DNA from: Nitrospinaceae bacterium
Lineage (GTDB): Bacteria; Nitrospinota; Nitrospinia; Nitrospinales; Nitrospinaceae
Assembly (NCBI GenBank): GCA_965237905.1
Contig: OZ250172.1
Coordinates: 2,336,001 to 2,400,000, forward strand
Reading direction: 5' to 3'
DNA length: 64,000 nt
How positions within the stretch are numbered: position 1 is the first letter of the stretch; every line of letters starts with the position of its first letter. The notes beneath the pieces were generated by a model. The model saw only the letters and a list, made by a program, of their open reading frames with translations. It was not told the DNA's origin and searched no databases. The position numbers were made by a program, and so were the translations under genes. Below are positions 1-64,000 of this stretch, piece by piece.

Positions 1-1479
1 TTTTATAAAGCTCTCCAGGAGGTTTCCAAAGCCCGGGAGGAGGCCGACCGCCTGAGGGAATTCGCCGAGTCCTCCAATAAATCCAAAAGCATCTTTCTTT
101 CCGTCATGAGTCATGAGATTCGCACTCCCCTGAGCGTCATTTTGGGATATGCTCAAATCCTGCAAAGAGATCCTTTATTAAATTCAGAGCAAAAGGATTT
201 TGTCGGGAAAGTAGAAACCAGCGGGAATCATCTTCTCGAGCTGGTTAACGATCTTCTCGATATCTCCAAAATCGAAGCGGGTGAAGCAGTACTAAACTTA
301 ACCGACTTTGACCTTCATGAGCTTATTGATGGACTTGCGCTGATGTTCAGGAATCGATGTGAAACGAAGGACCTGAGATTCTCCTCGGAGGGAATGGGTG
401 AAAAGCCAATTTATGTTCATGGGGATGAAGGAAAACTGCGCCAGATCCTGGTTAATCTATTGGGGAATGCGGTTAAATTCACCGGCGAGGGAGAGGTGAC
501 TTTGACTCTGGAAAGCCAGCCGGATAACAAATTCAGGTTTACCGTCAGCGATACCGGAAACGGCATCCGCCCCGAGGATCAAGTCAATATCTTCGAACTG
601 TTCAAACAGGGAGATGAAGGGCTCAGTAAGGGAGGCACCGGATTGGGATTGGCGATTGCCTGGAAACTATCAGAGCTGATGAATGGAGAACTCTCCCTGG
701 AATCTGAAATTAATAAAGGTTCCCACTTTTCTTTTGCCTTGGAATTACAGCCTGCAAAAAATCCGGTTCCAGCGCGATCGAGAAGAAACCGCAAAGTGAA
801 AAGGCTGGCGGGAGGGGTGCACTTGAAAGCGTTGGTGGTTGATGATGTTGAAGTAAACCGAGTTATGCTGTGTAAGATTCTGAGATCCATCGGGGTTGAT
901 ATTATTGAAGCAGAAGATGGGCAAAAGGCGATTGAGAAGCTCAGGGAATTTGAGCCCGATATTATTTTTATGGACAAACATATGCCCGTCATGAGCGGAG
1001 AGGAAGCAACCAGGAGGATTTCTAAGAAATATGGGGCGGAGCGATTCAAAATCGTCGGTGTTACGGCCTCTGCACTTTCCCATGAGCAAGAAGTTATGTT
1101 AACTGCCGGATGCAGCGTTGTCATTGGTAAGCCTTTTCGAGTCGAGCAAATTTTTAAATGTATTCAAGATCTCCTGGGTGTGGAGTATGAATATGAAGAT
1201 GCCCGGAAAGATCAGAAAAAAAGTCCAAAGAAAACTTCGCCTCAATCGAATGAATTTTCTGATATGAATATTCCTGCCAAGATGTTCCTGGAATTTAAAG
1301 ATAGTATTGATAAGGGTGATTCCTCTGCATTGGAAAAACAGCTAGCCAACTTTGGCGCTTTGGGTGATAAAGAAAAACTCCTGGAAACGCGCCTTTCAGC
1401 TTTAGTCAAGGAAGACGATTTTGAAGGGATTTTGGATATATTGGAAAAAATTCCGGTGGTTGGGATCATGCATGACTAA
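1..1479 (+). CDS. Hybrid sensor histidine kinase/response regulator (HisKA-HATPase-REC), 5'-truncated by the window edge
   Basis: The frame is open from base 1 (FYKALQEVSKAREEAD...KSIFLSVMSHEIRTPL). It has an H-box (SHEIRTPL), N-box (QILVNLLGNAVKFT), G-boxes (DTGNGI, GGTGLGL) and a receiver domain (LVVDD...IFMD...KPF). Confidence 0.95.
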   Translation, partial: FYKALQEVSKAREEADRLREFAESSNKSKSIFLSVMSHEIRTPLSVILGYAQILQRDPLLNSEQKDFVGKVETSGNHLLELVNDLLDISKIEAGEAVLNLTDFDLHELIDGLALMFRNRCETKDLRFSSEGMGEKPIYVHGDEGKLRQILVNLLGNAVKFTGEGEVTLTLESQPDNKFRFTVSDTGNGIRPEDQVNIFELFKQGDEGLSKGGTGLGLAIAWKLSELMNGELSLESEINKGSHFSFALELQPAKNPVPARSRRNRKVKRLAGGVHLKALVVDDVEVNRVMLCKILRSIGVDIIEAEDGQKAIEKLREFEPDIIFMDKHMPVMSGEEATRRISKKYGAERFKIVGVTASALSHEQEVMLTAGCSVVIGKPFRVEQIFKCIQDLLGVEYEYEDARKDQKKSPKKTSPQSNEFSDMNIPAKMFLEFKDSIDKGDSSALEKQLANFGALGDKEKLLETRLSALVKEDDFEGILDILEKIPVVGIMHD

Positions 1480-1494
1480 AGAACAACACAGGTG

Positions 1495-3504
1495 TTACGC
1501 TTGCCAAAATAACCTGAGAATATTTTCATCTTCCAATGCAGAGATCACCATCACCAGCCACGCAGTTCCCGCCACTGACGAATTCCTGGAAAACTGATAA
1601 CGAAGATATTCCGTGGCATAGGGCAAGCCACCTTCTCTGTCCTGCAGTTTTACCATCGATTTTATTAATTCCACGGCTTGTTCATTTTTTTTCAATTTTA
1701 GATACGCCATGGCGACCCCTAAAGAGCCTTCAGGCCAAATCATGGGGAGGTCATTCCAGTTTTTCTCTGGAGCTTCAGGATAAAAGAGGGTGTTTAACTC
1801 GGTGTCTTCATAGAGAAGCAGGTCGGCGTAAGGTTTGTAGCCTTGATGTTGATTGGATTTGACAAGATAACCGGCAGTGGAATTTAATGATGTTAAGGCT
1901 TTGGATTCTTCCCCGACAGCCTGGAGAAATACCGCTCCCCATGAGGCGCAGTCGAGTGCCTTGGCAGGGTCGGCCCCGTCAAGGCGCTGGCCTCTATTGA
2001 GCTGACCGGTTTTCTCGTTCCAGGATTTTTTAACCATTGATTGCTTGAGGATATTTGCAGGAGACGCATACTTTTTTTCCCCGGTCAGTACGGCCAAGTC
2101 GCGCAGTAAAAAGTAAATATCAATATTATGCTCTATGCTGGCCCATTGGATGGAGCCGGGAATAAAATATTCCTCAATAGTATTGATCTCTTTGTTCCAT
2201 CGATAAGAATATCGGCCTTCCCCGCCTGTAAAGAAACCGTATCGGGGATCTGTTGGATCCGTGATCTGTCGCAAAAGGATTTTGTCAGCAATCGATTGGG
2301 CAAGCCTCAGATGGTTCATTGCTTCATTGTCCTGCTGAAGCAAATTCGGATTATCTGTCAACCGGGTTTTTAAATAAAAGGTGATGGCATAACCCAGCCA
2401 GGCAGAGGCTCCGCTACGCACGATGGCTCCGGCATGATCGTTTTTATTGGGCCAGGAGTTATGAGTATTAAAGGTAAACCAGAGATCATTATCCGGGGAA
2501 AGGACACGCGAGGAGGCTTCAATGATCCGTTCTGCCAGGCTATATTCCCCAACCATGGAAAACGCAATAACGGCCAAGGCATTGTCATAAAGAGAGGCCT
2601 TGCTGAAAACGTAGCGATAAACTTCCGAATCTTTGGGAACTTTGTAGCTGATTAAAAGATTTCTTCGGTCCTGAGCGGGTTCTTTAACAATGCTATTCGG
2701 AACGACCTGCGATTTGAGCCAGGCGACGGCCTTTTCCTTGTAGGGAGTCCATTCCGTGCGGACGGATTTTTTTTCCGAATCCACTTTTGAGAGGACGGGG
2801 GTAAATGTTTCGGCGACTTCACTCTTATTCAGGTTCACCTTCAATTCGGAGAGTTGCTTGATAAAATCGAGGGCACTCTTTTCAGCATCCTCCAGGGAGG
2901 GGTCAATGATAACGGACAAACGCAGCATGACCAGGCCATCGGTGATATTGCGGCGGGAATCGGGCCACAAATACCAGTACAACACGAGATGCTTTGTGTC
3001 CTCTTTTTCGACGACTGCGTAGCGTACTTGGAAAACTTCATTTCTTAAGCTTATGGATTTAAACCGTCTTTCTTCAACTTTCCAACCGTCTCCGATATAA
3101 CAGACCTCAGGCGTATGAAACTGGCTCTCGTTGGTGCCGTGTACGGCCATTAAGTAAATTGCCGCATTGGTTTTAGGATTCTTATAGAAACGGTGGTAAA
3201 GGATGTTGGGATCATTCGAATCCAGATTTTCACCTCCCCAGTCTCCGAGTTGAAATGGAATATTTTTCAGGTTCGGTTTGTAAAGATAATCCGTATTGGA
3301 AACGAATTTTCCTTCATGCGACGTTGAGAAGTAATGGGAGGTATCCGAAGTGAACTTATAAACTTTGGAAATGGAGGAATCCGCTTTGTGTGCGCCATCC
3401 CCCGTAGAGTTGCATTGGCTACAGCCAGCTCCCGTTGCGAATAACAGGCAACAAGACCAGAGGTAAAGGAAAAGACGCGATTTATTATTAAGCTTCTTTT
3501 GCAT
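1495..3504 (-). CDS. EpsI-family (exosortase-associated) domain fused to a putative (alpha/alpha)-barrel glycoside-hydrolase-like domain; possible lipoprotein
   Basis: EpsI-type motifs HTPEVCYIGDGW and LVLYWYLW..MLRLS. The C-terminal half is helical with SLYDNALA, SIEHNID, ALDCASWG, IWPEGS and SVAGTAW. The hydrophobic N-terminus ends in GAGC (lipobox-like). I prefer the ATG at 3504 to the ORF-track start at 3522. Confidence 0.75.
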   Translation of the reverse strand: MQKKLNNKSRLFLYLWSCCLLFATGAGCSQCNSTGDGAHKADSSISKVYKFTSDTSHYFSTSHEGKFVSNTDYLYKPNLKNIPFQLGDWGGENLDSNDPNILYHRFYKNPKTNAAIYLMAVHGTNESQFHTPEVCYIGDGWKVEERRFKSISLRNEVFQVRYAVVEKEDTKHLVLYWYLWPDSRRNITDGLVMLRLSVIIDPSLEDAEKSALDFIKQLSELKVNLNKSEVAETFTPVLSKVDSEKKSVRTEWTPYKEKAVAWLKSQVVPNSIVKEPAQDRRNLLISYKVPKDSEVYRYVFSKASLYDNALAVIAFSMVGEYSLAERIIEASSRVLSPDNDLWFTFNTHNSWPNKNDHAGAIVRSGASAWLGYAITFYLKTRLTDNPNLLQQDNEAMNHLRLAQSIADKILLRQITDPTDPRYGFFTGGEGRYSYRWNKEINTIEEYFIPGSIQWASIEHNIDIYFLLRDLAVLTGEKKYASPANILKQSMVKKSWNEKTGQLNRGQRLDGADPAKALDCASWGAVFLQAVGEESKALTSLNSTAGYLVKSNQHQGYKPYADLLLYEDTELNTLFYPEAPEKNWNDLPMIWPEGSLGVAMAYLKLKKNEQAVELIKSMVKLQDREGGLPYATEYLRYQFSRNSSVAGTAWLVMVISALEDENILRLFWQA

Positions 3505-4312
3505 GTGGACGATTAAATCCAAAGACGATTAAATACCAGGGGATAAATAATAAGATAAGAGTAAAGATAAAAAATATAATGTTGCCCGTATCATGCCAGA
3601 AATCGTGCGCGGCGGTGGCTCCGTAAGAGTTTGCCACGATGAACAATGTCACGATTCGAAGCAGGTTTCCCAACATCGCAGTTGGGACGATGAGAAGGTA
3701 TAAATAAATCTTTTTACACGATGAAGTCTTCGTAAAATAGACGATGGGAACCATCAGGGTCAAAAGAGCAATGAGTGACTGAATACCACTCGATGGCTCA
3801 CCGATTAAAAAAGTGGCATTCGGGAGATATACCGTGGCCCCTTCAGAACTGATCTGGTATCCAAAGATCTTCATAAGACCGGTTGAAAGGGCTGTCATGG
3901 CAAATTGAAGAAACGCGGTCAGTTCCGGCAGAAAAGGAATGGGGACCGCTATTATCGGGAACAACAACGGGAAGCGCAGGCGATGGGCCGGAATATAGTT
4001 TGAAAGCAGATAAACGATAGAGAGCAGGGTGAAAAAAATCGGGACCGTTTTCAGGTAATTGAGACCGGTCGTTATTCCAATGAGATATAAAACGATACTG
4101 GCTACCAGGAAATAAATCCAAAGATGGTTTTTGCCCTCGGTAGCTTTGGATTTTACAATCCTATGTACCGTCATGGCGATCGCCGCTAAAGCGACGACGA
4201 AGCCATGCTGGTAGTAGGGATTGACGATCCACGACTCAATCAACCAGCGCATCGGCTGGAAATAGGCAAACCCGCCACCCACCAGCAGAATCAGGGCTAA
4301 AGCAACCTTCAT
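3488..4312 (-). CDS. Exosortase/archaeosortase-family membrane protein (Ser at the catalytic Cys position)
   Basis: Multi-pass hydrophobic protein with PYYQHG, 'IGEPSSGIQSL' (canonical ..E-A-C-S-G..S-L), NLLRI (Arg) and FWHD (His). It lies next to an EpsI gene. Confidence 0.9.
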   Translation of the reverse strand: MKVALALILLVGGGFAYFQPMRWLIESWIVNPYYQHGFVVALAAIAMTVHRIVKSKATEGKNHLWIYFLVASIVLYLIGITTGLNYLKTVPIFFTLLSIVYLLSNYIPAHRLRFPLLFPIIAVPIPFLPELTAFLQFAMTALSTGLMKIFGYQISSEGATVYLPNATFLIGEPSSGIQSLIALLTLMVPIVYFTKTSSCKKIYLYLLIVPTAMLGNLLRIVTLFIVANSYGATAAHDFWHDTGNIIFFIFTLILLFIPWYLIVFGFNRPHAKEA

Positions 4313-4596
4313 GCTTTCAGGGCGGGTTTCTTATTCCGATTTCGTATTAGATAAACGATACCCCCTGATACCAAAATCAGGGCTAAACCACCGGGAATCA
4401 TATATCGAATGGGGAACTCGGAAACCGTCGGAGGCGGGCCACATTTGTTTCCTTGGCAAGTATGCCCAGGCTTATGATGTGCCTCGGCAACCGATACCAT
4501 GCCAATGGGCCCCAAGCTCAAGGCTGAAAATAAAACCGCCCCAAAAAATGCGGTCACAAGAACAAAATTGACTGGTTTTTCAAATAAACGTTTCAT
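4309..4596 (-). CDS. Small exported protein with a PEP/PEF-CTERM-like sorting tail (VSEFP-TM-basic)
   Basis: Signal peptide ending AEA, then HHKPGHTCQGNKCGPPPT, then VSEFP, a hydrophobic helix and RNRNKK. Its stop overlaps the exosortase start (ATGA). Confidence 0.8.
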   Translation of the reverse strand: MKRLFEKPVNFVLVTAFFGAVLFSALSLGPIGMVSVAEAHHKPGHTCQGNKCGPPPTVSEFPIRYMIPGGLALILVSGGIVYLIRNRNKKPALKA

Positions 4597-4599
4597 AGG

Positions 4600-5565
4600 T
4601 TATTCCTTCTTCTTATTCGGCGGCCTCAATTCCAATACCACCCCTAACGGATACAACCACTGCAATAAGGGGTCGATCGTGAGCGCCATTTCTCCTTCTA
4701 AAGCTACATTATTAGTATCAAGGTTCAATCGAAAAAGGTCAATATCCCAGAATTTGCCTGCCGAGCCATCCCAATCATCTTTACCGGAAATAGCCTTGCC
4801 ATTGAGGAGATTGCCCGATCCATTGCCCGCCCGACCGTGACCCCCAATAATCCCAATAGAACTCGGCTTCATGAAACCCTTTGGTAAATGCGATGTTAGG
4901 GAGAGGTCGTAGGTCTCGCCGGGCTTCAGAACCTGAAGCCCCGCCAGAAAAATCACAGAATGGGTTTCATCGCTATTCCGATCTTCTGTGACGATCAATA
5001 AAGCCCATCCTGCGACCGAATAAGGGTCCTTTCCGCCAGGATTCACCCCATCCGAGGATAGGTTTTTCACCCCGTACGAGCCATTGCCCGTGACATACTG
5101 GGTGACATCCGCCAGTGCCGAATAAAGGATTCCCGTGGAGTTTTTCTTCCAAATGCGTTGAGCGGTGATCCGGTGTTCCTTGTTTTTGGGTCCAAGGAAA
5201 TGGATCTTTCCTGCATTTTTATTTTGTTCTTTAACTTCCCCTGACCAAATAAGGAAAGCTTTTTTAATCGGCGAGGACACCTTTAGTGGAACGCGACTTA
5301 CCTTTTTTATCTTCTTTTCGATTAACAAACTTTCCCCAATAATTTTAAATCCCAACCCTCGCGACGTCTGGCTATAAGTTGTTTCAAAACCATTTAAAGG
5401 TTTATGATTTACGGAGGAAAACTCGGAAGCTGAGAGGGGTTGAGATAATATTAAAAGGATTGTAAGTTGCAAAAAACATAAAAGGCCGAGAGGAAGGCGC
5501 CGACAAAAATATATTTTCTTCTTATCACTTCGGGAGATTTGCTTTATTGGTTTGATCTGAAACAC
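4600..5565 (-). CDS. Exported hypothetical protein, DUF3344-like beta-rich domain
   Basis: N-terminal hydrophobic segment followed by IKKAFLIWSG, ADVTQYVTGNGSY and AGWALLIV motifs reminiscent of DUF3344. The start codon is uncertain. Confidence 0.6.
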   Translation of the reverse strand: MFQIKPIKQISRSDKKKIYFCRRLPLGLLCFLQLTILLILSQPLSASEFSSVNHKPLNGFETTYSQTSRGLGFKIIGESLLIEKKIKKVSRVPLKVSSPIKKAFLIWSGEVKEQNKNAGKIHFLGPKNKEHRITAQRIWKKNSTGILYSALADVTQYVTGNGSYGVKNLSSDGVNPGGKDPYSVAGWALLIVTEDRNSDETHSVIFLAGLQVLKPGETYDLSLTSHLPKGFMKPSSIGIIGGHGRAGNGSGNLLNGKAISGKDDWDGSAGKFWDIDLFRLNLDTNNVALEGEMALTIDPLLQWLYPLGVVLELRPPNKKKE

Positions 5566-7526
5566 TATAACCTCAGCGTAAAATAAGTCTGATAAGTCTG
5601 TGTGATATCATCGTCTTTCAGAGTTTCAATGGAAAATCTTGCATCAACCGTCCAGGAAATCCAATCCGCAATCTCCCAGGTAAAGAATAAGGTTGTCGTA
5701 TGCTCCAACGACTTGTCCAAAGAGTTATAGGTGATGATGTAATCCGTCTCAAGGTTTAACTTTTCTTTAATTTTGTGCTGAAAATTGATAAAAAAGCTGT
5801 TTAATGTTTGGGCTGGTTTGGAGAGATGTCGGAACTGGTATTCCAACTGGATCTTTTTATAGAAAGGGAGGAGGTATCTCGCACGTATCACATAATCCTC
5901 GCGGGTGTCCGTTACACTGGAAAAATCACGCAACGAGGGATTCAGCAATAAAGAAAGGTGTTCGGTGATGTCGACATCATAAGAAGCTGAATAAATATTT
6001 ATACTATCCACTTCCGCGTTGCCGGAACTGGAAAAGGTATTTATAAACAATTCTCTTGAAACGGACGCAGTGAAATAATGCTTTCCGGATCTTTTGGTTG
6101 CAAGAAAGAAACCAGCAAGGTCGGTTTCTGAACCGTTCAGGTTGAAGGCGTTATTTCCCTTGTTTTCGAATTGACTGACATCAGCCCTGAACCGCAATGA
6201 AAAATTCTGGGGCAATTTTTGTGTAAAACCAACGGACCCAATGTTTGCGCCGATGTTATAAAGGGTCGCATTATTCACTTTATTTACTTGTTTCTGGTCT
6301 GAGCGTTGGTAGCGCAACTGTAATTTGGATTTTGCGGAAAAACTGTAAAAATAATCCGCGGTTTCACGTAAATCCCTGAAAACAACGTCGCGCAAACCCG
6401 TGCTTGGGTCCGGCTTATCCCGAAACTCAAAAAAGTCAAAGCGGGTGATCAGTGCAGGCGCTTGGAATTTTTGCAGGCGGTCGAGGGCTTGCCGTGCTTC
6501 CACATCGTTAGGTTGAATTTTCAGAGCCCTCCGGTATAGCCGTTCGGACACATCCCACTGATCATCATAAAAATAGGTTCTTCCCAGCCCGACCAGAGCT
6601 TCGGTGTTTTCAGGGTCAATTTCCAGCGCCTGGTTGTAAAGTTTTATGGATTCTTCGGTGTTTTTCTGCCAACTGTAAACCCGTCCCAGAGTGATGTAGC
6701 TGGAAACATCCCCACGAAACAAAGCGATTGATTTTTGAAGTTCCGTGACCGAATCATCCAGCCGTGCCATCCAACTGTATAGTGTTCCCAGCATCGCGCG
6801 AATGTCCTGGCGATCCGGCGCCATGTCCCTTGCCCGCTCCAGATACTTGATGGCATCCTCATGATTTCCTTCGTGGCTGTATAAAATCCCAGTGCCAATA
6901 ATGGCTTCCAGGTTGTTGGGATCCTTTTCAAGAATTCTTGAATACAGCTGAATGCCTTCCTTTGTCTTTCGCATCCATTTATATGTGGTGGCCAATCCCT
7001 TAATGGCTTCCATATTGTCCGGATAAATAGCGATGAGCTTCTTGAAGTAATCCACGCTCACTTCGAATTTTCTCTGCCAGGCGGTGACTTGGCCAAGCAG
7101 GAACAGGACGTCAAAACGTTTGGGATACTTGGAAAGGAGTTTCTTGAGGCCCTCTTCAGCGGGGGCGTGCTCTCCCTGCCAAGCCCTCAAGCGCAGGAGG
7201 CCTATTTCGCCATCCGGGATATCGGGCCGTATATCGCCAACTTTTCGATAGATGGCGCCGGCTTCCTGATATTTCTTTTGCCAGCTCAGGACCGTTGCAA
7301 GGCCGGTTAAGGCTTCAATATCCTTGGGATTTTCCTTTATCAGTTGTTGGTAAATGGCCGCCGCCTCATCGTAATTTCCCTTCCAACTCGTTTCGCGTGC
7401 TTTAAGCATTAAGGTGTCGCGTTCAATGGCCCATGCAGGGGAAGAGAACAAACAAAGCAATAGTGTCAGGAAGATGAAAAAGAGAATAGGGCGGGTCCAG
7501 CTGCTTTCTTTATTCTTCTGATTCAT
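5565..7526 (-). CDS. TPR-repeat protein with C-terminal outer-membrane beta-barrel (PgaA/BcsC/YaiO-like polysaccharide exporter)
   Basis: Signal peptide ending AWA and about 9 TPR-like repeats (EALTGLATVLSWQ, EALVGLGRTYFY). The C-terminal half has amphipathic beta-strands ending YQTYFTLRL. The ATG at 7526 overlaps the upstream stop (ORF track starts at 7565). Confidence 0.8.
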   Translation of the reverse strand: MNQKNKESSWTRPILFFIFLTLLLCLFSSPAWAIERDTLMLKARETSWKGNYDEAAAIYQQLIKENPKDIEALTGLATVLSWQKKYQEAGAIYRKVGDIRPDIPDGEIGLLRLRAWQGEHAPAEEGLKKLLSKYPKRFDVLFLLGQVTAWQRKFEVSVDYFKKLIAIYPDNMEAIKGLATTYKWMRKTKEGIQLYSRILEKDPNNLEAIIGTGILYSHEGNHEDAIKYLERARDMAPDRQDIRAMLGTLYSWMARLDDSVTELQKSIALFRGDVSSYITLGRVYSWQKNTEESIKLYNQALEIDPENTEALVGLGRTYFYDDQWDVSERLYRRALKIQPNDVEARQALDRLQKFQAPALITRFDFFEFRDKPDPSTGLRDVVFRDLRETADYFYSFSAKSKLQLRYQRSDQKQVNKVNNATLYNIGANIGSVGFTQKLPQNFSLRFRADVSQFENKGNNAFNLNGSETDLAGFFLATKRSGKHYFTASVSRELFINTFSSSGNAEVDSINIYSASYDVDITEHLSLLLNPSLRDFSSVTDTREDYVIRARYLLPFYKKIQLEYQFRHLSKPAQTLNSFFINFQHKIKEKLNLETDYIITYNSLDKSLEHTTTLFFTWEIADWISWTVDARFSIETLKDDDITQTYQTYFTLRL

Positions 7527-9457
7527 TGCTCTACTCGAATTGATGGTTTTTGTTTTTCCAACCAAGGTCGATAGCTTTCATATGAATGGATGACAAAACC
7601 GTTAAAGCTGGAAAACCGGCAAAGCTCTTTTTCCGAGTGTCGCATGACCTCTTCTAAATCCTTTAGTTTTTTCTGGTCGAAGGTGAGCTTGCTGGAGGGC
7701 ACCGGAACTCGGCGTGTCTGGTGTAAAAAAAGGGCTCCCTGGGCATCAAGGGTTTTCCCTTTCGGGATAAAGGTAATCCGGATTTTTTGTGAATCGATGG
7801 CTTTGATCATAAGCTGGCTGCCTCCCCCCTTTGGACCAAAGTCATATATTGTTTCATCGGGCAGCCAAACAGTTTCCAGACCGATGAAAACTTTTTTGCC
7901 TTTTTTGGCGGCATACCTGAGTTCATTGATTCCATGCGCAATCACTCCATCGGCACCATAGGCGATCGTTCGATAATCCATGATGCCTACATTATCCACC
8001 ACATCGATAATCCGTTCGCTCACCGGACGACCTTCGAGGGTTGCCGCAGGCTCAAAAAATTCATTGAAGCCATCAAACCAAAATGGGATATCGACGCCAA
8101 AGGCGAGTCCTGCTTTCTGAGCGAGTACCTGGGATTTCTCCGCCAACTCAAGATATTCTTTCAGCACGCTTTCTTTATGGATCCCTCCAAATTGAGGCAA
8201 AAGGTAGGGTTCGTTGTCATAGCGGATTCCGTAAAAGCGCTCCTTGGGTGAAACCGTTTGATTGTATTGAATGATTTTTTGGAGTAGGCCGATGGATCGA
8301 CCATGCCATTCTTTTAAAGCAAATCGGGGGTCTCCATCAAGGGCGTGAACTCTGATGCCGGCCTGGTTTAACTTGGAAAGCAGGGGACGCATCCCCGCTG
8401 AATCCCAGAAAATCGTCCACCCCGTTCCCTTTTTTTCAGCTTCATAGGGGATCTGCACAAAAAGGTCGGTGAGCTGGTGTCTTTTGCAAAAATCCAGAAA
8501 TGTTTTCTGTTCTTCCAGATTCTTTATTATTTTTTCCGTCTCCCATAACCACATGGCCTTATTGGATGAACACGACTGAGCCTGATCATTCCTTGCGCTT
8601 GCAATAGCGACTCCCTTTTTCTTTGTAAAAGCCAGGTCCTTTATAAAAATCCGCCCCGAACCGTTGCCAGCGACCTGAAAAACAACGTTCGCAAGTTCTT
8701 TTCGGTTGATGCGGGCACTCAACCGGGAAAGAGGAACCCAGGCGGTTTGCCAATCCTTTTTCGCTTTTCCATGAGGTAAAAAGGAGGAGACCTCTCCTAT
8801 CAAAAATGAGTCTTCCTTTTTCTCCATGGCTCGGTCTGCCATCCGGAGCAGGATTTTTTCATTGCCTTGCTCGCCCCGGAACGAGAAGGTCAGATAAGCA
8901 AAGGGAGTGGCATCCAAAAAAACCTGCTTGGAAGGAGGCGTTTTAAAATCAAAAAGGTGAATCCAAAAACCTGAGAAGCCCGGAGGTTGGTTCTCAAAAT
9001 AATAAGTCAGCGCGGGTCTATCATCCGAAGTCTGGGTGATGGACACAGTGGACTTTGAGGGATGTCTTGCAAACCCGTTAAAGTAGCCCCCCAGCCGATT
9101 GATATTTCCCTGGTTAAAATGGCTCACCAAAAAATAATCCCCCTCAAAGGAAGGAACGCGGCCACGGGGTCCTGCCGGGGTTTTTAGGATTGGCTTGTGT
9201 TCGCGAATATCATAGAGGACGATTTCATCCCCATCCTTTTTATGCAGGATACCCAACGAAAGATGGCCAATCTGTGAGGGGTGGCTTACACCCCAGTCGG
9301 GCAGGGAAATGATTTTGGATGGAAAAGAGTGGGCCACGTGGTTTGAAAAGCACAGGTTGCAGGAAACTGAAAGAAGGCTGAAAGCAAGCATGAGGCGGTA
9401 ACGATCCATCAGCTTGGGAAATAAGAAAACTTTAGCTAAAAGTTTATGGTATCGCAT
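7523..9457 (-). CDS. Exported carbohydrate-binding-like domain plus TIM-barrel glycoside-hydrolase-like domain
   Basis: The N-half is beta-sandwich-like (FSGFWIHL, YLTFSFRG, WQTAWVPL). The C-half has AMWLWE, HALDGDP, GIRYDNEPY, DIPFWFD, IMDYR and IGLET. It sits between the synthase and exporter genes. Confidence 0.6.
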   Translation of the reverse strand: MRYHKLLAKVFLFPKLMDRYRLMLAFSLLSVSCNLCFSNHVAHSFPSKIISLPDWGVSHPSQIGHLSLGILHKKDGDEIVLYDIREHKPILKTPAGPRGRVPSFEGDYFLVSHFNQGNINRLGGYFNGFARHPSKSTVSITQTSDDRPALTYYFENQPPGFSGFWIHLFDFKTPPSKQVFLDATPFAYLTFSFRGEQGNEKILLRMADRAMEKKEDSFLIGEVSSFLPHGKAKKDWQTAWVPLSRLSARINRKELANVVFQVAGNGSGRIFIKDLAFTKKKGVAIASARNDQAQSCSSNKAMWLWETEKIIKNLEEQKTFLDFCKRHQLTDLFVQIPYEAEKKGTGWTIFWDSAGMRPLLSKLNQAGIRVHALDGDPRFALKEWHGRSIGLLQKIIQYNQTVSPKERFYGIRYDNEPYLLPQFGGIHKESVLKEYLELAEKSQVLAQKAGLAFGVDIPFWFDGFNEFFEPAATLEGRPVSERIIDVVDNVGIMDYRTIAYGADGVIAHGINELRYAAKKGKKVFIGLETVWLPDETIYDFGPKGGGSQLMIKAIDSQKIRITFIPKGKTLDAQGALFLHQTRRVPVPSSKLTFDQKKLKDLEEVMRHSEKELCRFSSFNGFVIHSYESYRPWLEKQKPSIRVEQ

Positions 9458-9566
9458 AATAAATTTAAGGAAACCTTAGACAAATAATCGTCTCATTAAA
9501 TGATCAGAAAATCGCGGGAAAAATCTTGGGAGGCATCCCTTTTTTGCTTAAGTCTTCCTGCGAATT

Positions 9567-10991
9567 TTAAAAACCCTTTCGAACCATTTTTCCCCAGCCA
9601 CCTTTTTTGCCTGTAAAATATTGGAAAAGGCCCACCAATCTGTACCAGACGGTCAAAGGCCTGTACACAAATACCTCAATAAACGAGAGTGCAATAAGCT
9701 TCATTATCATAGAAGTGTTGGGGTACCGCTGATAGGTCATTTCTTCAAAAATAACGGATCCAATGGAAAGCAAAATATTAAGAACGATGGTGGCTAAAAT
9801 AAACAGATAAATAAGGGGGTAAGCGACCATATTTAACTGCCAGGACACAAAAAATAATAAGAATCCAAATACTTCAATTATGGGACCTAAACCTTCAGCA
9901 AACAAAAAAAATGGATACATCACCAAGCCTATGATTCCATACTTCGGATTAAATAACATTTTTTTGTTGCCCAGCAAACTCTCCAATAATCCCCGTTGCC
10001 ACCGTTTTCTTTGCAGGCCAAGCACATTAAGGGTTTCCGGGGCTTCCGTCCAGCAGACGGGGTCGGGGATAAATGTAATATTGTAGGGTTCCTTCTTTTC
10101 CCTTAACCGGGCATGGAGTCTCAAAACCAGTTCCATGTCTTCCCCCACAGAGGCTGTATTATATCCGCCAATTTCAATCACTTTATCTTTTTTGAAAATT
10201 CCGAAGGCCCCGGAGATGATGATCAAGCCATTGACTAGCGAAAAAGCCATCCTTCCTGCCAGAAAAGACCTGAAATATTCCATTACTTGAAACTTGCCCA
10301 AAAGGCTTTTTGGGAGGCCGATCTTAGTTACTCTTCCGTTAAATATCTCACACCCATTAGCAATTCGAATGGATCCACCCGCGGCTACTGTCGTGTGGTC
10401 TTCTGTAAAAGGACGGACGATCTTCACAAGAACATCCGGTTCCAAAATGGAGTCTGCATCTAAGGAGCATATCAATGGATATTTGGAAATATTAATGCCG
10501 GCATTCAAGGCATCGGCTTTCCCCCCGTTCTCTTTGTCAACCACGGTAAGGTTAGAGTAAGTTGATGACTCATAAATTCCTCTGATATTCTGGGAAGGGA
10601 GCTCTCTTTTGAAAACATTTTTTGTCTTTATCAAATCGAAAGAATTTAATAATTTCTCCAGAGTATTATCGCTGGAACCATCATTGATCAGAATAATTTC
10701 ATATGCCGGGTATTGCAATTGCAGTATTGATTTGAGGCTCTCTACAATAGTCGCTTGTTCGTTATAGGCAGGAACAAGTAATGATACCGGTTTGGCAAAA
10801 GGTGAGAGGAAAAGATTCTTCATCTCCAGGGACCGAACGTGATGAGAGTATTTCTTGATTGCGCGGAATGCGATCATCAACATCAAAATATATACGGTAT
10901 TGATAAAAACAAAATAACCGGTAATGAAATAATTATTGAAACGAATAAAAGGATAGAGGAAGTCTAAGACAGTTTGATCGATTGAGGTCAT
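9567..10991 (-). CDS. Processive GT2 glycosyltransferase (PgaC/IcaA/cellulose-synthase-like)
   Basis: VPAYNE, NDGSSD, ENGGKADALN, DADS, GEDMEL and QRKRW (D,D,D,QxxRW signature), with flanking TM helices. Confidence 0.93.
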   Translation of the reverse strand: MTSIDQTVLDFLYPFIRFNNYFITGYFVFINTVYILMLMIAFRAIKKYSHHVRSLEMKNLFLSPFAKPVSLLVPAYNEQATIVESLKSILQLQYPAYEIILINDGSSDNTLEKLLNSFDLIKTKNVFKRELPSQNIRGIYESSTYSNLTVVDKENGGKADALNAGINISKYPLICSLDADSILEPDVLVKIVRPFTEDHTTVAAGGSIRIANGCEIFNGRVTKIGLPKSLLGKFQVMEYFRSFLAGRMAFSLVNGLIIISGAFGIFKKDKVIEIGGYNTASVGEDMELVLRLHARLREKKEPYNITFIPDPVCWTEAPETLNVLGLQRKRWQRGLLESLLGNKKMLFNPKYGIIGLVMYPFFLFAEGLGPIIEVFGFLLFFVSWQLNMVAYPLIYLFILATIVLNILLSIGSVIFEEMTYQRYPNTSMIMKLIALSFIEVFVYRPLTVWYRLVGLFQYFTGKKGGWGKMVRKGF

Positions 10992-12376
10992 TGAGGCTTG
11001 GATAAAAATTGAGCGATGATACCCTTGGCGAAAGGGTCTCTAGTGTTTTTAAGAAAGTTTTGCAAGCATTTCTTGCCCGCTTCACCCATTTGGGATATTG
11101 CAGATGCGGAGTGAAATCGACACCACCAATCCCTATCTTCAAGTAACCGGGAGATGGGTCTCGCAGTGCTTTCATCCCCGAAAATACCCAGAGCTTTGGC
11201 AGACTGAGCCCTTATGACAGGATGTCCGCTATTCAGGTGATCGAGCAATAGAGGAATCGATTCTTCCGCTTCCAAATGGCCCAAAGCCTTAATCACGCTA
11301 ATCGTTTCTTCAACATTTTTTGAATTCTTTAAAAGATCGATCAGCACGGGCGCTCCTTCCACCCTTTTGATATATCCAATAAAATCGATCATTTTAATCC
11401 TGGCAGGCGCCGGGTATTTTTTATCCTTTTTGCTGAGGACTTCTTCGAGATTGATGGATTCATTATTCTCGTATTTAAGAATAATCTCATCCAATAGCTC
11501 CTCTGCCAAGTCTTCGTCTTCCAGTATAATGCTGACAGCCTTCTTTGAATTTTTCAAGCGGTTAATCAGCTTGGGCCCGCTTTCCGCTCTGGTGATTTGT
11601 TCGATGAGATTGGTGATTTTAAATCTGGCGGGTATGGGATATTTATCGACCTCTTGGCAAAGCAAAGTTTCAAGATTTATAGATCTCTTAAACTTAAGAA
11701 GAACCTCAGCGAACAGCTCCTCGGTAATGAGTTCGTTTTGGAGTAATGTGCTGACCACCTTTTTCATTAATGGGCGATCCCCCATTTTCAATAACGCGCC
11801 GGCGGCATTCAGGGCAACCGTGATTTCTTTATCATGCAATGCTTTGGTAAGATCCTTTATGTTGTTGGAATCCTTGAATACTCCCAACCTTTGAACGGCC
11901 AAGGCCCGTCTCCATGTGGAATTTGAATGTTTTAACTGACGACGCTCCCTTTTGACTACTCCGATTTCTCGTAAAATGTCGGTCATTCTTATCAGGCTGT
12001 CTCCCTTCATGTCATTTAAATAAGGGGTGATAAATTCCCCAAACAGTTCGTACTCACTTTTTTTTATGGTCTTTATTAAAGTTGAGATGTCTGCATCGTC
12101 AAGGATCAAAGGGAGAAAGTTTTGTTCCCAGACAACGAACTTACGGGATTTTAATTTTTGGTATCGATTGAATTTAAACCGTAGATAGATAACATATAAG
12201 AAAAGGAATACGGTGATCCCAATGAGAAGGAAAACAGAAAAAATCAGAGCAGTCGTGACCGGGTATTCCTGGAAGTGTTTATTAAAGGGAAAGAAAACCT
12301 GCTCGTTAATAAACCGCAAAAAGGAATTGTCGATTTTCAGATAACCGTCGAGTTCCCAGAATTTGGGAGAGTCCAT
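10988..12376 (-). CDS. HEAT-repeat protein with N-terminal membrane anchor
   Basis: One TM helix followed by PBS/HEAT-like repeats (RRALAVQRLG, IRAQSAKALG, WWCRFHSASAI). ATGA overlap with the GT2 gene. Confidence 0.85.
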   Translation of the reverse strand: MDSPKFWELDGYLKIDNSFLRFINEQVFFPFNKHFQEYPVTTALIFSVFLLIGITVFLFLYVIYLRFKFNRYQKLKSRKFVVWEQNFLPLILDDADISTLIKTIKKSEYELFGEFITPYLNDMKGDSLIRMTDILREIGVVKRERRQLKHSNSTWRRALAVQRLGVFKDSNNIKDLTKALHDKEITVALNAAGALLKMGDRPLMKKVVSTLLQNELITEELFAEVLLKFKRSINLETLLCQEVDKYPIPARFKITNLIEQITRAESGPKLINRLKNSKKAVSIILEDEDLAEELLDEIILKYENNESINLEEVLSKKDKKYPAPARIKMIDFIGYIKRVEGAPVLIDLLKNSKNVEETISVIKALGHLEAEESIPLLLDHLNSGHPVIRAQSAKALGIFGDESTARPISRLLEDRDWWCRFHSASAISQMGEAGKKCLQNFLKNTRDPFAKGIIAQFLSKPQ

Positions 12377-12456
12377 CGTAGGGAGACGAATTTATTAATA
12401 GGTGAAAAGTGTTGCCATGAGTCTGATCCTGGCAAGTCAGGCAAGGTGTGTTGAAA

Positions 12457-12825
12457 CTAATTTGACTTTAAAGCCCTATTTACCCTTAGTATTAATTCCG
12501 CCGGGCTGAAAGGTTTGGACATATAATCTTGAGCGCCCAGTTCCAATCCTTTGATGATATCCTTTTCCTGGGCTTTTGAAGTCAGCATGATTACAGGGAT
12601 GTCTTTTAATTTGTCATTCGCTTTGACTTTTTTGAGAATTTGAATGCCATCCATATAAGGGACCATAATATCTGAAATAATCAAATCGGGTTTGAATGTT
12701 TTCAATATTTCCAACGCTTTCAACCCATCATTGGCCCATGTCAGGTCATGTTTTTCCTTTTTTAATTTATACTCAATGATCTTCCATATATGGGCGTCAT
12801 CCTCAATGACCAACACTTTTGCCAT
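12457..12825 (-). CDS. Single-domain response regulator (CheY-like receiver)
   Basis: VLVIEDD, DLIISDIMVPYMDG, MLTS and KPFS motifs with no output domain. The ATG at 12825 is preceded by AAGAAGGT (ORF track starts at 12852). Confidence 0.93.
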   Translation of the reverse strand: MAKVLVIEDDAHIWKIIEYKLKKEKHDLTWANDGLKALEILKTFKPDLIISDIMVPYMDGIQILKKVKANDKLKDIPVIMLTSKAQEKDIIKGLELGAQDYMSKPFSPAELILRVNRALKSN

Positions 12826-13131
12826 GGATTTACCTTCTTTAGGGGATGACACGCCATTAACCCTTTAATTTTAGTACTTTAAGGCTTATAAGACAAGTAC
12901 TTATAATTGTAGGGCAAATTCGCAATTTTTAAAAGGCTAGTTTTCGAATAACCCAAAAAAATGGGTTTAGGAGGAAACCCGATTAACGAAAATCCATGCC
13001 TCTCCTGGTCCCCCCCAAACCTTTTGAAAAATATGTATCAATGGACTATCCTGAGTTATGTCTTTGATAATATTCAGCATCCGGCCCCAAAGCGGAAACT
13101 TTGATTGACGGCGACACCTTATAAGTAAAAA

Positions 13132-15753
13132 ATGGAAAAATTAAAGTCGGTTATCCCGGCAGATGTATTGGCAGCGACCCAGGACCGGGTTGTTCGAAAC
13201 GCCTCTTCCAGAGACTATTATTTCTTGAAGCAAGGCGGTGGCGTCACCTTGGGGAATTCTCCCAGGGGCCGATTCGTTTATGGGTTTGATGGTTTTACTT
13301 TATGGTGCCAGGCCGATGGCCATATCTATGCTTCGGATGGCCTGCATCAGCTATTCTCTGCCACCAAAGAAGGAGACGAACCCTCTATCGCCTTTTTTCT
13401 CGACGTGTGGGGGAAGGTGATCTCTCTCCTGCCGACACCTTTTCTGGGTGACGGTGCGCAACGCTACACGGTGTCTGCCATCCATGCGACCTACTATTTT
13501 ACAGAATGGGAGGATATTGCGACCACCGTACGTGTGACGGCCAGCCCGACGAACCAACTGCTTTTTTCTCTCTTCGTTTCATTCCAGAAACCCCGTCAAA
13601 ATTGCCGCCTGTTAACCTATTGCTCTCCTTATGAAAAAGACGAGCTGGGTAAATCGGATGAAGATCGCTGGTTTCTGACGACAAAAACAACAAACCAGAT
13701 CAATCGGGACGGAAAATCAAGAGTCCTGTTTCCCCCTTGTTCCGTAACCGTCTTCGAAGATCCCGATCGATTTACATCGCTCACGCACCAATCGCTTCTC
13801 CGGGGGTCCTGTGCGCTGACTCCCGGAATCAAATTTCAGGACTATGAAAGTACCACCTCGCGCAAAGAGTTTGTTGGCGGCAATAACCGGAATCTGAATA
13901 ACCCCGTTGTTTTTGGAAGGCCACATTTTCCAGAGCAAAGGTCTGAAACGGTCTTTAATGATCAAGGCATATTTTCCAATGCGCTTTTTTTGGAGGCAGA
14001 GGGCCATTCAGCCCTGCGGCTCGATTATATATACCAAAGGGTGTTTAACCCAAGCGATTTGGAGAAGCTCGCCGGTGAGCCGGTAGTTCCCGTGCTTGTG
14101 GATAAAGCTGTTCAGGAAGTGGCGGATGAAACTTCGGGACATCTGCGTTGCCTGAAGATAGAGGGCTCATTTGATAAAAAGTACAGCGAACTCGATGATC
14201 AGGATTTTTTCTCATTTCTGATCACCCTGCAACATCAGGTAGCCGTTTGCTCCAAAATAAAAGGATATATGCAATTGGCCCGAAGATCGCTTGTGGGTAT
14301 CAGGGATGTGTTTCAGGCTTTAGAGGCCTATCTCTATTTCGCCCCGGAAAAAGCCAAAGAAAAAATACTGGAAGCGCTGGGTTACACCTGCTTGAGCGGC
14401 CGGTGCCTGAGGCAATATCTGCCTGGAAGCCCGATTGCAGACACGCGAGAATTTATTGACCAGGGGCTTTGGGTGATCAAAACGATCATCGAGTATGTCA
14501 AGGTAACAGGCGATCAATCCATTCTATCCGAAGAGGCGGGTTACCATGAAATCGTGGAGGACAACCCCTATATAGGAACAGTCAGGCCCATCGAAACCCA
14601 TGAGACGGTGCTCCTGCACTTGTTTAGGATACTTGAATATCTCATTAAAAATATAAATCCAAAAACCCAATTGTTGATGGCGTTGTATGGCGACTGGAAC
14701 GATGCCCTGGACGGTTTGGGTTTTACTGATAAAAAAGGCAAGCAATTCGGGACAGGCACCACTGTTATGGGAAGCCTGCAACTGTACCAAAACTGCAAGG
14801 ACATGATTGAGCTACTGCATTTTCTTGATTTGCAGGATAGCCACAAGGATGAGGTTGGGCTCTATCATAAAACAAAGGAAAAACTTTATTCGGGCCTGGT
14901 AAACAATGCGATCCTGGGTTCGGGTAGCGCAACACGAATCGCCCACGGTTTTGGAGATGGAGCGAAATATACCGTGGGGGGTCCCGAAGATCCTGATGGC
15001 GTTTCTCGATATGGTTTGACGAGTAACGCTTACTGGATAATCAGTGGTATTCACCAGGATGCAAAAACGAAAGAGGGCCTCGATCTGTTGCCCTCTATTG
15101 TGTCGGCTTATGAACAATTGGATGACAAATACGGATTGAGAACGTTTCACCCTGTCTTCGCCCGGGGAACGGAACATTGGTTTGGCCGCATACCCAGACT
15201 TCCTGCCGGTACAGCGGAAAATGGAGCCACCTACAATCACGCGACCCTGTTCGGAATTTGGTCGTTGTTCCAGGCAGGGCAATCCCAGGCGGCGTGGCGG
15301 CAATTGGAAAAAATGTTGCCGTTTACCTCCATACATAACAATTACAATCTCACGCCTTTCGTCATGCCTAATTCCTACATCCATAATATGGAGCAAGGGC
15401 TCGATGGAGAGTCCATGAACGATTGGCAAACGGGAAGCTCCAATGTTCTGCTTAAAATCCTGGTTTGGTATGTCTTCGGGTTTCGTCCGGAATTGAACCA
15501 TTTGAGAATACAGCCCGATCCCCGGAGTCCCCTGACTCAATTCAGCTACAGCGGAACCTACCAGAATAAAAACATCGTCATGAGTTACCAGAAAACCTCG
15601 GAGGTCAAGGAGCGGGTTATCGTTTGCAACGAAAAACCTCTCAAGCTATTTAGGGATGATGCATTAAACGCCCTGGTGGCCGACCTTCCTTGCGGCAAAC
15701 TCAAGAAAGAAAACCAAATCAAAATCTCCGACCCCCTGGTTATGGATCATTAG
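13132..15753 (+). CDS. GH94-like glycoside phosphorylase (cellobiose/chitobiose phosphorylase family)
   Basis: GIRDVFQ, GDWNDALD (catalytic Asp region), ENGATYNHA and WQTGS motifs in an 873-aa protein with no signal peptide. Confidence 0.85.
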   Translation: MEKLKSVIPADVLAATQDRVVRNASSRDYYFLKQGGGVTLGNSPRGRFVYGFDGFTLWCQADGHIYASDGLHQLFSATKEGDEPSIAFFLDVWGKVISLLPTPFLGDGAQRYTVSAIHATYYFTEWEDIATTVRVTASPTNQLLFSLFVSFQKPRQNCRLLTYCSPYEKDELGKSDEDRWFLTTKTTNQINRDGKSRVLFPPCSVTVFEDPDRFTSLTHQSLLRGSCALTPGIKFQDYESTTSRKEFVGGNNRNLNNPVVFGRPHFPEQRSETVFNDQGIFSNALFLEAEGHSALRLDYIYQRVFNPSDLEKLAGEPVVPVLVDKAVQEVADETSGHLRCLKIEGSFDKKYSELDDQDFFSFLITLQHQVAVCSKIKGYMQLARRSLVGIRDVFQALEAYLYFAPEKAKEKILEALGYTCLSGRCLRQYLPGSPIADTREFIDQGLWVIKTIIEYVKVTGDQSILSEEAGYHEIVEDNPYIGTVRPIETHETVLLHLFRILEYLIKNINPKTQLLMALYGDWNDALDGLGFTDKKGKQFGTGTTVMGSLQLYQNCKDMIELLHFLDLQDSHKDEVGLYHKTKEKLYSGLVNNAILGSGSATRIAHGFGDGAKYTVGGPEDPDGVSRYGLTSNAYWIISGIHQDAKTKEGLDLLPSIVSAYEQLDDKYGLRTFHPVFARGTEHWFGRIPRLPAGTAENGATYNHATLFGIWSLFQAGQSQAAWRQLEKMLPFTSIHNNYNLTPFVMPNSYIHNMEQGLDGESMNDWQTGSSNVLLKILVWYVFGFRPELNHLRIQPDPRSPLTQFSYSGTYQNKNIVMSYQKTSEVKERVIVCNEKPLKLFRDDALNALVADLPCGKLKKENQIKISDPLVMDH

Positions 15754-15754
15754 C

Positions 15755-18256
15755 GTGAATAACATTCAAGCCCCACTCCCCCAACTCAATGTATACCTGA
15801 ACTCTGCAGGACAGTGGACCTTTGCTTGCTTTGTGATCCTCCTGTTGGCGTACGCTTATTACCGTTGGAGAATAGGCGAGAAGACGAAAAATGAATCGTA
15901 CTCCGTTGCCGATGAGACCAAACGTTTCACCTGGTTCGTCGCAGGAGGAGCCATCATTGCTACCATGTTTGCCAGTGATACTCCTTTTGTTGTGGGTGAC
16001 TTTATTCGCTCCAGAGGCGGGGTGGGTTGGAATTGGTTCTGGCAAAGCGGATTGATCGCGTTTTCACTCGGAACATTCCTCTATGCCGAGATATGGGTGC
16101 GATTGAGATTATACGCAGACGCCGCACTGCCCTTGCTTCGTTTTGGAGGCAAGCGGGCGAAAATCCTTATGGTAACGCAAAGCCTGGTTGAATTGCTCGC
16201 CAGAAACAATGCGGTCATGGGAACGGTTTGCAAAGCAATGGTCATGGTGGTCCTGTTGGGGTTTAACGTTTCCGGGGTTTACTTTACGTTTGAAGGAATC
16301 GACCTGTTTCCGCATTTCCTGCCTCACGGAGAATCGTACCCTGCCAATGCGTCGCTGACCTTCGCGCCGGAGCCGTTTATTTTCTTTGTGATGCTCGCGC
16401 CCGTTGTCGTGTTCAGCCTCTTCTCGGGCTTCCGTGGGATGGTTCTGGCCGACAATGCTCAAATTATTCTGGCGGCCCTTATGTTTTTTGGAGCCATGAT
16501 TAACATATGGAATGATCACGGAATCGCAGGAACCGTAAACAAGGGCCAGGAAATACTCGCCAGCGGAGAAACCAGAAATTCTCTTGTGAAAGTCAACCGA
16601 TCCCTGTTTGACCGAAGTATCGCCAAGCCCGATCAATTGGTGCGCGAGGGTATTCTTATAGAAACCTCTCACTTGCCGGATGAATATGTTTTCAGCCCGG
16701 ATATTACCGGACTGAACCGGGAGATCATCCTGTCATCGGTCGGTTACGTGACGGAAGACCCCTTTTACCGGTTTTGGGAAACGAACTTTGTCCCCAAACG
16801 CGGGCGGTTCAAAAATCAGGAAACGATCGACCAACTGATCACCGCGGGACTTCTGGATGAACAGTTGTTTCCTCCGAAGCACATAACGAATATAAACGCC
16901 TACATTCTGGAACTCGATAGACACAACATCGAAAAAACGGAAATATGCGCTTCTCTAACCGGACAACGCGTCACCCACCCGGACACCATGGGAAGTTTGA
17001 TGCTCCATTACCCCTTCTCCAGCGAGTTGGTCTACACATTGGTGGGACTGTTCGCCTTGCTCGGTCTCCAGCCTATTTTAGGGTCCTTCATCGGCGGATA
17101 TGCGGTCCAAAGACTCAAGGATTGCAAAAATGAGTTCCACGCGGTCGGCGCAGGACTGTTCCATTCCACCTTCTCATTTGCCCTCAGGTATCATCCCTGG
17201 ACAGTGCTCGGAATAGCATCCCTGTTCCTGGTTCCGTCCATCTATGCCTATGGGGTCCACTTGAACGGAGAGGCGGGCGTCGCCATTGCCGGATTTCTCA
17301 TTTTTGGGACGGGGTTCTTCGGAGGGGCATTCATTTCTGTTGCCTATGGAGCCTATATGTCGACCATGACCAGTCAATTGTTTCATGGCGGTTCTTATAT
17401 CCTCGAATTATGGACGGCCGCCCGAAAAAAGAAAGCCTCTTCCCTTGAAGAATTCGTGGTCGGGAAAGTCGCCATCGTTCTTTTAATTTCCCTTTTACTC
17501 TATTACGTACTGCACGTGGACAACCTGTTGGCCGGTTGGGAGCTTGCGATCGAATTATTGGCGGGAGCCGGTCTTCCCACCGTGTTTATGTTCTGGTATT
17601 GGAGAATCAATTGCTATTCGATTTTGGCCGGGGTGGTTGGTTCTCTTGTGATGTACGTCCTGTTACATGGATTCGGCCCCATCGACGCGTTGGTGGCCTG
17701 GCTGTGGTCCCTCCAGGGGATATGGGATTTCGAATTGACCTACGGCGTTAAAATTTTTCATTACATCTCGGCGTATTTTTTCGGAGACACCTGGTATTTG
17801 GAGGAGGAATCTTTCCGACTGATTATCAGTGTCCTGACCGTCATGCCCCTGTGGATTGCTGTGACCTTCCTGACCGATCCGGAACCGCCGGAGGTGAGAA
17901 GGCGGTTTTTTGCACGGGCCCTGCCGTTCGGTTGGTGGCCGGAAGAAGTGAAGTACTTCAATTATCAGGAACATCACGTCATTTTCCCGTGGAGCAGGCT
18001 GGCCTGCGCCCTCACCACCTCACTGGCTGGAATTTTTCTGATTGTCGGGATCACCAAGCTGGTCTTTGGGGAGATGATCGGTTGGGTCTATATTCCACCG
18101 GCCCTGCTGCTGGGCTTCCTGATATTTAAAATAATGAAAAAAATTAATTTCACGAGACCGCCGATTCCCAAAGAACTGTACGACGCAGTATTCAAAGACT
18201 ACGAATACATCGAAATATTTGCAGAAACCCCAAGGGAAAAAGCGAGAGCGAGTTAA
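15755..18256 (+). CDS. Sodium:solute symporter (SSS) family transporter with a large inserted soluble loop
   Basis: ATMFASDTP, WNWFWQ, QRLKDCKNEFHA, AYMSTMTSQL and FWYWRIN motifs with many TM segments. It starts 1 nt after the GH94 stop. Confidence 0.85.
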   Translation: MNNIQAPLPQLNVYLNSAGQWTFACFVILLLAYAYYRWRIGEKTKNESYSVADETKRFTWFVAGGAIIATMFASDTPFVVGDFIRSRGGVGWNWFWQSGLIAFSLGTFLYAEIWVRLRLYADAALPLLRFGGKRAKILMVTQSLVELLARNNAVMGTVCKAMVMVVLLGFNVSGVYFTFEGIDLFPHFLPHGESYPANASLTFAPEPFIFFVMLAPVVVFSLFSGFRGMVLADNAQIILAALMFFGAMINIWNDHGIAGTVNKGQEILASGETRNSLVKVNRSLFDRSIAKPDQLVREGILIETSHLPDEYVFSPDITGLNREIILSSVGYVTEDPFYRFWETNFVPKRGRFKNQETIDQLITAGLLDEQLFPPKHITNINAYILELDRHNIEKTEICASLTGQRVTHPDTMGSLMLHYPFSSELVYTLVGLFALLGLQPILGSFIGGYAVQRLKDCKNEFHAVGAGLFHSTFSFALRYHPWTVLGIASLFLVPSIYAYGVHLNGEAGVAIAGFLIFGTGFFGGAFISVAYGAYMSTMTSQLFHGGSYILELWTAARKKKASSLEEFVVGKVAIVLLISLLLYYVLHVDNLLAGWELAIELLAGAGLPTVFMFWYWRINCYSILAGVVGSLVMYVLLHGFGPIDALVAWLWSLQGIWDFELTYGVKIFHYISAYFFGDTWYLEEESFRLIISVLTVMPLWIAVTFLTDPEPPEVRRRFFARALPFGWWPEEVKYFNYQEHHVIFPWSRLACALTTSLAGIFLIVGITKLVFGEMIGWVYIPPALLLGFLIFKIMKKINFTRPPIPKELYDAVFKDYEYIEIFAETPREKARAS

Positions 18257-18322
18257 ACTGCACTGCCTTCTTTCCAGGCCATAAATCCTTTGTAATATAG
18301 ATTTCTAAAATTTTCCCGCCAG

Positions 18323-18446
18323 CAAATGCTTTCTCCCCGATTCGTCAAAAGTCGCGATAAAGGGTGCTTCGTCGCTGTCATCTAACCAAATGCGTTTTTC
18401 CCGATTTGTCAATGAATGCGATAAAGGGTGCTTCTTCACCGTCATC
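18323..18446. repeat. Imperfect direct repeat: two 60-bp copies with a 64-bp period
   Basis: 18323-18382 versus 18387-18446, 48/60 identical by manual alignment. Confidence 0.9.
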
Positions 18447-18797
18447 AAGGCCCAGGCCGATGACCATTCGGTCTCGATGATGAGAATCTTTAAAAACTAA
18501 AACCGGAGACTCGTTTGCACCGGCGAGCCGGAAGAGCAGGCGCAATTCCCCCTCATTGTCTGAGAAACCAACAAGTGGAAGTCCTTTTTCCGCTTTTGAA
18601 TAGGAACCATCATAAGTGCCCAGTTGCAACCTTGGTTTTCTATCCGGTCCATAAAGAAAAATCTGGCTGCCTTGGAACACTTTATTATTCGCGGCTTCGG
18701 CCTGGGTGGGAGCCAACCAGAGCTGAGCCAAGGCCCCTCCGGAAAATCCCATAACGAGAATCATTAAAACGAAAAAACCTTTCTTGTAAAAAGTCAT
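18378..18797 (-). CDS. Small exported beta-repeat hypothetical protein (3' end possibly frameshifted)
   Basis: Signal peptide ending AEA, roughly 22-aa repeats of the type P-x-x-x-F-x-D-x-x-G-x-x-R, and a GAGGAG-like RBS upstream. Confidence 0.75.
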   Translation of the reverse strand: MTFYKKGFFVLMILVMGFSGGALAQLWLAPTQAEAANNKVFQGSQIFLYGPDRKPRLQLGTYDGSYSKAEKGLPLVGFSDNEGELRLLFRLAGANESPVLVFKDSHHRDRMVIGLGLDDGEEAPFIAFIDKSGKTHLVR

Positions 18798-19130
18798 ATC
18801 TCCATCTCCTCAATTGAACAGGTTTATACGTCCTGAGTGCTTCCATGGCTCATCTCGTTTTTGCCGGATGCAAGGCAAGTTGACTTGTTTTGATGAAGGG
18901 GACCGCCTATCTCATTCGAAATGCCATAGATGTCTATTTAAGTGTAATGGCTAACACACTGATTTCAAAAGTGTTTTAAATTAGAGAGCTTACCACTTTT
19001 TAGGGAGTTGCCTGAAAGGGTAAAAAAGGCTTTTGAAGCCGGAAATGGCTCGGAACGGAAGGTATTTAATGGTACAATTACAGTTATGGTAAAAATATAA
19101 AACGTGGGCGTTTTTCCCGGAGTTTGTTCG

Positions 19131-19799
19131 ATGGCGGCTTGTCGCAGGTTTGCATGCCAATGGCTGGCGATACTCTTTCTTTCCGTGCTTCCAGTGAAAG
19201 AGGCTATTGCTTACGAGGGCCATCACTATTTTGGCGGTCAGTCGGTTTCCCTGTCCTTGAAGACTCTGGTCCAGCCTTGCGGAAAAATTCGGGCGCAATT
19301 GTATGCAACGACCCATGCCATGGAAGCCCCCATCGGAGACCAGGTTTTAAGTGACTGCTCCAAACCGCTTCAAATCAGTTTGCCGAAAGTCCGGGCTAAA
19401 ACGAAATTTACCCTGGAAATTGAATCTCTAACCAAAAAGGGATGGGTGGCTTCCGGCATTATTCCATTGCAGGCCTACCCGCAACAAATATTGACCCCTC
19501 TACGCGACTGGGCCGAGAAGAATGATCTTGTCGTGGCTGATTCCGACGGCAAACTGGAGCGGTTCCTCGAAAAACAGAATATTTCATTTACTGTGAATCG
19601 CCGGAAAACCCTGGAATCGCCGGAGGTTCATGTATTGGCAGGCGAGGGGGAAATTATTTTTAAGGAAGAGGCTGAAGGGATCCCAAAAATTTTTGTTAAA
19701 GGGAAAACGATCCTGGTAGAAATGCCTTTCCTGGATCAATTGGCTACACATCCTTCATTTCAATACGAATTCATTAAGATATTTCAGGAGATTTTGTAA
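19131..19799 (+). CDS. Exported hypothetical protein
   Basis: Signal-peptide-like N-terminus ending AIA; first gene of a co-oriented cluster. The start is uncertain (ORF track 19104). Confidence 0.65.
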   Translation: MAACRRFACQWLAILFLSVLPVKEAIAYEGHHYFGGQSVSLSLKTLVQPCGKIRAQLYATTHAMEAPIGDQVLSDCSKPLQISLPKVRAKTKFTLEIESLTKKGWVASGIIPLQAYPQQILTPLRDWAEKNDLVVADSDGKLERFLEKQNISFTVNRRKTLESPEVHVLAGEGEIIFKEEAEGIPKIFVKGKTILVEMPFLDQLATHPSFQYEFIKIFQEIL

Positions 19800-19824
19800 T
19801 CCCTACATATAAAGGAAAGCAATC

Positions 19825-20876
19825 ATGATTTATTTTTTCATTCGAAAATTCAATAGAATTCTGTGGGTTACCCTTTTGGTGGCCCTGTTCGGTCTGCTTC
19901 CTCGTTGGAATTCGCCGGCGAATGCGCAAAGCGGAGAGTTAACCACGGCGGTTCTGCCTTTTGCAGTTAAGGGACAAGAGACCGGTTTGATCAAGGAATT
20001 GATGTCCCGGGTCAAAAGCAGATCGCAGGATAAGCCCGACACCCTGGGGGAGGAGTTTGCTCTCCTGCTCACTCAAGAGCTTTCCGAAACACACGGGATT
20101 GCCCTGGTGGAACGGACGGAGTTGGACAAGGTTCTCAGTGAAATGGAATTGGGCGCATCGGGAGTAGTGGATCCATCGACCGCCGCTAAAATCGGACATA
20201 TTACAGGCGCCAAAGTCATAGTGACCGGGCGCATGTTCCAAGTTCAATCCAAAATGGTGATTGTGGCCAAAGTCATTGGCGTGGAAACTAGCCGCGTTTT
20301 TGCTCATACCGTTTCCATTCCAAGGAGAGGTTCCGTTCAGGAAGCGGCAAATCTGTTAGCCCTAAGGATTGCCGAGAAACTGACTGCCAAGGGTTCCACC
20401 TGGTGGCCAAGGTCGAGAACAAACAAAGCTCCATCGAAAAACTGCAAGGGTTGCTGAAAAACTATGATGCCAACGACTTTCCAGTGATTTCGATTCAGAT
20501 TTATGAAATGAGTATGGATAGAAAAGTCATGAACCCCGCCGCACAAACCGAACTAAAGTTCATTATGCAGGGCGTGGGTTTTCAGTTGGTTGACCCTGTC
20601 AACTCCGTCAAACTTCCCGATGTTCAGATACGAGGGAAGGCCTTCAGTGAGTTTGGGCTCCGAAGGGGCAACTTGGTTTCAAGTAAGGGAAGGGTGGAAG
20701 TGGAAGTCATCGAGCGGCAGACCGGAAAAATTCTGGTGGTGGATCGGGCAGTTGTTGTGGCCGTCGACCTTTCACCGGAAATTGCCGGCAAAAAGGCGCT
20801 CCAGAATGCCACGGCGCAAATTTCCGAACGACTGGTACCGGCTTTACTTGAAAAATTGAAAACCAGAACACAATAA
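19825..20876 (+). pseudogene. CsgG/HfaB/TolB-N-like exported protein split by a single-base frameshift near 20400 (ORFs 19825-20457 and 20403-20876)
   Basis: TAVLPF...LVERTELDKVLSEMELGASGVVDPSTAAKIGHITGAKVIVTG is CsgG-like. Adding one C at TCC-ACC-(C)TG-GTG-GCC-AAG joins the two ORFs as ...KGSTLVAKVENK. It may be an intact gene with a sequence error. Confidence 0.75.
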
Positions 20877-20885
20877 GGTCATTCC

Positions 20886-23800
20886 ATGAACTATAAGCGA
20901 ACCCGCCGATGGTTCATCGGCGCTCTTTTTGTTCTCCTGGTGGGAATTCCCCATCGGGGACACGCGGACACTCGCCCGGTCACCTTGACGGTCATGCCTT
21001 TCACCGCTTTGCAGGGGCAATCCCAAGCCTGGTTGAGTAAGGGGCTGGCCGACCTGTTCACCAAAGACCTGGGTCAGGTGAATTCCTTTGTTCTGCTGGA
21101 GCGGACCCGGATGCAGGCCTTCGTGAACGAACTGGAGTTGAGCCAGAGCGGTTTGATCGATAAGAATCAAGCACTGCGAATGGGACGAGTCGCACGGGTC
21201 GAACAGGTCCTCTATGGCAATTACTCGTTATCCGGCAAGGACATTCGCTTAAACATTTTTTTACTGGAAACGGATTCCCAGGAAATCGTACAAACGGCCC
21301 AGGCGTCTGGGAAATTAGAACAGATACGGGAACTGGCCCAACAGATGTCTTTGGATCTGATTAACAAACGGGGCATTCAATTAAGCCGGGAAGAAAGCAA
21401 AAAAATCCGCTTTGTGGCCACGGACTCTATTCAAGCTACGGAACATTTTTATACAGGTATGGATTTATTTGACCGCGGGCAATATGCAGATGCCTTTGGA
21501 CGCTTTTTCGCCGCTTCTAAAAACGATCCGAGTTATTGGGAAGCTCACCTGTGGATGGGGCGATTGTTGGAAGCCCAGAGCCAGGTTCGCGAATCGGTTC
21601 TTACCTATAAAAAACTATTCAAAAAAGCTCCGGCCATTGTGGAAGCGCAGGATGCAATGATGTTTGCCGGCCTGGCGGTCGAAAACCGATTACAAGACTC
21701 CGGCCAGGCGATAGAAATTTATAAAACCCTGTCCGTCAAAAAACCGCAGACTCCTCACAATATCGAAGCGTTGTTCCGGCTGGGCGGCCTGCTGGCCGAC
21801 AAAGGTCGTTTCCAGGAAGCGTACCGGGCTTTCCAGAAAGTTGTTGATTTCCACAAGGAGTATTCGAAAAAAGGATTGGAAAAACGTGTCGCACTCCGCA
21901 ACTCTTCTTATTTCGGTTGGCGTCACGCTTCAACATTGCACTGGGATTCCATAAGGCAGATGATCGGTCTGTATCCTGATCTCACGGAGGTTTTGCCTCG
22001 CAAACAATGGCCGCCCCTTCCGGCCGGGGCCTATCTGATGGACCCCAAGAACCCGGTTATAAAATCCCGCATGAAGGACATGCAGGCCTTCTTTAAAGAT
22101 GTACGCCGCAATCAGGAATGGGAGGAATACTATTACGCCATCGTCATTCCCAATGGCTATGAATTTACCGGAGTGGAGATGGAAGTCACCGGAAAGGTGT
22201 TCAGGAGAGGAACTTCGGGAGGCCAGTCAGGAGATGATTTCAGAATTCGTGTGCATCCTTTTCCGCTGGCCAGGGATGTCCATAGTTCCTGGTTGGGAGC
22301 CCTTTATGGTCAAACCCTGAAAACCACCACGTTGCGGAAGGGAGTGACTTTTCATGGTGAAAACCGGAGAATTATTGTGGTGGAAGTAGGCGCCGCCGGA
22401 GCCCAGATAGATGGATGGCAGATCAAGGGCCATATCCAGAAAAGAGGAAGAAAAACTCAGGCTTCTCCTCCCTTAACCGCACAAATTGGAAAAAATCCAG
22501 AAGCCCTGCACTTGAATACGATCCCCTTTCTCAGCGGACAATTTTCCGGAAGCAATCGGGAAAATCATTTTTACATTCCCAAAAAAGAATTGTCCATGGC
22601 CATGGACCGGAGCGGTCGTGTCGGCCTGATAACGCTTTCCGGAGCCTTGGATGATGCGGAAAGTGACCTGTGGTTTTCCCAAAGCAAAGACGGAAAAACC
22701 TGGGAAGCTCCCTTTCGGTTGCCGATCAACTCTTCCAGTCAGGAATACAATCCGCACCTGGTGCCTGCAGAGGATGGCAGCCTCCAGCTATTTTGGATTT
22801 CCGAACGTCGCGGCCAAGGCTGGGAACTTTGGACCAGTAAGCTTTCTCCAAATGACAAATGGTCACATCCCAGCCGTGTTCCTCTGGAAACGATTGAACC
22901 CTGGAAACCGACTTCCGTCCATATGGCGCGGAAGACCAAATCAAGCGTCAAGGGATTGTTGAAATCGCTGTTCACCAATGATGCGAAAACCAAGAACAGC
23001 AATTTTAAGGAATTTTCTCGTGTGGGTATTCCCAGGTTCTTGGAATATTCCGTGACTCAAAACCGCCGGGGGCAATGGGTCCTGGCTTATTATTCTTATG
23101 TGACGAAGGGTGTGGTGATTCTTCAGTCCACGAATTTGAAGGATTGGAAAAAGATTTCTGAAATCAATACCGGGAATCCAGTGTTTGGGCCTTCGTTGAT
23201 TCAGGACTCGAAGGGGGTTTACCGGTTGGCCTTGTTTGCGAACAGCGGTCGAGCCCAAGTCTACAGTTCCAACCAAGGCCGCCGCTGGTCCAAAAAGGAA
23301 TATTCCCTGAACTGTCATTGTCAGCAGTATTCCAACGAAGTCCATTCCATGCAACTCATCGCAAAGCCCGACGGGCGGCTGACCCTGCTACTTTCGGATA
23401 ATTTTTACGGACTGCAATATGCACATTTTAATCCGGATGTCGATCAACCCCGACTCGATCTGGTCAGCCGGGTCCGGACGGAGCCGTATGCGATCACTCC
23501 CTTTAAGAATGAAAAGTATTTGGTGGCGCTCAAGAAAGATAGGGGAGTAGGAATTTATCAATATAAGAACTTCACCACCAGTCCCGGAAATTCTGGAAAC
23601 CGTATCATTTATACGGAAACGTCTCAGGACCCATCCGGCAATCGTTGGGATCGGATTTTTGCTCACCGCCGTTTTATTTCTTCAGATGTTACGGCTCTGG
23701 CGATTGGTCCCAAAGGACGTATCTGGTGGGGAATCGAAAGCGGGCTTATGACCTTGAATGGAGAAGCGTTTTCCCTGCAGGACGTTTCCAATGGTTTTTT

Positions 23801-24548
23801 CCACAACTTTATTACAAACATCGCTCCCTGCTCCGACAGCCATGCCTGGGTCTCCTCAAGTTTCCATGAACACCCGGAAGTAGGCCGAGTCGGCGTCGAC
23901 CCAAGGGTGAAACGATCCTTTGTGCCCCTGCAGACCACCCGGGTCCGAATACCGGGTGCTCAAGGTGCCATTACTGTTATCAAGTGTGCGGAAAAAAATG
24001 GTGGGTTGTTGGTCGGCACGACCCAAGGACAATTCATCCAATTTAAGAATAACCGTGTGGTCATGAAGCATCAATTTTCTTCGTCTGTTACCGCGATTGC
24101 AGAGAACGGCCAAGGGAAGTATTTCGTCGGCACCGGGAAAGGGGAAATCCATTTCGTTCAAAACCAAATCTCAGTAAAAGCCAAAAGTTTCAAAGGACGG
24201 GTGAATGATTTGGTGGTCGATGCGCAAGGCGACCTTTGGGCAGCCGTGGAGGGGCAAGGGTTGAGCCGTTACCAAAAAGGAAAATGGAAAACGTTTTCTA
24301 CCAAAAACTCGAAGGTGGCTTATGACCGTATCGGAGCGTTGACCGCAGATAAATTTTTGGGTGTGTGGTATGTGGCTCACGGAGAGACGCGCTCTTTTGG
24401 AGTGGGATTTTTTGATGGCAAACAGCATGAGTTATACAACCCCCCGCAGAGATTTATTGAAAAACCCAGCTCCCTGGATGTCGACCCGGAAGGCCGCATT
24501 TGGATCGGGACCTGGTTCGACGGTGTCTATCAACTGGTGAAAAAATAA
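20886..24548 (+). CDS. Large exported protein: CsgG/FlgO-like domain, TPRs, BNR/sialidase-like propeller and two-component-regulator-type propeller
   Basis: VMPF..LLERTRMQAFVNELELSQSG; TPR motifs; Asp-box-like SKDGKTW and SNQGRRW; VTALAIGPKGRIWWG, DLVVDAQGDLWAA and LDVDPEGRIWIGT blades. Confidence 0.8.
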   Translation: MNYKRTRRWFIGALFVLLVGIPHRGHADTRPVTLTVMPFTALQGQSQAWLSKGLADLFTKDLGQVNSFVLLERTRMQAFVNELELSQSGLIDKNQALRMGRVARVEQVLYGNYSLSGKDIRLNIFLLETDSQEIVQTAQASGKLEQIRELAQQMSLDLINKRGIQLSREESKKIRFVATDSIQATEHFYTGMDLFDRGQYADAFGRFFAASKNDPSYWEAHLWMGRLLEAQSQVRESVLTYKKLFKKAPAIVEAQDAMMFAGLAVENRLQDSGQAIEIYKTLSVKKPQTPHNIEALFRLGGLLADKGRFQEAYRAFQKVVDFHKEYSKKGLEKRVALRNSSYFGWRHASTLHWDSIRQMIGLYPDLTEVLPRKQWPPLPAGAYLMDPKNPVIKSRMKDMQAFFKDVRRNQEWEEYYYAIVIPNGYEFTGVEMEVTGKVFRRGTSGGQSGDDFRIRVHPFPLARDVHSSWLGALYGQTLKTTTLRKGVTFHGENRRIIVVEVGAAGAQIDGWQIKGHIQKRGRKTQASPPLTAQIGKNPEALHLNTIPFLSGQFSGSNRENHFYIPKKELSMAMDRSGRVGLITLSGALDDAESDLWFSQSKDGKTWEAPFRLPINSSSQEYNPHLVPAEDGSLQLFWISERRGQGWELWTSKLSPNDKWSHPSRVPLETIEPWKPTSVHMARKTKSSVKGLLKSLFTNDAKTKNSNFKEFSRVGIPRFLEYSVTQNRRGQWVLAYYSYVTKGVVILQSTNLKDWKKISEINTGNPVFGPSLIQDSKGVYRLALFANSGRAQVYSSNQGRRWSKKEYSLNCHCQQYSNEVHSMQLIAKPDGRLTLLLSDNFYGLQYAHFNPDVDQPRLDLVSRVRTEPYAITPFKNEKYLVALKKDRGVGIYQYKNFTTSPGNSGNRIIYTETSQDPSGNRWDRIFAHRRFISSDVTALAIGPKGRIWWGIESGLMTLNGEAFSLQDVSNGFFHNFITNIAPCSDSHAWVSSSFHEHPEVGRVGVDPRVKRSFVPLQTTRVRIPGAQGAITVIKCAEKNGGLLVGTTQGQFIQFKNNRVVMKHQFSSSVTAIAENGQGKYFVGTGKGEIHFVQNQISVKAKSFKGRVNDLVVDAQGDLWAAVEGQGLSRYQKGKWKTFSTKNSKVAYDRIGALTADKFLGVWYVAHGETRSFGVGFFDGKQHELYNPPQRFIEKPSSLDVDPEGRIWIGTWFDGVYQLVKK

Positions 24549-24551
24549 AAG

Positions 24552-25331
24552 ATGAAGACCCTTCTAATAACTTTATTGCTGATGCAGGGGACCTTGGGAA
24601 TGCCGCCCCAAGGAAAAAATTCGTTGATGATTCTTCCCTTCGAAGCGGTGTCCGCACAACAGGATTATCAATCCCTTGAGAACGGGATACCCGATATCCT
24701 CATGGCGTGCCTCTCTGCGCATTCGGATTCCATTCAGGTGTTGGACCGCAGTCATTTGAATTCACTCGCCCAGGAATTGGGATTGGTCTATGAGGCATCC
24801 ATGAGCCGGGAAGGGGTGGCTCAAATTGGTCGCCTGGCCTCGGCTCAATTCATCCTGACCGGAAGTTTCTGGGTGAAAAAAGAGACCCTCGAAATCCAGA
24901 TGTTTATCTATGAAACCGAAACCACCCGCTTGATTGGATCGACGGACATTCGTATGCCGGTCGATTCCCTGGCATCGAGTTGCGGGTCATTCGCGAAGAA
25001 GATTTCAGTGCAATTCGAAAAAAACCGAAAATCCCCATTTCACAACCTCGATCCTGAAGCGCACCCCGAGATGAGCAATTATATGATTCAGGGTCTGGGC
25101 TTTTATTACAACGGGGAATTCTGGAAGGCCTTTCCGGCGTTCCTCAAGGTTTTGGAAATGGATCCCGATCATGCCAATGCCCGGTTCTGGCTTGGGAAAA
25201 GTTATATGCGTGCTGGAATGGGTGATCTGGCCAAGCTTTCACTGGAAGAGTTTGTCCGCAGGTTTCCCAAGCACGAGAAATGGCAAGAAGCGCAAAAGTT
25301 AATCAAGGAGGCGGATCATGAAAAACACTAA
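24552..25331 (+). CDS. CsgG/FlgO-like domain plus TPR protein
   Basis: ILPFE..VLDRSHLNSLAQELGL..QIGRLASAQFILTGSF, with a C-terminal TPR (DPDHANARFWLGKSY). Confidence 0.8.
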   Translation: MKTLLITLLLMQGTLGMPPQGKNSLMILPFEAVSAQQDYQSLENGIPDILMACLSAHSDSIQVLDRSHLNSLAQELGLVYEASMSREGVAQIGRLASAQFILTGSFWVKKETLEIQMFIYETETTRLIGSTDIRMPVDSLASSCGSFAKKISVQFEKNRKSPFHNLDPEAHPEMSNYMIQGLGFYYNGEFWKAFPAFLKVLEMDPDHANARFWLGKSYMRAGMGDLAKLSLEEFVRRFPKHEKWQEAQKLIKEADHEKH

Positions 25332-25983
25332 ATCAAAGGTCCTGATACTGGGAGTCCTGGTTGTGGCTATGGTAGGAATTTTTATGAGCAAAGGTTTTTC
25401 CCAGAAGGATAAATCTCATATGGCCAACTGGCCCCCGCAAATTGGGCAGAAGTATCCCGATCTCGAATTGATCGATCAGGATGGAAAACAATGGAACCTG
25501 GCCCGGTTCAAAGGCAAGGTCATTTTAATCGAGCCGATCGGCATGAACTGTCCGGCGTGCCAGTCGTTCGCCGGCGCTCATATTAAAGGTTCGTATGGAA
25601 ATATAACTCCACAAAAGGGATTGGACGATTTTGAGGGATATTTCAATTCCTATACCGGCGGACTGAGTTTGGAGGATGACGGAATTGTCCTGGTGGAACT
25701 TCTGCTGTATGACCTGACCCTGGGGCAACCCACTCTCAAGGATGCCGAAGGTTGGGCCAAGCATTTTGGGATGAAAAGCGCCAATAATCATTTTGTGGTG
25801 ATCCCTTCAACCGATATGAGAAACAGGGCCAGCTACGATTTGATTCCAGGTTACCAATTGATTGACAAGCAATTCACGCTTCGTTCAGACAGCACCGGTC
25901 ACAATCCGAAAGATAACTTATGGAGAAAGTTGTTGCCGATGGTTCCCAAAGTTCTAATGGAAAAAGGGAAGGGCAGGGCATGA
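25318..25983 (+). CDS. Exported thioredoxin-fold (TlpA/redoxin-like) protein
   Basis: PDLELIDQDGKQWNLARFKGKVILIE followed by a CPAC motif; N-terminal hydrophobic segment. Confidence 0.8.
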   Translation: MKNTKSKVLILGVLVVAMVGIFMSKGFSQKDKSHMANWPPQIGQKYPDLELIDQDGKQWNLARFKGKVILIEPIGMNCPACQSFAGAHIKGSYGNITPQKGLDDFEGYFNSYTGGLSLEDDGIVLVELLLYDLTLGQPTLKDAEGWAKHFGMKSANNHFVVIPSTDMRNRASYDLIPGYQLIDKQFTLRSDSTGHNPKDNLWRKLLPMVPKVLMEKGKGRA

Positions 25984-26552
25984 AACTTAAACTTTTAACC
26001 GGCATTCTTGCGGCGGCTCTCATTTACGCCCCCGATCTTTATGCGTTGTCGATAGATGAGGCTTACGAGGCCATACCGCATCGGCAAACGACATTCAATC
26101 TTGATGCGTCCAATGCGACCGCTAGAGATAAGGTTTTTCTCGGTAAGATTTTTAGCATTACCGATGAAGCCATGACCGCCCGTGTCGAGCACCTGCAATC
26201 TCTTTATTACTATAAAGGCCACGGAGAGACCGGAAATTCTCTCTACAACCGGAGAGTCGAACCATTGATCCAGCAACTGAAAGCGCTAAACCCTCCGGCT
26301 CCGTTGCAGAAGCATTATCAATTGGTGCTGGAGTCGATTCAGGAGCAGAAGCAATTCTTCAAGGAATGGGCGGAGGTTCCCAATTCAAAGAAAAATATTT
26401 TGAAGAAAACCTATTCGAAACACCCGTTGGTTCAAAGCTCTCATCACAAATTAATCGCCGCCTATGGTGAGTTGATGCGTCTTTTTCCGCAAGAAAACAA
26501 GCATAACAAGCAGGCTTTCTTCGATCATTTGTGTGCTTTGGATTTTCTCTAA
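25980..26552 (+). CDS. Exported helical hypothetical protein
   Basis: The ATG at 25980 overlaps the upstream TGA. Signal peptide MKLKLLTGILAAALIYAPDLYA; single Cys in the C-terminal HLCALDFL. Confidence 0.75.
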   Translation: MKLKLLTGILAAALIYAPDLYALSIDEAYEAIPHRQTTFNLDASNATARDKVFLGKIFSITDEAMTARVEHLQSLYYYKGHGETGNSLYNRRVEPLIQQLKALNPPAPLQKHYQLVLESIQEQKQFFKEWAEVPNSKKNILKKTYSKHPLVQSSHHKLIAAYGELMRLFPQENKHNKQAFFDHLCALDFL

Positions 26553-26601
26553 GAGAAGGATTAATGGTTCGCGGGTGTATGGAGTTGTGGCAAAGAGAGC
26601 T

Positions 26602-27669
26602 TCATTCCCTGCGGATGAGCTCCCGATCTATGAGTTTGCGGGAGGTCCATGAATGTCTCTTCCTCTTCAGGATTCGCAAATAGATCGTCTGCATTTTCGG
26701 GATCAAAAAGGGCTGCCACTTTTTGACAAAAAAGGGATCGTCCAACCATTTACTGATAACCCTGGACCGTCTCACCTCCTCAGGACCGAGTAAGTTCAAA
26801 TAGGTCACCTGAAATTCCACCGTTTGCCGGCGGCCGAACATGACCATTAAAACCGTGGCGAACTCGTCTTTCACCTTCCCGTTGGTGTTCAGGGGATAGT
26901 CCCACCGGTCCAGCAACACCTGCCCCGCCTCCCTCATCAGCGCAAACAAAATGACTTCATTGATTTTCCGGTTGTCCCTGAACCGGTCCTTGAGCTTTGT
27001 TAAATACTCCTTGCATAGATAAATAGTTTCTCCGCGGATAAAGGTATTGTCTTGATGGCAAGCGGCCAGTTTGAATGTTAACGGATCAACCACAAACGCG
27101 GTTTGAATCACTCGGCTCAACAATTTCAGAGGGTCGTTGCCTGTTAAACTTTTTTGGTCCTGTAAAGGATTCTCCTGATGATTCAGCCTGGCCTTGATCG
27201 ATAGGGAATATTTTCGCTTGGTGGCGCTTTTTCTGTTGTCCACAATCAAATAATAATTATCACTTCTGGGCGCGACGATGGAGAAGATGGCGCGGTTGCG
27301 GGTCTCGGTTCGAAACAGCGGTCGGGCCACCCTCGGATAACTTTTGAGCTGGGATTCGTTCACCAGAACCACTGTAGCCTGGCCGTTCAGATACAACTTT
27401 ACTTCCAAAGTAGCGCCCTGGTTCACGTTGGCGAGCCGAATAGCGGCCCAGCGGTGAGGCAGGACCTCGGAATGGACTTCGGCAGATTTTTCGGCTCCCC
27501 AAGCGAAGGGGATCGCTATAAAAAGGAACGAACTCCATGTCAGAGCAATTCCCCACCCAACGAGGGCGTGTTTGTTTTTACGTGATAACCCTTTGATTCC
27601 AAAAAGCATAATGATTTGGAGAGAGAGCCCTCTCTGGAAAATAGTTCGGTTATGGAAATTGAAAACCAA
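26602..27669 (-). CDS. DUF4344-like putative metallopeptidase homologue with degenerate zinc motif
   Basis: N-terminal beta-sandwich, then NTF..ETIYLCKE...FALMREAGQVLLD..YP...KDEFATVLM, resembling the DUF4344 layout with REAGQ in place of HExxH. The start is uncertain. Confidence 0.6.
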   Translation of the reverse strand: MVFNFHNRTIFQRGLSLQIIMLFGIKGLSRKNKHALVGWGIALTWSSFLFIAIPFAWGAEKSAEVHSEVLPHRWAAIRLANVNQGATLEVKLYLNGQATVVLVNESQLKSYPRVARPLFRTETRNRAIFSIVAPRSDNYYLIVDNRKSATKRKYSLSIKARLNHQENPLQDQKSLTGNDPLKLLSRVIQTAFVVDPLTFKLAACHQDNTFIRGETIYLCKEYLTKLKDRFRDNRKINEVILFALMREAGQVLLDRWDYPLNTNGKVKDEFATVLMVMFGRRQTVEFQVTYLNLLGPEEVRRSRVISKWLDDPFFVKKWQPFLIPKMQTIYLRILKRKRHSWTSRKLIDRELIRRE

Positions 27670-27900
27670 TTATGACAGCCCACTCCAATTTGTCAATTCG
27701 ACATATTTTTCGAAAAACTTTGTAAAAGGGGTATTTATGGGGTACTAAAAATAAATTCCGTACCTCTAGCCACCATCGAACTTAATAGGCACTCGTCCAA
27801 ATTCAGTTAGATCAAATACTTATCCCTGCATCTTAAATTGAGTGCTCCAAATCAAACAACTAACTAATGAATTACATTTAAAATTGCAGTTGTAAAGGTG

Positions 27901-27928
27901 TTGACAACTCACTTGAGAAGGCTAGATT
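27901..27928 (+). promoter_or_regulatory. Putative sigma70-type promoter of the giant gene
   Basis: TTGACA (27901-27906), 16-nt spacer, TAGATT (27923-27928). The RBS GAGGGGAG at 27977-27984 precedes the GTG at 27989. Confidence 0.55.
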
Positions 27929-27988
27929 CCTACTCACAAGAAGCTCAATTTGCTAAGAAGGTCTTAATTATTTTTTGAGGGGAGAATA

Positions 27989-30900
27989 GTGGCCTATCCG
28001 TTCGCGCAATTTGACACCCGCACACCACCTGCCGCTGAAGGCTACGTTCCTTCTTTTTTAAGCAAACTTCCTTTTATCCGCCGTTCCTCCAAGGGGACCA
28101 CCGGCGGTTATCGCAAGCCTCCCGCCAACCAACATGTATTGGAAACTCTGGAACCGCGCGTTCTGTTGGCGGCGGATTTATCGTTCGGCGCCGCGACCGA
28201 TCTCACCCTGCAATATGATTCCCTTGCCAGCGAATACCAACTGATCGACGACCTCAGCAATGTGGTCAGTCAGATCACGGCCGGTACCGTCGATGGCGGC
28301 GATGGTGTGATTGATATCGACGGCAGTGCCGGAGACGACACGCTGGGCCTGGATTGGGCGACACTGCTGGGTGGCAAAAACATCAACTTTACGGGATTGG
28401 GCACGGATACGCTGTCGGTGTTATCGGACAGCGATATGAACCTGACGAGTACCCAGCTGACGGTGAACGGTCTGGGTTATACGGTATCGGGATTCGATGC
28501 GGCGCGTCTGACCGGTGGTGCAGGGGATAACATCCTGGATGCGTCAGGGTTCAGCGGTAATGTGAGGCTTGAGGGAGCCGGGGGCCATGACACACTGATC
28601 GGTGGTTCGGGAGATGATGTCCTCATCGGTGGCGGAGGCCACGATGTGTTGTTCGGCGGCAGTGGCACGGATTCTCTGGCAGGTGGTTTGGGCAGTGACA
28701 CGGTACGGGGTGCGGATAAGGCCAACGCCTGGCGGATCTCAGCCGGCAATCAGGGGAATGTCGATGGCGTCGCGTTCAGTGAAGTGGAGAACCTGATCGG
28801 GGGGAACTCGGCGGACATCTTCAGTTTTGACGATGGCGCGGGGATTACCGGTACGGTCACCGGCGGCGGCGGGGCCGATGAACTGGATTACGCTACGCGC
28901 ACGACCGGCGTGAACGTCAACCTGGGAACGGCTACAGCTTCGGATACCGGCGGCTTTGCGGATATTGAAAGTATTACCGGTGGACTGGGTACGGATACCC
29001 TGACGGGTGCGGATGACGCGAACATATGGAATCTCACCGGAACCCATACCGGTGTGGTCGGTGGCGTTTCTTTCAGTGGTTTGGAAAATCTGGAAGGCGG
29101 TGCGCTTGATGACACCTTCGCGTTAGCCGATGGTGCGTCGATTGGTACGGTAACCGGCGGCGGTGGCACAGACACATTAGACTACAGCACAAGAACGACG
29201 GGTGTGAACGTCAACCTGGGAACGGCTGCGGCCTCGGATACGGCTGGATTTAGTGGCATTGAGAGTGTTACCGGTGGTCTGGGTACGGATACCCTGACAG
29301 GTGCGGACAGCACGAACACGTGGATCATTGACGGATCAGGTGCCGGTAATGTGAGCGGTACGACGTTCACCGGAATGGAACACCTTGAAGGCGGTGCCCT
29401 CGATGACACCTTCCAGCTGACTCTGACCGGTGGATTGACCGGATCGATCTCGGGCGGTGCGGGCAATGACACGCTGATCGCCTCCGACAGCGACAATGTG
29501 TGGGAGATTACCGGAGCCGATCAGGGAACGCTGAACACGCTGGTGTTTGTGGATATCGAAAACCTCACCGGCGGTGCCGGAGATGACCTGTTCCGCTTCC
29601 TGAATGGCGGCAGTATCAGCGGCACCATCGACGGCGCGGGCGGCATCAATACCCTGGATTACTCGTCGCAGGTGGCGGGGGTTGCGGTCAACCTGGAAAC
29701 CGGCTCAGCCACGGGACTGAGCAACTTCACCGGTATCAACAAGGTGACGGGCAGCTCGGGTGCGGACACCCTGCGCGGTTTGGATGCCTCGAATGTATGG
29801 ACACTCTCCGGTCTCGATACGGGTTCGGTGGGCAGCACGGATTTTAGCGACATTGAGAATCTGGAAGGCGGTTCGGTTGCCGACACGTTTGTGGTGCAAG
29901 TAGGCGGCGGTTTGACCGGAACATTGTCAGGCGGTCTTGGGTTCGATGAGCTGTTTGGCGCGGACGGACTCAATACGTGGACGGTGGACGCGGGTGACAG
30001 CGGTACATTGAACGCTCTGCCGTTTTACGATATCGAAAGTCTGGTGGGGGGAACGAACGAAGACGAGTTTCTGTTCGCGGTCGCGGGCTTCATCTCGGGA
30101 CATTTTACCGGCGGTCCGGGACTGGACCGGGTACGGGGAGCCAACCAACAGAATACCTGGCGCATCAAGGGCAGTAACAGCGGCAAACTGAACGACCGCG
30201 ACTTCAGCGGGATTGAGAACATCGAGGGCGGCAGTGATGCCGACGACTTCATCCTCGAAGCGCTGGGTTCCATCAGTGGCACGCTCACCGGCGGCGCAGG
30301 ATCAGACACCCTCGACTACAGTGAAACCTCTGCCGGTGTCACCATCGATCTTTCCAATGGTACCGCAACCGGCACCGGTGGCATCAGCAGCATTGAGAAT
30401 GTGATCAGTTCCGCCGGGAACGACACGATCATCGGTGCGTTAAGCGCGGTTCTGCTCGACACGGGTGCCGGCACGGATACGCTCGACTTCTCGAACGTTC
30501 TCTCCAATTTAAATATCACGGTGCATGCCGCCGGGACGCTGAGCGTGACCGATGGCGTTGATTCGGTTAATAACATTGCCGGAGCCGAGAACATCATCGG
30601 CGGTACCGCTACCAATACCTATACCTTCGAAGATGGCGCATCGATCGCCGGTAACATCACCGGCGGCAGTAATGTTCTGAGCTACGCGGCGTACACGACG
30701 AATGTCTCCATCAATCTAAATACCAATACCGCGACGGGCACGGGTGGCGCTTCCAGCGTGGTGAACGTGATCGGTGGTGCAGGCTCCGACACGTTAACCG
30801 GTGCCGACAGTGCGAACACCTGGAACGTCACGGGAACAAACACTGGCAGTGTGGGCGGCACCAGTTTCAGTGGTGTCGAAAATCTCGCAGGCGGCACGGG

Positions 30901-33900
30901 CGCCGACAGCTTTACGTTCGCCGCCCTGAGTTCGGTGGACTCCGTAGCGGGTGGCGGTGGCAGTGACACCCTCGATCTGTCCTCCGACACGGCCGGTGTG
31001 ACGGTGGATCTGAATCTCGGCACGGCGAGTTATGCGGGTACGATCTCGGGTATCGAGGATGTTGTCACCGGTGCCGGGAACGATACGATCATCGGCGCGT
31101 TAAGCGCGGTGTTGCTCGACACGGGTGCCGGCACGGATACGCTCGACTTCTCGAATGTTGCTTCCAATTTAAATATCACGGTGCATGTTGATGGTACGAC
31201 CAGCGTGACCGATGGTGTGGATACCGTCAACAACATCGCCGGTGCCGAGAACATCATCGGCGGTACAGGCACGAACACGTATACCTTCGAAGATGGCGCA
31301 TCGATCGCCGGTAACATCACCGGCGGCAGTAACGTGCTGGATCATTCCGCGAATACCACCGGCATCAGCGTCAATCTCAATACGAATACAACAACCGGCG
31401 TAACGGGTACGGTGTCCAATATCGTCAACGTGATCGGCGGCAGTGGCAATGACACGTTGACGGGTGCCGATGCGGCGAATGCCTGGAGCATCACGGGTGT
31501 CAATACGGGTACGGTGGGCAGCACCAGTTTCTCTGGTATCGAGAATCTCGCCGGCGGCACGGGCGCCGACAGTTTCACGTTCGCCGCCCTGAGTTCGGTG
31601 GATTCCGTAGCGGGCAATGCCGGATCGGATACCCTCGATTTGTCTTCCGACACATCGGGTGTGACGGTGGATCTGAGTCTCGGCACGGCGAGTTATGCGG
31701 GTACGATCTCGGGTATCGAGGATGTTGTCACCGGTGCCGGGAACGATACGATTATCGGTGCGTTGAGCGCGGTGTTGCTCGACACGGGTGCCGGCACGGA
31801 TACGCTCGACTTCTCGAACGTTGCTTCCAATTTAAATATTACGGTGCATGCCGCCGGGACGCTGAGCGTGACCGATGGCGTCAATACGGTTAATAATATC
31901 GCCGGTGCTGAAAACATCATCGGTGGTACGGGTACCAATACCTATACCTTTGAGGATGGCGCGTCCATCACCGGTACCATTACCGGCGGCAGTAACATTC
32001 TGAACTACTCAGCCTACACGACGAATGTCTCCATCAATCTCAATGCCAATACGGCAACGGGAGTGACCGGAACGGCAGCCAATATCGTCAACGTGATCGG
32101 CGGCACGGGTAACGACACGTTGACGGGTGCCGACAGTGCGAACACCTGGAACGTTACGGGACTGAACTCCGGTAGCGTGGGCGGCACAAGTTTCAGTGGT
32201 ATCGAGAATCTCGCCGGTGGTATCGATGCCGACAGTTTCACGTTCGCCGCCCTGAGTTCGGTGGACTCCGTAGCGGGTGGCGGTGGCAGTGACACCCTCG
32301 ATCTGTCCTCCGATACAGCAGGTGTGACAGTTGATCTGAGTCTCGGCACGGCGAGTTATGCGGGTACGATCTCTGATATCGAAAATGTGGTGACCGGTGC
32401 GGGTAACGATACCATCATCGGTGCGTTGAGCGCGGTGTTGTTGGATACGGGTGCCGGCACGGATACGCTCGACTTCTCGAATGTTGCTTCCAGTTTAAAT
32501 ATCACAGTGCATGCGGATGGTACGACCAGCGTAACCGACGGCGTGGATACCGTCAACGGTATCAGTGGTGCCGAGAACATCATCGGCGGTACCGGTACCA
32601 ATACCTATACCTTCGAGAATGGGGCATCGCTTGCCGGTAACATCACCGGTGGCAGTAATGTTCTGAGCTACGCGGCGTACACGACGAGTGTTTCAGTTGA
32701 TCTGGGTAACAACACGGCGACAGGCACAACGGGTGCATCGAGCGTCGTCAACGTGATCGGCGGCACAGGTTCAGATACGCTGAGGGGTCCTGCGCCCAAT
32801 TCCACGTGGACCATAGACGGTCCCAATTCGGGAGAGGTGGCAGGAGTTACCTTCAGCGGTATTGAGAATCTGACCGGCGCGGCCGACAACGAGGATACCT
32901 TTATATTTTACAGCACCGGCAGTCTGAGCGGTTTGGCGGATGGTGCGGCCGGTGGTTTCGACAGTCTGATTCTGGCCGATGGGGTGTACGAAACAGTTGT
33001 CTATACAGCGACTGGGATCGACTCGGGCACCATCAGCCGCGACGGCGATATGATCACCTTTGTGGGTTTGGAGCCCACGACAGACAACACGGCTGGTAAC
33101 AAGATCGTAGACATTACCACGGCTCCCTTCGATCCGACGAACGGCGCCGATATAATCACCATCTCGGGCGGTACGGGCACACTGACCGTCGCGGGTGATA
33201 CCTTTGAAGACATTACTTTTGGTGGGCTCAATCCGGGCGACACAGTCACCGTTGATGCCGAAGGTGGGAACGATAGCATTACCATCCAGTCGTTGGGCGA
33301 CTTCGATGGCAATTTGCGCGTTCGAGGCGGTTCCGGCAACGATCAGATTACTATTGAAAATCTTGGAAGTTACAGCCGTACCCTTACTATCCAAGGGAAC
33401 ACTGGGGACGATACCATTACCCTCGATGCCATCACTGCTTCCGCCACCTATGATCTGCGCGGCGGTTTAGAAATCACCGGTGACACGGTGGAAGCTATGG
33501 TATCAGGTGATACTGATTTTACCTTATCGGACACTCAGCTGAAGGTGGGTACCAAGAATATTTCCTTGTTCTTTATTGAGAAAGCCAATCTGACTGGCGG
33601 GGGTGGCAATACCGAATTTGACATTCTGAACACATGGACGGGCGATGCCACACTTACAGGTGGCGGTGGCGACGACAATCTGGATCTGACAGGTCTTGCG
33701 AATCCGTTGGATCTCACCATGTCCGGCAACACCATCACCAATAATAACCCTACTCCTAGTATCACGATTGACCAGCCGGGCGGCATTACCGAAGAAATCG
33801 ACTTTGATCTTTTTAATGACCCCGGTGATTTGGCTCCGGGTACTGTGAGTGCCGGCGAACTGCGTGACGCTTTCACCAAGGGGCTGGACGATCTGGTGGA

Positions 33901-36900
33901 TTTCGCCGATAAGCTGGTGGATACCGCCAGCGGCATCCAGGAGTTGCTGAACACTCTGCCTTTCCTGGGAACGCAGGTGGCTGAAGTTACCGAAAACATC
34001 GGACTCAACGATATCTTTAACTTGGGCGACACAGGCGGATTTTTCGATGATCTGAGGGACATCATCAACGGAACCGATGTTTTGGGTTCACTGCCAGCTT
34101 CTCCAAAACTTTCCGATGTGATCAATGCCATCAACTCCGCGGGCACGCCGGGTATCATCGATAACATTAGCGCGTCTTTCCACGACACTGCGTACCGTCC
34201 CAAGGGCAATATGGACGGACAAGCGCTTGAGGTGCTGATCGATCTTAGGATAATGGGAAGCGTGATGGACACCTTTGACTTGGATCTGGGTGAAATCGCC
34301 AACTTCCAGGGTCTTGACCTGGGTACGATTACCGTCGATGCCACGGTGATGGTGGATGCAGACATCACCATTGGTTTGACCACCGGGCCCAGCCCGGAGT
34401 TATTCCTCCTGCCTAACGGCACCCTGACCTTTACGCTGGATGTCGATGCAGACTTGACCGGATTGGATATCAATCTCGGGATTCTCGAGATGGTAGGAGC
34501 CGGCATGCTCGATTATCAGGGTGTGCTGGAGTTGACTCTGAAGGATCCGGGCAACACCGCCTTGGACGACCGGATTGATATCAATGAAATCACCAGCGCG
34601 AATGCCGGTCAGCTGGTTGACGTTAACCCCACCACAGATACTTATAACGCCAGCGCCGCGGTCAACCTCAATGCGGGTATTTCGACCGCCGCCGGTGCGA
34701 TCACCGCGTTTGCCGATTCCCCAGCGGACCTGGGAAATAAAACCAGGGTGACCTCCAACGCGCATGGGTTGTCCAATGGCGATCAGATTTTGATCGAAGG
34801 CACCACCAGTTACAACGATACGTATACGGTTCCCAGTGTTACGGCGGATACGTTTGACATTACCGAGGCGTTTGTTGCCGATGACGCCACCGGTACCTGG
34901 TCGAAAGATCTTTCGTTAGCGAGCGCCACGCTGAATGTCAGCGGTTCTATTTTTGGAAATCTTTCCAGCCCGGCCGCGGCCCCCACGGTGGATTTGGACT
35001 TGGGCGCCATCAATTTATTTGAAGGTTTCAACAACATGAGCCCGCTGGAATTGCTCGGCCTGTTGAGTGATGCGGCCAATACCTTTGCCACCATTACCGG
35101 CACCGATCTCCTGGACCAGGAGATTCCGTTTACCGGCAGGACCATTGGCGATGTGCTGAACTTTGCCGAGACCTTTAGAACGGAAGTGCTGAATCCGCTG
35201 TTCAAGAGCGGCGATGCCGCCAATCCCGATTTCAACGGCGATAACGCGATCGATGCCGACGATCTGAACTTCACCGGTATACAGGGTCTGGTGGATACCC
35301 TGGGAGACAAACTGGGTCTGCCCCCGATCAGCGCCATTTTTGACGACACCACCAAGGAACTGAAATTCACGATAGATTTCGCCCGCGCCTTCGGCATCGG
35401 GAATGGACAGGTCACCACCATTGCGGATGGTGACGGGATTACCGGCGAGCACCAGCAATTGGAAATTGACCGCAACACAGTGGCCAATTTCCGCCTGGCC
35501 TTCATCAGCAGTTCCGGTGATCTCATTCTCACCGACCCGATTGATACCAGTCTCGCGGACACGGATGCCGCCGTAGCTTCGAAGATCCAATCCAAGCTGA
35601 TAGCATTGACCGAGATCACTGGCGTCACGGTAACGCCTGAGGCCAGTGGGGTGACCACGGCGGCGTTTGCCGATTCTGGTGTGAGTCCTGGGCAGAAAAC
35701 CAGAGTGACTGACACCGCCCATGGGTTGGCCAACGGGGATGTGGTTTTTATCGGCGGCACCGACAACTATGACGGCCAATATGAAATTTCGAATGTCACC
35801 CCGGACACTTTCGACATTACCAAGGCCTTCTCCGAAGACGATCCCAGCGGTCACTGGGGTAAAGGGATTTATAACATTGTCTTCGACGATCCGCTGAGTG
35901 ATTTTCCGCACATGTCGTTTGTGGAAGGCTTGTCCATCAATTTCGGGGAAAGCCTGGGCGACTTTGCGAGTATCGAAACTTCCGGGTCGTTCCATCTGGC
36001 GGCGGGTCTGGATACCGGATTGACCTTTGGCGTGGACCTGAGTCCCAACACCCAGATCGCCGTGGTGCCGCCGGCGTTTACTCCGGACAAAGTGGGCCGG
36101 GTGGATGTGACGACCCTCTTAGATGGCGGCCAATTTTTAGATCCGGAAACTACTGATGAAGAAGTGAGTGTGGTTGTCAATGCGATTGAGGGGACCTTTA
36201 AGCTGGCGTTCCGCAACACCCCGGGATCAGGCGACTTCCTGTTGTCCGATGCCATTGATTTCGATTCTGACGCGGCAGATTTCGAGACAGCTCTGATTAA
36301 CGGTTGGGGAGTTGCGGACAGCGCTATCGATGTTACAAAAGACGGATCGAACCCCGTTTACACGATCTCCTTTAAGGGCACTTTGGCCGATCTGGATGTT
36401 GAGGTTGTTTCAGATGACGGAATTCTAAGCACCGATGCCACCTTCGATTTAAAGGTCTTCAATCTGGGTGCGCCGATTCTGGATAGTGCGGGCAAACTGC
36501 AGTTTTTGCCCAATGGTGAAGTGATGCGTGAGCCCAATGCACTGTTTGCAATGACCACGCCCATCACCGTGCTGAAAGCGAAAACTCTGGACAATGCTTC
36601 GTTGCAGGATCTGGCTGAGGACGTGCAGGCGGCGGTCGATGATGCCGTTAATGCCACGGGCCAGACTTTGGGTATCAATCCGTTGTCCTGGACGGCTGTC
36701 AACAATACTGAAACGGCTGCGCACAATACGATTCTGGAGCCCGAAAACGATTTCCGAATCCTTATCGAACTTAAGGATACAGGGGATTCGGATAATGATT
36801 TTGATGTTCAAGGCATCCTGAGGCAAACTTCGGTTATCTCATCAGACCCATTGGAGCTCCTGTTTGAACAGATGACGCCCTCGATCGGCAATGTGGTGGG

Positions 36901-39900
36901 TGAATTGCAGGAGGTGATCACTGCGGCCCTGGACGGAACCGGAATCGGTATCACGGTCGGTCAGAACGGCGCGGGTGATAAATTGACCTTTACTCCTAGC
37001 GGTGTTGGAGCGGGACAAACGCTGACCCTCAGCACGCGGTCTCTGGTGTTGGCTTCGGCAGGCGGCGGACGTATTTCGTTGTCGGCGGAATCGGTCGGTG
37101 CGATCACGGATAGCGAAGGTGACATCACCGCCTTTGCGGATTCCGGAACCGACCCCGGGGTTAAAACCACGGTGACCTCCCCGGGTCATGGGTTGAACGA
37201 CGGGGAAACGGTTTTTATCACCGGCGTCCTGGCGGGTTCCGTGGCGGCCTTTGCTGATTCCATAGCAGACCCGGGAAATAAAACCACAGTGACCACGGGA
37301 GCCGCTCACAACTTGGCTGCCGACGATGTGGTCCGGCTTGCGGGTACGGGTACGGACAAATTTGACGGCGATTTTCTCGTTACCGTTATTGACGCCACTA
37401 ATTTTGACATTGAAAAGGCGTTTGTATCCGGCGCCACACTCGGAACCTGGTCGATCGTCAACAAGGAATTCACCATTTCCAATGTCACCGCCAACACGTA
37501 TGACATTGCACTCGCTTTCGTGGCCGGTGCGTCGACCGGAACGTGGGTGACGGATCCGAACTTCCCGCTGGTGTCGTCGACCCTGGTGGACCGGTTCGTT
37601 CAGATCAATATTCCCGGGGCGACCGGTAATACCGCTTACACCGAATTGGGCCTCGCCAGCTCGCCGACTCGCTTTGACGGCATCATTACCAACGACATCG
37701 AGATCACTCTCCAGATCAATGAGGTGGCTGTGGATGTCACCGTTCTGGCGGGTAATACGGACGGGGCAATCGGCACGGCCAATACCACGATTCAAGACCT
37801 GGTGGATGACATCCAATTGGCTGTGACAACAGCTCTTAATGCCAACTCAGTCGCTTTGACCGCCGCGGGTATTACTGGGATTGTGGGTGACACGATTGAA
37901 GTCAAGCTGGCCGATCCCAACGGCAACCGCATTCAGTTTTTGGCGGCAGATGGCAAGGGAGTCAGCAAGCTTGCTTATAAAATTGATCCATCCAACCCGA
38001 GCAATGGCGCTTTAACAGAGCTTGGTTTTGATCTGGACCAACTCGATACAATAACCGGTCAGAGTGAAGTCAAGAAAGCCAAGGCGGATACGTTCTTCCT
38101 GGAAGACGTTTCGTTCAGCGGCGAGTTCGGTGTGTTCGCCAACAACATTTCAGCCACCGCCAGTGTCGGCTTCCTGGGTGTGACCGCTACGCTCGATCCG
38201 ACCCTCAATGCAACCGATGAATTCATTGGTGCGGATGTGGATTTTGCTCTGCGCAATCCGCTGGACGGGACTTCCCGCATCGGGGTGAAGCTGATCGCCA
38301 ACGCAATCGAGGATGGCAAGCTCTTTTTTGACGCCGCGGAAGGCTTCGGCGGTACTAATGCAGACCCGCAGACTGGATTTGTCGACGGCACGATCGATGG
38401 CGGCATCGGATTGAGCCTCGATATCAAACCGGATGGTTTGTTGAGCGGCCTGCCGGCCAGCATTTCCGCGTCGCTGGATCTCATAGCGGAAAGTCCGAAC
38501 TGGCTCATCTCACCTCCTCTGTTAAGTGATCCGCTGGGTTTCGAGGAAGTACTCAATACTGGAATGGCCCAGGCGGGAATCGCCAATGCCATTACACTGG
38601 CGGCTTCGTCGACGACCCAGGACGACTTCTTCAACGGCTCGAAAATACGCATTACCGGCGGTACCGGCAAGGTTGGCGAAACTCGAAGGATCACGGACTA
38701 TGACGGCACCTCCAAGGTAGCCACGGTCGACGCCAACTGGACCACCAACCCGGATGGTACTACCACCTATGAAATTTTGCTCAGTCCGATCCGGTTCACC
38801 GGTACCAATACGGAAACACTGGCCACGGCCTTGTCGAGTGGTGTCTTGACGGAGAACGTCAGTATCGTTGTTTCCAATAATAATGACGGAGTGAATGCCG
38901 ATCCGGACGAGGCGGTGGGTCTGCTGAAGGCCGGAGATTACGGAAACGCGGCGGGATTACAGGCGGTTTTGCAGGGTGTGGTGGATGATGCTCGTGCCCG
39001 GCTGGCCGACAAGGTAGGCGGCCCGGTTGGAGCCATCACGGTAGGTCTTACCGGCTCCAATCTGACGGTCACCGGCGACAGCGGCATGAGCCTGCGCGCC
39101 AACCGGATTGTATTGGACTTCATGGGACCGGATTTCGATGACATCCTTTCCCAGTTCCGTGATTTCAGTTTTGATGACATCATCGCCGCTCTACAATTCA
39201 TAGTCGACTTCCTGGACGGGATCCAAGAGGCCGGTTTGGCCGAAGACGTGTTCGATTTCCAGATTCCGTTGATCAACCAGAGCGTGGGCGATCTTATTGA
39301 TCTCGGCGGCGAGTTCCTCGACTTTGTCGAAGAAATATCGAGCAATCCCTCCGGTTCCCTGCAGATACTTGAGAATGTATTGCGTGACACATTGAACCTG
39401 CCACAGTTGGCCGATCCGCTGGGAATGGGGCTGGCACTGGGGACCAGTGTTTCGCAAAGCCTGGATACGTTGTTCACGTTTGGTACGGAAACTGCCGCGC
39501 AATTGGCCCAGGATATGTCCTTCCGTCTATCCAACGGGGTTGATGAAGTGCTGGTCGAGTTGCGCGCCGCAGAAACCCAGCTCAACGCCGATCTGGCCGC
39601 TCTGGTCAGTCAAATTCAGGGTAAGGTGGATGCCGCCTTGGCCGAACTGGGAGTGGGCGGGTCGCTGACGGTGACCGAGTCCAGTGGGATGATTTCTCTT
39701 GATCCCAGCGGGCTCACTGGTGTGAACCTGAGTCCGTTCAGCCTGTTCTCACTGGATCTTCCGAACGGTCTGCTGAATCTCGATTACAATTTCTCCGCCT
39801 CGGCGGAAGAGAACCGTTCGTTCAATCTGGATCTGGCCGATGCCGGCCTGCCTTCGGAATTCACCAATCTGCTCGGGGTGAGCTCTTCGGGTCTCCTCGC

Positions 39901-42900
39901 GGTGGCGGCGGATTTGGAATTCAACCTCGGCCTGGGCCTTGATCTGCTGGGCAATGATAAAGGATTCTTCATTCGCACCGATGCTACGAACTTAACGGCA
40001 TCCGCGTCGGCGTCTGGCAGTAATCTGAATTTCAGCGGCATGTTGGGGCCGCTGGGATTGTTCGTGAAAGGCGGTGACGCTAATTTAAGTGCCTCTCTCG
40101 CTGTGGATGTGGCGGATCCGGATGGGGATCAGCGTTTGGAAATCGTTGCTCTGGGCGCCAGCGGTGCCGCATCCGATTTGAGCCGTTTAGATGAATTTGT
40201 GGTGTTCGGCAATCTGGTCGATACAGGCAACATCATCCTAACGGCCACTGCGGATGCCTCCCTGCCGTTGTTCTTCGGTCTCGAAAGCAGTCCGGCGCCT
40301 TTAGGCACTCCTAATATTCTGAGTGTGGATATCGATCTGATCGAATTGATCCTCGATGTTGACAACAATATGGACGGGAAAATCGGCTTCGATTTTACTC
40401 TACCCAATGTAAACTTCAACGATCTGTCCGCTCTCATTCCGGATTTGTTCGGCATGCTGGCCGACCCGGCGATGATGGTCGACGGCCTCAACCTGATATT
40501 GAAGACCCTGCAGGATACGTTGAACGGTGAGGTCTTCGGATTTGAACTGCCGTTGATCGGCGATTTGCTGGAGAACAACCCGGTCTCCAACTTTATCGAG
40601 GATTTCCGGGTGGATGTCCTGCAACCCTTTGCCAATACCCTGCGCAACTCCAATGCCAATCTCGACAGTTTGATTGAATTGATACGGAACACGTTCCTGG
40701 ATGGCTTCGGGCCTGCAGGGCTGAATATTTTGAAGGACCAGGCTCTGAACGGTGTGGGACTAGAAGACATTACCGCGAATTTTTTCAAAACGGTTGATAT
40801 GGGGGGCACGCCTACCCGTGTCCTTGCAGATGGTATTACCGATGCTGAATTCCTGCAGTTTGATTTCGACATCGGCAAGATGTTTTCCTTCCAGACGGAA
40901 GAGATCATTCTGGACCTGGGCATCCCGGCGTTTGGATTGAGTGCGCGTCTGCGCCCGCGGGTGAATATCGACTTCAACCTGCACTTCGGGTTCGGTGTCG
41001 ATGAAGATTTGGGTTTTTACTTCGTGGCCGATCATAAAGATAGCATGGGGAATCCCGCTCCGGAGCTTACTGCCGATGTGACGGTGGACTTCGGCACCAC
41101 GTCCAATCCGCTGTCCGATACGTCATCGGAGATGGATGTGCAGGAGGCGTTGGAGAAACTGCCCGGCATCGGCGAGGGTAACGTCATGGTGACTGGAAGC
41201 GCCGGCGGACCGTACACGGTCAACCTGCTCAATGGTGTGCAACTCGACGATGCGTTCCTCGCAGTGAACCTTGGCGGCGCGTCCGTCAGCGTCACTCGGG
41301 TTTCATCCACGCAACAGACCATTACCGTCACCGGCACGGGTCAATTTGCGGTCGGCATTCCCGCCGAGCTCGAAGGCCAACTATTGTTCCTGGCGCTTCA
41401 GATTTCGGATGGTGTTGACCTCATGGGCGATGGATTCGACACCGTTACCGATGCCCTGACCAACGTATCGCAATTTGCCAGTGAGGATTTCAGTAAGTTG
41501 TCCCTGGCCGCTACTCTGGATATTGTGGAACTAAGCGGCGACGGCAAACTGTCCTTTCCGGAGCTGTTCAGTCAATCGTCGGGTGAAACGTTTGAGATCA
41601 ATGTGTTCGGCGCGGCCCTCCTGAGAGCGCACGCCCAGGTGGATTTCAGCACTATTAATGACGACGTGGCCCGGCTCCTGCCGTCCATCGGCACGGATAT
41701 CATTATTGACTTCACCATTGGTTACAATCCAACCGACGGAATCCAGGTGGGCGAACCGAATATCGGGTTGGCCAACATTTCCGTCGACCTCGGGGATATT
41801 ATCGACGGGATTGCCGGTGACGTTCTGAGGGGCGTCAAAGATATTCTGGCGCCCACGGAATGGTTGATCGGTCCCGATGGTTTGTTGAACTTCCGCATTC
41901 CTCTGATTTCCGACCTGGCGGGAACCAAGGTCACTATTCGAAATACCCTGCTTCCGGCATTCGCTCCGGAGCATGCTCCCGCAGTCAATAAATTCCTGGA
42001 TGTCGTGGAACAACTGTTCTTCCTGGTGGATCTGATCGACGATGCCGCCGGGGACGCTGATGGATTGATGCTCAACTTCGGCGATTTCATCGTTACAGGC
42101 GGCGATGCTTTCGCCAACCAATACATCGGAGTGTTCAATGGTGATAGAAGTCTTCTGAAGGATGAAAGCGACGGGGATATTACCAATGTCAGCCAACTCA
42201 AGAAATTTGATCCCAATAAAATAAAAATACCCTCCGCTGATGAGATTAACCTGAGTCCTACGGCTCCGGCGACTTCCAAGAGCTTTACCAGCGGAGTGAC
42301 CGGCGAGGGAAGCTTCCAACTGGAACTGTTCAAGCCGGAGACGATCTTCAAGTTGTTGCTGGGTCAGCCGGATGTCACCCTGTTTACGGTGGAACTGCCG
42401 GAATTCGGTTTCAACTTCTTCTATCGGCAGACCTTTCCAATCGTGGGCCCGCTGGCGGGAACCTTTGGAGGGGGTATTGGCGCTAAATTTGATTTCGGCG
42501 TGGGCTTGGATACGCGCGGTTTGTCGCAGTTTTTGGCCAGCGGCAACCCGGCGACTCTGCTCAACGGGTTCTTCATCAATGATCTGGATCCGGCTACCGG
42601 ATTCGACCGGAATGAAATCAGCTTCTTTGCTGAAATCGCCGTCGGCGCCGCTCTGGACCTGGGTCTCATTAAAGCCGGGGTGGAAGGTGGAATAGCCGCG
42701 ACCATCAACTTCAACTTTGCCGATCTGGACCAGGATGGCAAGATTCGCTTCGATGAACTGGCGGCCAATCTGGTGGCCAACTCCTTCAATCCCATTGCGG
42801 TATTTGATGTCTCGGGGATGATCGAGTTCTTCCTGCGAGCCTTTGTCACGCTCAACCTGGGTTTCTTCAAGATCACCAAGAACTTCGAGTTCCTCAGGTT

Positions 42901-45900
42901 GACCCTGTTCGAGTTTAATATTCCGTTCGAGCGGCCAGCCATTTTGGCCAGTCAGAGCGGAGACACCTTGACGCTCAACATCGGTTCGAGCGCCGCACAA
43001 CGGCTGAACGGCAATACCAGTGATATCTCGGAATCGGTGATCGTGGAATCGGTGGGCGGCGGCGGTGTCATCGTTTATTCCGATCAGTTCAACGTGAACC
43101 GGACGGTGGCTTCAATCAGCCCGTTCTTCGGTGTGACCAAAATCGTCGCCGACGGCGGGGCCGGGAACGATGTCATTGATCTCAGTGGAATGACGGATAC
43201 CGGTATCGTTGCTGAAATCGAGGGTGGTGAAGGCGATGATGTCATCACCGGCGGTTGGGGCGATGATGTGCTGATCGGCGGCGGCGGCCGGGATACGATC
43301 CGCGGGAATAAAGGAAAGGACGAAATCTTCGGCGGCCTTGGAAACGATATGCTTTTTGGTGACGACGGCGATGATTTCCTCTTCGGCGAAGCGGGGGACG
43401 ATGAGCTGGACGGCGGCTTGGGCGCGGATACCCTGGACGGCGGCGTGGGCAACAATTTTTACACCCGAAGTGCTGGTGCAGACGTGTTTACCCTGTTGAA
43501 TACGGGAAGCACGCAATTCATTGAGGGCAATGCGGGCACTCCGGAGCTGAATCTGACCGAGCTGTTCGGCGGCGGTTTTACGTTGCCGACTTCGTTTGAC
43601 ATATTCCTGAAGGATGGTTCCATCCTGGTGGGTTCCGGCGAAAGGCTGACAGGCGTCGCCGTCCACGATATTTTGAATGATCCTTTTGATTTCCTCATCC
43701 CCGACGACGTTCCCGACTTCTACGAACACCAGATTTTTGTGGAAGATGCTTCCGGGTTTGCGAAAATCGTAGGCGGCGAATTTTCGGACAACTTTTATGT
43801 TGTGGATACCCCGAATGCGATGACCCTGGATGGCGGCATCGGTGCCGATCATTATTTCCTGATCACCAGTGACGCGATCGGCAATTCGACCATCACGGCG
43901 ACGATTGACGATCAGGGTGAAGGGCTGGCTGAGGCGAACACGATTGAAATCGTCGATCTGGATGAATTCGATGTACTTGATGTATTTGATGAAAACGGTG
44001 TGCTGATACCCGGTTTTAATTTTGCCAGTCATCAGGACGACGTCATCATTAGGGAAGATTCCATTATTCTTGATGCAGGTAGTGGCACTCCCGATACCAT
44101 TACCTATGTGTCTCCCGCAGGTGTATTCAATACCGACCAACTCGTTATCAACGTTCGTACTCTCGGTATGGATGACTTGATAACGGTTGAAAGCACTTCG
44201 TTGACCGTACCGGTACGGGTCGAAGGTGGCGCGGGTGATGACAAGATCGTTGTCGGCGGTATTGCCGCGGGTATCGATGAAATCAAGTCGATCCTGCAAC
44301 CCGGCGGTAATGGCAACGTAGGTTTCGGTCCCCTGGTTCTAGTGGGCGGCGCAGGTACCGACACGGTGGTGGTCGACGATAGTCAGGATACGTCCAATGA
44401 TACCGGTAACATCGCGGCCTTCCTCGAAACCCGTGAAGTGGAGCCCGTGGACATGGGAGGTAGCACCAATTTTACCGATGATTTCGAGGTCGGCGTGATC
44501 AGCGGCCTGGGTATGAGATTTAAGGTTCAAGATGGTGTTGTGGACGATTTTGATGAGGATACCGTTGATGTCGATCCTATTTTCGATCCACTGCAGGAAC
44601 AGGACGGCCGGATCGAGTTCGAAGGGTTTGAGATTGCCCAGGTATTGATGGGCGGAGGGAACGACATTTTCACCGTGGGCGGGGCTTTCAATCTCGATAA
44701 TGACGATTCTCAAGCCGGTACTGCGGATCCGCTGATGAACACCACTACCAAACTCAGCGTACTGCGTCTTGCCGATGATCTCATGCTTGATTCCTCTGTG
44801 GGCATCAAAGAGAACCTCCATACCTTCTCCGGCATGACGATCGTTGATGGCGGATTGGGCGAAGATGACATCCGCGTCTTGCAGACCCAGGCGTTGAATC
44901 AGCAGGCGAGCCCGAACGTGACCACCACGGTAATCCAGAATGGTGATCGCGCAATCCCCCAGCAGGAGATTGTGCGCCTCGACATATTTGAAGACATCGG
45001 CTTCTTCGTGCTGGAGTTTGCCGATCGAAGTTTGGATGACAGCGACCCCTCCGATGACGAGGCCGTACCCGGCGCTCAGCAAACCGTAGTTCTTACTTAC
45101 AAGTTTGATGGAACGGCTGAACAGCAAGAGAATCTCATCAAAGAAGCGTTGGCCGATCTGCGGTTGGTTGGCGGTCTCGACTTCGTTGATGAGGTCAACC
45201 TGTTGGGGACGCCGTTTGGGGACGCCAAACGTTCGTTCGAGATCAAGTTTTCGAGCCAGCTCAGCGATCTGCCGGTACTGCAGGTCTTCGACACACGCCT
45301 CCTGGTGGATGGCAACGCAGGTGATGACGTCATCAGCATCCAATCCATTGATCAGCCGACCTACGTACTCGGCGGCGGTGATAATGATGAACTCAATGCC
45401 AATGTCGAAATCGGCATTGGCGGCCCGATCCTCGATAATCCACCTACACCGTTGAACGAGCAGATCGCGCAGAAGGCGATCGCCAATGGTGTCATGGACC
45501 TCTTGACCCTGGACGGCGGGGAAGAGGGCGACCAATACCTGGTTTATCTGTTCGGTGGCGGTGTCAACTCACAGATCAACCTGTTCGATTCCGGAGCATC
45601 CACCGACGACTCCGGCCTCATCCTTGGGACTGATGCTGCCGATCTGTTCCTGCTGCGTGCCGCGGTTGCCGATGACGGCCTGGCCTTCGTCGCGATGTTG
45701 AAGCCCCCGGTTGTGGGAGATGCGGTCGACGTTGAGCGCATCAACTATCGCGGTTCCCTCGATTCGCTGGATCTCTTTGGCCTGGGCGGCGATGATGCTT
45801 TCGGTATCGATGACACACGCATCAACATGAATGTCTATGGCGGCTTGGGTGAAGACTTCTTCCAGATCGGCCAGCTTTACAAGTCGCAGCGTAATGCGGT

Positions 45901-48900
45901 GGCGGGTGTGCGGAATGCGGATGTGTTCACCACTATCGAGACCACCCGGGGATTCCTGTCCAACGGCATCACCGCGCCGATGACCATCTTCGGCGGCAAG
46001 AACAACGACGAATTCGTCGTTTTTCACAACCTGGCACCACTGGTGCTGAACGGGGATGATGGAGACGACAGTTTCCTGATCCGCGCATTCGCGTTGGTCG
46101 GCTCGCAGGAAGATCTGCGTGAGCGTACCGATGTCAGCGGCGGCGCCGGTGCCGACTTGATCCGCTATGCCGTTAACGCTCCGGTCAACATCGATGGCGG
46201 CGACGGCTTCGATACCGTGATTGTCATTGGAACCGAGTTCAACGATGATTTCGTGATTACGGAAGATGGTATCTTCGGCGCCGGACTCAATATTCAGTTC
46301 ACCCGCGTTGAGACGGTGGAAGTAGACGGCGCCGAAGGTGACGACCGTTTCTTCATCCTCGGAACCAGCGCCGGCATTTTGACCAAGATTACCGGCGGGC
46401 TGGGCAGTGACACGTTCTTCGGCAACGGGCCGACCCCCGATGTGGTCAGTAACGATCTGTTGGGCCACAGTGGCTTGATCTCGCACAGTGTCGATACCGA
46501 TCTCATTGACCCGGCAAGCAGTTTCTTCGCCGGCATCAAGGTGGAAGGGATTTCGGCCAACGTCGTCGATAACGACGAACCCGCGATCCGGGTGATTATT
46601 TCCGATGGCACCTCGGTCGTTTCTCAAATCGATGGCCTGTTCGACACCTATGGGATCGTGTTGGCGCGTAAGCCTGAGAATGGAGCCGAGGTAATCGTCA
46701 CTTCCTTCGCGCCGCGTGGAATCCGGTTCACCTCGGATAAAGATGGCACCGTCGGCGATGGTGGCAAGTCGATAGCGCTTAAATTCACCGCCTTGACCTG
46801 GAATACAGTCCAGACGGTTTCGTTTGTTGCCGACGAAAGTGGTGATGCGGCGATTACCGTTATCGAGCCGGGGGGCATGGGCAGCGATGCGGTTCAAATC
46901 CTTGGGCTGGGTGCTACCGAGGGTACTTTCACCATTTCATCTGACAGCGATGCCGACGGTTTGATCAATTTCACTACGGCGGATATCTCATTTGATATTC
47001 GCGATCTGAATGATGATGACGAAGAAGACGCCCTTGATATGCTCGGTACGGATATTCAGAGTGCGCTGAATGCCAAGATCATGGGTTCGGGAGGTGTCAT
47101 CGCTGATGTGACGCGGATCGGCAAGAGTTTTGTCATCACCTTCCTGAATACGGACGCGCTCGTCAATGGCGTCGATAAACTGGAAACGGATACAACGAAT
47201 CTCACTGCAAACGATTTTATCGGCACCTCAGCGGGTTTCATCACTCACGACGTCTCCGTGGTCGGTGAGGGCGATTCCATCAGCGGTAAGTTCGTAAGTT
47301 CCGATGTTGACGGGCAACGTGCTGGAATGGCAACCGTGACGCCGGTGACCGACGGCGATATGATAGAAAATGAAGTGCAGTTCCTCTCCTTCGATGCTTC
47401 GGACGGATTTTTCTTCGTGAGCCTGGAGGATCCGAACAATCCGGGACAGATCCTCACCAGTGAGGAAATGCTGTTCATCCCGTTCGATGCGACCCGGGTC
47501 GGGGAGTCCATCAGTGCGGCTCTCAATGCGATGGCGGGTATCGAAGCGGTTGTCACCCACGTGGGTGCCACCGATCTCGATTACGAATATGAAATCGAGT
47601 TTATAGGCGTCAGCGCGAATACAGATATCAGTTTCCTGAGCGTCGATGACAGCAATCTGACCAAGGGTGAGCGCACGATCGGGATTGTCGGTGGATTGCC
47701 GCCGTGGGTTCTGGCGCAGGGCGACGACATTTTGCGCGGTGCCACGATCAAGATCATCGCTGGCGCCGGGATCGGCCAGACGCGCCTCGTTATCGAGAAT
47801 ACCGCCGACACGATCACGGTGGCCAACCCCTGGATTGAGCCGCTGGATGTAACCAGCCGGATCGAGATTCTCCGCTATGCCGGTGTGGTCCTGCCGGCTA
47901 CGTTGGTGGAGATTGTCGGTGACGATGGTAAAGAAATTGATCTGCGCGAGACCGGTGGAGAAACCTTTGCGCTCGAAGCACCGGAGATTCACGGCTTTGT
48001 CGATGGAGACTTTGATTTCCTCGATGATGACAACACGCTGGGACTGGTGGACACGATTACCGTATCCCTGACCAGCGCGCCGACTAGCGATGTCACGGTG
48101 ACTTTCGATTCGGACGATGCGTTCGATAATACGCAACTTTTCTTCGCGGTTGAGACGGCGGGCGGTCAGTTCCAGCTTATTGATGAAATAACGGGTCTCG
48201 TTTTTGACGATAACGACCTTGCAGCTAACTCCTGGAAAAACCAGCAGACCGTCTACGTTTTTGGCACAGACGACACTCTGACGGAAGGTTTCCATAAGGG
48301 TGTGCTGACCTTGACCGCCACCGGTGGCGGCTATAACGCGACCTCCTCCATCGTCGTTGATATCGGTGACAACGAGGTGGCGGGCGTGATGGTTATTGAA
48401 AACGATAACTCCACTGACGTCGTTGAAATCGATCCGCTTGCCTTCCCCATCGGGCTCGAGAGTCAAACTCAAAGCGGCAATGTATTTACGGGTAACGTTC
48501 TGACATTCGATTTTAATGTGAGTGGCTTGGCACCCGTGGGAGATGGGGTGCTCACGGTTTCGGGCATCGCCGATTTAGACCTCAGTTCTGAATTTCTCAC
48601 GCTTGATGCCGAAGGCATCATTGTACAAAATCTGTTCGTGACGGGTGGGTCGCAAGGTGGGTCGGTGACGACCGACGTCAATTTGACAAAAGAACAGCTT
48701 GAGACTCTGGGCGCCGACGGCACGATCACCTTTACCGTTACACCGTCTGCGGCTGTGGGTAGCTTCATCACCGATAACGAACTGACATTGGATTTGACGT
48801 ACCCCACCGGTGTCTTTACCGAAAATCAACCTCAAAGCGGCAATGTATTTACGGGTAACACTCTGACCTTCGATTTTAATGTGAGTGGGGTGACGCCTCA

Positions 48901-51900
48901 AGGCGATGGGGTGCTCGCGGTTTCAGCCATTGCCGACTTAAACTTCTTTACTGAATTTCTCACGCTCGATGCCGAAGGCATTGTTGTTCAGAATCTGTTT
49001 GTCTCGGGCGGGTCGCAAGGTGGTCTGTCGACGACCGAGGTCAGTTTTACCAAGGCGCAACTCGAGACTCTGGCGGCCGATGGCGTAATCACCTTTACCG
49101 TTACACCGTCGGCGGCTGTGGGTAGCTTTATTAGCAATAACAAATTGACATTGGATTTGACGTTCGGCACCGATGAGGTGTTCTCGAATTTTCCGACCAG
49201 TGATTCGTACCAGTTGGTGTTGACCAAGGCGCCAGAGATCGGGGAGACCGTGGAGGTTAACCTGTCCGCGGATCTGACCCGTACCCAGCGTGGTGCCGGG
49301 CTCCTGGGTATCCGGGCGTTCGAGCAGGAAGTCGTGCTGTCGAGCGATTCCCTGACTTTCGACACGAGCAACTGGTTCCTGCCGCAGGCGGTCACGGTCA
49401 CAGCGTTGGATGACGACCGGGTGGACGGCAGTGATTCCAAGTCCTTCCCGACCCTGCTCGATCAGGCCAACAGCATCGAAGGTCCGCTCGAGATCACCGG
49501 CGGGCTCTCCGCAGACCGCTCCGCAGACCTCGAGCGCGAACCGGTGGTTCTGCCCGGCGAAACCAACTTCAAACCCTCTATCGGGACCGTGCAGGCAACT
49601 CCGCCGGGTGAAGATCCATCTTTTACCCTGACCATAGATCTGGATGAGATCATCGACGGCGCAACCATTATCGATACCCTGGTGAACGGTGGCACGGACG
49701 GTGTCACCAGAGTGACGACTAACACCAATGGCGATACCTTGGTGCAAGAAGTTCAGATTCTCACTATCGACGCAGTCAGCGGTAAATTCAAACTATCGCT
49801 CGACGGTGGAACGAACAAGACGGTCGACATCAACTACGATCCCTCCGATCTGGAAGCCGTCGCAACCGCTATCAAGAACGCCCTCCAGCCTCTTCCGGGA
49901 TTCGAGATTGTCGATGTGACCGCTTCAGGGACCTCTTTTGTCATCACCTTCCTTGCTGGGGCCGATCATCCGCTCCTCGAGGTTTTCGATCCAGTTACTC
50001 CGATCGGCGATTTCGAAACAGGTACCTTTAGCGGTTGGGATACCACGGGTACAACCAGCATCGAGACGGCAGCCTTTGGCAGCGGCCCAACGGAGGGAAC
50101 CTTCCAGGCCCTGCTCTCGACCTTCAATGACACCACCAATCCCACAACTAGTGATACCGACCTCGAGACGTTCCTGGGACTGGCGGCGGGCAGCTTGGAC
50201 GGCTTAAACACTGGCGACGCCACCGAAGGTTCGGCCATCCGCCGCACGGTGACGGTACAGGCCGGGGACGAGCTTAGCTTTGATTGGAACTTCTTGACCG
50301 ACGAGTTTACACCGGGCTCCCTTTCTTTCAACGATTTTGCTTTTGTGTCGATTGCGGGCACTGCCTCCGAACTGGCGGACACGAATAGTTTTTTCTTGGG
50401 GTCTCTGACTGTCGACTTTAACGAAGAGACCGGTTTCGATACGTTCACGCATACGTTTGCCACGGCAGGTACTTTCACCATCGGGGTGGGGGTGATCGAC
50501 GTGGATGACACAGGTGTCGATTCCGGCCTCCTGGTGGACAATTTCAAGTTGGTGAGCACGGCAGAGTTTTTAACTCGCGTGGGCACTGAAGTCGATTTCG
50601 ATCCATCGAATCATACTGAACAGGTGCTGACGGTTCACGGCAATGGAGGTAGCTTCAAGTTGAAGGTGGGCGCCAACCCCGCAACCGCTGATATCAATTT
50701 TTCACCGGATAACCCCTCGGTCATTCAAGCTCAGGTAATTGAGAACGCGCTCAATGCCGTTTTGGTCGGAAACACCGCCGACGTATCCGGTTCCGGATCG
50801 GTTTACGTCATTACATTCGACTCTGATCCGCTTGTGCCACTCACCGTTCTTGACGAAGATCTGCGGGTCGACGAGGTTCAGACTCTCACGATCAACGCCA
50901 GCAGTGGCGATTTCCGTCTGTCGCTGGACGGTGGCGTGACTTTCGCGCCTGATATATTAGACCCGGCTCTTACCAGTAGCGTGACCGAGACGGAGCTGGC
51001 GCAGGCGATCGAAGCTCTTGGTTTTACAGATGTGACGGTTGTGAAAGACGCGAATGATCCTTTCTACACGATCATCTACAATGGCCCGGGGGGTGAAGAC
51101 GTGCCCCAGATCGAAGTGGTCGAGTCGACTCTCCTGCGCACGGTGAAGGAAGCGCTTGAAACCAACCTCAGTACGACCATTGATGGACCTGATGATCTGA
51201 AAGATTTCGCTATCGAGATTACCCAGGGCGATGGCAAGAACAAGATCCGCGTGATCATTGGAAGTAGCGATCCGAATAACTCACCTGATGGACTCATTCT
51301 TACTGTATCCCGTCCGTGGGAAGGCGGCCTGACGGATGAGGTTCCATCGGTACTTGGTTTGAGCGAGTTTACCATCGAGAAGGTCAACCGCAACCTCCTG
51401 GTCGATGAGAATGAAGAAACTGATTTCTTCTTCCTGAATGACACCGACAACGTGACATCCATTGGAGAATTGCCGACCGCAGAGCTCATCATTACTGCCG
51501 ACCGGCTCCGGGGGCTGGGTATGGGCGGCGATCAGATGATCGGCGACAAACTGGTTGAAGGCGGAATTCGCTACACCGGCCTTGAAGAGTTGATTATCAA
51601 TCTGGGTTCCGGTGACAACCGCATTGTGATTGAAGATACCCAGCCCGGCGCAACGACCATCAACGCGGGCGACGGCGACGACACCTTCTTCGTCAAGAGT
51701 CTCAGCGGCCACACGTTCCTGAATGGTTCGGCGGGCGCGGATGTGTTCAATGTGGACAATGGCACCGGCAAGCTCGAAGACATCAACGCGTTGCTCACCG
51801 TGACCGGGGATGTAGCGCAGGCGGTTGCATTGACCCTCGGCAAGGGCTCCGAACCTGATCTGATTGCTAATGTCGAAGGTGTCGATGAGGTTCAGCAGAT

Positions 51901-52069
51901 CACCGTGGACGCAACCGACGGGACCTTTAAAGTCGGCTTCGTGATAGACGGTATGCGTTACTTTACGCCGGCACTCGATCATGCGGCCTCGGCGACGGGT
52001 CTCGAAGACGCCTTACAGCTCGTCCTCAATATGGCTTTTGGGGTTGATGGCGGTGGACGACCCGGATGA
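27989..52069 (+). CDS. Giant LEPR-XLL / RTX-like calcium-binding surface protein, N-terminal 8026-aa ORF (continues in another frame)
   Basis: LETLEPRVLLAAD near the N-terminus, many GGxGxDxL nonapeptides, Calx-beta-like modules, and a very Gly/Asp/Thr-rich composition. Confidence 0.93.
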   Translation: MAYPFAQFDTRTPPAAEGYVPSFLSKLPFIRRSSKGTTGGYRKPPANQHVLETLEPRVLLAADLSFGAATDLTLQYDSLASEYQLIDDLSNVVSQITAGTVDGGDGVIDIDGSAGDDTLGLDWATLLGGKNINFTGLGTDTLSVLSDSDMNLTSTQLTVNGLGYTVSGFDAARLTGGAGDNILDASGFSGNVRLEGAGGHDTLIGGSGDDVLIGGGGHDVLFGGSGTDSLAGGLGSDTVRGADKANAWRISAGNQGNVDGVAFSEVENLIGGNSADIFSFDDGAGITGTVTGGGGADELDYATRTTGVNVNLGTATASDTGGFADIESITGGLGTDTLTGADDANIWNLTGTHTGVVGGVSFSGLENLEGGALDDTFALADGASIGTVTGGGGTDTLDYSTRTTGVNVNLGTAAASDTAGFSGIESVTGGLGTDTLTGADSTNTWIIDGSGAGNVSGTTFTGMEHLEGGALDDTFQLTLTGGLTGSISGGAGNDTLIASDSDNVWEITGADQGTLNTLVFVDIENLTGGAGDDLFRFLNGGSISGTIDGAGGINTLDYSSQVAGVAVNLETGSATGLSNFTGINKVTGSSGADTLRGLDASNVWTLSGLDTGSVGSTDFSDIENLEGGSVADTFVVQVGGGLTGTLSGGLGFDELFGADGLNTWTVDAGDSGTLNALPFYDIESLVGGTNEDEFLFAVAGFISGHFTGGPGLDRVRGANQQNTWRIKGSNSGKLNDRDFSGIENIEGGSDADDFILEALGSISGTLTGGAGSDTLDYSETSAGVTIDLSNGTATGTGGISSIENVISSAGNDTIIGALSAVLLDTGAGTDTLDFSNVLSNLNITVHAAGTLSVTDGVDSVNNIAGAENIIGGTATNTYTFEDGASIAGNITGGSNVLSYAAYTTNVSINLNTNTATGTGGASSVVNVIGGAGSDTLTGADSANTWNVTGTNTGSVGGTSFSGVENLAGGTGADSFTFAALSSVDSVAGGGGSDTLDLSSDTAGVTVDLNLGTASYAGTISGIEDVVTGAGNDTIIGALSAVLLDTGAGTDTLDFSNVASNLNITVHVDGTTSVTDGVDTVNNIAGAENIIGGTGTNTYTFEDGASIAGNITGGSNVLDHSANTTGISVNLNTNTTTGVTGTVSNIVNVIGGSGNDTLTGADAANAWSITGVNTGTVGSTSFSGIENLAGGTGADSFTFAALSSVDSVAGNAGSDTLDLSSDTSGVTVDLSLGTASYAGTISGIEDVVTGAGNDTIIGALSAVLLDTGAGTDTLDFSNVASNLNITVHAAGTLSVTDGVNTVNNIAGAENIIGGTGTNTYTFEDGASITGTITGGSNILNYSAYTTNVSINLNANTATGVTGTAANIVNVIGGTGNDTLTGADSANTWNVTGLNSGSVGGTSFSGIENLAGGIDADSFTFAALSSVDSVAGGGGSDTLDLSSDTAGVTVDLSLGTASYAGTISDIENVVTGAGNDTIIGALSAVLLDTGAGTDTLDFSNVASSLNITVHADGTTSVTDGVDTVNGISGAENIIGGTGTNTYTFENGASLAGNITGGSNVLSYAAYTTSVSVDLGNNTATGTTGASSVVNVIGGTGSDTLRGPAPNSTWTIDGPNSGEVAGVTFSGIENLTGAADNEDTFIFYSTGSLSGLADGAAGGFDSLILADGVYETVVYTATGIDSGTISRDGDMITFVGLEPTTDNTAGNKIVDITTAPFDPTNGADIITISGGTGTLTVAGDTFEDITFGGLNPGDTVTVDAEGGNDSITIQSLGDFDGNLRVRGGSGNDQITIENLGSYSRTLTIQGNTGDDTITLDAITASATYDLRGGLEITGDTVEAMVSGDTDFTLSDTQLKVGTKNISLFFIEKANLTGGGGNTEFDILNTWTGDATLTGGGGDDNLDLTGLANPLDLTMSGNTITNNNPTPSITIDQPGGITEEIDFDLFNDPGDLAPGTVSAGELRDAFTKGLDDLVDFADKLVDTASGIQELLNTLPFLGTQVAEVTENIGLNDIFNLGDTGGFFDDLRDIINGTDVLGSLPASPKLSDVINAINSAGTPGIIDNISASFHDTAYRPKGNMDGQALEVLIDLRIMGSVMDTFDLDLGEIANFQGLDLGTITVDATVMVDADITIGLTTGPSPELFLLPNGTLTFTLDVDADLTGLDINLGILEMVGAGMLDYQGVLELTLKDPGNTALDDRIDINEITSANAGQLVDVNPTTDTYNASAAVNLNAGISTAAGAITAFADSPADLGNKTRVTSNAHGLSNGDQILIEGTTSYNDTYTVPSVTADTFDITEAFVADDATGTWSKDLSLASATLNVSGSIFGNLSSPAAAPTVDLDLGAINLFEGFNNMSPLELLGLLSDAANTFATITGTDLLDQEIPFTGRTIGDVLNFAETFRTEVLNPLFKSGDAANPDFNGDNAIDADDLNFTGIQGLVDTLGDKLGLPPISAIFDDTTKELKFTIDFARAFGIGNGQVTTIADGDGITGEHQQLEIDRNTVANFRLAFISSSGDLILTDPIDTSLADTDAAVASKIQSKLIALTEITGVTVTPEASGVTTAAFADSGVSPGQKTRVTDTAHGLANGDVVFIGGTDNYDGQYEISNVTPDTFDITKAFSEDDPSGHWGKGIYNIVFDDPLSDFPHMSFVEGLSINFGESLGDFASIETSGSFHLAAGLDTGLTFGVDLSPNTQIAVVPPAFTPDKVGRVDVTTLLDGGQFLDPETTDEEVSVVVNAIEGTFKLAFRNTPGSGDFLLSDAIDFDSDAADFETALINGWGVADSAIDVTKDGSNPVYTISFKGTLADLDVEVVSDDGILSTDATFDLKVFNLGAPILDSAGKLQFLPNGEVMREPNALFAMTTPITVLKAKTLDNASLQDLAEDVQAAVDDAVNATGQTLGINPLSWTAVNNTETAAHNTILEPENDFRILIELKDTGDSDNDFDVQGILRQTSVISSDPLELLFEQMTPSIGNVVGELQEVITAALDGTGIGITVGQNGAGDKLTFTPSGVGAGQTLTLSTRSLVLASAGGGRISLSAESVGAITDSEGDITAFADSGTDPGVKTTVTSPGHGLNDGETVFITGVLAGSVAAFADSIADPGNKTTVTTGAAHNLAADDVVRLAGTGTDKFDGDFLVTVIDATNFDIEKAFVSGATLGTWSIVNKEFTISNVTANTYDIALAFVAGASTGTWVTDPNFPLVSSTLVDRFVQINIPGATGNTAYTELGLASSPTRFDGIITNDIEITLQINEVAVDVTVLAGNTDGAIGTANTTIQDLVDDIQLAVTTALNANSVALTAAGITGIVGDTIEVKLADPNGNRIQFLAADGKGVSKLAYKIDPSNPSNGALTELGFDLDQLDTITGQSEVKKAKADTFFLEDVSFSGEFGVFANNISATASVGFLGVTATLDPTLNATDEFIGADVDFALRNPLDGTSRIGVKLIANAIEDGKLFFDAAEGFGGTNADPQTGFVDGTIDGGIGLSLDIKPDGLLSGLPASISASLDLIAESPNWLISPPLLSDPLGFEEVLNTGMAQAGIANAITLAASSTTQDDFFNGSKIRITGGTGKVGETRRITDYDGTSKVATVDANWTTNPDGTTTYEILLSPIRFTGTNTETLATALSSGVLTENVSIVVSNNNDGVNADPDEAVGLLKAGDYGNAAGLQAVLQGVVDDARARLADKVGGPVGAITVGLTGSNLTVTGDSGMSLRANRIVLDFMGPDFDDILSQFRDFSFDDIIAALQFIVDFLDGIQEAGLAEDVFDFQIPLINQSVGDLIDLGGEFLDFVEEISSNPSGSLQILENVLRDTLNLPQLADPLGMGLALGTSVSQSLDTLFTFGTETAAQLAQDMSFRLSNGVDEVLVELRAAETQLNADLAALVSQIQGKVDAALAELGVGGSLTVTESSGMISLDPSGLTGVNLSPFSLFSLDLPNGLLNLDYNFSASAEENRSFNLDLADAGLPSEFTNLLGVSSSGLLAVAADLEFNLGLGLDLLGNDKGFFIRTDATNLTASASASGSNLNFSGMLGPLGLFVKGGDANLSASLAVDVADPDGDQRLEIVALGASGAASDLSRLDEFVVFGNLVDTGNIILTATADASLPLFFGLESSPAPLGTPNILSVDIDLIELILDVDNNMDGKIGFDFTLPNVNFNDLSALIPDLFGMLADPAMMVDGLNLILKTLQDTLNGEVFGFELPLIGDLLENNPVSNFIEDFRVDVLQPFANTLRNSNANLDSLIELIRNTFLDGFGPAGLNILKDQALNGVGLEDITANFFKTVDMGGTPTRVLADGITDAEFLQFDFDIGKMFSFQTEEIILDLGIPAFGLSARLRPRVNIDFNLHFGFGVDEDLGFYFVADHKDSMGNPAPELTADVTVDFGTTSNPLSDTSSEMDVQEALEKLPGIGEGNVMVTGSAGGPYTVNLLNGVQLDDAFLAVNLGGASVSVTRVSSTQQTITVTGTGQFAVGIPAELEGQLLFLALQISDGVDLMGDGFDTVTDALTNVSQFASEDFSKLSLAATLDIVELSGDGKLSFPELFSQSSGETFEINVFGAALLRAHAQVDFSTINDDVARLLPSIGTDIIIDFTIGYNPTDGIQVGEPNIGLANISVDLGDIIDGIAGDVLRGVKDILAPTEWLIGPDGLLNFRIPLISDLAGTKVTIRNTLLPAFAPEHAPAVNKFLDVVEQLFFLVDLIDDAAGDADGLMLNFGDFIVTGGDAFANQYIGVFNGDRSLLKDESDGDITNVSQLKKFDPNKIKIPSADEINLSPTAPATSKSFTSGVTGEGSFQLELFKPETIFKLLLGQPDVTLFTVELPEFGFNFFYRQTFPIVGPLAGTFGGGIGAKFDFGVGLDTRGLSQFLASGNPATLLNGFFINDLDPATGFDRNEISFFAEIAVGAALDLGLIKAGVEGGIAATINFNFADLDQDGKIRFDELAANLVANSFNPIAVFDVSGMIEFFLRAFVTLNLGFFKITKNFEFLRLTLFEFNIPFERPAILASQSGDTLTLNIGSSAAQRLNGNTSDISESVIVESVGGGGVIVYSDQFNVNRTVASISPFFGVTKIVADGGAGNDVIDLSGMTDTGIVAEIEGGEGDDVITGGWGDDVLIGGGGRDTIRGNKGKDEIFGGLGNDMLFGDDGDDFLFGEAGDDELDGGLGADTLDGGVGNNFYTRSAGADVFTLLNTGSTQFIEGNAGTPELNLTELFGGGFTLPTSFDIFLKDGSILVGSGERLTGVAVHDILNDPFDFLIPDDVPDFYEHQIFVEDASGFAKIVGGEFSDNFYVVDTPNAMTLDGGIGADHYFLITSDAIGNSTITATIDDQGEGLAEANTIEIVDLDEFDVLDVFDENGVLIPGFNFASHQDDVIIREDSIILDAGSGTPDTITYVSPAGVFNTDQLVINVRTLGMDDLITVESTSLTVPVRVEGGAGDDKIVVGGIAAGIDEIKSILQPGGNGNVGFGPLVLVGGAGTDTVVVDDSQDTSNDTGNIAAFLETREVEPVDMGGSTNFTDDFEVGVISGLGMRFKVQDGVVDDFDEDTVDVDPIFDPLQEQDGRIEFEGFEIAQVLMGGGNDIFTVGGAFNLDNDDSQAGTADPLMNTTTKLSVLRLADDLMLDSSVGIKENLHTFSGMTIVDGGLGEDDIRVLQTQALNQQASPNVTTTVIQNGDRAIPQQEIVRLDIFEDIGFFVLEFADRSLDDSDPSDDEAVPGAQQTVVLTYKFDGTAEQQENLIKEALADLRLVGGLDFVDEVNLLGTPFGDAKRSFEIKFSSQLSDLPVLQVFDTRLLVDGNAGDDVISIQSIDQPTYVLGGGDNDELNANVEIGIGGPILDNPPTPLNEQIAQKAIANGVMDLLTLDGGEEGDQYLVYLFGGGVNSQINLFDSGASTDDSGLILGTDAADLFLLRAAVADDGLAFVAMLKPPVVGDAVDVERINYRGSLDSLDLFGLGGDDAFGIDDTRINMNVYGGLGEDFFQIGQLYKSQRNAVAGVRNADVFTTIETTRGFLSNGITAPMTIFGGKNNDEFVVFHNLAPLVLNGDDGDDSFLIRAFALVGSQEDLRERTDVSGGAGADLIRYAVNAPVNIDGGDGFDTVIVIGTEFNDDFVITEDGIFGAGLNIQFTRVETVEVDGAEGDDRFFILGTSAGILTKITGGLGSDTFFGNGPTPDVVSNDLLGHSGLISHSVDTDLIDPASSFFAGIKVEGISANVVDNDEPAIRVIISDGTSVVSQIDGLFDTYGIVLARKPENGAEVIVTSFAPRGIRFTSDKDGTVGDGGKSIALKFTALTWNTVQTVSFVADESGDAAITVIEPGGMGSDAVQILGLGATEGTFTISSDSDADGLINFTTADISFDIRDLNDDDEEDALDMLGTDIQSALNAKIMGSGGVIADVTRIGKSFVITFLNTDALVNGVDKLETDTTNLTANDFIGTSAGFITHDVSVVGEGDSISGKFVSSDVDGQRAGMATVTPVTDGDMIENEVQFLSFDASDGFFFVSLEDPNNPGQILTSEEMLFIPFDATRVGESISAALNAMAGIEAVVTHVGATDLDYEYEIEFIGVSANTDISFLSVDDSNLTKGERTIGIVGGLPPWVLAQGDDILRGATIKIIAGAGIGQTRLVIENTADTITVANPWIEPLDVTSRIEILRYAGVVLPATLVEIVGDDGKEIDLRETGGETFALEAPEIHGFVDGDFDFLDDDNTLGLVDTITVSLTSAPTSDVTVTFDSDDAFDNTQLFFAVETAGGQFQLIDEITGLVFDDNDLAANSWKNQQTVYVFGTDDTLTEGFHKGVLTLTATGGGYNATSSIVVDIGDNEVAGVMVIENDNSTDVVEIDPLAFPIGLESQTQSGNVFTGNVLTFDFNVSGLAPVGDGVLTVSGIADLDLSSEFLTLDAEGIIVQNLFVTGGSQGGSVTTDVNLTKEQLETLGADGTITFTVTPSAAVGSFITDNELTLDLTYPTGVFTENQPQSGNVFTGNTLTFDFNVSGVTPQGDGVLAVSAIADLNFFTEFLTLDAEGIVVQNLFVSGGSQGGLSTTEVSFTKAQLETLAADGVITFTVTPSAAVGSFISNNKLTLDLTFGTDEVFSNFPTSDSYQLVLTKAPEIGETVEVNLSADLTRTQRGAGLLGIRAFEQEVVLSSDSLTFDTSNWFLPQAVTVTALDDDRVDGSDSKSFPTLLDQANSIEGPLEITGGLSADRSADLEREPVVLPGETNFKPSIGTVQATPPGEDPSFTLTIDLDEIIDGATIIDTLVNGGTDGVTRVTTNTNGDTLVQEVQILTIDAVSGKFKLSLDGGTNKTVDINYDPSDLEAVATAIKNALQPLPGFEIVDVTASGTSFVITFLAGADHPLLEVFDPVTPIGDFETGTFSGWDTTGTTSIETAAFGSGPTEGTFQALLSTFNDTTNPTTSDTDLETFLGLAAGSLDGLNTGDATEGSAIRRTVTVQAGDELSFDWNFLTDEFTPGSLSFNDFAFVSIAGTASELADTNSFFLGSLTVDFNEETGFDTFTHTFATAGTFTIGVGVIDVDDTGVDSGLLVDNFKLVSTAEFLTRVGTEVDFDPSNHTEQVLTVHGNGGSFKLKVGANPATADINFSPDNPSVIQAQVIENALNAVLVGNTADVSGSGSVYVITFDSDPLVPLTVLDEDLRVDEVQTLTINASSGDFRLSLDGGVTFAPDILDPALTSSVTETELAQAIEALGFTDVTVVKDANDPFYTIIYNGPGGEDVPQIEVVESTLLRTVKEALETNLSTTIDGPDDLKDFAIEITQGDGKNKIRVIIGSSDPNNSPDGLILTVSRPWEGGLTDEVPSVLGLSEFTIEKVNRNLLVDENEETDFFFLNDTDNVTSIGELPTAELIITADRLRGLGMGGDQMIGDKLVEGGIRYTGLEELIINLGSGDNRIVIEDTQPGATTINAGDGDDTFFVKSLSGHTFLNGSAGADVFNVDNGTGKLEDINALLTVTGDVAQAVALTLGKGSEPDLIANVEGVDEVQQITVDATDGTFKVGFVIDGMRYFTPALDHAASATGLEDALQLVLNMAFGVDGGGRPG
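30290..32800 (+). repeat. About four near-identical in-frame tandem units of 660-663 bp (220-221 aa)
   Basis: The marker ATCGG(T/C)GCGT (IGALSAVLLDTGAGTDTLDFSNV) recurs at 30431, 31091, 31754 and 32417. Boundaries are approximate. Confidence 0.92.
48470..49165 (+). repeat. In-frame tandem duplication with a 363-bp (121-aa) period
   Basis: CAAAGCGGCAATGTATTTACGGGTAAC (QSGNVFTGN) at 48470 and 48833, with colinear downstream sequence. Confidence 0.92.
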
Positions 52070-55000
52070 TGAAGAACTGGGCACCAAGGACGTATTGGTC
52101 ACGCGGGGCGGCAATGTTTACCGCATTACTTTTACGGATGAAATGGGCAACCAGGATGTCGCACTGCTCGACATCGACGATTTTGCGGATCCCAACGACC
52201 TGGCTCATCTTGGCCTCACCATGGAGAGCGGGGCCGTAGGCGATGTGTTGAATATCAACAACAGCGCAGACGACACGGACACGGTTGCGATCCTGACCGA
52301 TACCTCGTTGACCGGGCTTGGCATGGGCGATATCGGTATTGAGGAAACCACCTTCAACGAGATTCAGACGCTTCGCCTCGATGCCACCGGCGGCACTTTC
52401 CGCTTGAGCTACACCAATGAGGATCTCGATACGTTCGAGACTGCCAATCTGAACTTCGATATTTCTGCGGCGGCTTTGCAGGCGGAACTGGAAACGGTGC
52501 TGGCGACTGCCTTGAGCCTCACACCCGAAGAGCCCATTGATAACATCCGTGTCGTCCAGAATGACGATGTCTACGTGTTCTACTTCCGTGGACTGTTGTC
52601 CAACGCGGATGTCGCTCCCATTGAGGTTGTTGAATTGGCCAATAACCTGACGCGTATCGAGGAGCTTCCGGGAGGAGACTTAACAACAGTAGTGCCTGGC
52701 GACCTTTTCACCACCACCCGCCTCGATGGTATTACAGCGGCCGCTCAAAACGAAATCCAGCAGTTACTCATAACGGCAACGGGCGGCACCTTTACGCTCG
52801 CCTTCCCGGATAATACGGATCCGGACGACATTACTGTGGAATTGCCTTTCGACGTAACTCGCGCGCAACTCCAGCTCGCACTCGAGGCGCTACCGGCCAT
52901 TGTTCCGGGTGATGTCATCATCAGCGAAATTACGGGTGGATTCAATATCGAGTTTGTCAGCGAGCTGTCCTCGCAAAACGTGCCGGAAATGATCGTCGAC
53001 AACCTTACCGATGGCACGGTGACGGTTAACGAGATACAAGCGGGGCTCGACACCGGGCTGAATAACGTCCAGGTAGTGACCGTCAACGCCTCGCAAGGTT
53101 TCTTCCAACTTCAGTTGTATGTCCCGTTGGTTCAGAAGACCCTGCTTACCGAACAGTTGGCTCATGATGCGAGTGCTGAGCAGGTGCGGAGAGCCCTGCA
53201 ACAGGAGTTGGCACGGGAACTCAACGGTATCGCGGAGGGTGCTGACCTGAGCCGCACCCGTGAAGCCTTCAAGTCTGATTTCTCCGTTGCACGGATCGAC
53301 AACGTCTACATCATCGGCTTCCAGGGCGTGACCCGTCAGATCGACGGTGGAGAGGGCGTCAGTCTCTTGAACGTGATCGGTGATGATGAGTTCAACGACA
53401 GCGGCTCTGCCGAGGTGCGCACGCGAATGGACGGCATCAACTACTACGGCATCGAGCAAATCAATCTCAATATGGGTAGTGGTACCGACATTCTGAACGT
53501 ACAGGGCACCAGCCCGGGCAGTTTCAAGCTGGATCGCGATAATACCGTACACGCCGCAACCAATATCACCCTCGCCGTCGGTAACGACCAGATCTTTATC
53601 TCCTCGAATGCCGATCTCGATCACGCCAACATAAACGATGGCGACGTGTTTGAATTCCTGACCGGGCATCTGGACGATGTGTTGGGCAACTTGAATCTCG
53701 ATGTCGGTACCGGGACTCACCGTTTGCTGATCAGTGATGAAGCGGCCACCGTGGGTGACGCCAACATCACGATTTCAGACATCATCACGACGCCAACGGG
53801 TGGGGATACATTTGATGATACTTCGGCCGCCGAGATCCAGGTCAAGGGACTTGCCTATGGCGATATCACCTACGGAGCGGACGCCAGTGCCAATTTTTAC
53901 GATGGCATCATTTACTGGACGGGTTCCGGAGACGATACCATTTTCATCGACGGTACTCATGTGCGGGATGAAGCGGTAGAACGCACCACCACACTGCTCA
54001 ATACCGGACTGGGTGATGACCATGTCACGGTCGACCTCGATGTCCTCGATGAATTCGATGAGCCCGAAGACGGCTTCTTTGTACTGCATACCATGGGCGC
54101 CAAGGTAGCACACACGCCTGTGGATCCAACTCTCAGTGACGGGATTGACGATCCCAGCGACGATGACACAGTCCGGGCATCTGAATCCACGTTGCCGCTG
54201 ATCATTTTCGGCGGCCTCGGCAATGATGACATCATCGCCGGTCAGAACGAGGACATCGTTTTTGGTGACTTTGGCCGCGTGCAGTACCTCAATAGCATCG
54301 GCGAACTGATCGCGGTATTCGGCTTCGGCGCCCGCGATGACGTGATTAGCAGTCAGGTGATCGATCCGACCTGGGTCATTTCTCGCGACTTGAACCTCGG
54401 TGGTGTGGATATTATCGAAGGCGGCGAGGACGACGACATCCTCATCGGCGGCGCCGGGGGGAACAGCATCGGCGACTATATCGACGGCGATGAAGGCGAT
54501 GACCTGATCTTTGGTGATGCCGTTCGACTGGAACGCAGGGACACGGATGTCACGGTGGTTGGCGGAGAACCCGGCAGTATCACTAATCCACGCTTCCAGA
54601 CACTGGAAGGGCAGGTGATTTACACCCGTAACGATATTCCCGCATTCCTGCAGGGACTCACCCCGGCAGAGTTTGGTGAACTGAACGGCAGTAACGTCGG
54701 CGAGGTGTTGGTCGATGGCGTATCACGTGATATTCGCCACCAGGACGGCACACTGGTAGCCGCTTGGAACGAATACGAGATCGTTGAACTGTACCACAGC
54801 TTTGACATCGAGGCGGGGATGGTACCCGGGCTTGAGGACAGCTTCGGCGACGATTACATCGCGGGTGGCGCAGACCACGACGTGATCTTCGGTCAGCTCG
54901 GCGACGATGTGATTCAGGGTGACGGTAGTATTGAGAGCGCGGTAGGTGCGGAGACCCTCGCAGATAACCGGGTTGCCGCGGCACAGGCCGGACTCAATCC

Positions 55001-58000
55001 AGTAGGCGCACGGCGTGTTGATGCCGGCACGAGCATTCTGCCGCCGGAGCTTGTCGGTTTGGTTAACCAAATCCTCGATATAACCGCCTCCTTCGAGACG
55101 GCAGAAGACGGCGACGACTACATCGAAGGTAACGGCGGAAACGATACGGTCTTCGGTAACCTTGGGCAGGACGACATCATCGGCGGCAGTTCCAGTCTGT
55201 TCACTTTGAATGACAGTTCACTCAGGCCCGATGGCGACGGAGCGGATTTCCTCTTCGGCGGGTCGGGCGAGCGCATCGATCGTAATCACGATATCACCGA
55301 TACGAACAAAGACACAATCGTTCTGGATGATGTGCATGCTCGTGATTCGGATGTCATCGCCGGCGACAACGCCAATATTTACAGGATTGTGGGCACTGGC
55401 GACATCACACCGCCCGGTGAAGCTACAATTCCAGGCACGGGAGATACCGGCGGGTTCCTCGATTTTAATTATGATGCGGTGCGCGAAGCGCAACGGATCA
55501 TCGTTCGCGCGGTGGAACTGCTCGACTACACCCTCGGCGGACCGGATTTCGATATGGCGAGTGCGGCCACAGATATTGGCGCGGGCGATGAGATCCATGG
55601 TGGATCCGGCGACGACTTCATCTACGGCATGGTCGGCTCGGATGTCCTGTTCGGTGACAGCGAAGATGACGACATCATTGGTGGCTGGGGCTTAGAATGG
55701 ATTTCCGGCGGCACGGGTGACGATGGCGTGTTGGGCGATGGCGGCCGGATTTATACGAGCAGAAACAGTACTATTTTCGGGGAGTCGCTTTTCGGGATTG
55801 CTGCCTTGAGTGCCGTGGATGTTGAGATCGACACGCCGGGCAATATTCAGGAGGCGATCATCAATGTGAATGGCCAACTTAAAAAGACGGTCGACCTCAC
55901 GCCATTTAACGTTGACCCGAGTAGTTTGCAGGATGCCTTGTTCAATCCGATGTATGCCGACGATATCATTTATGGCGGTCTGGGTGGTGACTTCCTGCAC
56001 GGTGGTGCGGGAGACGACGCGATTTCCGGTGCCGAGGCGCTTCCCATTTCTGCGGCAGTAGTGTACCCGGACAACGACATGACCGATAATGCACGCACCG
56101 ACGGCGTGGTGATCACCCTCGGTTATGACACTCCATTCAATTCCGGAAATATTCTGGGCGCCGATGCGCTCAGGGCGGAAGAGTTTGCCGCTTACGATGA
56201 ATTCAATCCACGGACTAAGATTCTGGTAAATGTGGATGGCGATCTTCTGGATTACTTCCTCAACTTTGATGAAACCGAGGGTCCGGTAGCTCCAGGCAGC
56301 CCGAGCAAGTTTACGGATGGCGATGACCGGATCTTTGGCGATCTCGGCAACGACTGGCTGGTGGGCGGTACGGGTCGAGACACATCGTACGGTGGGCGTG
56401 GCAACGATCTGATGAACGCCGATGACGACCACAATACCGCCAGTGGGTTGAATGATGTTCCCGATGGCCCTGAGTACAGTTACGAAGATCGGGCTTTTGG
56501 TGGCGCTGGCCGGGATGTGCTCATCGCCAATACCGGTGGCGATCGCCTGATCGACTGGGTTGGGGAATTCAACAGTTTCCTCGTACCCTTTGCACCTTTT
56601 GGCCCGCCGACCGTTAGTAGAGCTCCGCAGCCACAAATGGCGGAATTTCTGTATGATCTTTCCGAGAGCGACGGCGCGGATCCAACACGCGCGGCGGATA
56701 CCGGTAATGCGGTTAATCGCAACGGCGAGCCGGACGGGGAACTGGGTGTGGTCCTGCAAAAAGATGATGACTGGGGTGATCAGACCGGTGGGCCGGCTGA
56801 TCCGCAAGCAGGCAATATTCCGGGCGGCAAGCGGGATATTCGGGGAGGTGCCGATTTTAATTCGGGTACTGCGAGCAGCTTTTTCGCTGATAGTGGCACT
56901 TGGACGGTGAGTGGCGGGCGTTTTGAAGTAGCGCCTGAAATCCTGGGAGCGGATGCGGTCAGCGTTTATATGGTCAACGAGTATCTGCCCAACTATTTTG
57001 AGCTCAAGGCCACCATCAATGCCGGCAAACCCACAGCCGGATTGAAATCGAATGCGTATCTGATTTTTGATTACCAGAGCGAGACCGATTTCAAATACGC
57101 CGGGGTCAATATTTCCAACGACAAAATGGAAATGGGATACCGTGATGCCACCGGTTGGCACGAGTTGGTGCAAACCTCTGCGAAGCTCAGACCGAACACG
57201 GATTATGAACTGCTTCTGGCTCTGAATGGTACCGCTGTCACACTGGTGGTGGATAACCAGGATGTCTTCAATTACGTTTATGCACCTCGCGTCGATGCGG
57301 ACGGGTTCAGCTATGGATTGAACGCCGGCATGGTGGGTATCGGTGCTCTCAATTCAGTGGCGCGTATTGATAATGTCAAGGTGCAGGTCCTGCCGCCGGA
57401 GATCACGTTTGAGGACACTGATGATTTTACCACTGCGGCGACGCTGCTCACCGGGGCGACTACGGGTGATTGGCAGGTCGTTAATAATCGTTATCAGGTG
57501 GATGCGACATCTATCGAGTTAGCCCAAAGCCTGGCCGGGTTGACGGTGGACGGGTCGAGTTTGATCCGGCTGGAAGGTGTGTTGAACACCGATGGTATTG
57601 CGGGATATGTGTTCGACCGTTACAGCGCCACCGATTTTAAATTTGCTGCGATTTCGGCAACGGATGATCAGGCTATCATCGGTCACTATGCGAGACAGGG
57701 ATGGGTCATCGATACGGCCGCCAACTGGGTGATCAACGACAATCAGGATTACGACGTTGATGTGACCGTCAAAGGTTCCACGGTGAGTGTCCTGGTGAAC
57801 GGCCAAACCGTGGTCAGTCATGCCTTCAACGCAGTTGCAGTGGACGGCGAGTTTGGCCTTTTGGCCAAAGACGGAATAGCAAGTTTCGATACGGTGACTT
57901 TCGGTACCGACGATCCGGCATTTGGCGGAGTAGGAGAAGCAGCTCTACTGGCGGCGCAGTCGGCGGGTGAGTCGGTGGCGACGTCGACCTTGACGCACGG

Positions 58001-58763
58001 TCAGCTGGAGAAGATATTCGACGCGGCGGTTACCCGGTGGACCGGAGTTGGGTATATCGATCAGGCCCGGTTGGCGACTTTGGATGATCTGGAATTCTAC
58101 ATTGCCGATATGGTCGGATTGGCCCTGGGCCGATCTTCCGGCAACCGGATCTTTATCGATCCCAACGCGGCGGGTCACGGCTGGTTTGTCGATGAGACAC
58201 CGGATGCCAATGAGGAGTTCCTATTAAGCAGTAACGGTTGGGTGGCGAAGCCCAATAGCGCGGCTTATGGCAAGATGGACCTGCTGACAGCGGTCAGCCA
58301 TGAGATAGGCCATTATCTGGGACTGGATCACGACGATGCCACTTCTGATACCTCGGTGATGAGCGATACCCTGCAGTCGGGTTCCCGGTATGTGGGAGAA
58401 GAGTCCAGCTACCGGCATATGGGAGAAGATACCCTTCTGAGCAGTGCATTCTTTGCGGCAGGTTCAGCCTTCCTGGAAGAGACGTTGGGCTTGACGGGCG
58501 AGTCGGAGGACGAGGAGGATGGCTCAGAGGAGACTCTGGCGCTGGTCTTTGACGAGGAATCCGGTGAGTTCAGCGAATCCGAAGCCACCAGTGATGATGA
58601 TGAATGGTACATCGATAATGGCGATGTGGAGCCGGATGAGGATGTATACGCCCTATTGGATCTGGAGGATGAGGATTTCACCCAGCTGGCCGGCTTGAGC
58701 CTGAATGACACTAACGGCCAGAGTGATTCCAGAATCAATTGGAATGGTCAATTTACGGGATAA
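51981..58763 (+). CDS. Giant protein, C-terminal portion (RTX repeats, two ConA/LamG-like domains, metzincin-like domain, acidic tail); true coding probably begins about 52044 as a continuation of the upstream ORF
   Basis: It carries the same repeat types as the upstream ORF, and the first ~20 residues of the called ORF are out of character. HEIGHYLGLDH at 58299-58331 is followed by SVM (Met-turn-like). Confidence 0.9.
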   Translation: MRPRRRVSKTPYSSSSIWLLGLMAVDDPDDEELGTKDVLVTRGGNVYRITFTDEMGNQDVALLDIDDFADPNDLAHLGLTMESGAVGDVLNINNSADDTDTVAILTDTSLTGLGMGDIGIEETTFNEIQTLRLDATGGTFRLSYTNEDLDTFETANLNFDISAAALQAELETVLATALSLTPEEPIDNIRVVQNDDVYVFYFRGLLSNADVAPIEVVELANNLTRIEELPGGDLTTVVPGDLFTTTRLDGITAAAQNEIQQLLITATGGTFTLAFPDNTDPDDITVELPFDVTRAQLQLALEALPAIVPGDVIISEITGGFNIEFVSELSSQNVPEMIVDNLTDGTVTVNEIQAGLDTGLNNVQVVTVNASQGFFQLQLYVPLVQKTLLTEQLAHDASAEQVRRALQQELARELNGIAEGADLSRTREAFKSDFSVARIDNVYIIGFQGVTRQIDGGEGVSLLNVIGDDEFNDSGSAEVRTRMDGINYYGIEQINLNMGSGTDILNVQGTSPGSFKLDRDNTVHAATNITLAVGNDQIFISSNADLDHANINDGDVFEFLTGHLDDVLGNLNLDVGTGTHRLLISDEAATVGDANITISDIITTPTGGDTFDDTSAAEIQVKGLAYGDITYGADASANFYDGIIYWTGSGDDTIFIDGTHVRDEAVERTTTLLNTGLGDDHVTVDLDVLDEFDEPEDGFFVLHTMGAKVAHTPVDPTLSDGIDDPSDDDTVRASESTLPLIIFGGLGNDDIIAGQNEDIVFGDFGRVQYLNSIGELIAVFGFGARDDVISSQVIDPTWVISRDLNLGGVDIIEGGEDDDILIGGAGGNSIGDYIDGDEGDDLIFGDAVRLERRDTDVTVVGGEPGSITNPRFQTLEGQVIYTRNDIPAFLQGLTPAEFGELNGSNVGEVLVDGVSRDIRHQDGTLVAAWNEYEIVELYHSFDIEAGMVPGLEDSFGDDYIAGGADHDVIFGQLGDDVIQGDGSIESAVGAETLADNRVAAAQAGLNPVGARRVDAGTSILPPELVGLVNQILDITASFETAEDGDDYIEGNGGNDTVFGNLGQDDIIGGSSSLFTLNDSSLRPDGDGADFLFGGSGERIDRNHDITDTNKDTIVLDDVHARDSDVIAGDNANIYRIVGTGDITPPGEATIPGTGDTGGFLDFNYDAVREAQRIIVRAVELLDYTLGGPDFDMASAATDIGAGDEIHGGSGDDFIYGMVGSDVLFGDSEDDDIIGGWGLEWISGGTGDDGVLGDGGRIYTSRNSTIFGESLFGIAALSAVDVEIDTPGNIQEAIINVNGQLKKTVDLTPFNVDPSSLQDALFNPMYADDIIYGGLGGDFLHGGAGDDAISGAEALPISAAVVYPDNDMTDNARTDGVVITLGYDTPFNSGNILGADALRAEEFAAYDEFNPRTKILVNVDGDLLDYFLNFDETEGPVAPGSPSKFTDGDDRIFGDLGNDWLVGGTGRDTSYGGRGNDLMNADDDHNTASGLNDVPDGPEYSYEDRAFGGAGRDVLIANTGGDRLIDWVGEFNSFLVPFAPFGPPTVSRAPQPQMAEFLYDLSESDGADPTRAADTGNAVNRNGEPDGELGVVLQKDDDWGDQTGGPADPQAGNIPGGKRDIRGGADFNSGTASSFFADSGTWTVSGGRFEVAPEILGADAVSVYMVNEYLPNYFELKATINAGKPTAGLKSNAYLIFDYQSETDFKYAGVNISNDKMEMGYRDATGWHELVQTSAKLRPNTDYELLLALNGTAVTLVVDNQDVFNYVYAPRVDADGFSYGLNAGMVGIGALNSVARIDNVKVQVLPPEITFEDTDDFTTAATLLTGATTGDWQVVNNRYQVDATSIELAQSLAGLTVDGSSLIRLEGVLNTDGIAGYVFDRYSATDFKFAAISATDDQAIIGHYARQGWVIDTAANWVINDNQDYDVDVTVKGSTVSVLVNGQTVVSHAFNAVAVDGEFGLLAKDGIASFDTVTFGTDDPAFGGVGEAALLAAQSAGESVATSTLTHGQLEKIFDAAVTRWTGVGYIDQARLATLDDLEFYIADMVGLALGRSSGNRIFIDPNAAGHGWFVDETPDANEEFLLSSNGWVAKPNSAAYGKMDLLTAVSHEIGHYLGLDHDDATSDTSVMSDTLQSGSRYVGEESSYRHMGEDTLLSSAFFAAGSAFLEETLGLTGESEDEEDGSEETLALVFDEESGEFSESEATSDDDEWYIDNGDVEPDEDVYALLDLEDEDFTQLAGLSLNDTNGQSDSRINWNGQFTG

Positions 58764-58903
58764 AGTAAAACACAGAAGAATCTCGCGGGCCTCTATCAGA
58801 TTTTATAGAGACCTTTAAATCTAATCATAATAAGTATTTTTTTAAATAAATTTACGTTAACTATACATTTCTTTTTGTAAAAAATTCGCGGAACCCAATT
58901 TCC

Positions 58904-58933
58904 TTGACATGTTGTTAAGGAATTTGCTAATTT
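58904..58933 (+). promoter_or_regulatory. Putative sigma70-type promoter upstream of DUF3467
   Basis: TTGACA (58904-58909), 18-nt spacer, and an extended -10 TGcTAATTT (58925-58933) with an AT-rich upstream tract. Confidence 0.5.
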
Positions 58934-59117
58934 GTGTATCAATTCAATCCGTTATAAATAGAAAGCTTATCTTTAAGTTTTGGTTACCCCTTTTGGGGCG
59001 TGACGTGTGTTTGGGAGAGTTCCTTGTAGAGTTTAACGAGGTTCACCTTTAGCTTTTTTGAGCAGCTGAAGTTCCTATTATTTTTTAAGTATTATTAAAT
59101 TTTTTGGGAGAAAACTT

Positions 59118-59477
59118 ATGGCAGAGCAAAAAGCTCAGGCAGTAGCCGAGCAAAAAGAAAAGAGTGAATCGGGGAAAGCAAATACCACGTCGAACGAATT
59201 TTTAAATTCGCTGACACTTAAGTGGGATGATTCGAAGATGCAGACCACTTACGCTAACGTGGTGAATGCGTCGAGCACCCGGGAAGAGGTTTCAATTTTC
59301 TTCGGAACCAACCAATCCTGGAACATCTCTGAAGATCGCGAATTGGCCATTCAGTTGAGCGACCGTATGGTGCTCAACCCTTATGCCGCGAAACGTCTGC
59401 TGGTGTTGTTATCCCGGATTGTCAAAGAATATGAAAACCGTTTTGGGACTTTAAAATTGGACGGGGACACCAAGTAA
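59118..59477 (+). CDS. DUF3467-domain protein
   Basis: WDDSKMQTTYANVVNASSTREEVSIFFGTNQSW...MVLNPYAAKRL...YENRFG pattern, with a GGGAG RBS. Confidence 0.85.
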   Translation: MAEQKAQAVAEQKEKSESGKANTTSNEFLNSLTLKWDDSKMQTTYANVVNASSTREEVSIFFGTNQSWNISEDRELAIQLSDRMVLNPYAAKRLLVLLSRIVKEYENRFGTLKLDGDTK

Positions 59478-59529
59478 ATTGAACCGTCGAAACCATCTTT
59501 TAAAAAAAAGGTGGGACATCGATTTCGTC

Positions 59530-59558
59530 ATCCCCGCCCTTGGGCGGGGATTTTTTTT
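59530..59558 (+). terminator. Rho-independent terminator
   Basis: ATCCCCGCC-CTTG-GGCGGGGAT stem-loop followed by a T run. Confidence 0.85.
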
Positions 59559-59596
59559 ATAAAGAGGATATTTGATCAGTCCATAAGGTTTACGTT

Positions 59597-61477
59597 ATGA
59601 AGTCAAAATTTACATCGGGAGAAAAACCCGAAAAGAGCAACGGCCTAAATGATTCCCAGTTATGGAAGGAATTTTCCAACGCCAAAACTTCCAGCGAGTT
59701 TGCCCATCATTGGTTGAGTCTGCAATGCCGTTACCTTCCCGGAGTGCTTCGTGGAGTCGTTGTGCTGGGAGATCCCAAGACTGATTCTTATGCGCCTGCC
59801 GCTTTTTGGCCACAGAACTCCAATGGAAATCTAAATTTAACCCGTGTTGCTGATTTTGCGATTGAGCAAAAAAAAGGTGTGCTGCATGAAGGGGGTTCCA
59901 AGAATGGGAAAAATAATCGAAAAGGGGAAAAGAATTCATTTATGGCCTATCCCTTTTTAATCGACGAAAGCTTGTACGGAGTGGTTGCGGTAGAGGCCCA
60001 TACCTCCGATGAGAAGGAAACTCAACAAGCCATGCGGCAGTTGCAGTGGGGGACTTCCTGGATGGAAGTGATGATTCGCAGGCAGTTTAACCAAAACACG
60101 TTGCCTGACCGAAAACGCCTGAGCACGGTTCTCGAATTAATCGCCAGCGGCTTGGAAAATGAACAATTTAAAAAAGCTGCCAACGCAGTGGTCACTGATA
60201 TGGCTGTTCAACTGGATTGCGAGCGCGTCAGCCTGGGGTTTGTCAAAGGGAAATTCGTAAAGGTTGCCGCGTTATCCCACAGCGCCAAATTCAGCAAAAA
60301 GTCGAACTTGATTCGGGATATAGGCCATGTCATGGATGAGGCGATCGATCAAAAGTCCATGATTATTTTTCCTCCCATGGATGAGCAGACTCCATTAATC
60401 CATCGGTTGCATGCCGACTTAAACGACAAAAATGGGGGCGGAGGGGTTTGTACGGTACCGTTGAGTTCGGGAGATAAAGTGTTTGGCGCGTTGACTTTTG
60501 AAAAAACCAAAAAAAAGCAATTTAGCGAACAGGATGTGCATCTCTGTGAAACCGCCGCCCACATGGTGGGTCCCATTTTACATATTAAGCGCAAAGAGGA
60601 TCGATGGATATTGACCAAGGTGTTAATCTCCCTAAAGAATTTTTTAGGAAAACTGGTGGGACCCCGGCATTTGGGTTGTAAGATGGGATTCATCATTTTG
60701 ACGGCCCTGGTAGTTTTCTTTTATTATGCGATGTGGGATTTTCGAATTGCGGCAGACACCAAAATTGAAGGGGCCGTCCAGCGAGTCGTGGTGGCCCCGG
60801 TGGAAGGATATATCCAGAATACGTTTGTGAGACCGGGGGACGTTGTAAAAAAAGGTGACTTGATTTGTGAACTTGAGGATAAAGACCTGATTGTGGAAAG
60901 AGTTAAATGGGAAAGCCAGATCAATCAGTATCAAGGACAGTACCGGGATGCGTTGGCTAAATACAACCGAAGTGAAATAAAAATTTTGAAGGCTCAATTG
61001 AAACAGGCGGAAGCCAAACTGGAATTAATCCAGAAGCAATTGAACCGAACCCACATTTACTCCCCCTTCGACGGGATTATCGTTTCGGGAGATTTGAGCC
61101 AATCCCTGGGTGCGCCGGTGGAACGGGGCGAAGTGTTATATCAATTGGCCCCGCTGGATGAGTACCGGGTAGTTCTGGAAGTGGATGAAAAGGATATTGC
61201 GGAAATCCAAACCATGATGCGCGGAGAGTTGGTATTGACGGGGGCGGTCAAGGAAAACCTCCCCTTTATAGTGAAAAAAATCACCCCGGTCTCGGAAAAC
61301 CGGGAGGGAAGCAATTTCTTCAGAGTGGAAGCCCAGTTACTGGAACATCGAGATTATCTGCGGCCAGGCATGGAGGGAGTAGGTAAAATCAATGTCGGTG
61401 AGCGTAAATTAATCTGGATTTTAACCCGTGAAATGATTAACTGGTTCCGATTAAAAATCTGGACTTGGTGGCCTTAA
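59597..61477 (+). CDS. GAF-domain / HlyD-family membrane-fusion (periplasmic adaptor) protein
   Basis: GAF-like segments (LDCERVSLGF..VAALSHSA..AIDQ), one TM helix, lipoyl-like halves (VVAPVEGYI..VRPGDVVKKGD; IYSPFDGIIVSGD) around a coiled coil, and LRPGMEG. Confidence 0.88.
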   Translation: MKSKFTSGEKPEKSNGLNDSQLWKEFSNAKTSSEFAHHWLSLQCRYLPGVLRGVVVLGDPKTDSYAPAAFWPQNSNGNLNLTRVADFAIEQKKGVLHEGGSKNGKNNRKGEKNSFMAYPFLIDESLYGVVAVEAHTSDEKETQQAMRQLQWGTSWMEVMIRRQFNQNTLPDRKRLSTVLELIASGLENEQFKKAANAVVTDMAVQLDCERVSLGFVKGKFVKVAALSHSAKFSKKSNLIRDIGHVMDEAIDQKSMIIFPPMDEQTPLIHRLHADLNDKNGGGGVCTVPLSSGDKVFGALTFEKTKKKQFSEQDVHLCETAAHMVGPILHIKRKEDRWILTKVLISLKNFLGKLVGPRHLGCKMGFIILTALVVFFYYAMWDFRIAADTKIEGAVQRVVVAPVEGYIQNTFVRPGDVVKKGDLICELEDKDLIVERVKWESQINQYQGQYRDALAKYNRSEIKILKAQLKQAEAKLELIQKQLNRTHIYSPFDGIIVSGDLSQSLGAPVERGEVLYQLAPLDEYRVVLEVDEKDIAEIQTMMRGELVLTGAVKENLPFIVKKITPVSENREGSNFFRVEAQLLEHRDYLRPGMEGVGKINVGERKLIWILTREMINWFRLKIWTWWP

Positions 61478-61492
61478 TCGAAAGGGTGATTT

Positions 61493-63643
61493 ATGTCTGT
61501 TGATGCGATGTTCAGCCCTTCCTGGTACCGGGTCGCAAATCTACAACCCCGCCTACGCAGTCATACCCAAATTCACCGTCACCATTACCGTGGAAAAATA
61601 TGGTTTGTTCTTCAGGACCACTCGAGCGGAAGTTATCACCGGTTCAGTCCTCCTGTTTATTATATTATCTCGCAGATGGACGGCACGCGAACGTTTCAGG
61701 AGATCTGGGATCGCGCTGTTGAGCATTTGGGCGACGATGCCCCCACCCAAGATCAGATGATACGGTTAGCGGGCCAGCTTCATTCAAACGATACCCTGTT
61801 GTGTGATGTGCCGCCGGATACGTTCGAGTTGTTTCAGCGTCATGAGTCTCATCAGAAAATGAAATGGAAGCAGTGGTTCCTGAACCCACTTTCCTTGCGC
61901 TTCCCCTTCTTCGATCCGGAACGCCTGCTGAATCAAATGTTGCCTTGGGTTCGACCATTTTTCGGTTGGTTCGGAATTTTTATATGGTGCGCAGTCGTAG
62001 GATACGCTTTGTACCTTTCCGGATTGCACTGGGATGGTTTGACGAAAAATGTGAGCGATCGGATTCTTACTCCGGAAAACCTGCTACTGCTTTGGCTCGT
62101 GTACCCCTTGGTAAAGTTGGTGCACGAATTTGGACACGCCTTTGCTGTTAAAAACTGGGGTGGGGAAGTCCATGAAATTGGAATCATGCTTCTCGTGTTC
62201 ATTCCGGTTCCTTATGTGGAGGCGTCCAGTGCCTCCGCATTCCGGGAAAAACATCGGCGCATGATGGTGGATGCCGCTGGGATTGTAGTGGAGTTGTTGT
62301 TGGCGGCAATCGCTTTAGTAGTTTGGGTTAATGTGGAGCACGGGATTGTTCATGCCATTGCCTATAATGTGATTTTAATTGGCAGTGTGTCCACTCTTTT
62401 TTTCAACGGCAACCCTCTATTACGGTTTGACGGTTATTATTTTCTTGCCGACGCTATTGAAGTACCCAACCTTGGCTCCCGCTCAAATAATTATCTCGGG
62501 TATTTGATTCAGCGGTATGGTTTTGGAGTCCGGAACGCCAAATCTCCGGCAAATACATCTGGGGAACGTTTTTGGATGTTCTCTTATGGAATATCCTCCT
62601 TTTTCTACAGGATGTTTATTGTTGCGGTGATTGCTCTGGTCGTTGCTGAAAAATTCTTTATTGTCGGAATCCTATTAGCCAGCTGGGCGTTGACCACCAT
62701 GATCGGGGTGCCTCTTTATAAAAGACTTAAATTCCTATTTTCAAGTCCCTTGATTAGCGGGAATCGAGCTCGGGCAATAGTGCTCACCACAAGTTTTGTT
62801 GTATCGTTGCTGGGTTTTATATTTTTTGCGCCTTTTCCCTATGCAACTCGGGCGGAAGGAGTGATTTGGCCGCCGGAACATTCCCTGATACGGGCTGAAA
62901 CTGATGGATTTTGTCGAGAAATTCTTGTGAAGTCCAACCAATGGGTTCAACAGGGAGATACCATCATGATCAGCGAGGACCCCTTGTTGGATGCCGAAAA
63001 ACGCATTCTGGAAGCGCGCCTGCAAGAATTGGAAGCGCGCTATCTATCTTTGCGTTACACGGAACGAACCAAAGCGCTGATTCAAAAAGAGGAAATGGTT
63101 ACTGTTAAAAAGCAATTAGACCGCATCCAAGAGTTGGAAAGCCGGTTGACTATTCGTAGCCAGGCTAAAGGAAAACTGATTCTTCCCCGGTTGGAAGATA
63201 TGAAGGGCCGCTTTCTCCATAAGGGAGAATTGATAGGGTATGTGGTCGATTTTCCCTTGAATACAGCTCGAGTGGTAGTACCTCAGGATAATATCGGTTT
63301 GGTAAGGGAACAAACGGTCAAAATACAGATTCGCTTGGCAGAAAGTATCGGAAAAGTTTCTGAAGCGATGGTTTTGCGGGAGGTTCCCGCGGCTACAGTG
63401 AAATTGCCGAGTGTGGCCTTGGGTTTTGCGGGAGGCGGCGAGGTCCCCGTTGATCCGCGGGATGAAGAAGGGACTAAAGCCTTTGACTCGTTTTTTCAGT
63501 TGGATTTGACTTTATCCGACCAGAAAAATATACGATATATTGGAGAGCGGGTTTTTGTGCGTTTCGATCATGGCAGGGTTCCCTTGGCGGAACAGTGGTA
63601 CTACTTCTTTCGACAACTGTTTTTAAGAAAGTTCAGTGTTTAA
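61493..63643 (+). CDS. PqqD-like domain, M50 (site-2) intramembrane metallopeptidase and HlyD-like domain fusion
   Basis: HEFGH at 62123-62137 and NPLLRFDG at 62411-62434 among TM helices. The N-terminus is winged-helix-like (YYIISQMDGTRTFQEIW), and the C-terminus has a lipoyl/coiled-coil HlyD-like part. Confidence 0.88.
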   Translation: MSVDAMFSPSWYRVANLQPRLRSHTQIHRHHYRGKIWFVLQDHSSGSYHRFSPPVYYIISQMDGTRTFQEIWDRAVEHLGDDAPTQDQMIRLAGQLHSNDTLLCDVPPDTFELFQRHESHQKMKWKQWFLNPLSLRFPFFDPERLLNQMLPWVRPFFGWFGIFIWCAVVGYALYLSGLHWDGLTKNVSDRILTPENLLLLWLVYPLVKLVHEFGHAFAVKNWGGEVHEIGIMLLVFIPVPYVEASSASAFREKHRRMMVDAAGIVVELLLAAIALVVWVNVEHGIVHAIAYNVILIGSVSTLFFNGNPLLRFDGYYFLADAIEVPNLGSRSNNYLGYLIQRYGFGVRNAKSPANTSGERFWMFSYGISSFFYRMFIVAVIALVVAEKFFIVGILLASWALTTMIGVPLYKRLKFLFSSPLISGNRARAIVLTTSFVVSLLGFIFFAPFPYATRAEGVIWPPEHSLIRAETDGFCREILVKSNQWVQQGDTIMISEDPLLDAEKRILEARLQELEARYLSLRYTERTKALIQKEEMVTVKKQLDRIQELESRLTIRSQAKGKLILPRLEDMKGRFLHKGELIGYVVDFPLNTARVVVPQDNIGLVREQTVKIQIRLAESIGKVSEAMVLREVPAATVKLPSVALGFAGGGEVPVDPRDEEGTKAFDSFFQLDLTLSDQKNIRYIGERVFVRFDHGRVPLAEQWYYFFRQLFLRKFSV

Positions 63644-64000
63644 ATGTTTATCGCTGAGTGGGAGCGTCCCAGAACCAATTTGGAGCTTTACCCGGAAAAA
63701 AAGTGGGAAGAGCCTAATTTGCTGGAACGAATTTTTTTAAAGGGTAGCCGGTATTTCCGGAAAGGGCCTTCCCTCTCACAGATGTATGAGTTTGCCCACA
63801 GGGTGGAGAGGGCGGGGAAGGAATTCCAACACATTTCTGAAAAGCAGATTGCTCTATGTTCAAAAAAAATACGGACTGACCTTCATAAAAATGGATTCAA
63901 ACCACAGTCCGTAGTCCAAAGTTTTGCTCTGATTCGCGAAGTTTCCCGTCGAACTCTTGGAATCCAGCATTACCCTGTACAGATCATTGGCGGCTACGTC
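63644..64000 (+). CDS. secA: Accessory SecA-like (SecA_DEAD) protein, 3'-truncated by the window edge; absent from the ORF track
   Basis: The ATG immediately follows the upstream TAA. My translation ends SFALIREVSRRTLGIQHYPVQIIGGYV, matching the SecA AFAxxREAxxRxLGxxxxDVQxxGG segment. Confidence 0.85.
   Translation, partial: MFIAEWERPRTNLELYPEKKWEEPNLLERIFLKGSRYFRKGPSLSQMYEFAHRVERAGKEFQHISEKQIALCSKKIRTDLHKNGFKPQSVVQSFALIREVSRRTLGIQHYPVQIIGGYV

Follow-up and report, generated by a model that had tools for sequence, protein, structure and literature searches.

A nine-gene locus in a Nitrospinaceae bacterium joins a synthase-type polysaccharide system to an exosortase cassette in which the enzyme has serine at the position of the family's cysteine nucleophile. 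We tentatively propose, with slightly less than even confidence, that this serine exosortase cuts and anchors short peptides and so helps to keep the polymer on the cell surface. The window analysed here is a stretch of 64,000 nt (GCA_965237905.1, contig OZ250172.1, positions 2,336,001 to 2,400,000, forward strand; Table 1). The initial annotation of this DNA had described nine co-oriented genes with overlapping junctions, and all nine minus-strand open reading frames were found as described. Three junctions are 4-nt ATGA overlaps (10988/10991, 7523/7526 and 4309/4312); others are a 1-nt overlap (5565), a 17-nt overlap (3488/3504) and a 3-nt gap (4596/4600), with gaps of 80 nt between the receiver and HEAT genes and 109 nt between the glycosyltransferase (GT2) and hydrolase genes. 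Families matched are PF00072, HEAT, PF00535, TPR, PF09721 and PF11984 (EpsI). The order is not a matter of chance, because other genomes show the same order gene for gene. A promoter/terminator scan (27 sites versus 18.8 ± 4.3 in shuffles; 17 versus 14.7 ± 5.0) was not counted as evidence.

Table 1. Features of the polysaccharide locus and its flanks (window coordinates)
Feature	Position	Strand	Basis or remark
Hybrid histidine kinase, C-terminal part, convergent	106..1479	+	938 aa whole, begins upstream of window
EpsI domain (~45-220) + (alpha/alpha)6 six-hairpin glycosidase fold (~250-669)	1495..3504	-	PF11984; predicted model pLDDT 89.8
Exosortase-family membrane protein	3488..4312	-	PF09721 E 2e-40; 7 predicted TM segments
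Ser174 codon TCG at nucleophile position	3791..3793	-	Sequence
Small CTERM sorting substrate, 95 aa	4309..4596	-	Sequence; signal conserved in relatives
Sorting motif PPTVSEFP, residues 55-62	4411..4434	-	P55, P56, E60 invariant in 18/18 aligned substrates
Secreted DUF3344-like protein, cassette marker	4600..5565	-	Atlas score 0.94-0.95 to unnamed and DUF3344 clusters
TPR array + probable outer-membrane beta-barrel exporter	5565..7526	-	TPR matches; PgaA/BcsC matches on TPR part only
Secreted CBM11/CBM30-like domain + TIM-barrel glycoside-hydrolase fold	7523..9457	-	CBM30 E 2e-8; predicted model pLDDT 79.5
Processive GT2 polymer synthase	9567..10991	-	PF00535; Chitin_synth_2 match
Membrane-anchored HEAT-repeat protein, GT2 partner	10988..12376	-	HEAT_2 E 8e-21; one predicted TM
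Single-domain response regulator (receiver only)	12457..12825	-	PF00072 E 9e-29
Divergent GH94-type phosphorylase	13132-15753	+	PF17167
Multi-TM transporter-like gene	15755-18256	+	Homolog beside operon in L011

Processive GT2 enzymes share the motif scheme D, DxD, D, QxxRW, and the GT2 of the window carries NDGS, DADS, GED and QRKRW, which identifies it as a processive membrane GT2. Its top NCBIfam models are PgaC/IcaA (155 bits, cut-off 422) and the XrtG-associated TIGR03111 (118 bits, cut-off 364); it scores under every curated cut-off and belongs to neither the PgaC/IcaA equivalog nor TIGR03111. The HEAT protein is fused to GT2 in 7 loci, and the receiver adjoins HEAT and GT2 genes in many, including where the trio sits elsewhere in the genome. 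The receiver is likely to switch the synthase on and off via the HEAT protein: once phosphorylated it would act on this membrane protein, which would act in turn on GT2, and GT2, to judge from its family, would extrude a beta-linked polymer. Our literature search found no account linking HEAT repeats and a response regulator with synthase-dependent exopolysaccharide operons, nor HEAT repeats with PgaC. By its position, the hybrid histidine kinase is a candidate phosphodonor for the receiver; its orthologs (69% identical) occupy the same place in loci L005 and L006.

The exporter probably ends in an outer-membrane beta-barrel, as suggested by a C-terminal aromatic ending and by weak OMP-barrel matches in 2 of 12 C-terminal pieces. 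Neither glycosidase fold has a Pfam GH match, and fold matches lie at 5–16% identity with several families tied. For the TIM-barrel protein, in which D414, E416, D494 and E528 are invariant (alignment of 12), the best are Cwp19 (Z 18.0, rmsd 4.1, 256 aligned), GH5 (Z 17.2), a GH18-like fold (Z 16.2) and CBM11 (Z 16.2). The six-hairpin domain (D307, E458, D462, D518 and E592 invariant in an alignment of 41) is closest to MmpH (Z 34.9, rmsd 2.7, 320 aligned), and dextran dextrinase scores practically as well (Z 34.5). The two folds would trim or clear the polymer, and the TPR-barrel would export it. Overall, the GT2, TPR and hydrolase-fold content supports the Pga/Bcs-like synthase architecture first suggested for this locus. 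The polymer is more likely than not made of N-acetylhexosamine, which is favoured because a CE4 deacetylase is found in sister loci and because the best GT2 model is PgaC/IcaA. A glucan would agree better with the adjoining CBM11/30-like domain and with GH94. An attempt to identify the polymer through the hydrolase folds or GH94 was dropped as ambiguous among GH5-like, GH18-like and Cwp19-like folds.

The exosortase exceeds the family cut-offs (PF09721, 139 bits versus 25.7; TIGR04178, 51 versus 23) and falls under those of all named subfamilies (for example, XrtA, 99.8 versus 208; XrtB, 61.2 versus 275). Its catalytic positions hold Ser174, Arg219 and His240 as opposed to the family's Cys, Arg and His, a substitution that the initial annotation overlooked; in place of the Cys-x-Gly nucleophile motif there is Ser-Ser-Gly at 174–176. 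N216, R219 and H240 of the Asn-x-x-Arg and His-x-x-x-Gly motifs are kept, but the glycine stands at His+3, not His+4. Ser/Arg/His occurs in 80 of the 88 homologs that cover the site, and the 150 nearest family representatives have Cys/Arg/His in 144 cases and Ser in 5; glycine is at His+3 in 88 of 90 Ser rows versus His+4 in 120 of 144 Cys representatives. Neither a sequencing error nor selenocysteine explains position 174, since the codon is TCG and 80 homologs have Ser. The serine codons of 18 related loci are TCG (10), TCC (5) and TCA (3), and exosortase dN/dS values of 0.10–0.16 in 6 pairs, similar to those of neighbour genes, indicate purifying selection. Neither this system nor a serine exosortase is described in the literature that we searched; the subfamily-defining paper of Haft, Payne and Selengut (2012) lay outside the reach of this search and may mention Ser variants.

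The serine form may be a dead enzyme, because the available portions of two papers report the cysteine as invariant in the family and critical in ArtA (PMC1569441, PMC9263693). Such a pseudo-enzyme would bind the uncut, membrane-anchored peptide as a scaffold or sensor that keeps the EpsI-hydrolase near the channel, and the Cys forms of other phyla might still cut. Besides the lost nucleophile, the displaced glycine after the histidine favours this reading, as does the lack of a substitute elsewhere in the protein (no Cys column exceeds half of the Ser rows among the homologs aligned), and purifying selection would fit binding as well as catalysis. The same is true of the predicted exosortase–peptide complex, which scored 0.42 against 0.00 for the best control (contact agreement between runs at least 92%; partner pLDDT no lower than 64). 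Of 157 solved pairs, 116 reach the mark for this score, as do 2 of 215 mismatched ones, with 18 solved pairs and both mismatches at or below 0.60. The prediction weakly suggests that the exosortase binds the peptide. However, Ser, Arg and His are fixed in 80 of 80 Ser-type homologs, at identities down to 34%, through synonymous change, where an inactive site would probably have drifted; a lone Cys sequence (P0185) lies within the Ser clade of a quick tree with the same His loop; and the gene order and substrate layout of Ser-type cassettes match those of Cys-type cassettes. We regard the pseudo-enzyme as unlikely, though deserving real weight, and lean slightly towards a catalytically active serine enzyme.

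The substrate consists of a predicted signal peptide ending in AEA39, a mature part of ~14 residues, the PPTVSEFP motif, a TM helix and a basic tail. Its sorting signal is unique to this one open reading frame in the genome (E 8.5e-23; next best 0.016). A genome-wide substrate set was rejected, as only the adjacent gene bears the signal, and so was any known CTERM class, as none of the curated models passes when run on 12 substrates. The gene context indicates an exosortase with a private substrate class. The assignment to one dedicated peptide made earlier holds for this genome, but relatives carry one to three peptides per locus, with hypervariable, mostly basic mature parts. Net charge is positive in 26, near neutral in 4 and negative in 3 of the 33 peptides that were parsed (16 of 49 were skipped by the parsing script); strongly acidic mature peptides occur in L019, L032 and L108. 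A charge-tether role fits poorly because of these three acidic peptides and because the mature peptide of the window is short and weakly charged (14 residues, net +2). The genome also has a second, Cys-type exosortase elsewhere, beside its sole PF07589 protein above cut-off; by model score and by the lack of multiple PEP-CTERM targets, the enzyme of the window is not a member of the XrtA/XrtB PEP-CTERM systems.

We define the exosortase cassette as the DUF3344-like protein, the small CTERM peptide, the exosortase and the EpsI–six-hairpin fusion. At least 78 loci were fetched with the hydrolase alignment; they are drawn by similarity, so the counts are not those of a random sample. Among the 78 listed, an exosortase is found in 20, and in all 20 EpsI is fused to the six-hairpin domain. 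The 13 listed sortase loci with at least 5 kb upstream all have TPR and DUF3344-like genes, and 9 of the 13, from four phylum-level groups, hold GT2 in the same locus. GT2 lies outside the locus in the other 4 informative loci, and in G018 and G019 it is more than 1 Mb from the exosortase; the GT2 family was nonetheless present in all five cassette genomes examined outside the locus. We profiled 120 genomes from the phylum; in the 57 whose completeness is 90% or more, a close exosortase ortholog occurs in 7, all with a GT2 ortholog, and GT2 occurs in 8, although these kin are not independent. The DUF3344-like protein has no match in Pfam or NCBIfam. Using its alignment we fetched 33 metagenome loci, of which 28 have downstream room; in all 28 the gene is followed by a CTERM gene, and in 27 the exosortase is reached. 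It had no match in five deacetylase genomes, in a search that lacked a positive control and was left out of the counts.

These neighbourhoods uphold the proposal of a dedicated sorting cassette that travels with the synthase: the exosortase cassette is clearly syntenic with GT2 in other genomes, as in the 9 of 13 informative loci. The picture of a single self-contained unit survives in part, since the cassette keeps with the TPR/export gene but receiver–HEAT–GT2 can relocate in the genome. Similarly, the EpsI fusion accompanies every sortase locus, but the six-hairpin domain is part of the synthase core, standing in 58 of the 78 listed loci with no sortase. Cassette and synthase very probably serve one process, and fused proteins link their parts: the exosortase with the EpsI-hydrolase in four proteins (P0047 and P0078-80), GT2 with the hydrolase in P0096, and HEAT with GT2 in 7 loci.

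Among the matches listed, a CE4 deacetylase cluster occurs in 31 of 58 sortase-free loci versus none of 20 sortase loci, 15 of which have at least 2 kb downstream. The deacetylase family PF01522 has no match in the 96% complete genome of the window (the control was positive in 11 of 14). In a quick GT2 tree of 42 rows the two modules are intermixed, and the labels need 8 and 6 changes. No deacetylase cluster was found in 27 of the 58 listed sortase-free loci, some of which are short. A strict either/or of cassette and deacetylase was rejected, as some loci have neither; G077 has receiver–HEAT–GT2, TPR and six-hairpin genes with no cassette or deacetylase within 20 kb.

In the mechanism that we propose, Ser174, with Arg219 and His240, would form an acyl-enzyme at P-x-x-V-S-E-x-P and hand the peptide on to an acceptor, either a lipid or a sugar; the EpsI-hydrolase would be the periplasmic partner of the exosortase. 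The mostly basic peptide would then provide surface retention, as de-N-acetylation may in deacetylase-type loci. We lean towards mainly non-covalent retention rather than a peptide–glycan bond. It is rather unlikely that the enzyme, as a serine-nucleophile exosortase and the first of its family, covalently joins the peptide to the GT2 product or a lipid anchor, with cassette and deacetylase as interchangeable retention modules across phyla.

We also judge improbable a role of the peptide as covalent primer or cap, in which the exosortase would transfer it to a sugar or glycolipid, a glycosidase fold would join it to the polymer through transglycosylation and the product would be exported via the TPR barrel. 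Retaining glycosidases use two glutamates, and the TIM barrel has two that are invariant (E416 and E528); the hypervariable mature peptide with its fixed motif would suit a carrier tag; and all 20 listed cassette loci have EpsI joined to a carbohydrate-active fold, with the EpsI-hydrolase fused to the exosortase itself in those four proteins. Against it, the six-hairpin domain stands without any peptide in those 58 listed loci, its nearest folds are hydrolases and epimerases at 8–16% identity, and no Ser, Thr or Asn that could serve as acceptor is common to the mature peptides outside the motif. Moreover, the introduction to epsSMASH describes known synthase-dependent polymers as lacking covalent attachment. 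That the cassette is co-regulated but mechanistically separate, displaying a small matrix or adhesion peptide like PEP-CTERM proteins beside Wzy-type loci, with the EpsI fusion as merged neighbours, accords with the routine presence of exosortases in EPS loci (PMC1569441, in the portions available) and with the parting of receiver–HEAT–GT2 from the cassette in several genomes, but is quite improbable given that the fusion is kept over five phylum-level groups, that the cassette is never with a deacetylase among the matches listed, and that the GT2 family is present in 5 of 5 cassette genomes checked outside the locus and in 7 of 7 complete genomes.

The combination had been thought undescribed; however, the accessible part of PMC12854382 describes XrtG, a curated system coupling a dedicated exosortase, one CTERM target and GT2s in one cluster. 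The window resembles this XrtG/Firmicu-CTERM system (TIGR03110, exosortase G; TIGR03111, its GT2 and the second-best model here) in pairing a dedicated exosortase with GT2. XrtG models and Firmicu-CTERM models have no match in the window at E 0.1, which places the locus outside XrtG; XrtG is Gram-positive and without outer-membrane export, whereas the window adds TPR/barrel export, two glycosidase folds, EpsI, HEAT and a receiver, and its target is a very small peptide bearing a different motif. With PgaABCD/IcaADBC and Bcs/Pel it shares a processive GT2, TPR with a probable barrel and a periplasmic hydrolase fold, and its sister loci share the CE4 deacetylase of Pga/Ica. Unlike Pga/Ica, the genome of the window lacks the deacetylase (PF01522 search) and has a receiver, HEAT and an attached sorting cassette; Pfam and NCBIfam searches recognised no PgaD-like or c-di-GMP-binding subunit in the window.

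As far as the available portions of the literature go, XrtA/XrtB with EpsI (Methylobacillus EpsH/EpsI, Zoogloea) likewise have a PF09721 enzyme followed by EpsI, targets with motif, TM and basic tail, and an EPS context, but serve many scattered PEP-CTERM proteins beside Wzx/Wzy loci, whereas the present type has one to three adjacent peptides, PPTVSE[LF]P, EpsI fused to a glycosidase fold and Ser at the nucleophile position. In the same partial sources, archaeosortase A (Haloferax volcanii) is the only family member with tested catalytic residues; it cuts a tripartite signal before lipid attachment, but depends on Cys173 where the window has Ser, in an archaeal S-layer context with no polymer synthase.

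The cassette is a minimal test case for the biochemically untested bacterial exosortases (are they one-step transpeptidases, and what is the acceptor?), offering a single enzyme with a single substrate of 95 residues, in Cys and Ser versions that occur naturally and can be compared. For EpsI, to which the consulted portions of the literature assign no function, it suggests a role as a link to a carbohydrate-active domain. If cassette and deacetylase are alternatives, there would be a second way to hold synthase-made polymers on cells, present in nitrite oxidizers and several uncultured phyla.

Upstream of the operon, the GH94-type phosphorylase is far removed from the phosphorylases of cellobiose and of cyclic beta-1,2-glucan, and homologs lie beside the operon in L004, L009 and L011. 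With the transporter-like gene it forms a pair (13132..18256) with a possible accessory role in oligosaccharide salvage.

The nine co-oriented genes of the operon, and every overlap between them that the initial annotation named, are present in the sequence. The operon starts a few kilobases past a tRNA-Ala gene and has a GC content of 42-48%, compared with 50% genome-wide; among the matches listed, its nearest homologs carry the label Nitrospinota. None of the nine proteins passes the cut-offs of the named Pga, Bcs or exosortase subfamilies. Both glycosidase assignments are at the level of the fold, at 5-16% identity to solved structures, and weak matches in homologs point to a probable outer-membrane barrel in the C-terminal part of the TPR protein. 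A GH94-type phosphorylase gene, which lies beside the operon here, also adjoins it in 3 further loci.

Features of the operon, the surrounding window, the genome (contig C1) and related loci (L025, L094, L095)
Feature	Location	Strand	Description
Gene 1		-	Receiver domain, standing alone
Gene 2		-	HEAT protein, membrane-anchored
Gene 3		-	GT2, processive
Gene 4		-	CBM11/30-like and TIM-barrel protein, secreted
Gene 5		-	TPR protein with probable barrel
Gene 6		-	DUF3344-like protein, secreted
Gene 7		-	CTERM protein, 95 aa
Gene 8		-	Exosortase
Gene 9		-	EpsI fused to six-hairpin glycosidase fold
GH94-type phosphorylase and multi-TM protein	window 13132-18256	+	Multi-TM protein of 833 aa, without Pfam or PDB match
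Secreted-protein cluster	window 19104-26552	+	Several CsgG-like/TPR by eye; includes a 1220-aa multi-domain protein
Two overlapping frames	window 19825-20457 and 20403-20876		Different frames; possibly one frameshifted gene
8026-aa ORF	window 27989-52069	+	53-59% GC; many Gly/Asp-rich repeats; N-terminal LEPRVLL motif
Second exosortase and the protein that follows it	genome C1:952008-955693	+	Exosortase of 517 aa, usual Cys; following protein of 711 aa
11040-aa ORF	genome C1:959919-993041	-	Adjoins second exosortase locus; giant surface-protein candidate
Receiver upstream of HEAT-GT2	L025 11247-13283		Receiver fused to ODP and GGDEF domains, as in similar spirochaete loci
Ser-type cassette	L094 651-1840		Swapped order: exosortase, peptide, EpsI-hydrolase
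Ser-type cassette	L095 3678-4882		Swapped order, as in L094

We fetched the best 78 of at least 194 confirmed loci with a hydrolase alignment. An exosortase occurs in 20 of these 78, all 20 of them with an EpsI-six-hairpin fusion, and EpsI was seen in none of the 58 exosortase-free loci. Genes for the TPR and DUF3344-like proteins are present in all 13 of the exosortase loci among the best 78 that have at least 5 kb upstream. A GT2 gene lies within the locus in 9 of these 13, and the synteny of cassette and GT2 on which the initial annotation staked its coupled system is therefore found in other genomes. The nine loci come from Nitrospinota, Elusimicrobiota, Ca. Lindowbacteria and MAGs labelled Deltaproteobacteria. 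Two of the four cassette loci without a local GT2 (Nitrospirota) have HEAT and GT2 genes elsewhere in the same genome, and in two genomes of the Nitrospinota (G018 and G019) the parts are likewise separated, the exosortase lying more than 1 Mb from the receiver-HEAT-GT2 genes. A scan with the alignment of the DUF3344-like protein yielded 33 metagenome loci, 5 of which end at that gene; the other 28 all have a CTERM gene, the exosortase is reached in 27 and a GT2 is visible in 6 (L106 and L107 are not independent, their layouts copying those of L009 and L021). The locus counts of both scans therefore establish the cassette as a real, mobile module that is bound to export genes. Within the phylum, the occurrence of the operon is patchy: the exosortase query has matches in 11 of 120 genomes, one being a distant protein (23% identical), and the GT2 query in 10 of 120.

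Other arrangements of these domains were also observed. One family representative (P0215) is a 955-aa fusion of GT2, Cys-type exosortase and EpsI, a further case of GT2 and exosortase being physically joined. Very large proteins, of 930 to more than 6900 aa (L061, L072, L074 and L075), can also contain the six-hairpin domain.

The exosortase family is defined by six invariant residues in the motifs Cys-x-Gly, Asn-x-x-Arg and His-x-x-x-Gly (PMC1569441, in part), and Cys173 of ArtA is reported to be critical (excerpt of PMC9263693). The operon exosortase has P-S-S-G at the nucleophile motif. The site is covered in 88 of 90 homologs, with Ser/Arg/His in 80 and Cys/Arg/His in 8; among the 150 best family representatives (50% clustering), the numbers are 5 and 144, with one Cys/Arg/Asp. 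A quick tree places 79 of the 80 Ser exosortases together with one Cys sequence in a single group (support 96) and one Ser exosortase outside it; cassettes outside the Ser group retain Cys. The serine codon varies synonymously over 18 loci (TCG 10, TCC 5, TCA 3), exosortase dN/dS is 0.10-0.16, similar to that of adjacent genes (6 pairs, some near saturation), and the Gly behind the motif His is at +3 instead of +4 in 88 of 90 Ser rows. From these sequence patterns, the serine site looks re-tuned rather than decayed, and a binding-only role for the Ser-type exosortase fits the same data. A predicted complex of exosortase and peptide (score 0.42 compared with 0.00 for the best control, contact agreement of at least 92%, partner pLDDT of at least 64) gives weak support, as passes at this level are wrong more often than right unless the complex is likely beforehand. 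P0190, a single sequence within a Cys-type exosortase clade, shows what looks like another independent change from Cys to Ser (VPSSG), which may be an error.

The initial annotation proposed one dedicated peptide. The sorting signal of the 95-aa protein is indeed on no other ORF of the Nitrospinaceae genome, and the number is relaxed in related loci, where between one and three peptides stand in tandem. Conservation in these peptides is confined to the signal-peptidase site and the C-terminal signal. Nitrospinota have the motif PPTVSE[LF]P; outside this phylum it reads PSAPELP, PGAPELP, PSLPALP or PEVFEIS. In every variant, a hydrophobic helix and then a basic tail come after the motif. None of the curated CTERM models passes on the cassette peptides. 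The mature peptides are 14-77 residues long. The parser handled 33 of 49: net charge is positive in 26, close to neutral in 4 and negative in 3, and most of the 16 that it passed over are visibly Lys-rich.

Many of the sortase-free loci have a different module. A protein of ~600 aa lies beside or near the six-hairpin gene in 31 of the 58 among the best 78, and all three such proteins tested match the CE4 deacetylase family PF01522. This deacetylase was found in none of the 20 cassette loci among the best 78, none of 5 cassette genomes of other phyla and none of 120 genomes of Nitrospinota (positive control, 5 of 5); some loci have neither module. A quick tree of 42 GT2 rows, of which seven take their label from the genome and not from the locus, needs 8 changes for the cassette labels and 6 for the deacetylase labels, and rows of the two kinds are sisters at two places. 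We infer that cassette and deacetylase serve a comparable function for a related polymer. In the PNAG and Pel systems, deacetylation supplies positive charge that retains the polymer. Because of this role of charge and the inferred comparability of the modules, the sorted peptides would help to hold the exported polymer at the cell surface. This reading should not be taken as settled, given the acidic peptides and the CBM and GH94 neighbours, which are of glucan type. In sister systems, the ODP and GGDEF fusions hint at an oxygen or c-di-GMP input.

The system is real and conserved, and is best regarded as a combination of two known kinds. Its workings resemble those of a Pga-type synthase to which a dedicated sorting pair of the XrtG type has been added, and by the tests applied it belongs to neither. 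The initial annotation knew of no described system with this combination; the pairing of exosortase and GT2 is no longer unprecedented because it is already known from XrtG (TIGR03111; PMC12854382). One-to-one dedicated sorting systems have been described (bioRxiv 10.1101/2023.06.07.544157, in part). Exosortases are tied to Wzy-type loci, and known synthase-dependent polymers are without covalent attachment, according to bioRxiv 10.64898/2025.12.21.693542; as of 2018, exosortases were without experimental analysis, according to an excerpt of PMC6098224. We found no description of the operon or of a serine exosortase in the literature covered, which did not include the 2012 subfamily paper. The surprising parts, the serine at the nucleophile position and the alternation of cassette and deacetylase, are directly testable.

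The second exosortase of the genome is followed by a 711-aa PEP-CTERM protein ending in VPEP, a TM segment and a basic tail, and constitutes a separate dedicated pair. The product of the 8026-aa ORF in the window has the look of a very large adhesin or surface protein that is secreted.

Follow-up and report, generated by a model that had tools for sequence, protein, structure and literature searches.

The window, a 64,000-nucleotide (nt) stretch of a Nitrospinaceae genome (G000; one 3.09-Mb contig, 96% complete), carries from position 27,989 to its end a giant gene interrupted by a frameshift and, on the same strand, a compact set of genes encoding a DUF3467 protein, two inner-membrane-anchored adaptors and a shortened SecA. 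The features are as follows, with positions numbered within the window.

27989..52069, + strand: giant LEPR-XLL protein, 5′ open reading frame (ORF; 8,026 aa; GTG start; 38 GGxGxD repeats)
28139..28198, + strand: LEPR-XLL leader motif (residues 51–70; NF012209, 26 bits, cut-off 17)
51981..58763, + strand: giant protein, 3′ ORF (2,260 aa; +1 frame; 8 GGxGxD repeats)
52020..52069, + strand: +1 frameshift joining both giant ORFs, likely at or near the T4G4 run at 52,036–52,043 (exact site approximate)
58299..58331, + strand: metzincin-type zinc motif HExxHxxGxxH near the C-terminus of the giant (Peptidase_M10, E 9e-5, below cut-off)
59118..59477, + strand: DUF3467 protein (119 aa), of which a 79% identical copy precedes a second giant gene
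59530..59561, + strand: terminator-like hairpin and T-run between the DUF3467 gene and the machine operon (consensus match only; 3 found versus 1.2 expected)
59597..61477, + strand: GAF domains, one transmembrane helix and a periplasmic adaptor (626 aa)
61493..63643, + strand: fusion of an RRE/PqqD domain, an M50 site-2 protease and a periplasmic adaptor (716 aa)
63644..64000, running 1,635 nt past the window, + strand: wingless SecA (663 aa)
G000:C1:2,401,640-2,402,467, outside the window, 4 nt after SecA: third periplasmic adaptor with a signal peptide (275 aa)

The two ORFs of the giant overlap (51,981–52,069) one frame apart, with the break near 52,040, and together span ~10,257 codons. 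In genomes G024 and G025, the orthologue is one uninterrupted frame of ~6,050 aa, which aligns in order with both ORFs across the junction. Since these frames run unbroken over the junction, we regard the giant as one gene with a strain-level break; the continuous orthologues rule out two separate genes. Contigs from two sequencing runs show 0 differences at the junction, at a depth of 160–169, both runs deriving from one sample that is possibly, and indeed likely, the source of the assembly. An origin of the frameshifts in long-read homopolymer error is not supported, as the contigs match all three breaks in the two giants of this genome, with the sample possibly being the assembly's own. The initial annotation had described a giant RTX-like protein of ~10,000 aa; the RTX-type repeats stand (46 GGxGxD motifs in total), but in place of a single ORF of that size there are two, of 8,026 and 2,260 aa, joined by the +1 frameshift.

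The N-terminal leader, to which the same annotation had drawn attention, carries LEPRVLL at 28,148–28,168 (residues 54–60 of the ORF starting at 27,989), and its score above the NF012209 cut-off identifies the giant as a LEPR-XLL domain protein. The product of the 5′ ORF is acidic, cysteine-free and devoid of transmembrane segments. That of the 3′ ORF has weak laminin-G-like and matrixin matches, an acidic tail and a terminal IxW motif; the region of the metzincin-type motif matches karilysin and MMP13 weakly (E 0.04–0.06), and without read-through of the frameshift the product loses this motif. The middle region of the giant gave no Pfam match over 3,600 aa, and a 700-aa piece of it gave no usable Atlas match.

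A second giant gene is located far from the machine genes, at G000 959,919-1,002,476; it shares the leader and is accompanied by a DUF3467 gene of its own, with no machine genes beside it. Its product is 95% identical to the first giant over the first 1,470 residues and has a near-identical C-terminus, and its reading frame is broken by two frameshifts, both matched by the contigs. As both giants are frameshifted in this strain, the system may be idle here. The frameshift also makes the strain a natural experiment: a signal at the N-terminus would be retained in the shortened product, and one at the C-terminus would be lost.

The DUF3467, GAF-adaptor, M50-adaptor and SecA-like genes are present where they had originally been placed (59,118–59,477; 59,597–61,477; 61,493–63,643; from 63,644), and the HlyD-type adaptors, previously counted as two, number three, the third lying just past the window. 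The four machine genes (GAF-adaptor, M50 fusion, SecA and third adaptor) are tightly packed, with gaps of 15, 0 and 4 nt. Downstream sequence, to which the initial annotation had looked for TolC, further adaptors and any ABC gene, thus yielded a further adaptor (275 aa), while no TolC gene is present in the locus. Consistent with that annotation, the window contains no ABC-transporter ATPase; visual inspection of the ORFs listed for the following 40 kb revealed none, and a whole-genome search for ABC exporters placed none in either region. No secY-like ORF was recognised among the neighbours. All three adaptors score well below the cut-off of the type I adaptor family TIGR01843 (25–48 bits versus 209).

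The M50 fusion was modelled with a pLDDT of 85.7, and its three parts match leader-bound RREs, RseP/SpoIVFB and MexA/MacA, respectively. The RRE/PqqD part (residues ~10–105) adopts in the model the three strands and three helices of solved RREs (Z 8.9–9.3, near the level of a generic match); residues 10–105 align with TbiB1 (5v1u; Z 9.3, rmsd 2.8, 83 residues aligned) and 6jx3 (Z 9.2). The PqqD assignment made earlier from the sequence falls below Pfam detection in this protein and is recovered in the predicted structure, as well as by PF05402 on 22 of 120 homologues among those listed. Residues 143–325 resemble RseP (Z 9.7) and SpoIVFB (Z 9.6), with HExxH and NxxPxxxxDG motifs inside a membrane helix bundle, as in site-2 proteases, and the zinc ligands and catalytic glutamate (H211, E212, H215 and D313) are invariant in 111 sequences. 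The adaptor occupies residues ~446–705. The best NCBIfam match of the fusion is the daptide RRE-protease NF041824 (E 9e-42), from which its 143.5 bits, against a cut-off of 300, set it apart.

The wingless SecA has both nucleotide-binding domains, the preprotein-binding domain and the first, long scaffold helix, and ends after that helix; the SecA_SW (wing/scaffold) and SEC-C domains are absent, as are the two-helix finger and the zinc finger. A canonical SecA of 855 aa is encoded elsewhere in the genome. Across 60 complete wingless homologues, a median of 532 residues follows Walker A, compared with 751 in the canonical protein, and the DEAD motif and motif VI are kept in 58 and 56 of them, respectively. 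Searches against the SecA2 families gave 415–541 bits for the wingless protein, below cut-offs of 725–1100.

This gene arrangement recurs widely. Among the best 80 of 539 metagenome loci, in which gene order was scored, the order GAF-adaptor, M50, SecA is nearly fixed: the GAF-adaptor gene is found in 66/66 loci with room upstream and SecA in 63/65 with room downstream. In the same 80 loci, a leader or RTX protein accompanies 18 of the 31 that extend over at least 12 kb, a single locus contains an ABC ATPase, of a small and unrelated type, and TolC genes occur in five, as they do in 4/16 close-class Planctomycetota loci. Loci of the distant-class fusion contain SecA in 0/4 cases, and leader matches there are mostly absent. 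A single-protein scan of genome contigs recovered 3 loci only.

In a sample of 161 Planctomycetota-centred genomes, the M50 fusion occurs in 46 and LEPR-XLL proteins in 20, all of them within the 46; profiling of LEPR-XLL against the module genes had been suggested at the outset. The Fisher P value for this co-occurrence, 3e-13, is overstated, because related genomes are not independent. Clear wingless SecA was detected in 21 genomes, of which 17 are LEPR-positive, by a profile that included sequences from the surveyed genomes; direct view added an eighteenth LEPR-positive genome. DUF3467 is encoded in 39 of the 161 genomes, including 34 with the M50 fusion and 17 of the 20 with LEPR-XLL. The remaining 26 of the 46 M50-fusion genomes have no LEPR match, and several genomes encode 5–14 leader proteins, mostly unlinked, with one machine each. 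The Planc_extracel profile (3/161) was uninformative.

In 120 genomes of the own phylum, the M50 fusion was found in 8, wingless SecA in 7, all among those 8, and LEPR-XLL in 5; DUF3467 occurs without the module in 10/120, and in 3/14 controls. The sole LEPR genome in this sample that has no machine, G026, encodes a 262-aa leader stub fused straight into the remnant of the last adaptor, suggesting that cargo and machine were lost in one deletion. Four genomes have the machine and no NF012209 match. The G030 assembly breaks at the giant, with two giant C-termini at contig ends; G028 is fragmented; G041 encodes a leader protein immediately upstream of SecA; and G004 carries the distant form of the fusion.

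The leader proteins differ in their other features. Among 19 Planctomycetota LEPR proteins examined, 15 have a single RTX repeat or none. A C-terminal [IV][DNES]W motif, picked after viewing the sequences, is present in 20/31 machine-adjacent giants against a background of 24/549, suggesting a possible C-terminal determinant in this subfamily. As a general signal, the C-terminal IxW failed a held-out test, occurring in just 2/16 complete Planctomycetota LEPR proteins (background 25/358; 20 regions were taken, of which 2 had no usable ORF and 3 gave open-ended proteins). The proteins examined thus share the leader and, for the most part, neither the repeats nor the C-terminal motif, the pattern expected of a targeting signal. 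These sequence comparisons support the N-terminal leader, proposed as the signal by the initial annotation, as the likely common feature of the putative cargoes.

We interpret the locus as a frameshifted giant gene followed by a putative five-gene module that exports leader-bearing proteins over both membranes in an ABC-free manner, a reading to which we assign a probability of about 0.55. Taken by itself, the module is likely to be a dedicated, ABC-independent exporter of leader proteins. DUF3467, a copy of which adjoins each giant, is likely to be a cargo chaperone or adaptor and would accompany the nascent chain; its structural model (pLDDT 54, best Z 3.0) and the Atlas search, which returned DUF3467 clusters only, were uninformative. 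The cytoplasmic RRE of the M50 fusion would then bind the ExLEPRxLL leader, and the predicted fold makes leader reading by this domain fairly likely. The wingless SecA would act as an ATP-driven clamp that feeds the unfolded chain into a membrane passage formed by the M50 fusion and the GAF-adaptor; it retains the clamp that has been proposed to move polypeptide alone (PMC9926265). The site-2 protease, with its intact active site, would cut the leader, a role that we slightly favour. The three different adaptors would line the periplasmic path to a TolC-family channel whose gene lies outside the locus, with the 581-aa protein as the likely candidate, and the cargo, judging from its composition, may fold with calcium once outside and act as an adhesin or surface coat. 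A single machine would serve both giants of this genome.

The route across the inner membrane allows two readings. We consider one-step export that bypasses SecYEG to be an even call. In a two-step route, the wingless SecA would instead drive the cargo through SecYEG, the M50 fusion would be a leader peptidase only, and the adaptors with TolC, or vesicles, would complete export from the periplasm. In keeping with this route, the wingless SecA retains two SecY-contacting elements, the preprotein-binding domain and the long scaffold helix; TolC is seldom found in the locus; and translocation went on when the two-helix finger was fixed by cross-linking (PMC9926265). However, that finger, which inserts into SecY, is missing from the wingless SecA, and the leader has no Sec-type hydrophobic core upstream of LEPRVLL (maximum hydropathy 1.74, compared with 2.79 in the signal peptide of the third adaptor). 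Moreover, an inner-membrane anchor and a fusion to cytoplasmic domains characterise two of the three adaptors, as would suit an unbroken conduit. The available text of a preprint on Chlorobium giants (10.64898/2026.03.19.712371) reports their signal in the periplasmic fraction of consortia, which leaves the two-step route some room; overall, we regard it as unlikely.

It is improbable that the giant leaves the cell as a conventional type I substrate, with its C-terminus leading and through an ABC transporter encoded at another locus, whether HlyB-like or MacB-like, with the module only regulating or trimming it. Its 46 RTX-type repeats, the C-terminal motif conserved in the adjacent giants and a TolC-MacA-MacB-like operon in the genome accord with such a route, and C-terminus-first export by SapC/TolC/HlyD has been proposed for the Chlorobium giants in the part of the preprint available (10.64898/2026.03.19.712371). 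By contrast, the genome, 96% complete and in a single contig, has no type I HlyD adaptor and no HlyB/PrtD/LssB-type ABC transporter by genome-wide search: all six of its ABC exporters fall below the type I cut-offs (265–431 bits versus 726 for HlyB), and none adjoins an adaptor. A type I adaptor above cut-off was found in 1 of the 161 genomes, leaving 19 of the 20 LEPR-positive genomes with none (10 candidates scored per genome), and in 6 of the 120 own-phylum genomes, with no overlap. Furthermore, 754 residues separate the last RTX repeat from the C-terminus of the giant, and most LEPR proteins have neither the repeats nor the C-terminal motif. The genome search, the type I adaptor profiles and the metagenome loci together support the preferred reading of an ABC-less system, as had been envisaged from the window.

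Three TolC-family genes are present in the genome. The 581-aa protein, encoded in the MacAB-like operon, ranked first by a profile of nine module-linked TolCs (E 2e-71 versus 3e-23), a partly circular ranking because the profile set was seeded from this genome's own proteins. As export routes for the giants, TpsB and the secretin were discarded, the former having its own 531-aa partner and the latter being part of a PilMNOPQ-like operon. A signalling or peptide-maturation device with no giant translocation (a GAF sensor with regulated intramembrane proteolysis, or RiPP-like leader processing) is as improbable as type I export: the GAF domains, the intact site-2 protease, the RiPP peptidase as the closest curated family and the distant fusion class that has no SecA would fit it, but three periplasmic adaptors, a polypeptide motor ATPase and an occasional TolC are superfluous for signalling, and the giants would be left with no other evident export route.

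Classical type I secretion combines an ABC transporter, an adaptor and TolC, and relies on a C-terminal signal. In its periplasmic adaptors, its likely TolC exit and its acidic, cysteine-free, probably calcium-binding giant, the module resembles the type I export of RTX proteins and of giant adhesins (HlyB-HlyD-TolC; LapA-type). It differs in lacking an ABC transporter, in having three distinct adaptors, a motor of the SecA type and an intramembrane protease, and in probably using a conserved N-terminal tag in place of the C-terminal signal. The accessory SecA2/SecY2 system of Gram-positive bacteria likewise dedicates a second SecA to giant repeat proteins with unusual leaders. Unlike that system, the locus described here has no SecY2, its SecA has lost the wing and the two-helix finger, and diderm adaptors are coupled to it.

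Kamneva, Poudel and Ward described a secondary SecA_DEAD/type-I-related module computationally in 2015 and proposed that the secondary SecA provides ATP hydrolysis and the M50 protein the inner-membrane pore (PMC4452313). The initial annotation had known of no mechanism; this idea was already in print. As in the locus studied here, a wingless SecA occurs there besides the canonical SecA, M50-HlyD, GAF-HlyD and HlyD genes are adjacent, no ABC gene is present and TolC is optional. Methylobacterium extorquens AM1 and Ruegeria pomeroyi DSS-3 are among the strains that the study lists with the module. The available text of that purely computational study names no cargo, leader, RRE or DUF3467; its neighbourhood table comprises clusters of M50, adaptor, GAF, SapC and hypothetical proteins, with no giant cargo among them, and C. 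chlorochromatii is represented in its trees for SapC, the secondary SecA and the two adaptor families. The present locus adds a new member to that module, and the system as a whole stands apart as a variant of tripartite export. Relative to the same available text, a cargo class and a signal are here tied to the module through gene order, co-deletion and genome profiles. New here are a genome that is free of type I secretion and pairs one machine with two cargoes sharing a leader, the joint loss of cargo and machine in G026, the 20/20 profile, the failure of the C-terminal alternative and the connection to experimentally exported Chlorobium giants. A literature search, with thin coverage of subscription journals, found no paper linking the leader, the cargo or the RRE to the module, and in the literature examined we met no M50-family protein demonstrated as a polypeptide channel.

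The RRE–protease arrangement has its closest parallel in peptide maturation. In the text available for the daptide peptidase MpaP (NF041824; 10.1101/2023.03.08.531785), an RRE-site-2 protease removes the leader, whose ExxE-type motif ELExMEAP resembles ExLEPR; that for the M50 protease EpeP (PMC10885120) describes it as merely 'thought' to export its peptide. Like MpaP and the epipeptide EpeP, the fusion described here joins an RRE to an M50 leader-removing protease, at least by prediction, and unlike the daptide peptidase, as far as that text goes, it has a fused adaptor and its likely substrates are proteins of 650–14,000 aa rather than short peptides.

The module may bear on how bacteria export proteins of 10,000–36,000 residues that have no known signal. 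In the accessible parts of the 2026 preprint (10.64898/2026.03.19.712371), the LEPRxLL giants Cag_663 and Cag_665 of Chlorobium chlorochromatii are shown to be produced and to pass out of the cell into its partner, and they are described as having no known transport signals, with the signal left unnamed. These giants share the leader family and the giant size of the protein described here. The preprint reports one recently acquired secA, with no role given in the parts seen, and its main text does not mention M50; this secA is presumably the wingless one. If the leader–RRE–SecA model holds, it would define a new signal sequence and its exporter, in which SecA acts away from SecY, and provide a short portable tag to secrete very large proteins. 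More tentatively, the module may represent a separate secretion class, in which a RiPP-style leader reader with a site-2 protease, a SecA pared down to its clamp motor and three different adaptors export cargo as long as tens of thousands of residues, leading with the N-terminus and possibly during translation, with neither ABC transporter nor SecYEG and with LEPR-XLL as the signal sequence; it would then be the missing route for some of the largest bacterial proteins, including the giants of the Chlorochromatium symbiosis.

The frameshift, the intact protease site with the predicted leader-binding RRE, and the second cargo gene all lie beyond what the initial annotation contained. Wingless SecA domains are also found fused within other giants, as reported in the available text of a preprint on giant genes (10.1101/2023.11.21.568195).

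The genome encodes a second giant LEPR-XLL protein, whose gene (~14,185 codons, spread over three ORFs of 1,479, 1,673 and 11,040 aa) is located far from the export module and is preceded by a DUF3467 gene of its own. About 7 kb from this gene is an ORF that looks integrase-like on visual inspection. The features of the window and of the contig of the same genome (G000:C1) are as follows.

Window 1,495-18,256: exosortase EpsH, DUF3485 partner, TPR protein, family-2 glycosyltransferase, HEAT-repeat protein and GH94-like enzyme
Window 19,825-25,983: three CsgG-like proteins and a redoxin, directly upstream of the giant
Window 27,901 and 58,904: TTGACA hexamers; also in region L002, ahead of the genes for the second giant and for its DUF3467 protein
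Window 58,734-58,742: C-terminal [IV][DNES]W motif, also found in metagenome giants
G000:C1:959,919-1,003,325 (regions L002 and L003): second LEPR-XLL giant with upstream DUF3467 gene
G000:C1:2,760,058-2,761,533 (region L009): MsbA-like ABC exporter ORF

The two giants share N- and C-terminal DNA (92% across 4.9 kb and 97% across 0.8 kb), and this common DNA suggests recombination between them. Each of the two giant genes and each of the two DUF3467 genes is preceded by a perfect TTGACA hexamer, with a chance probability of 0.10-0.15 per site; the four genes may be regulated in common. The giant gene in the window (27,989-58,763) has a GC content of 54-59%, whereas its flanks have 43-51%, and its third-position GC is 0.64, as compared with 0.50 for the machine genes; these differences hint that the giant and the machine genes have different histories or expression.

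At the protein level, the [IV][DNES]W motif is located at the C-terminus, behind an acidic tail, in 20 of the 31 giants adjacent to the machine genes, and is not general among the leader proteins. A metzincin motif occurs in 10 of the 37 listed giant ORFs.

Upstream of the giant, the genes from EpsH to the GH94-like enzyme likely constitute an exopolysaccharide cluster. Two of the three CsgG-like proteins carry TPR repeats, and one of the set is a 1,220-aa TPR/beta-propeller protein. The MsbA-like ORF elsewhere in the genome, at only 491 aa, appears truncated at its C-terminus.

The DUF3467 family has a second context, since a shorter form that occurs in other families of the phylum is flanked by haem-biosynthesis-like genes, judged by eye, and the export module is absent around it (regions L035-L038, L040 and L042). 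In Planctomycetota, a distant class of RRE-M50-adaptor loci (L167-L170) has no adjacent SecA gene.
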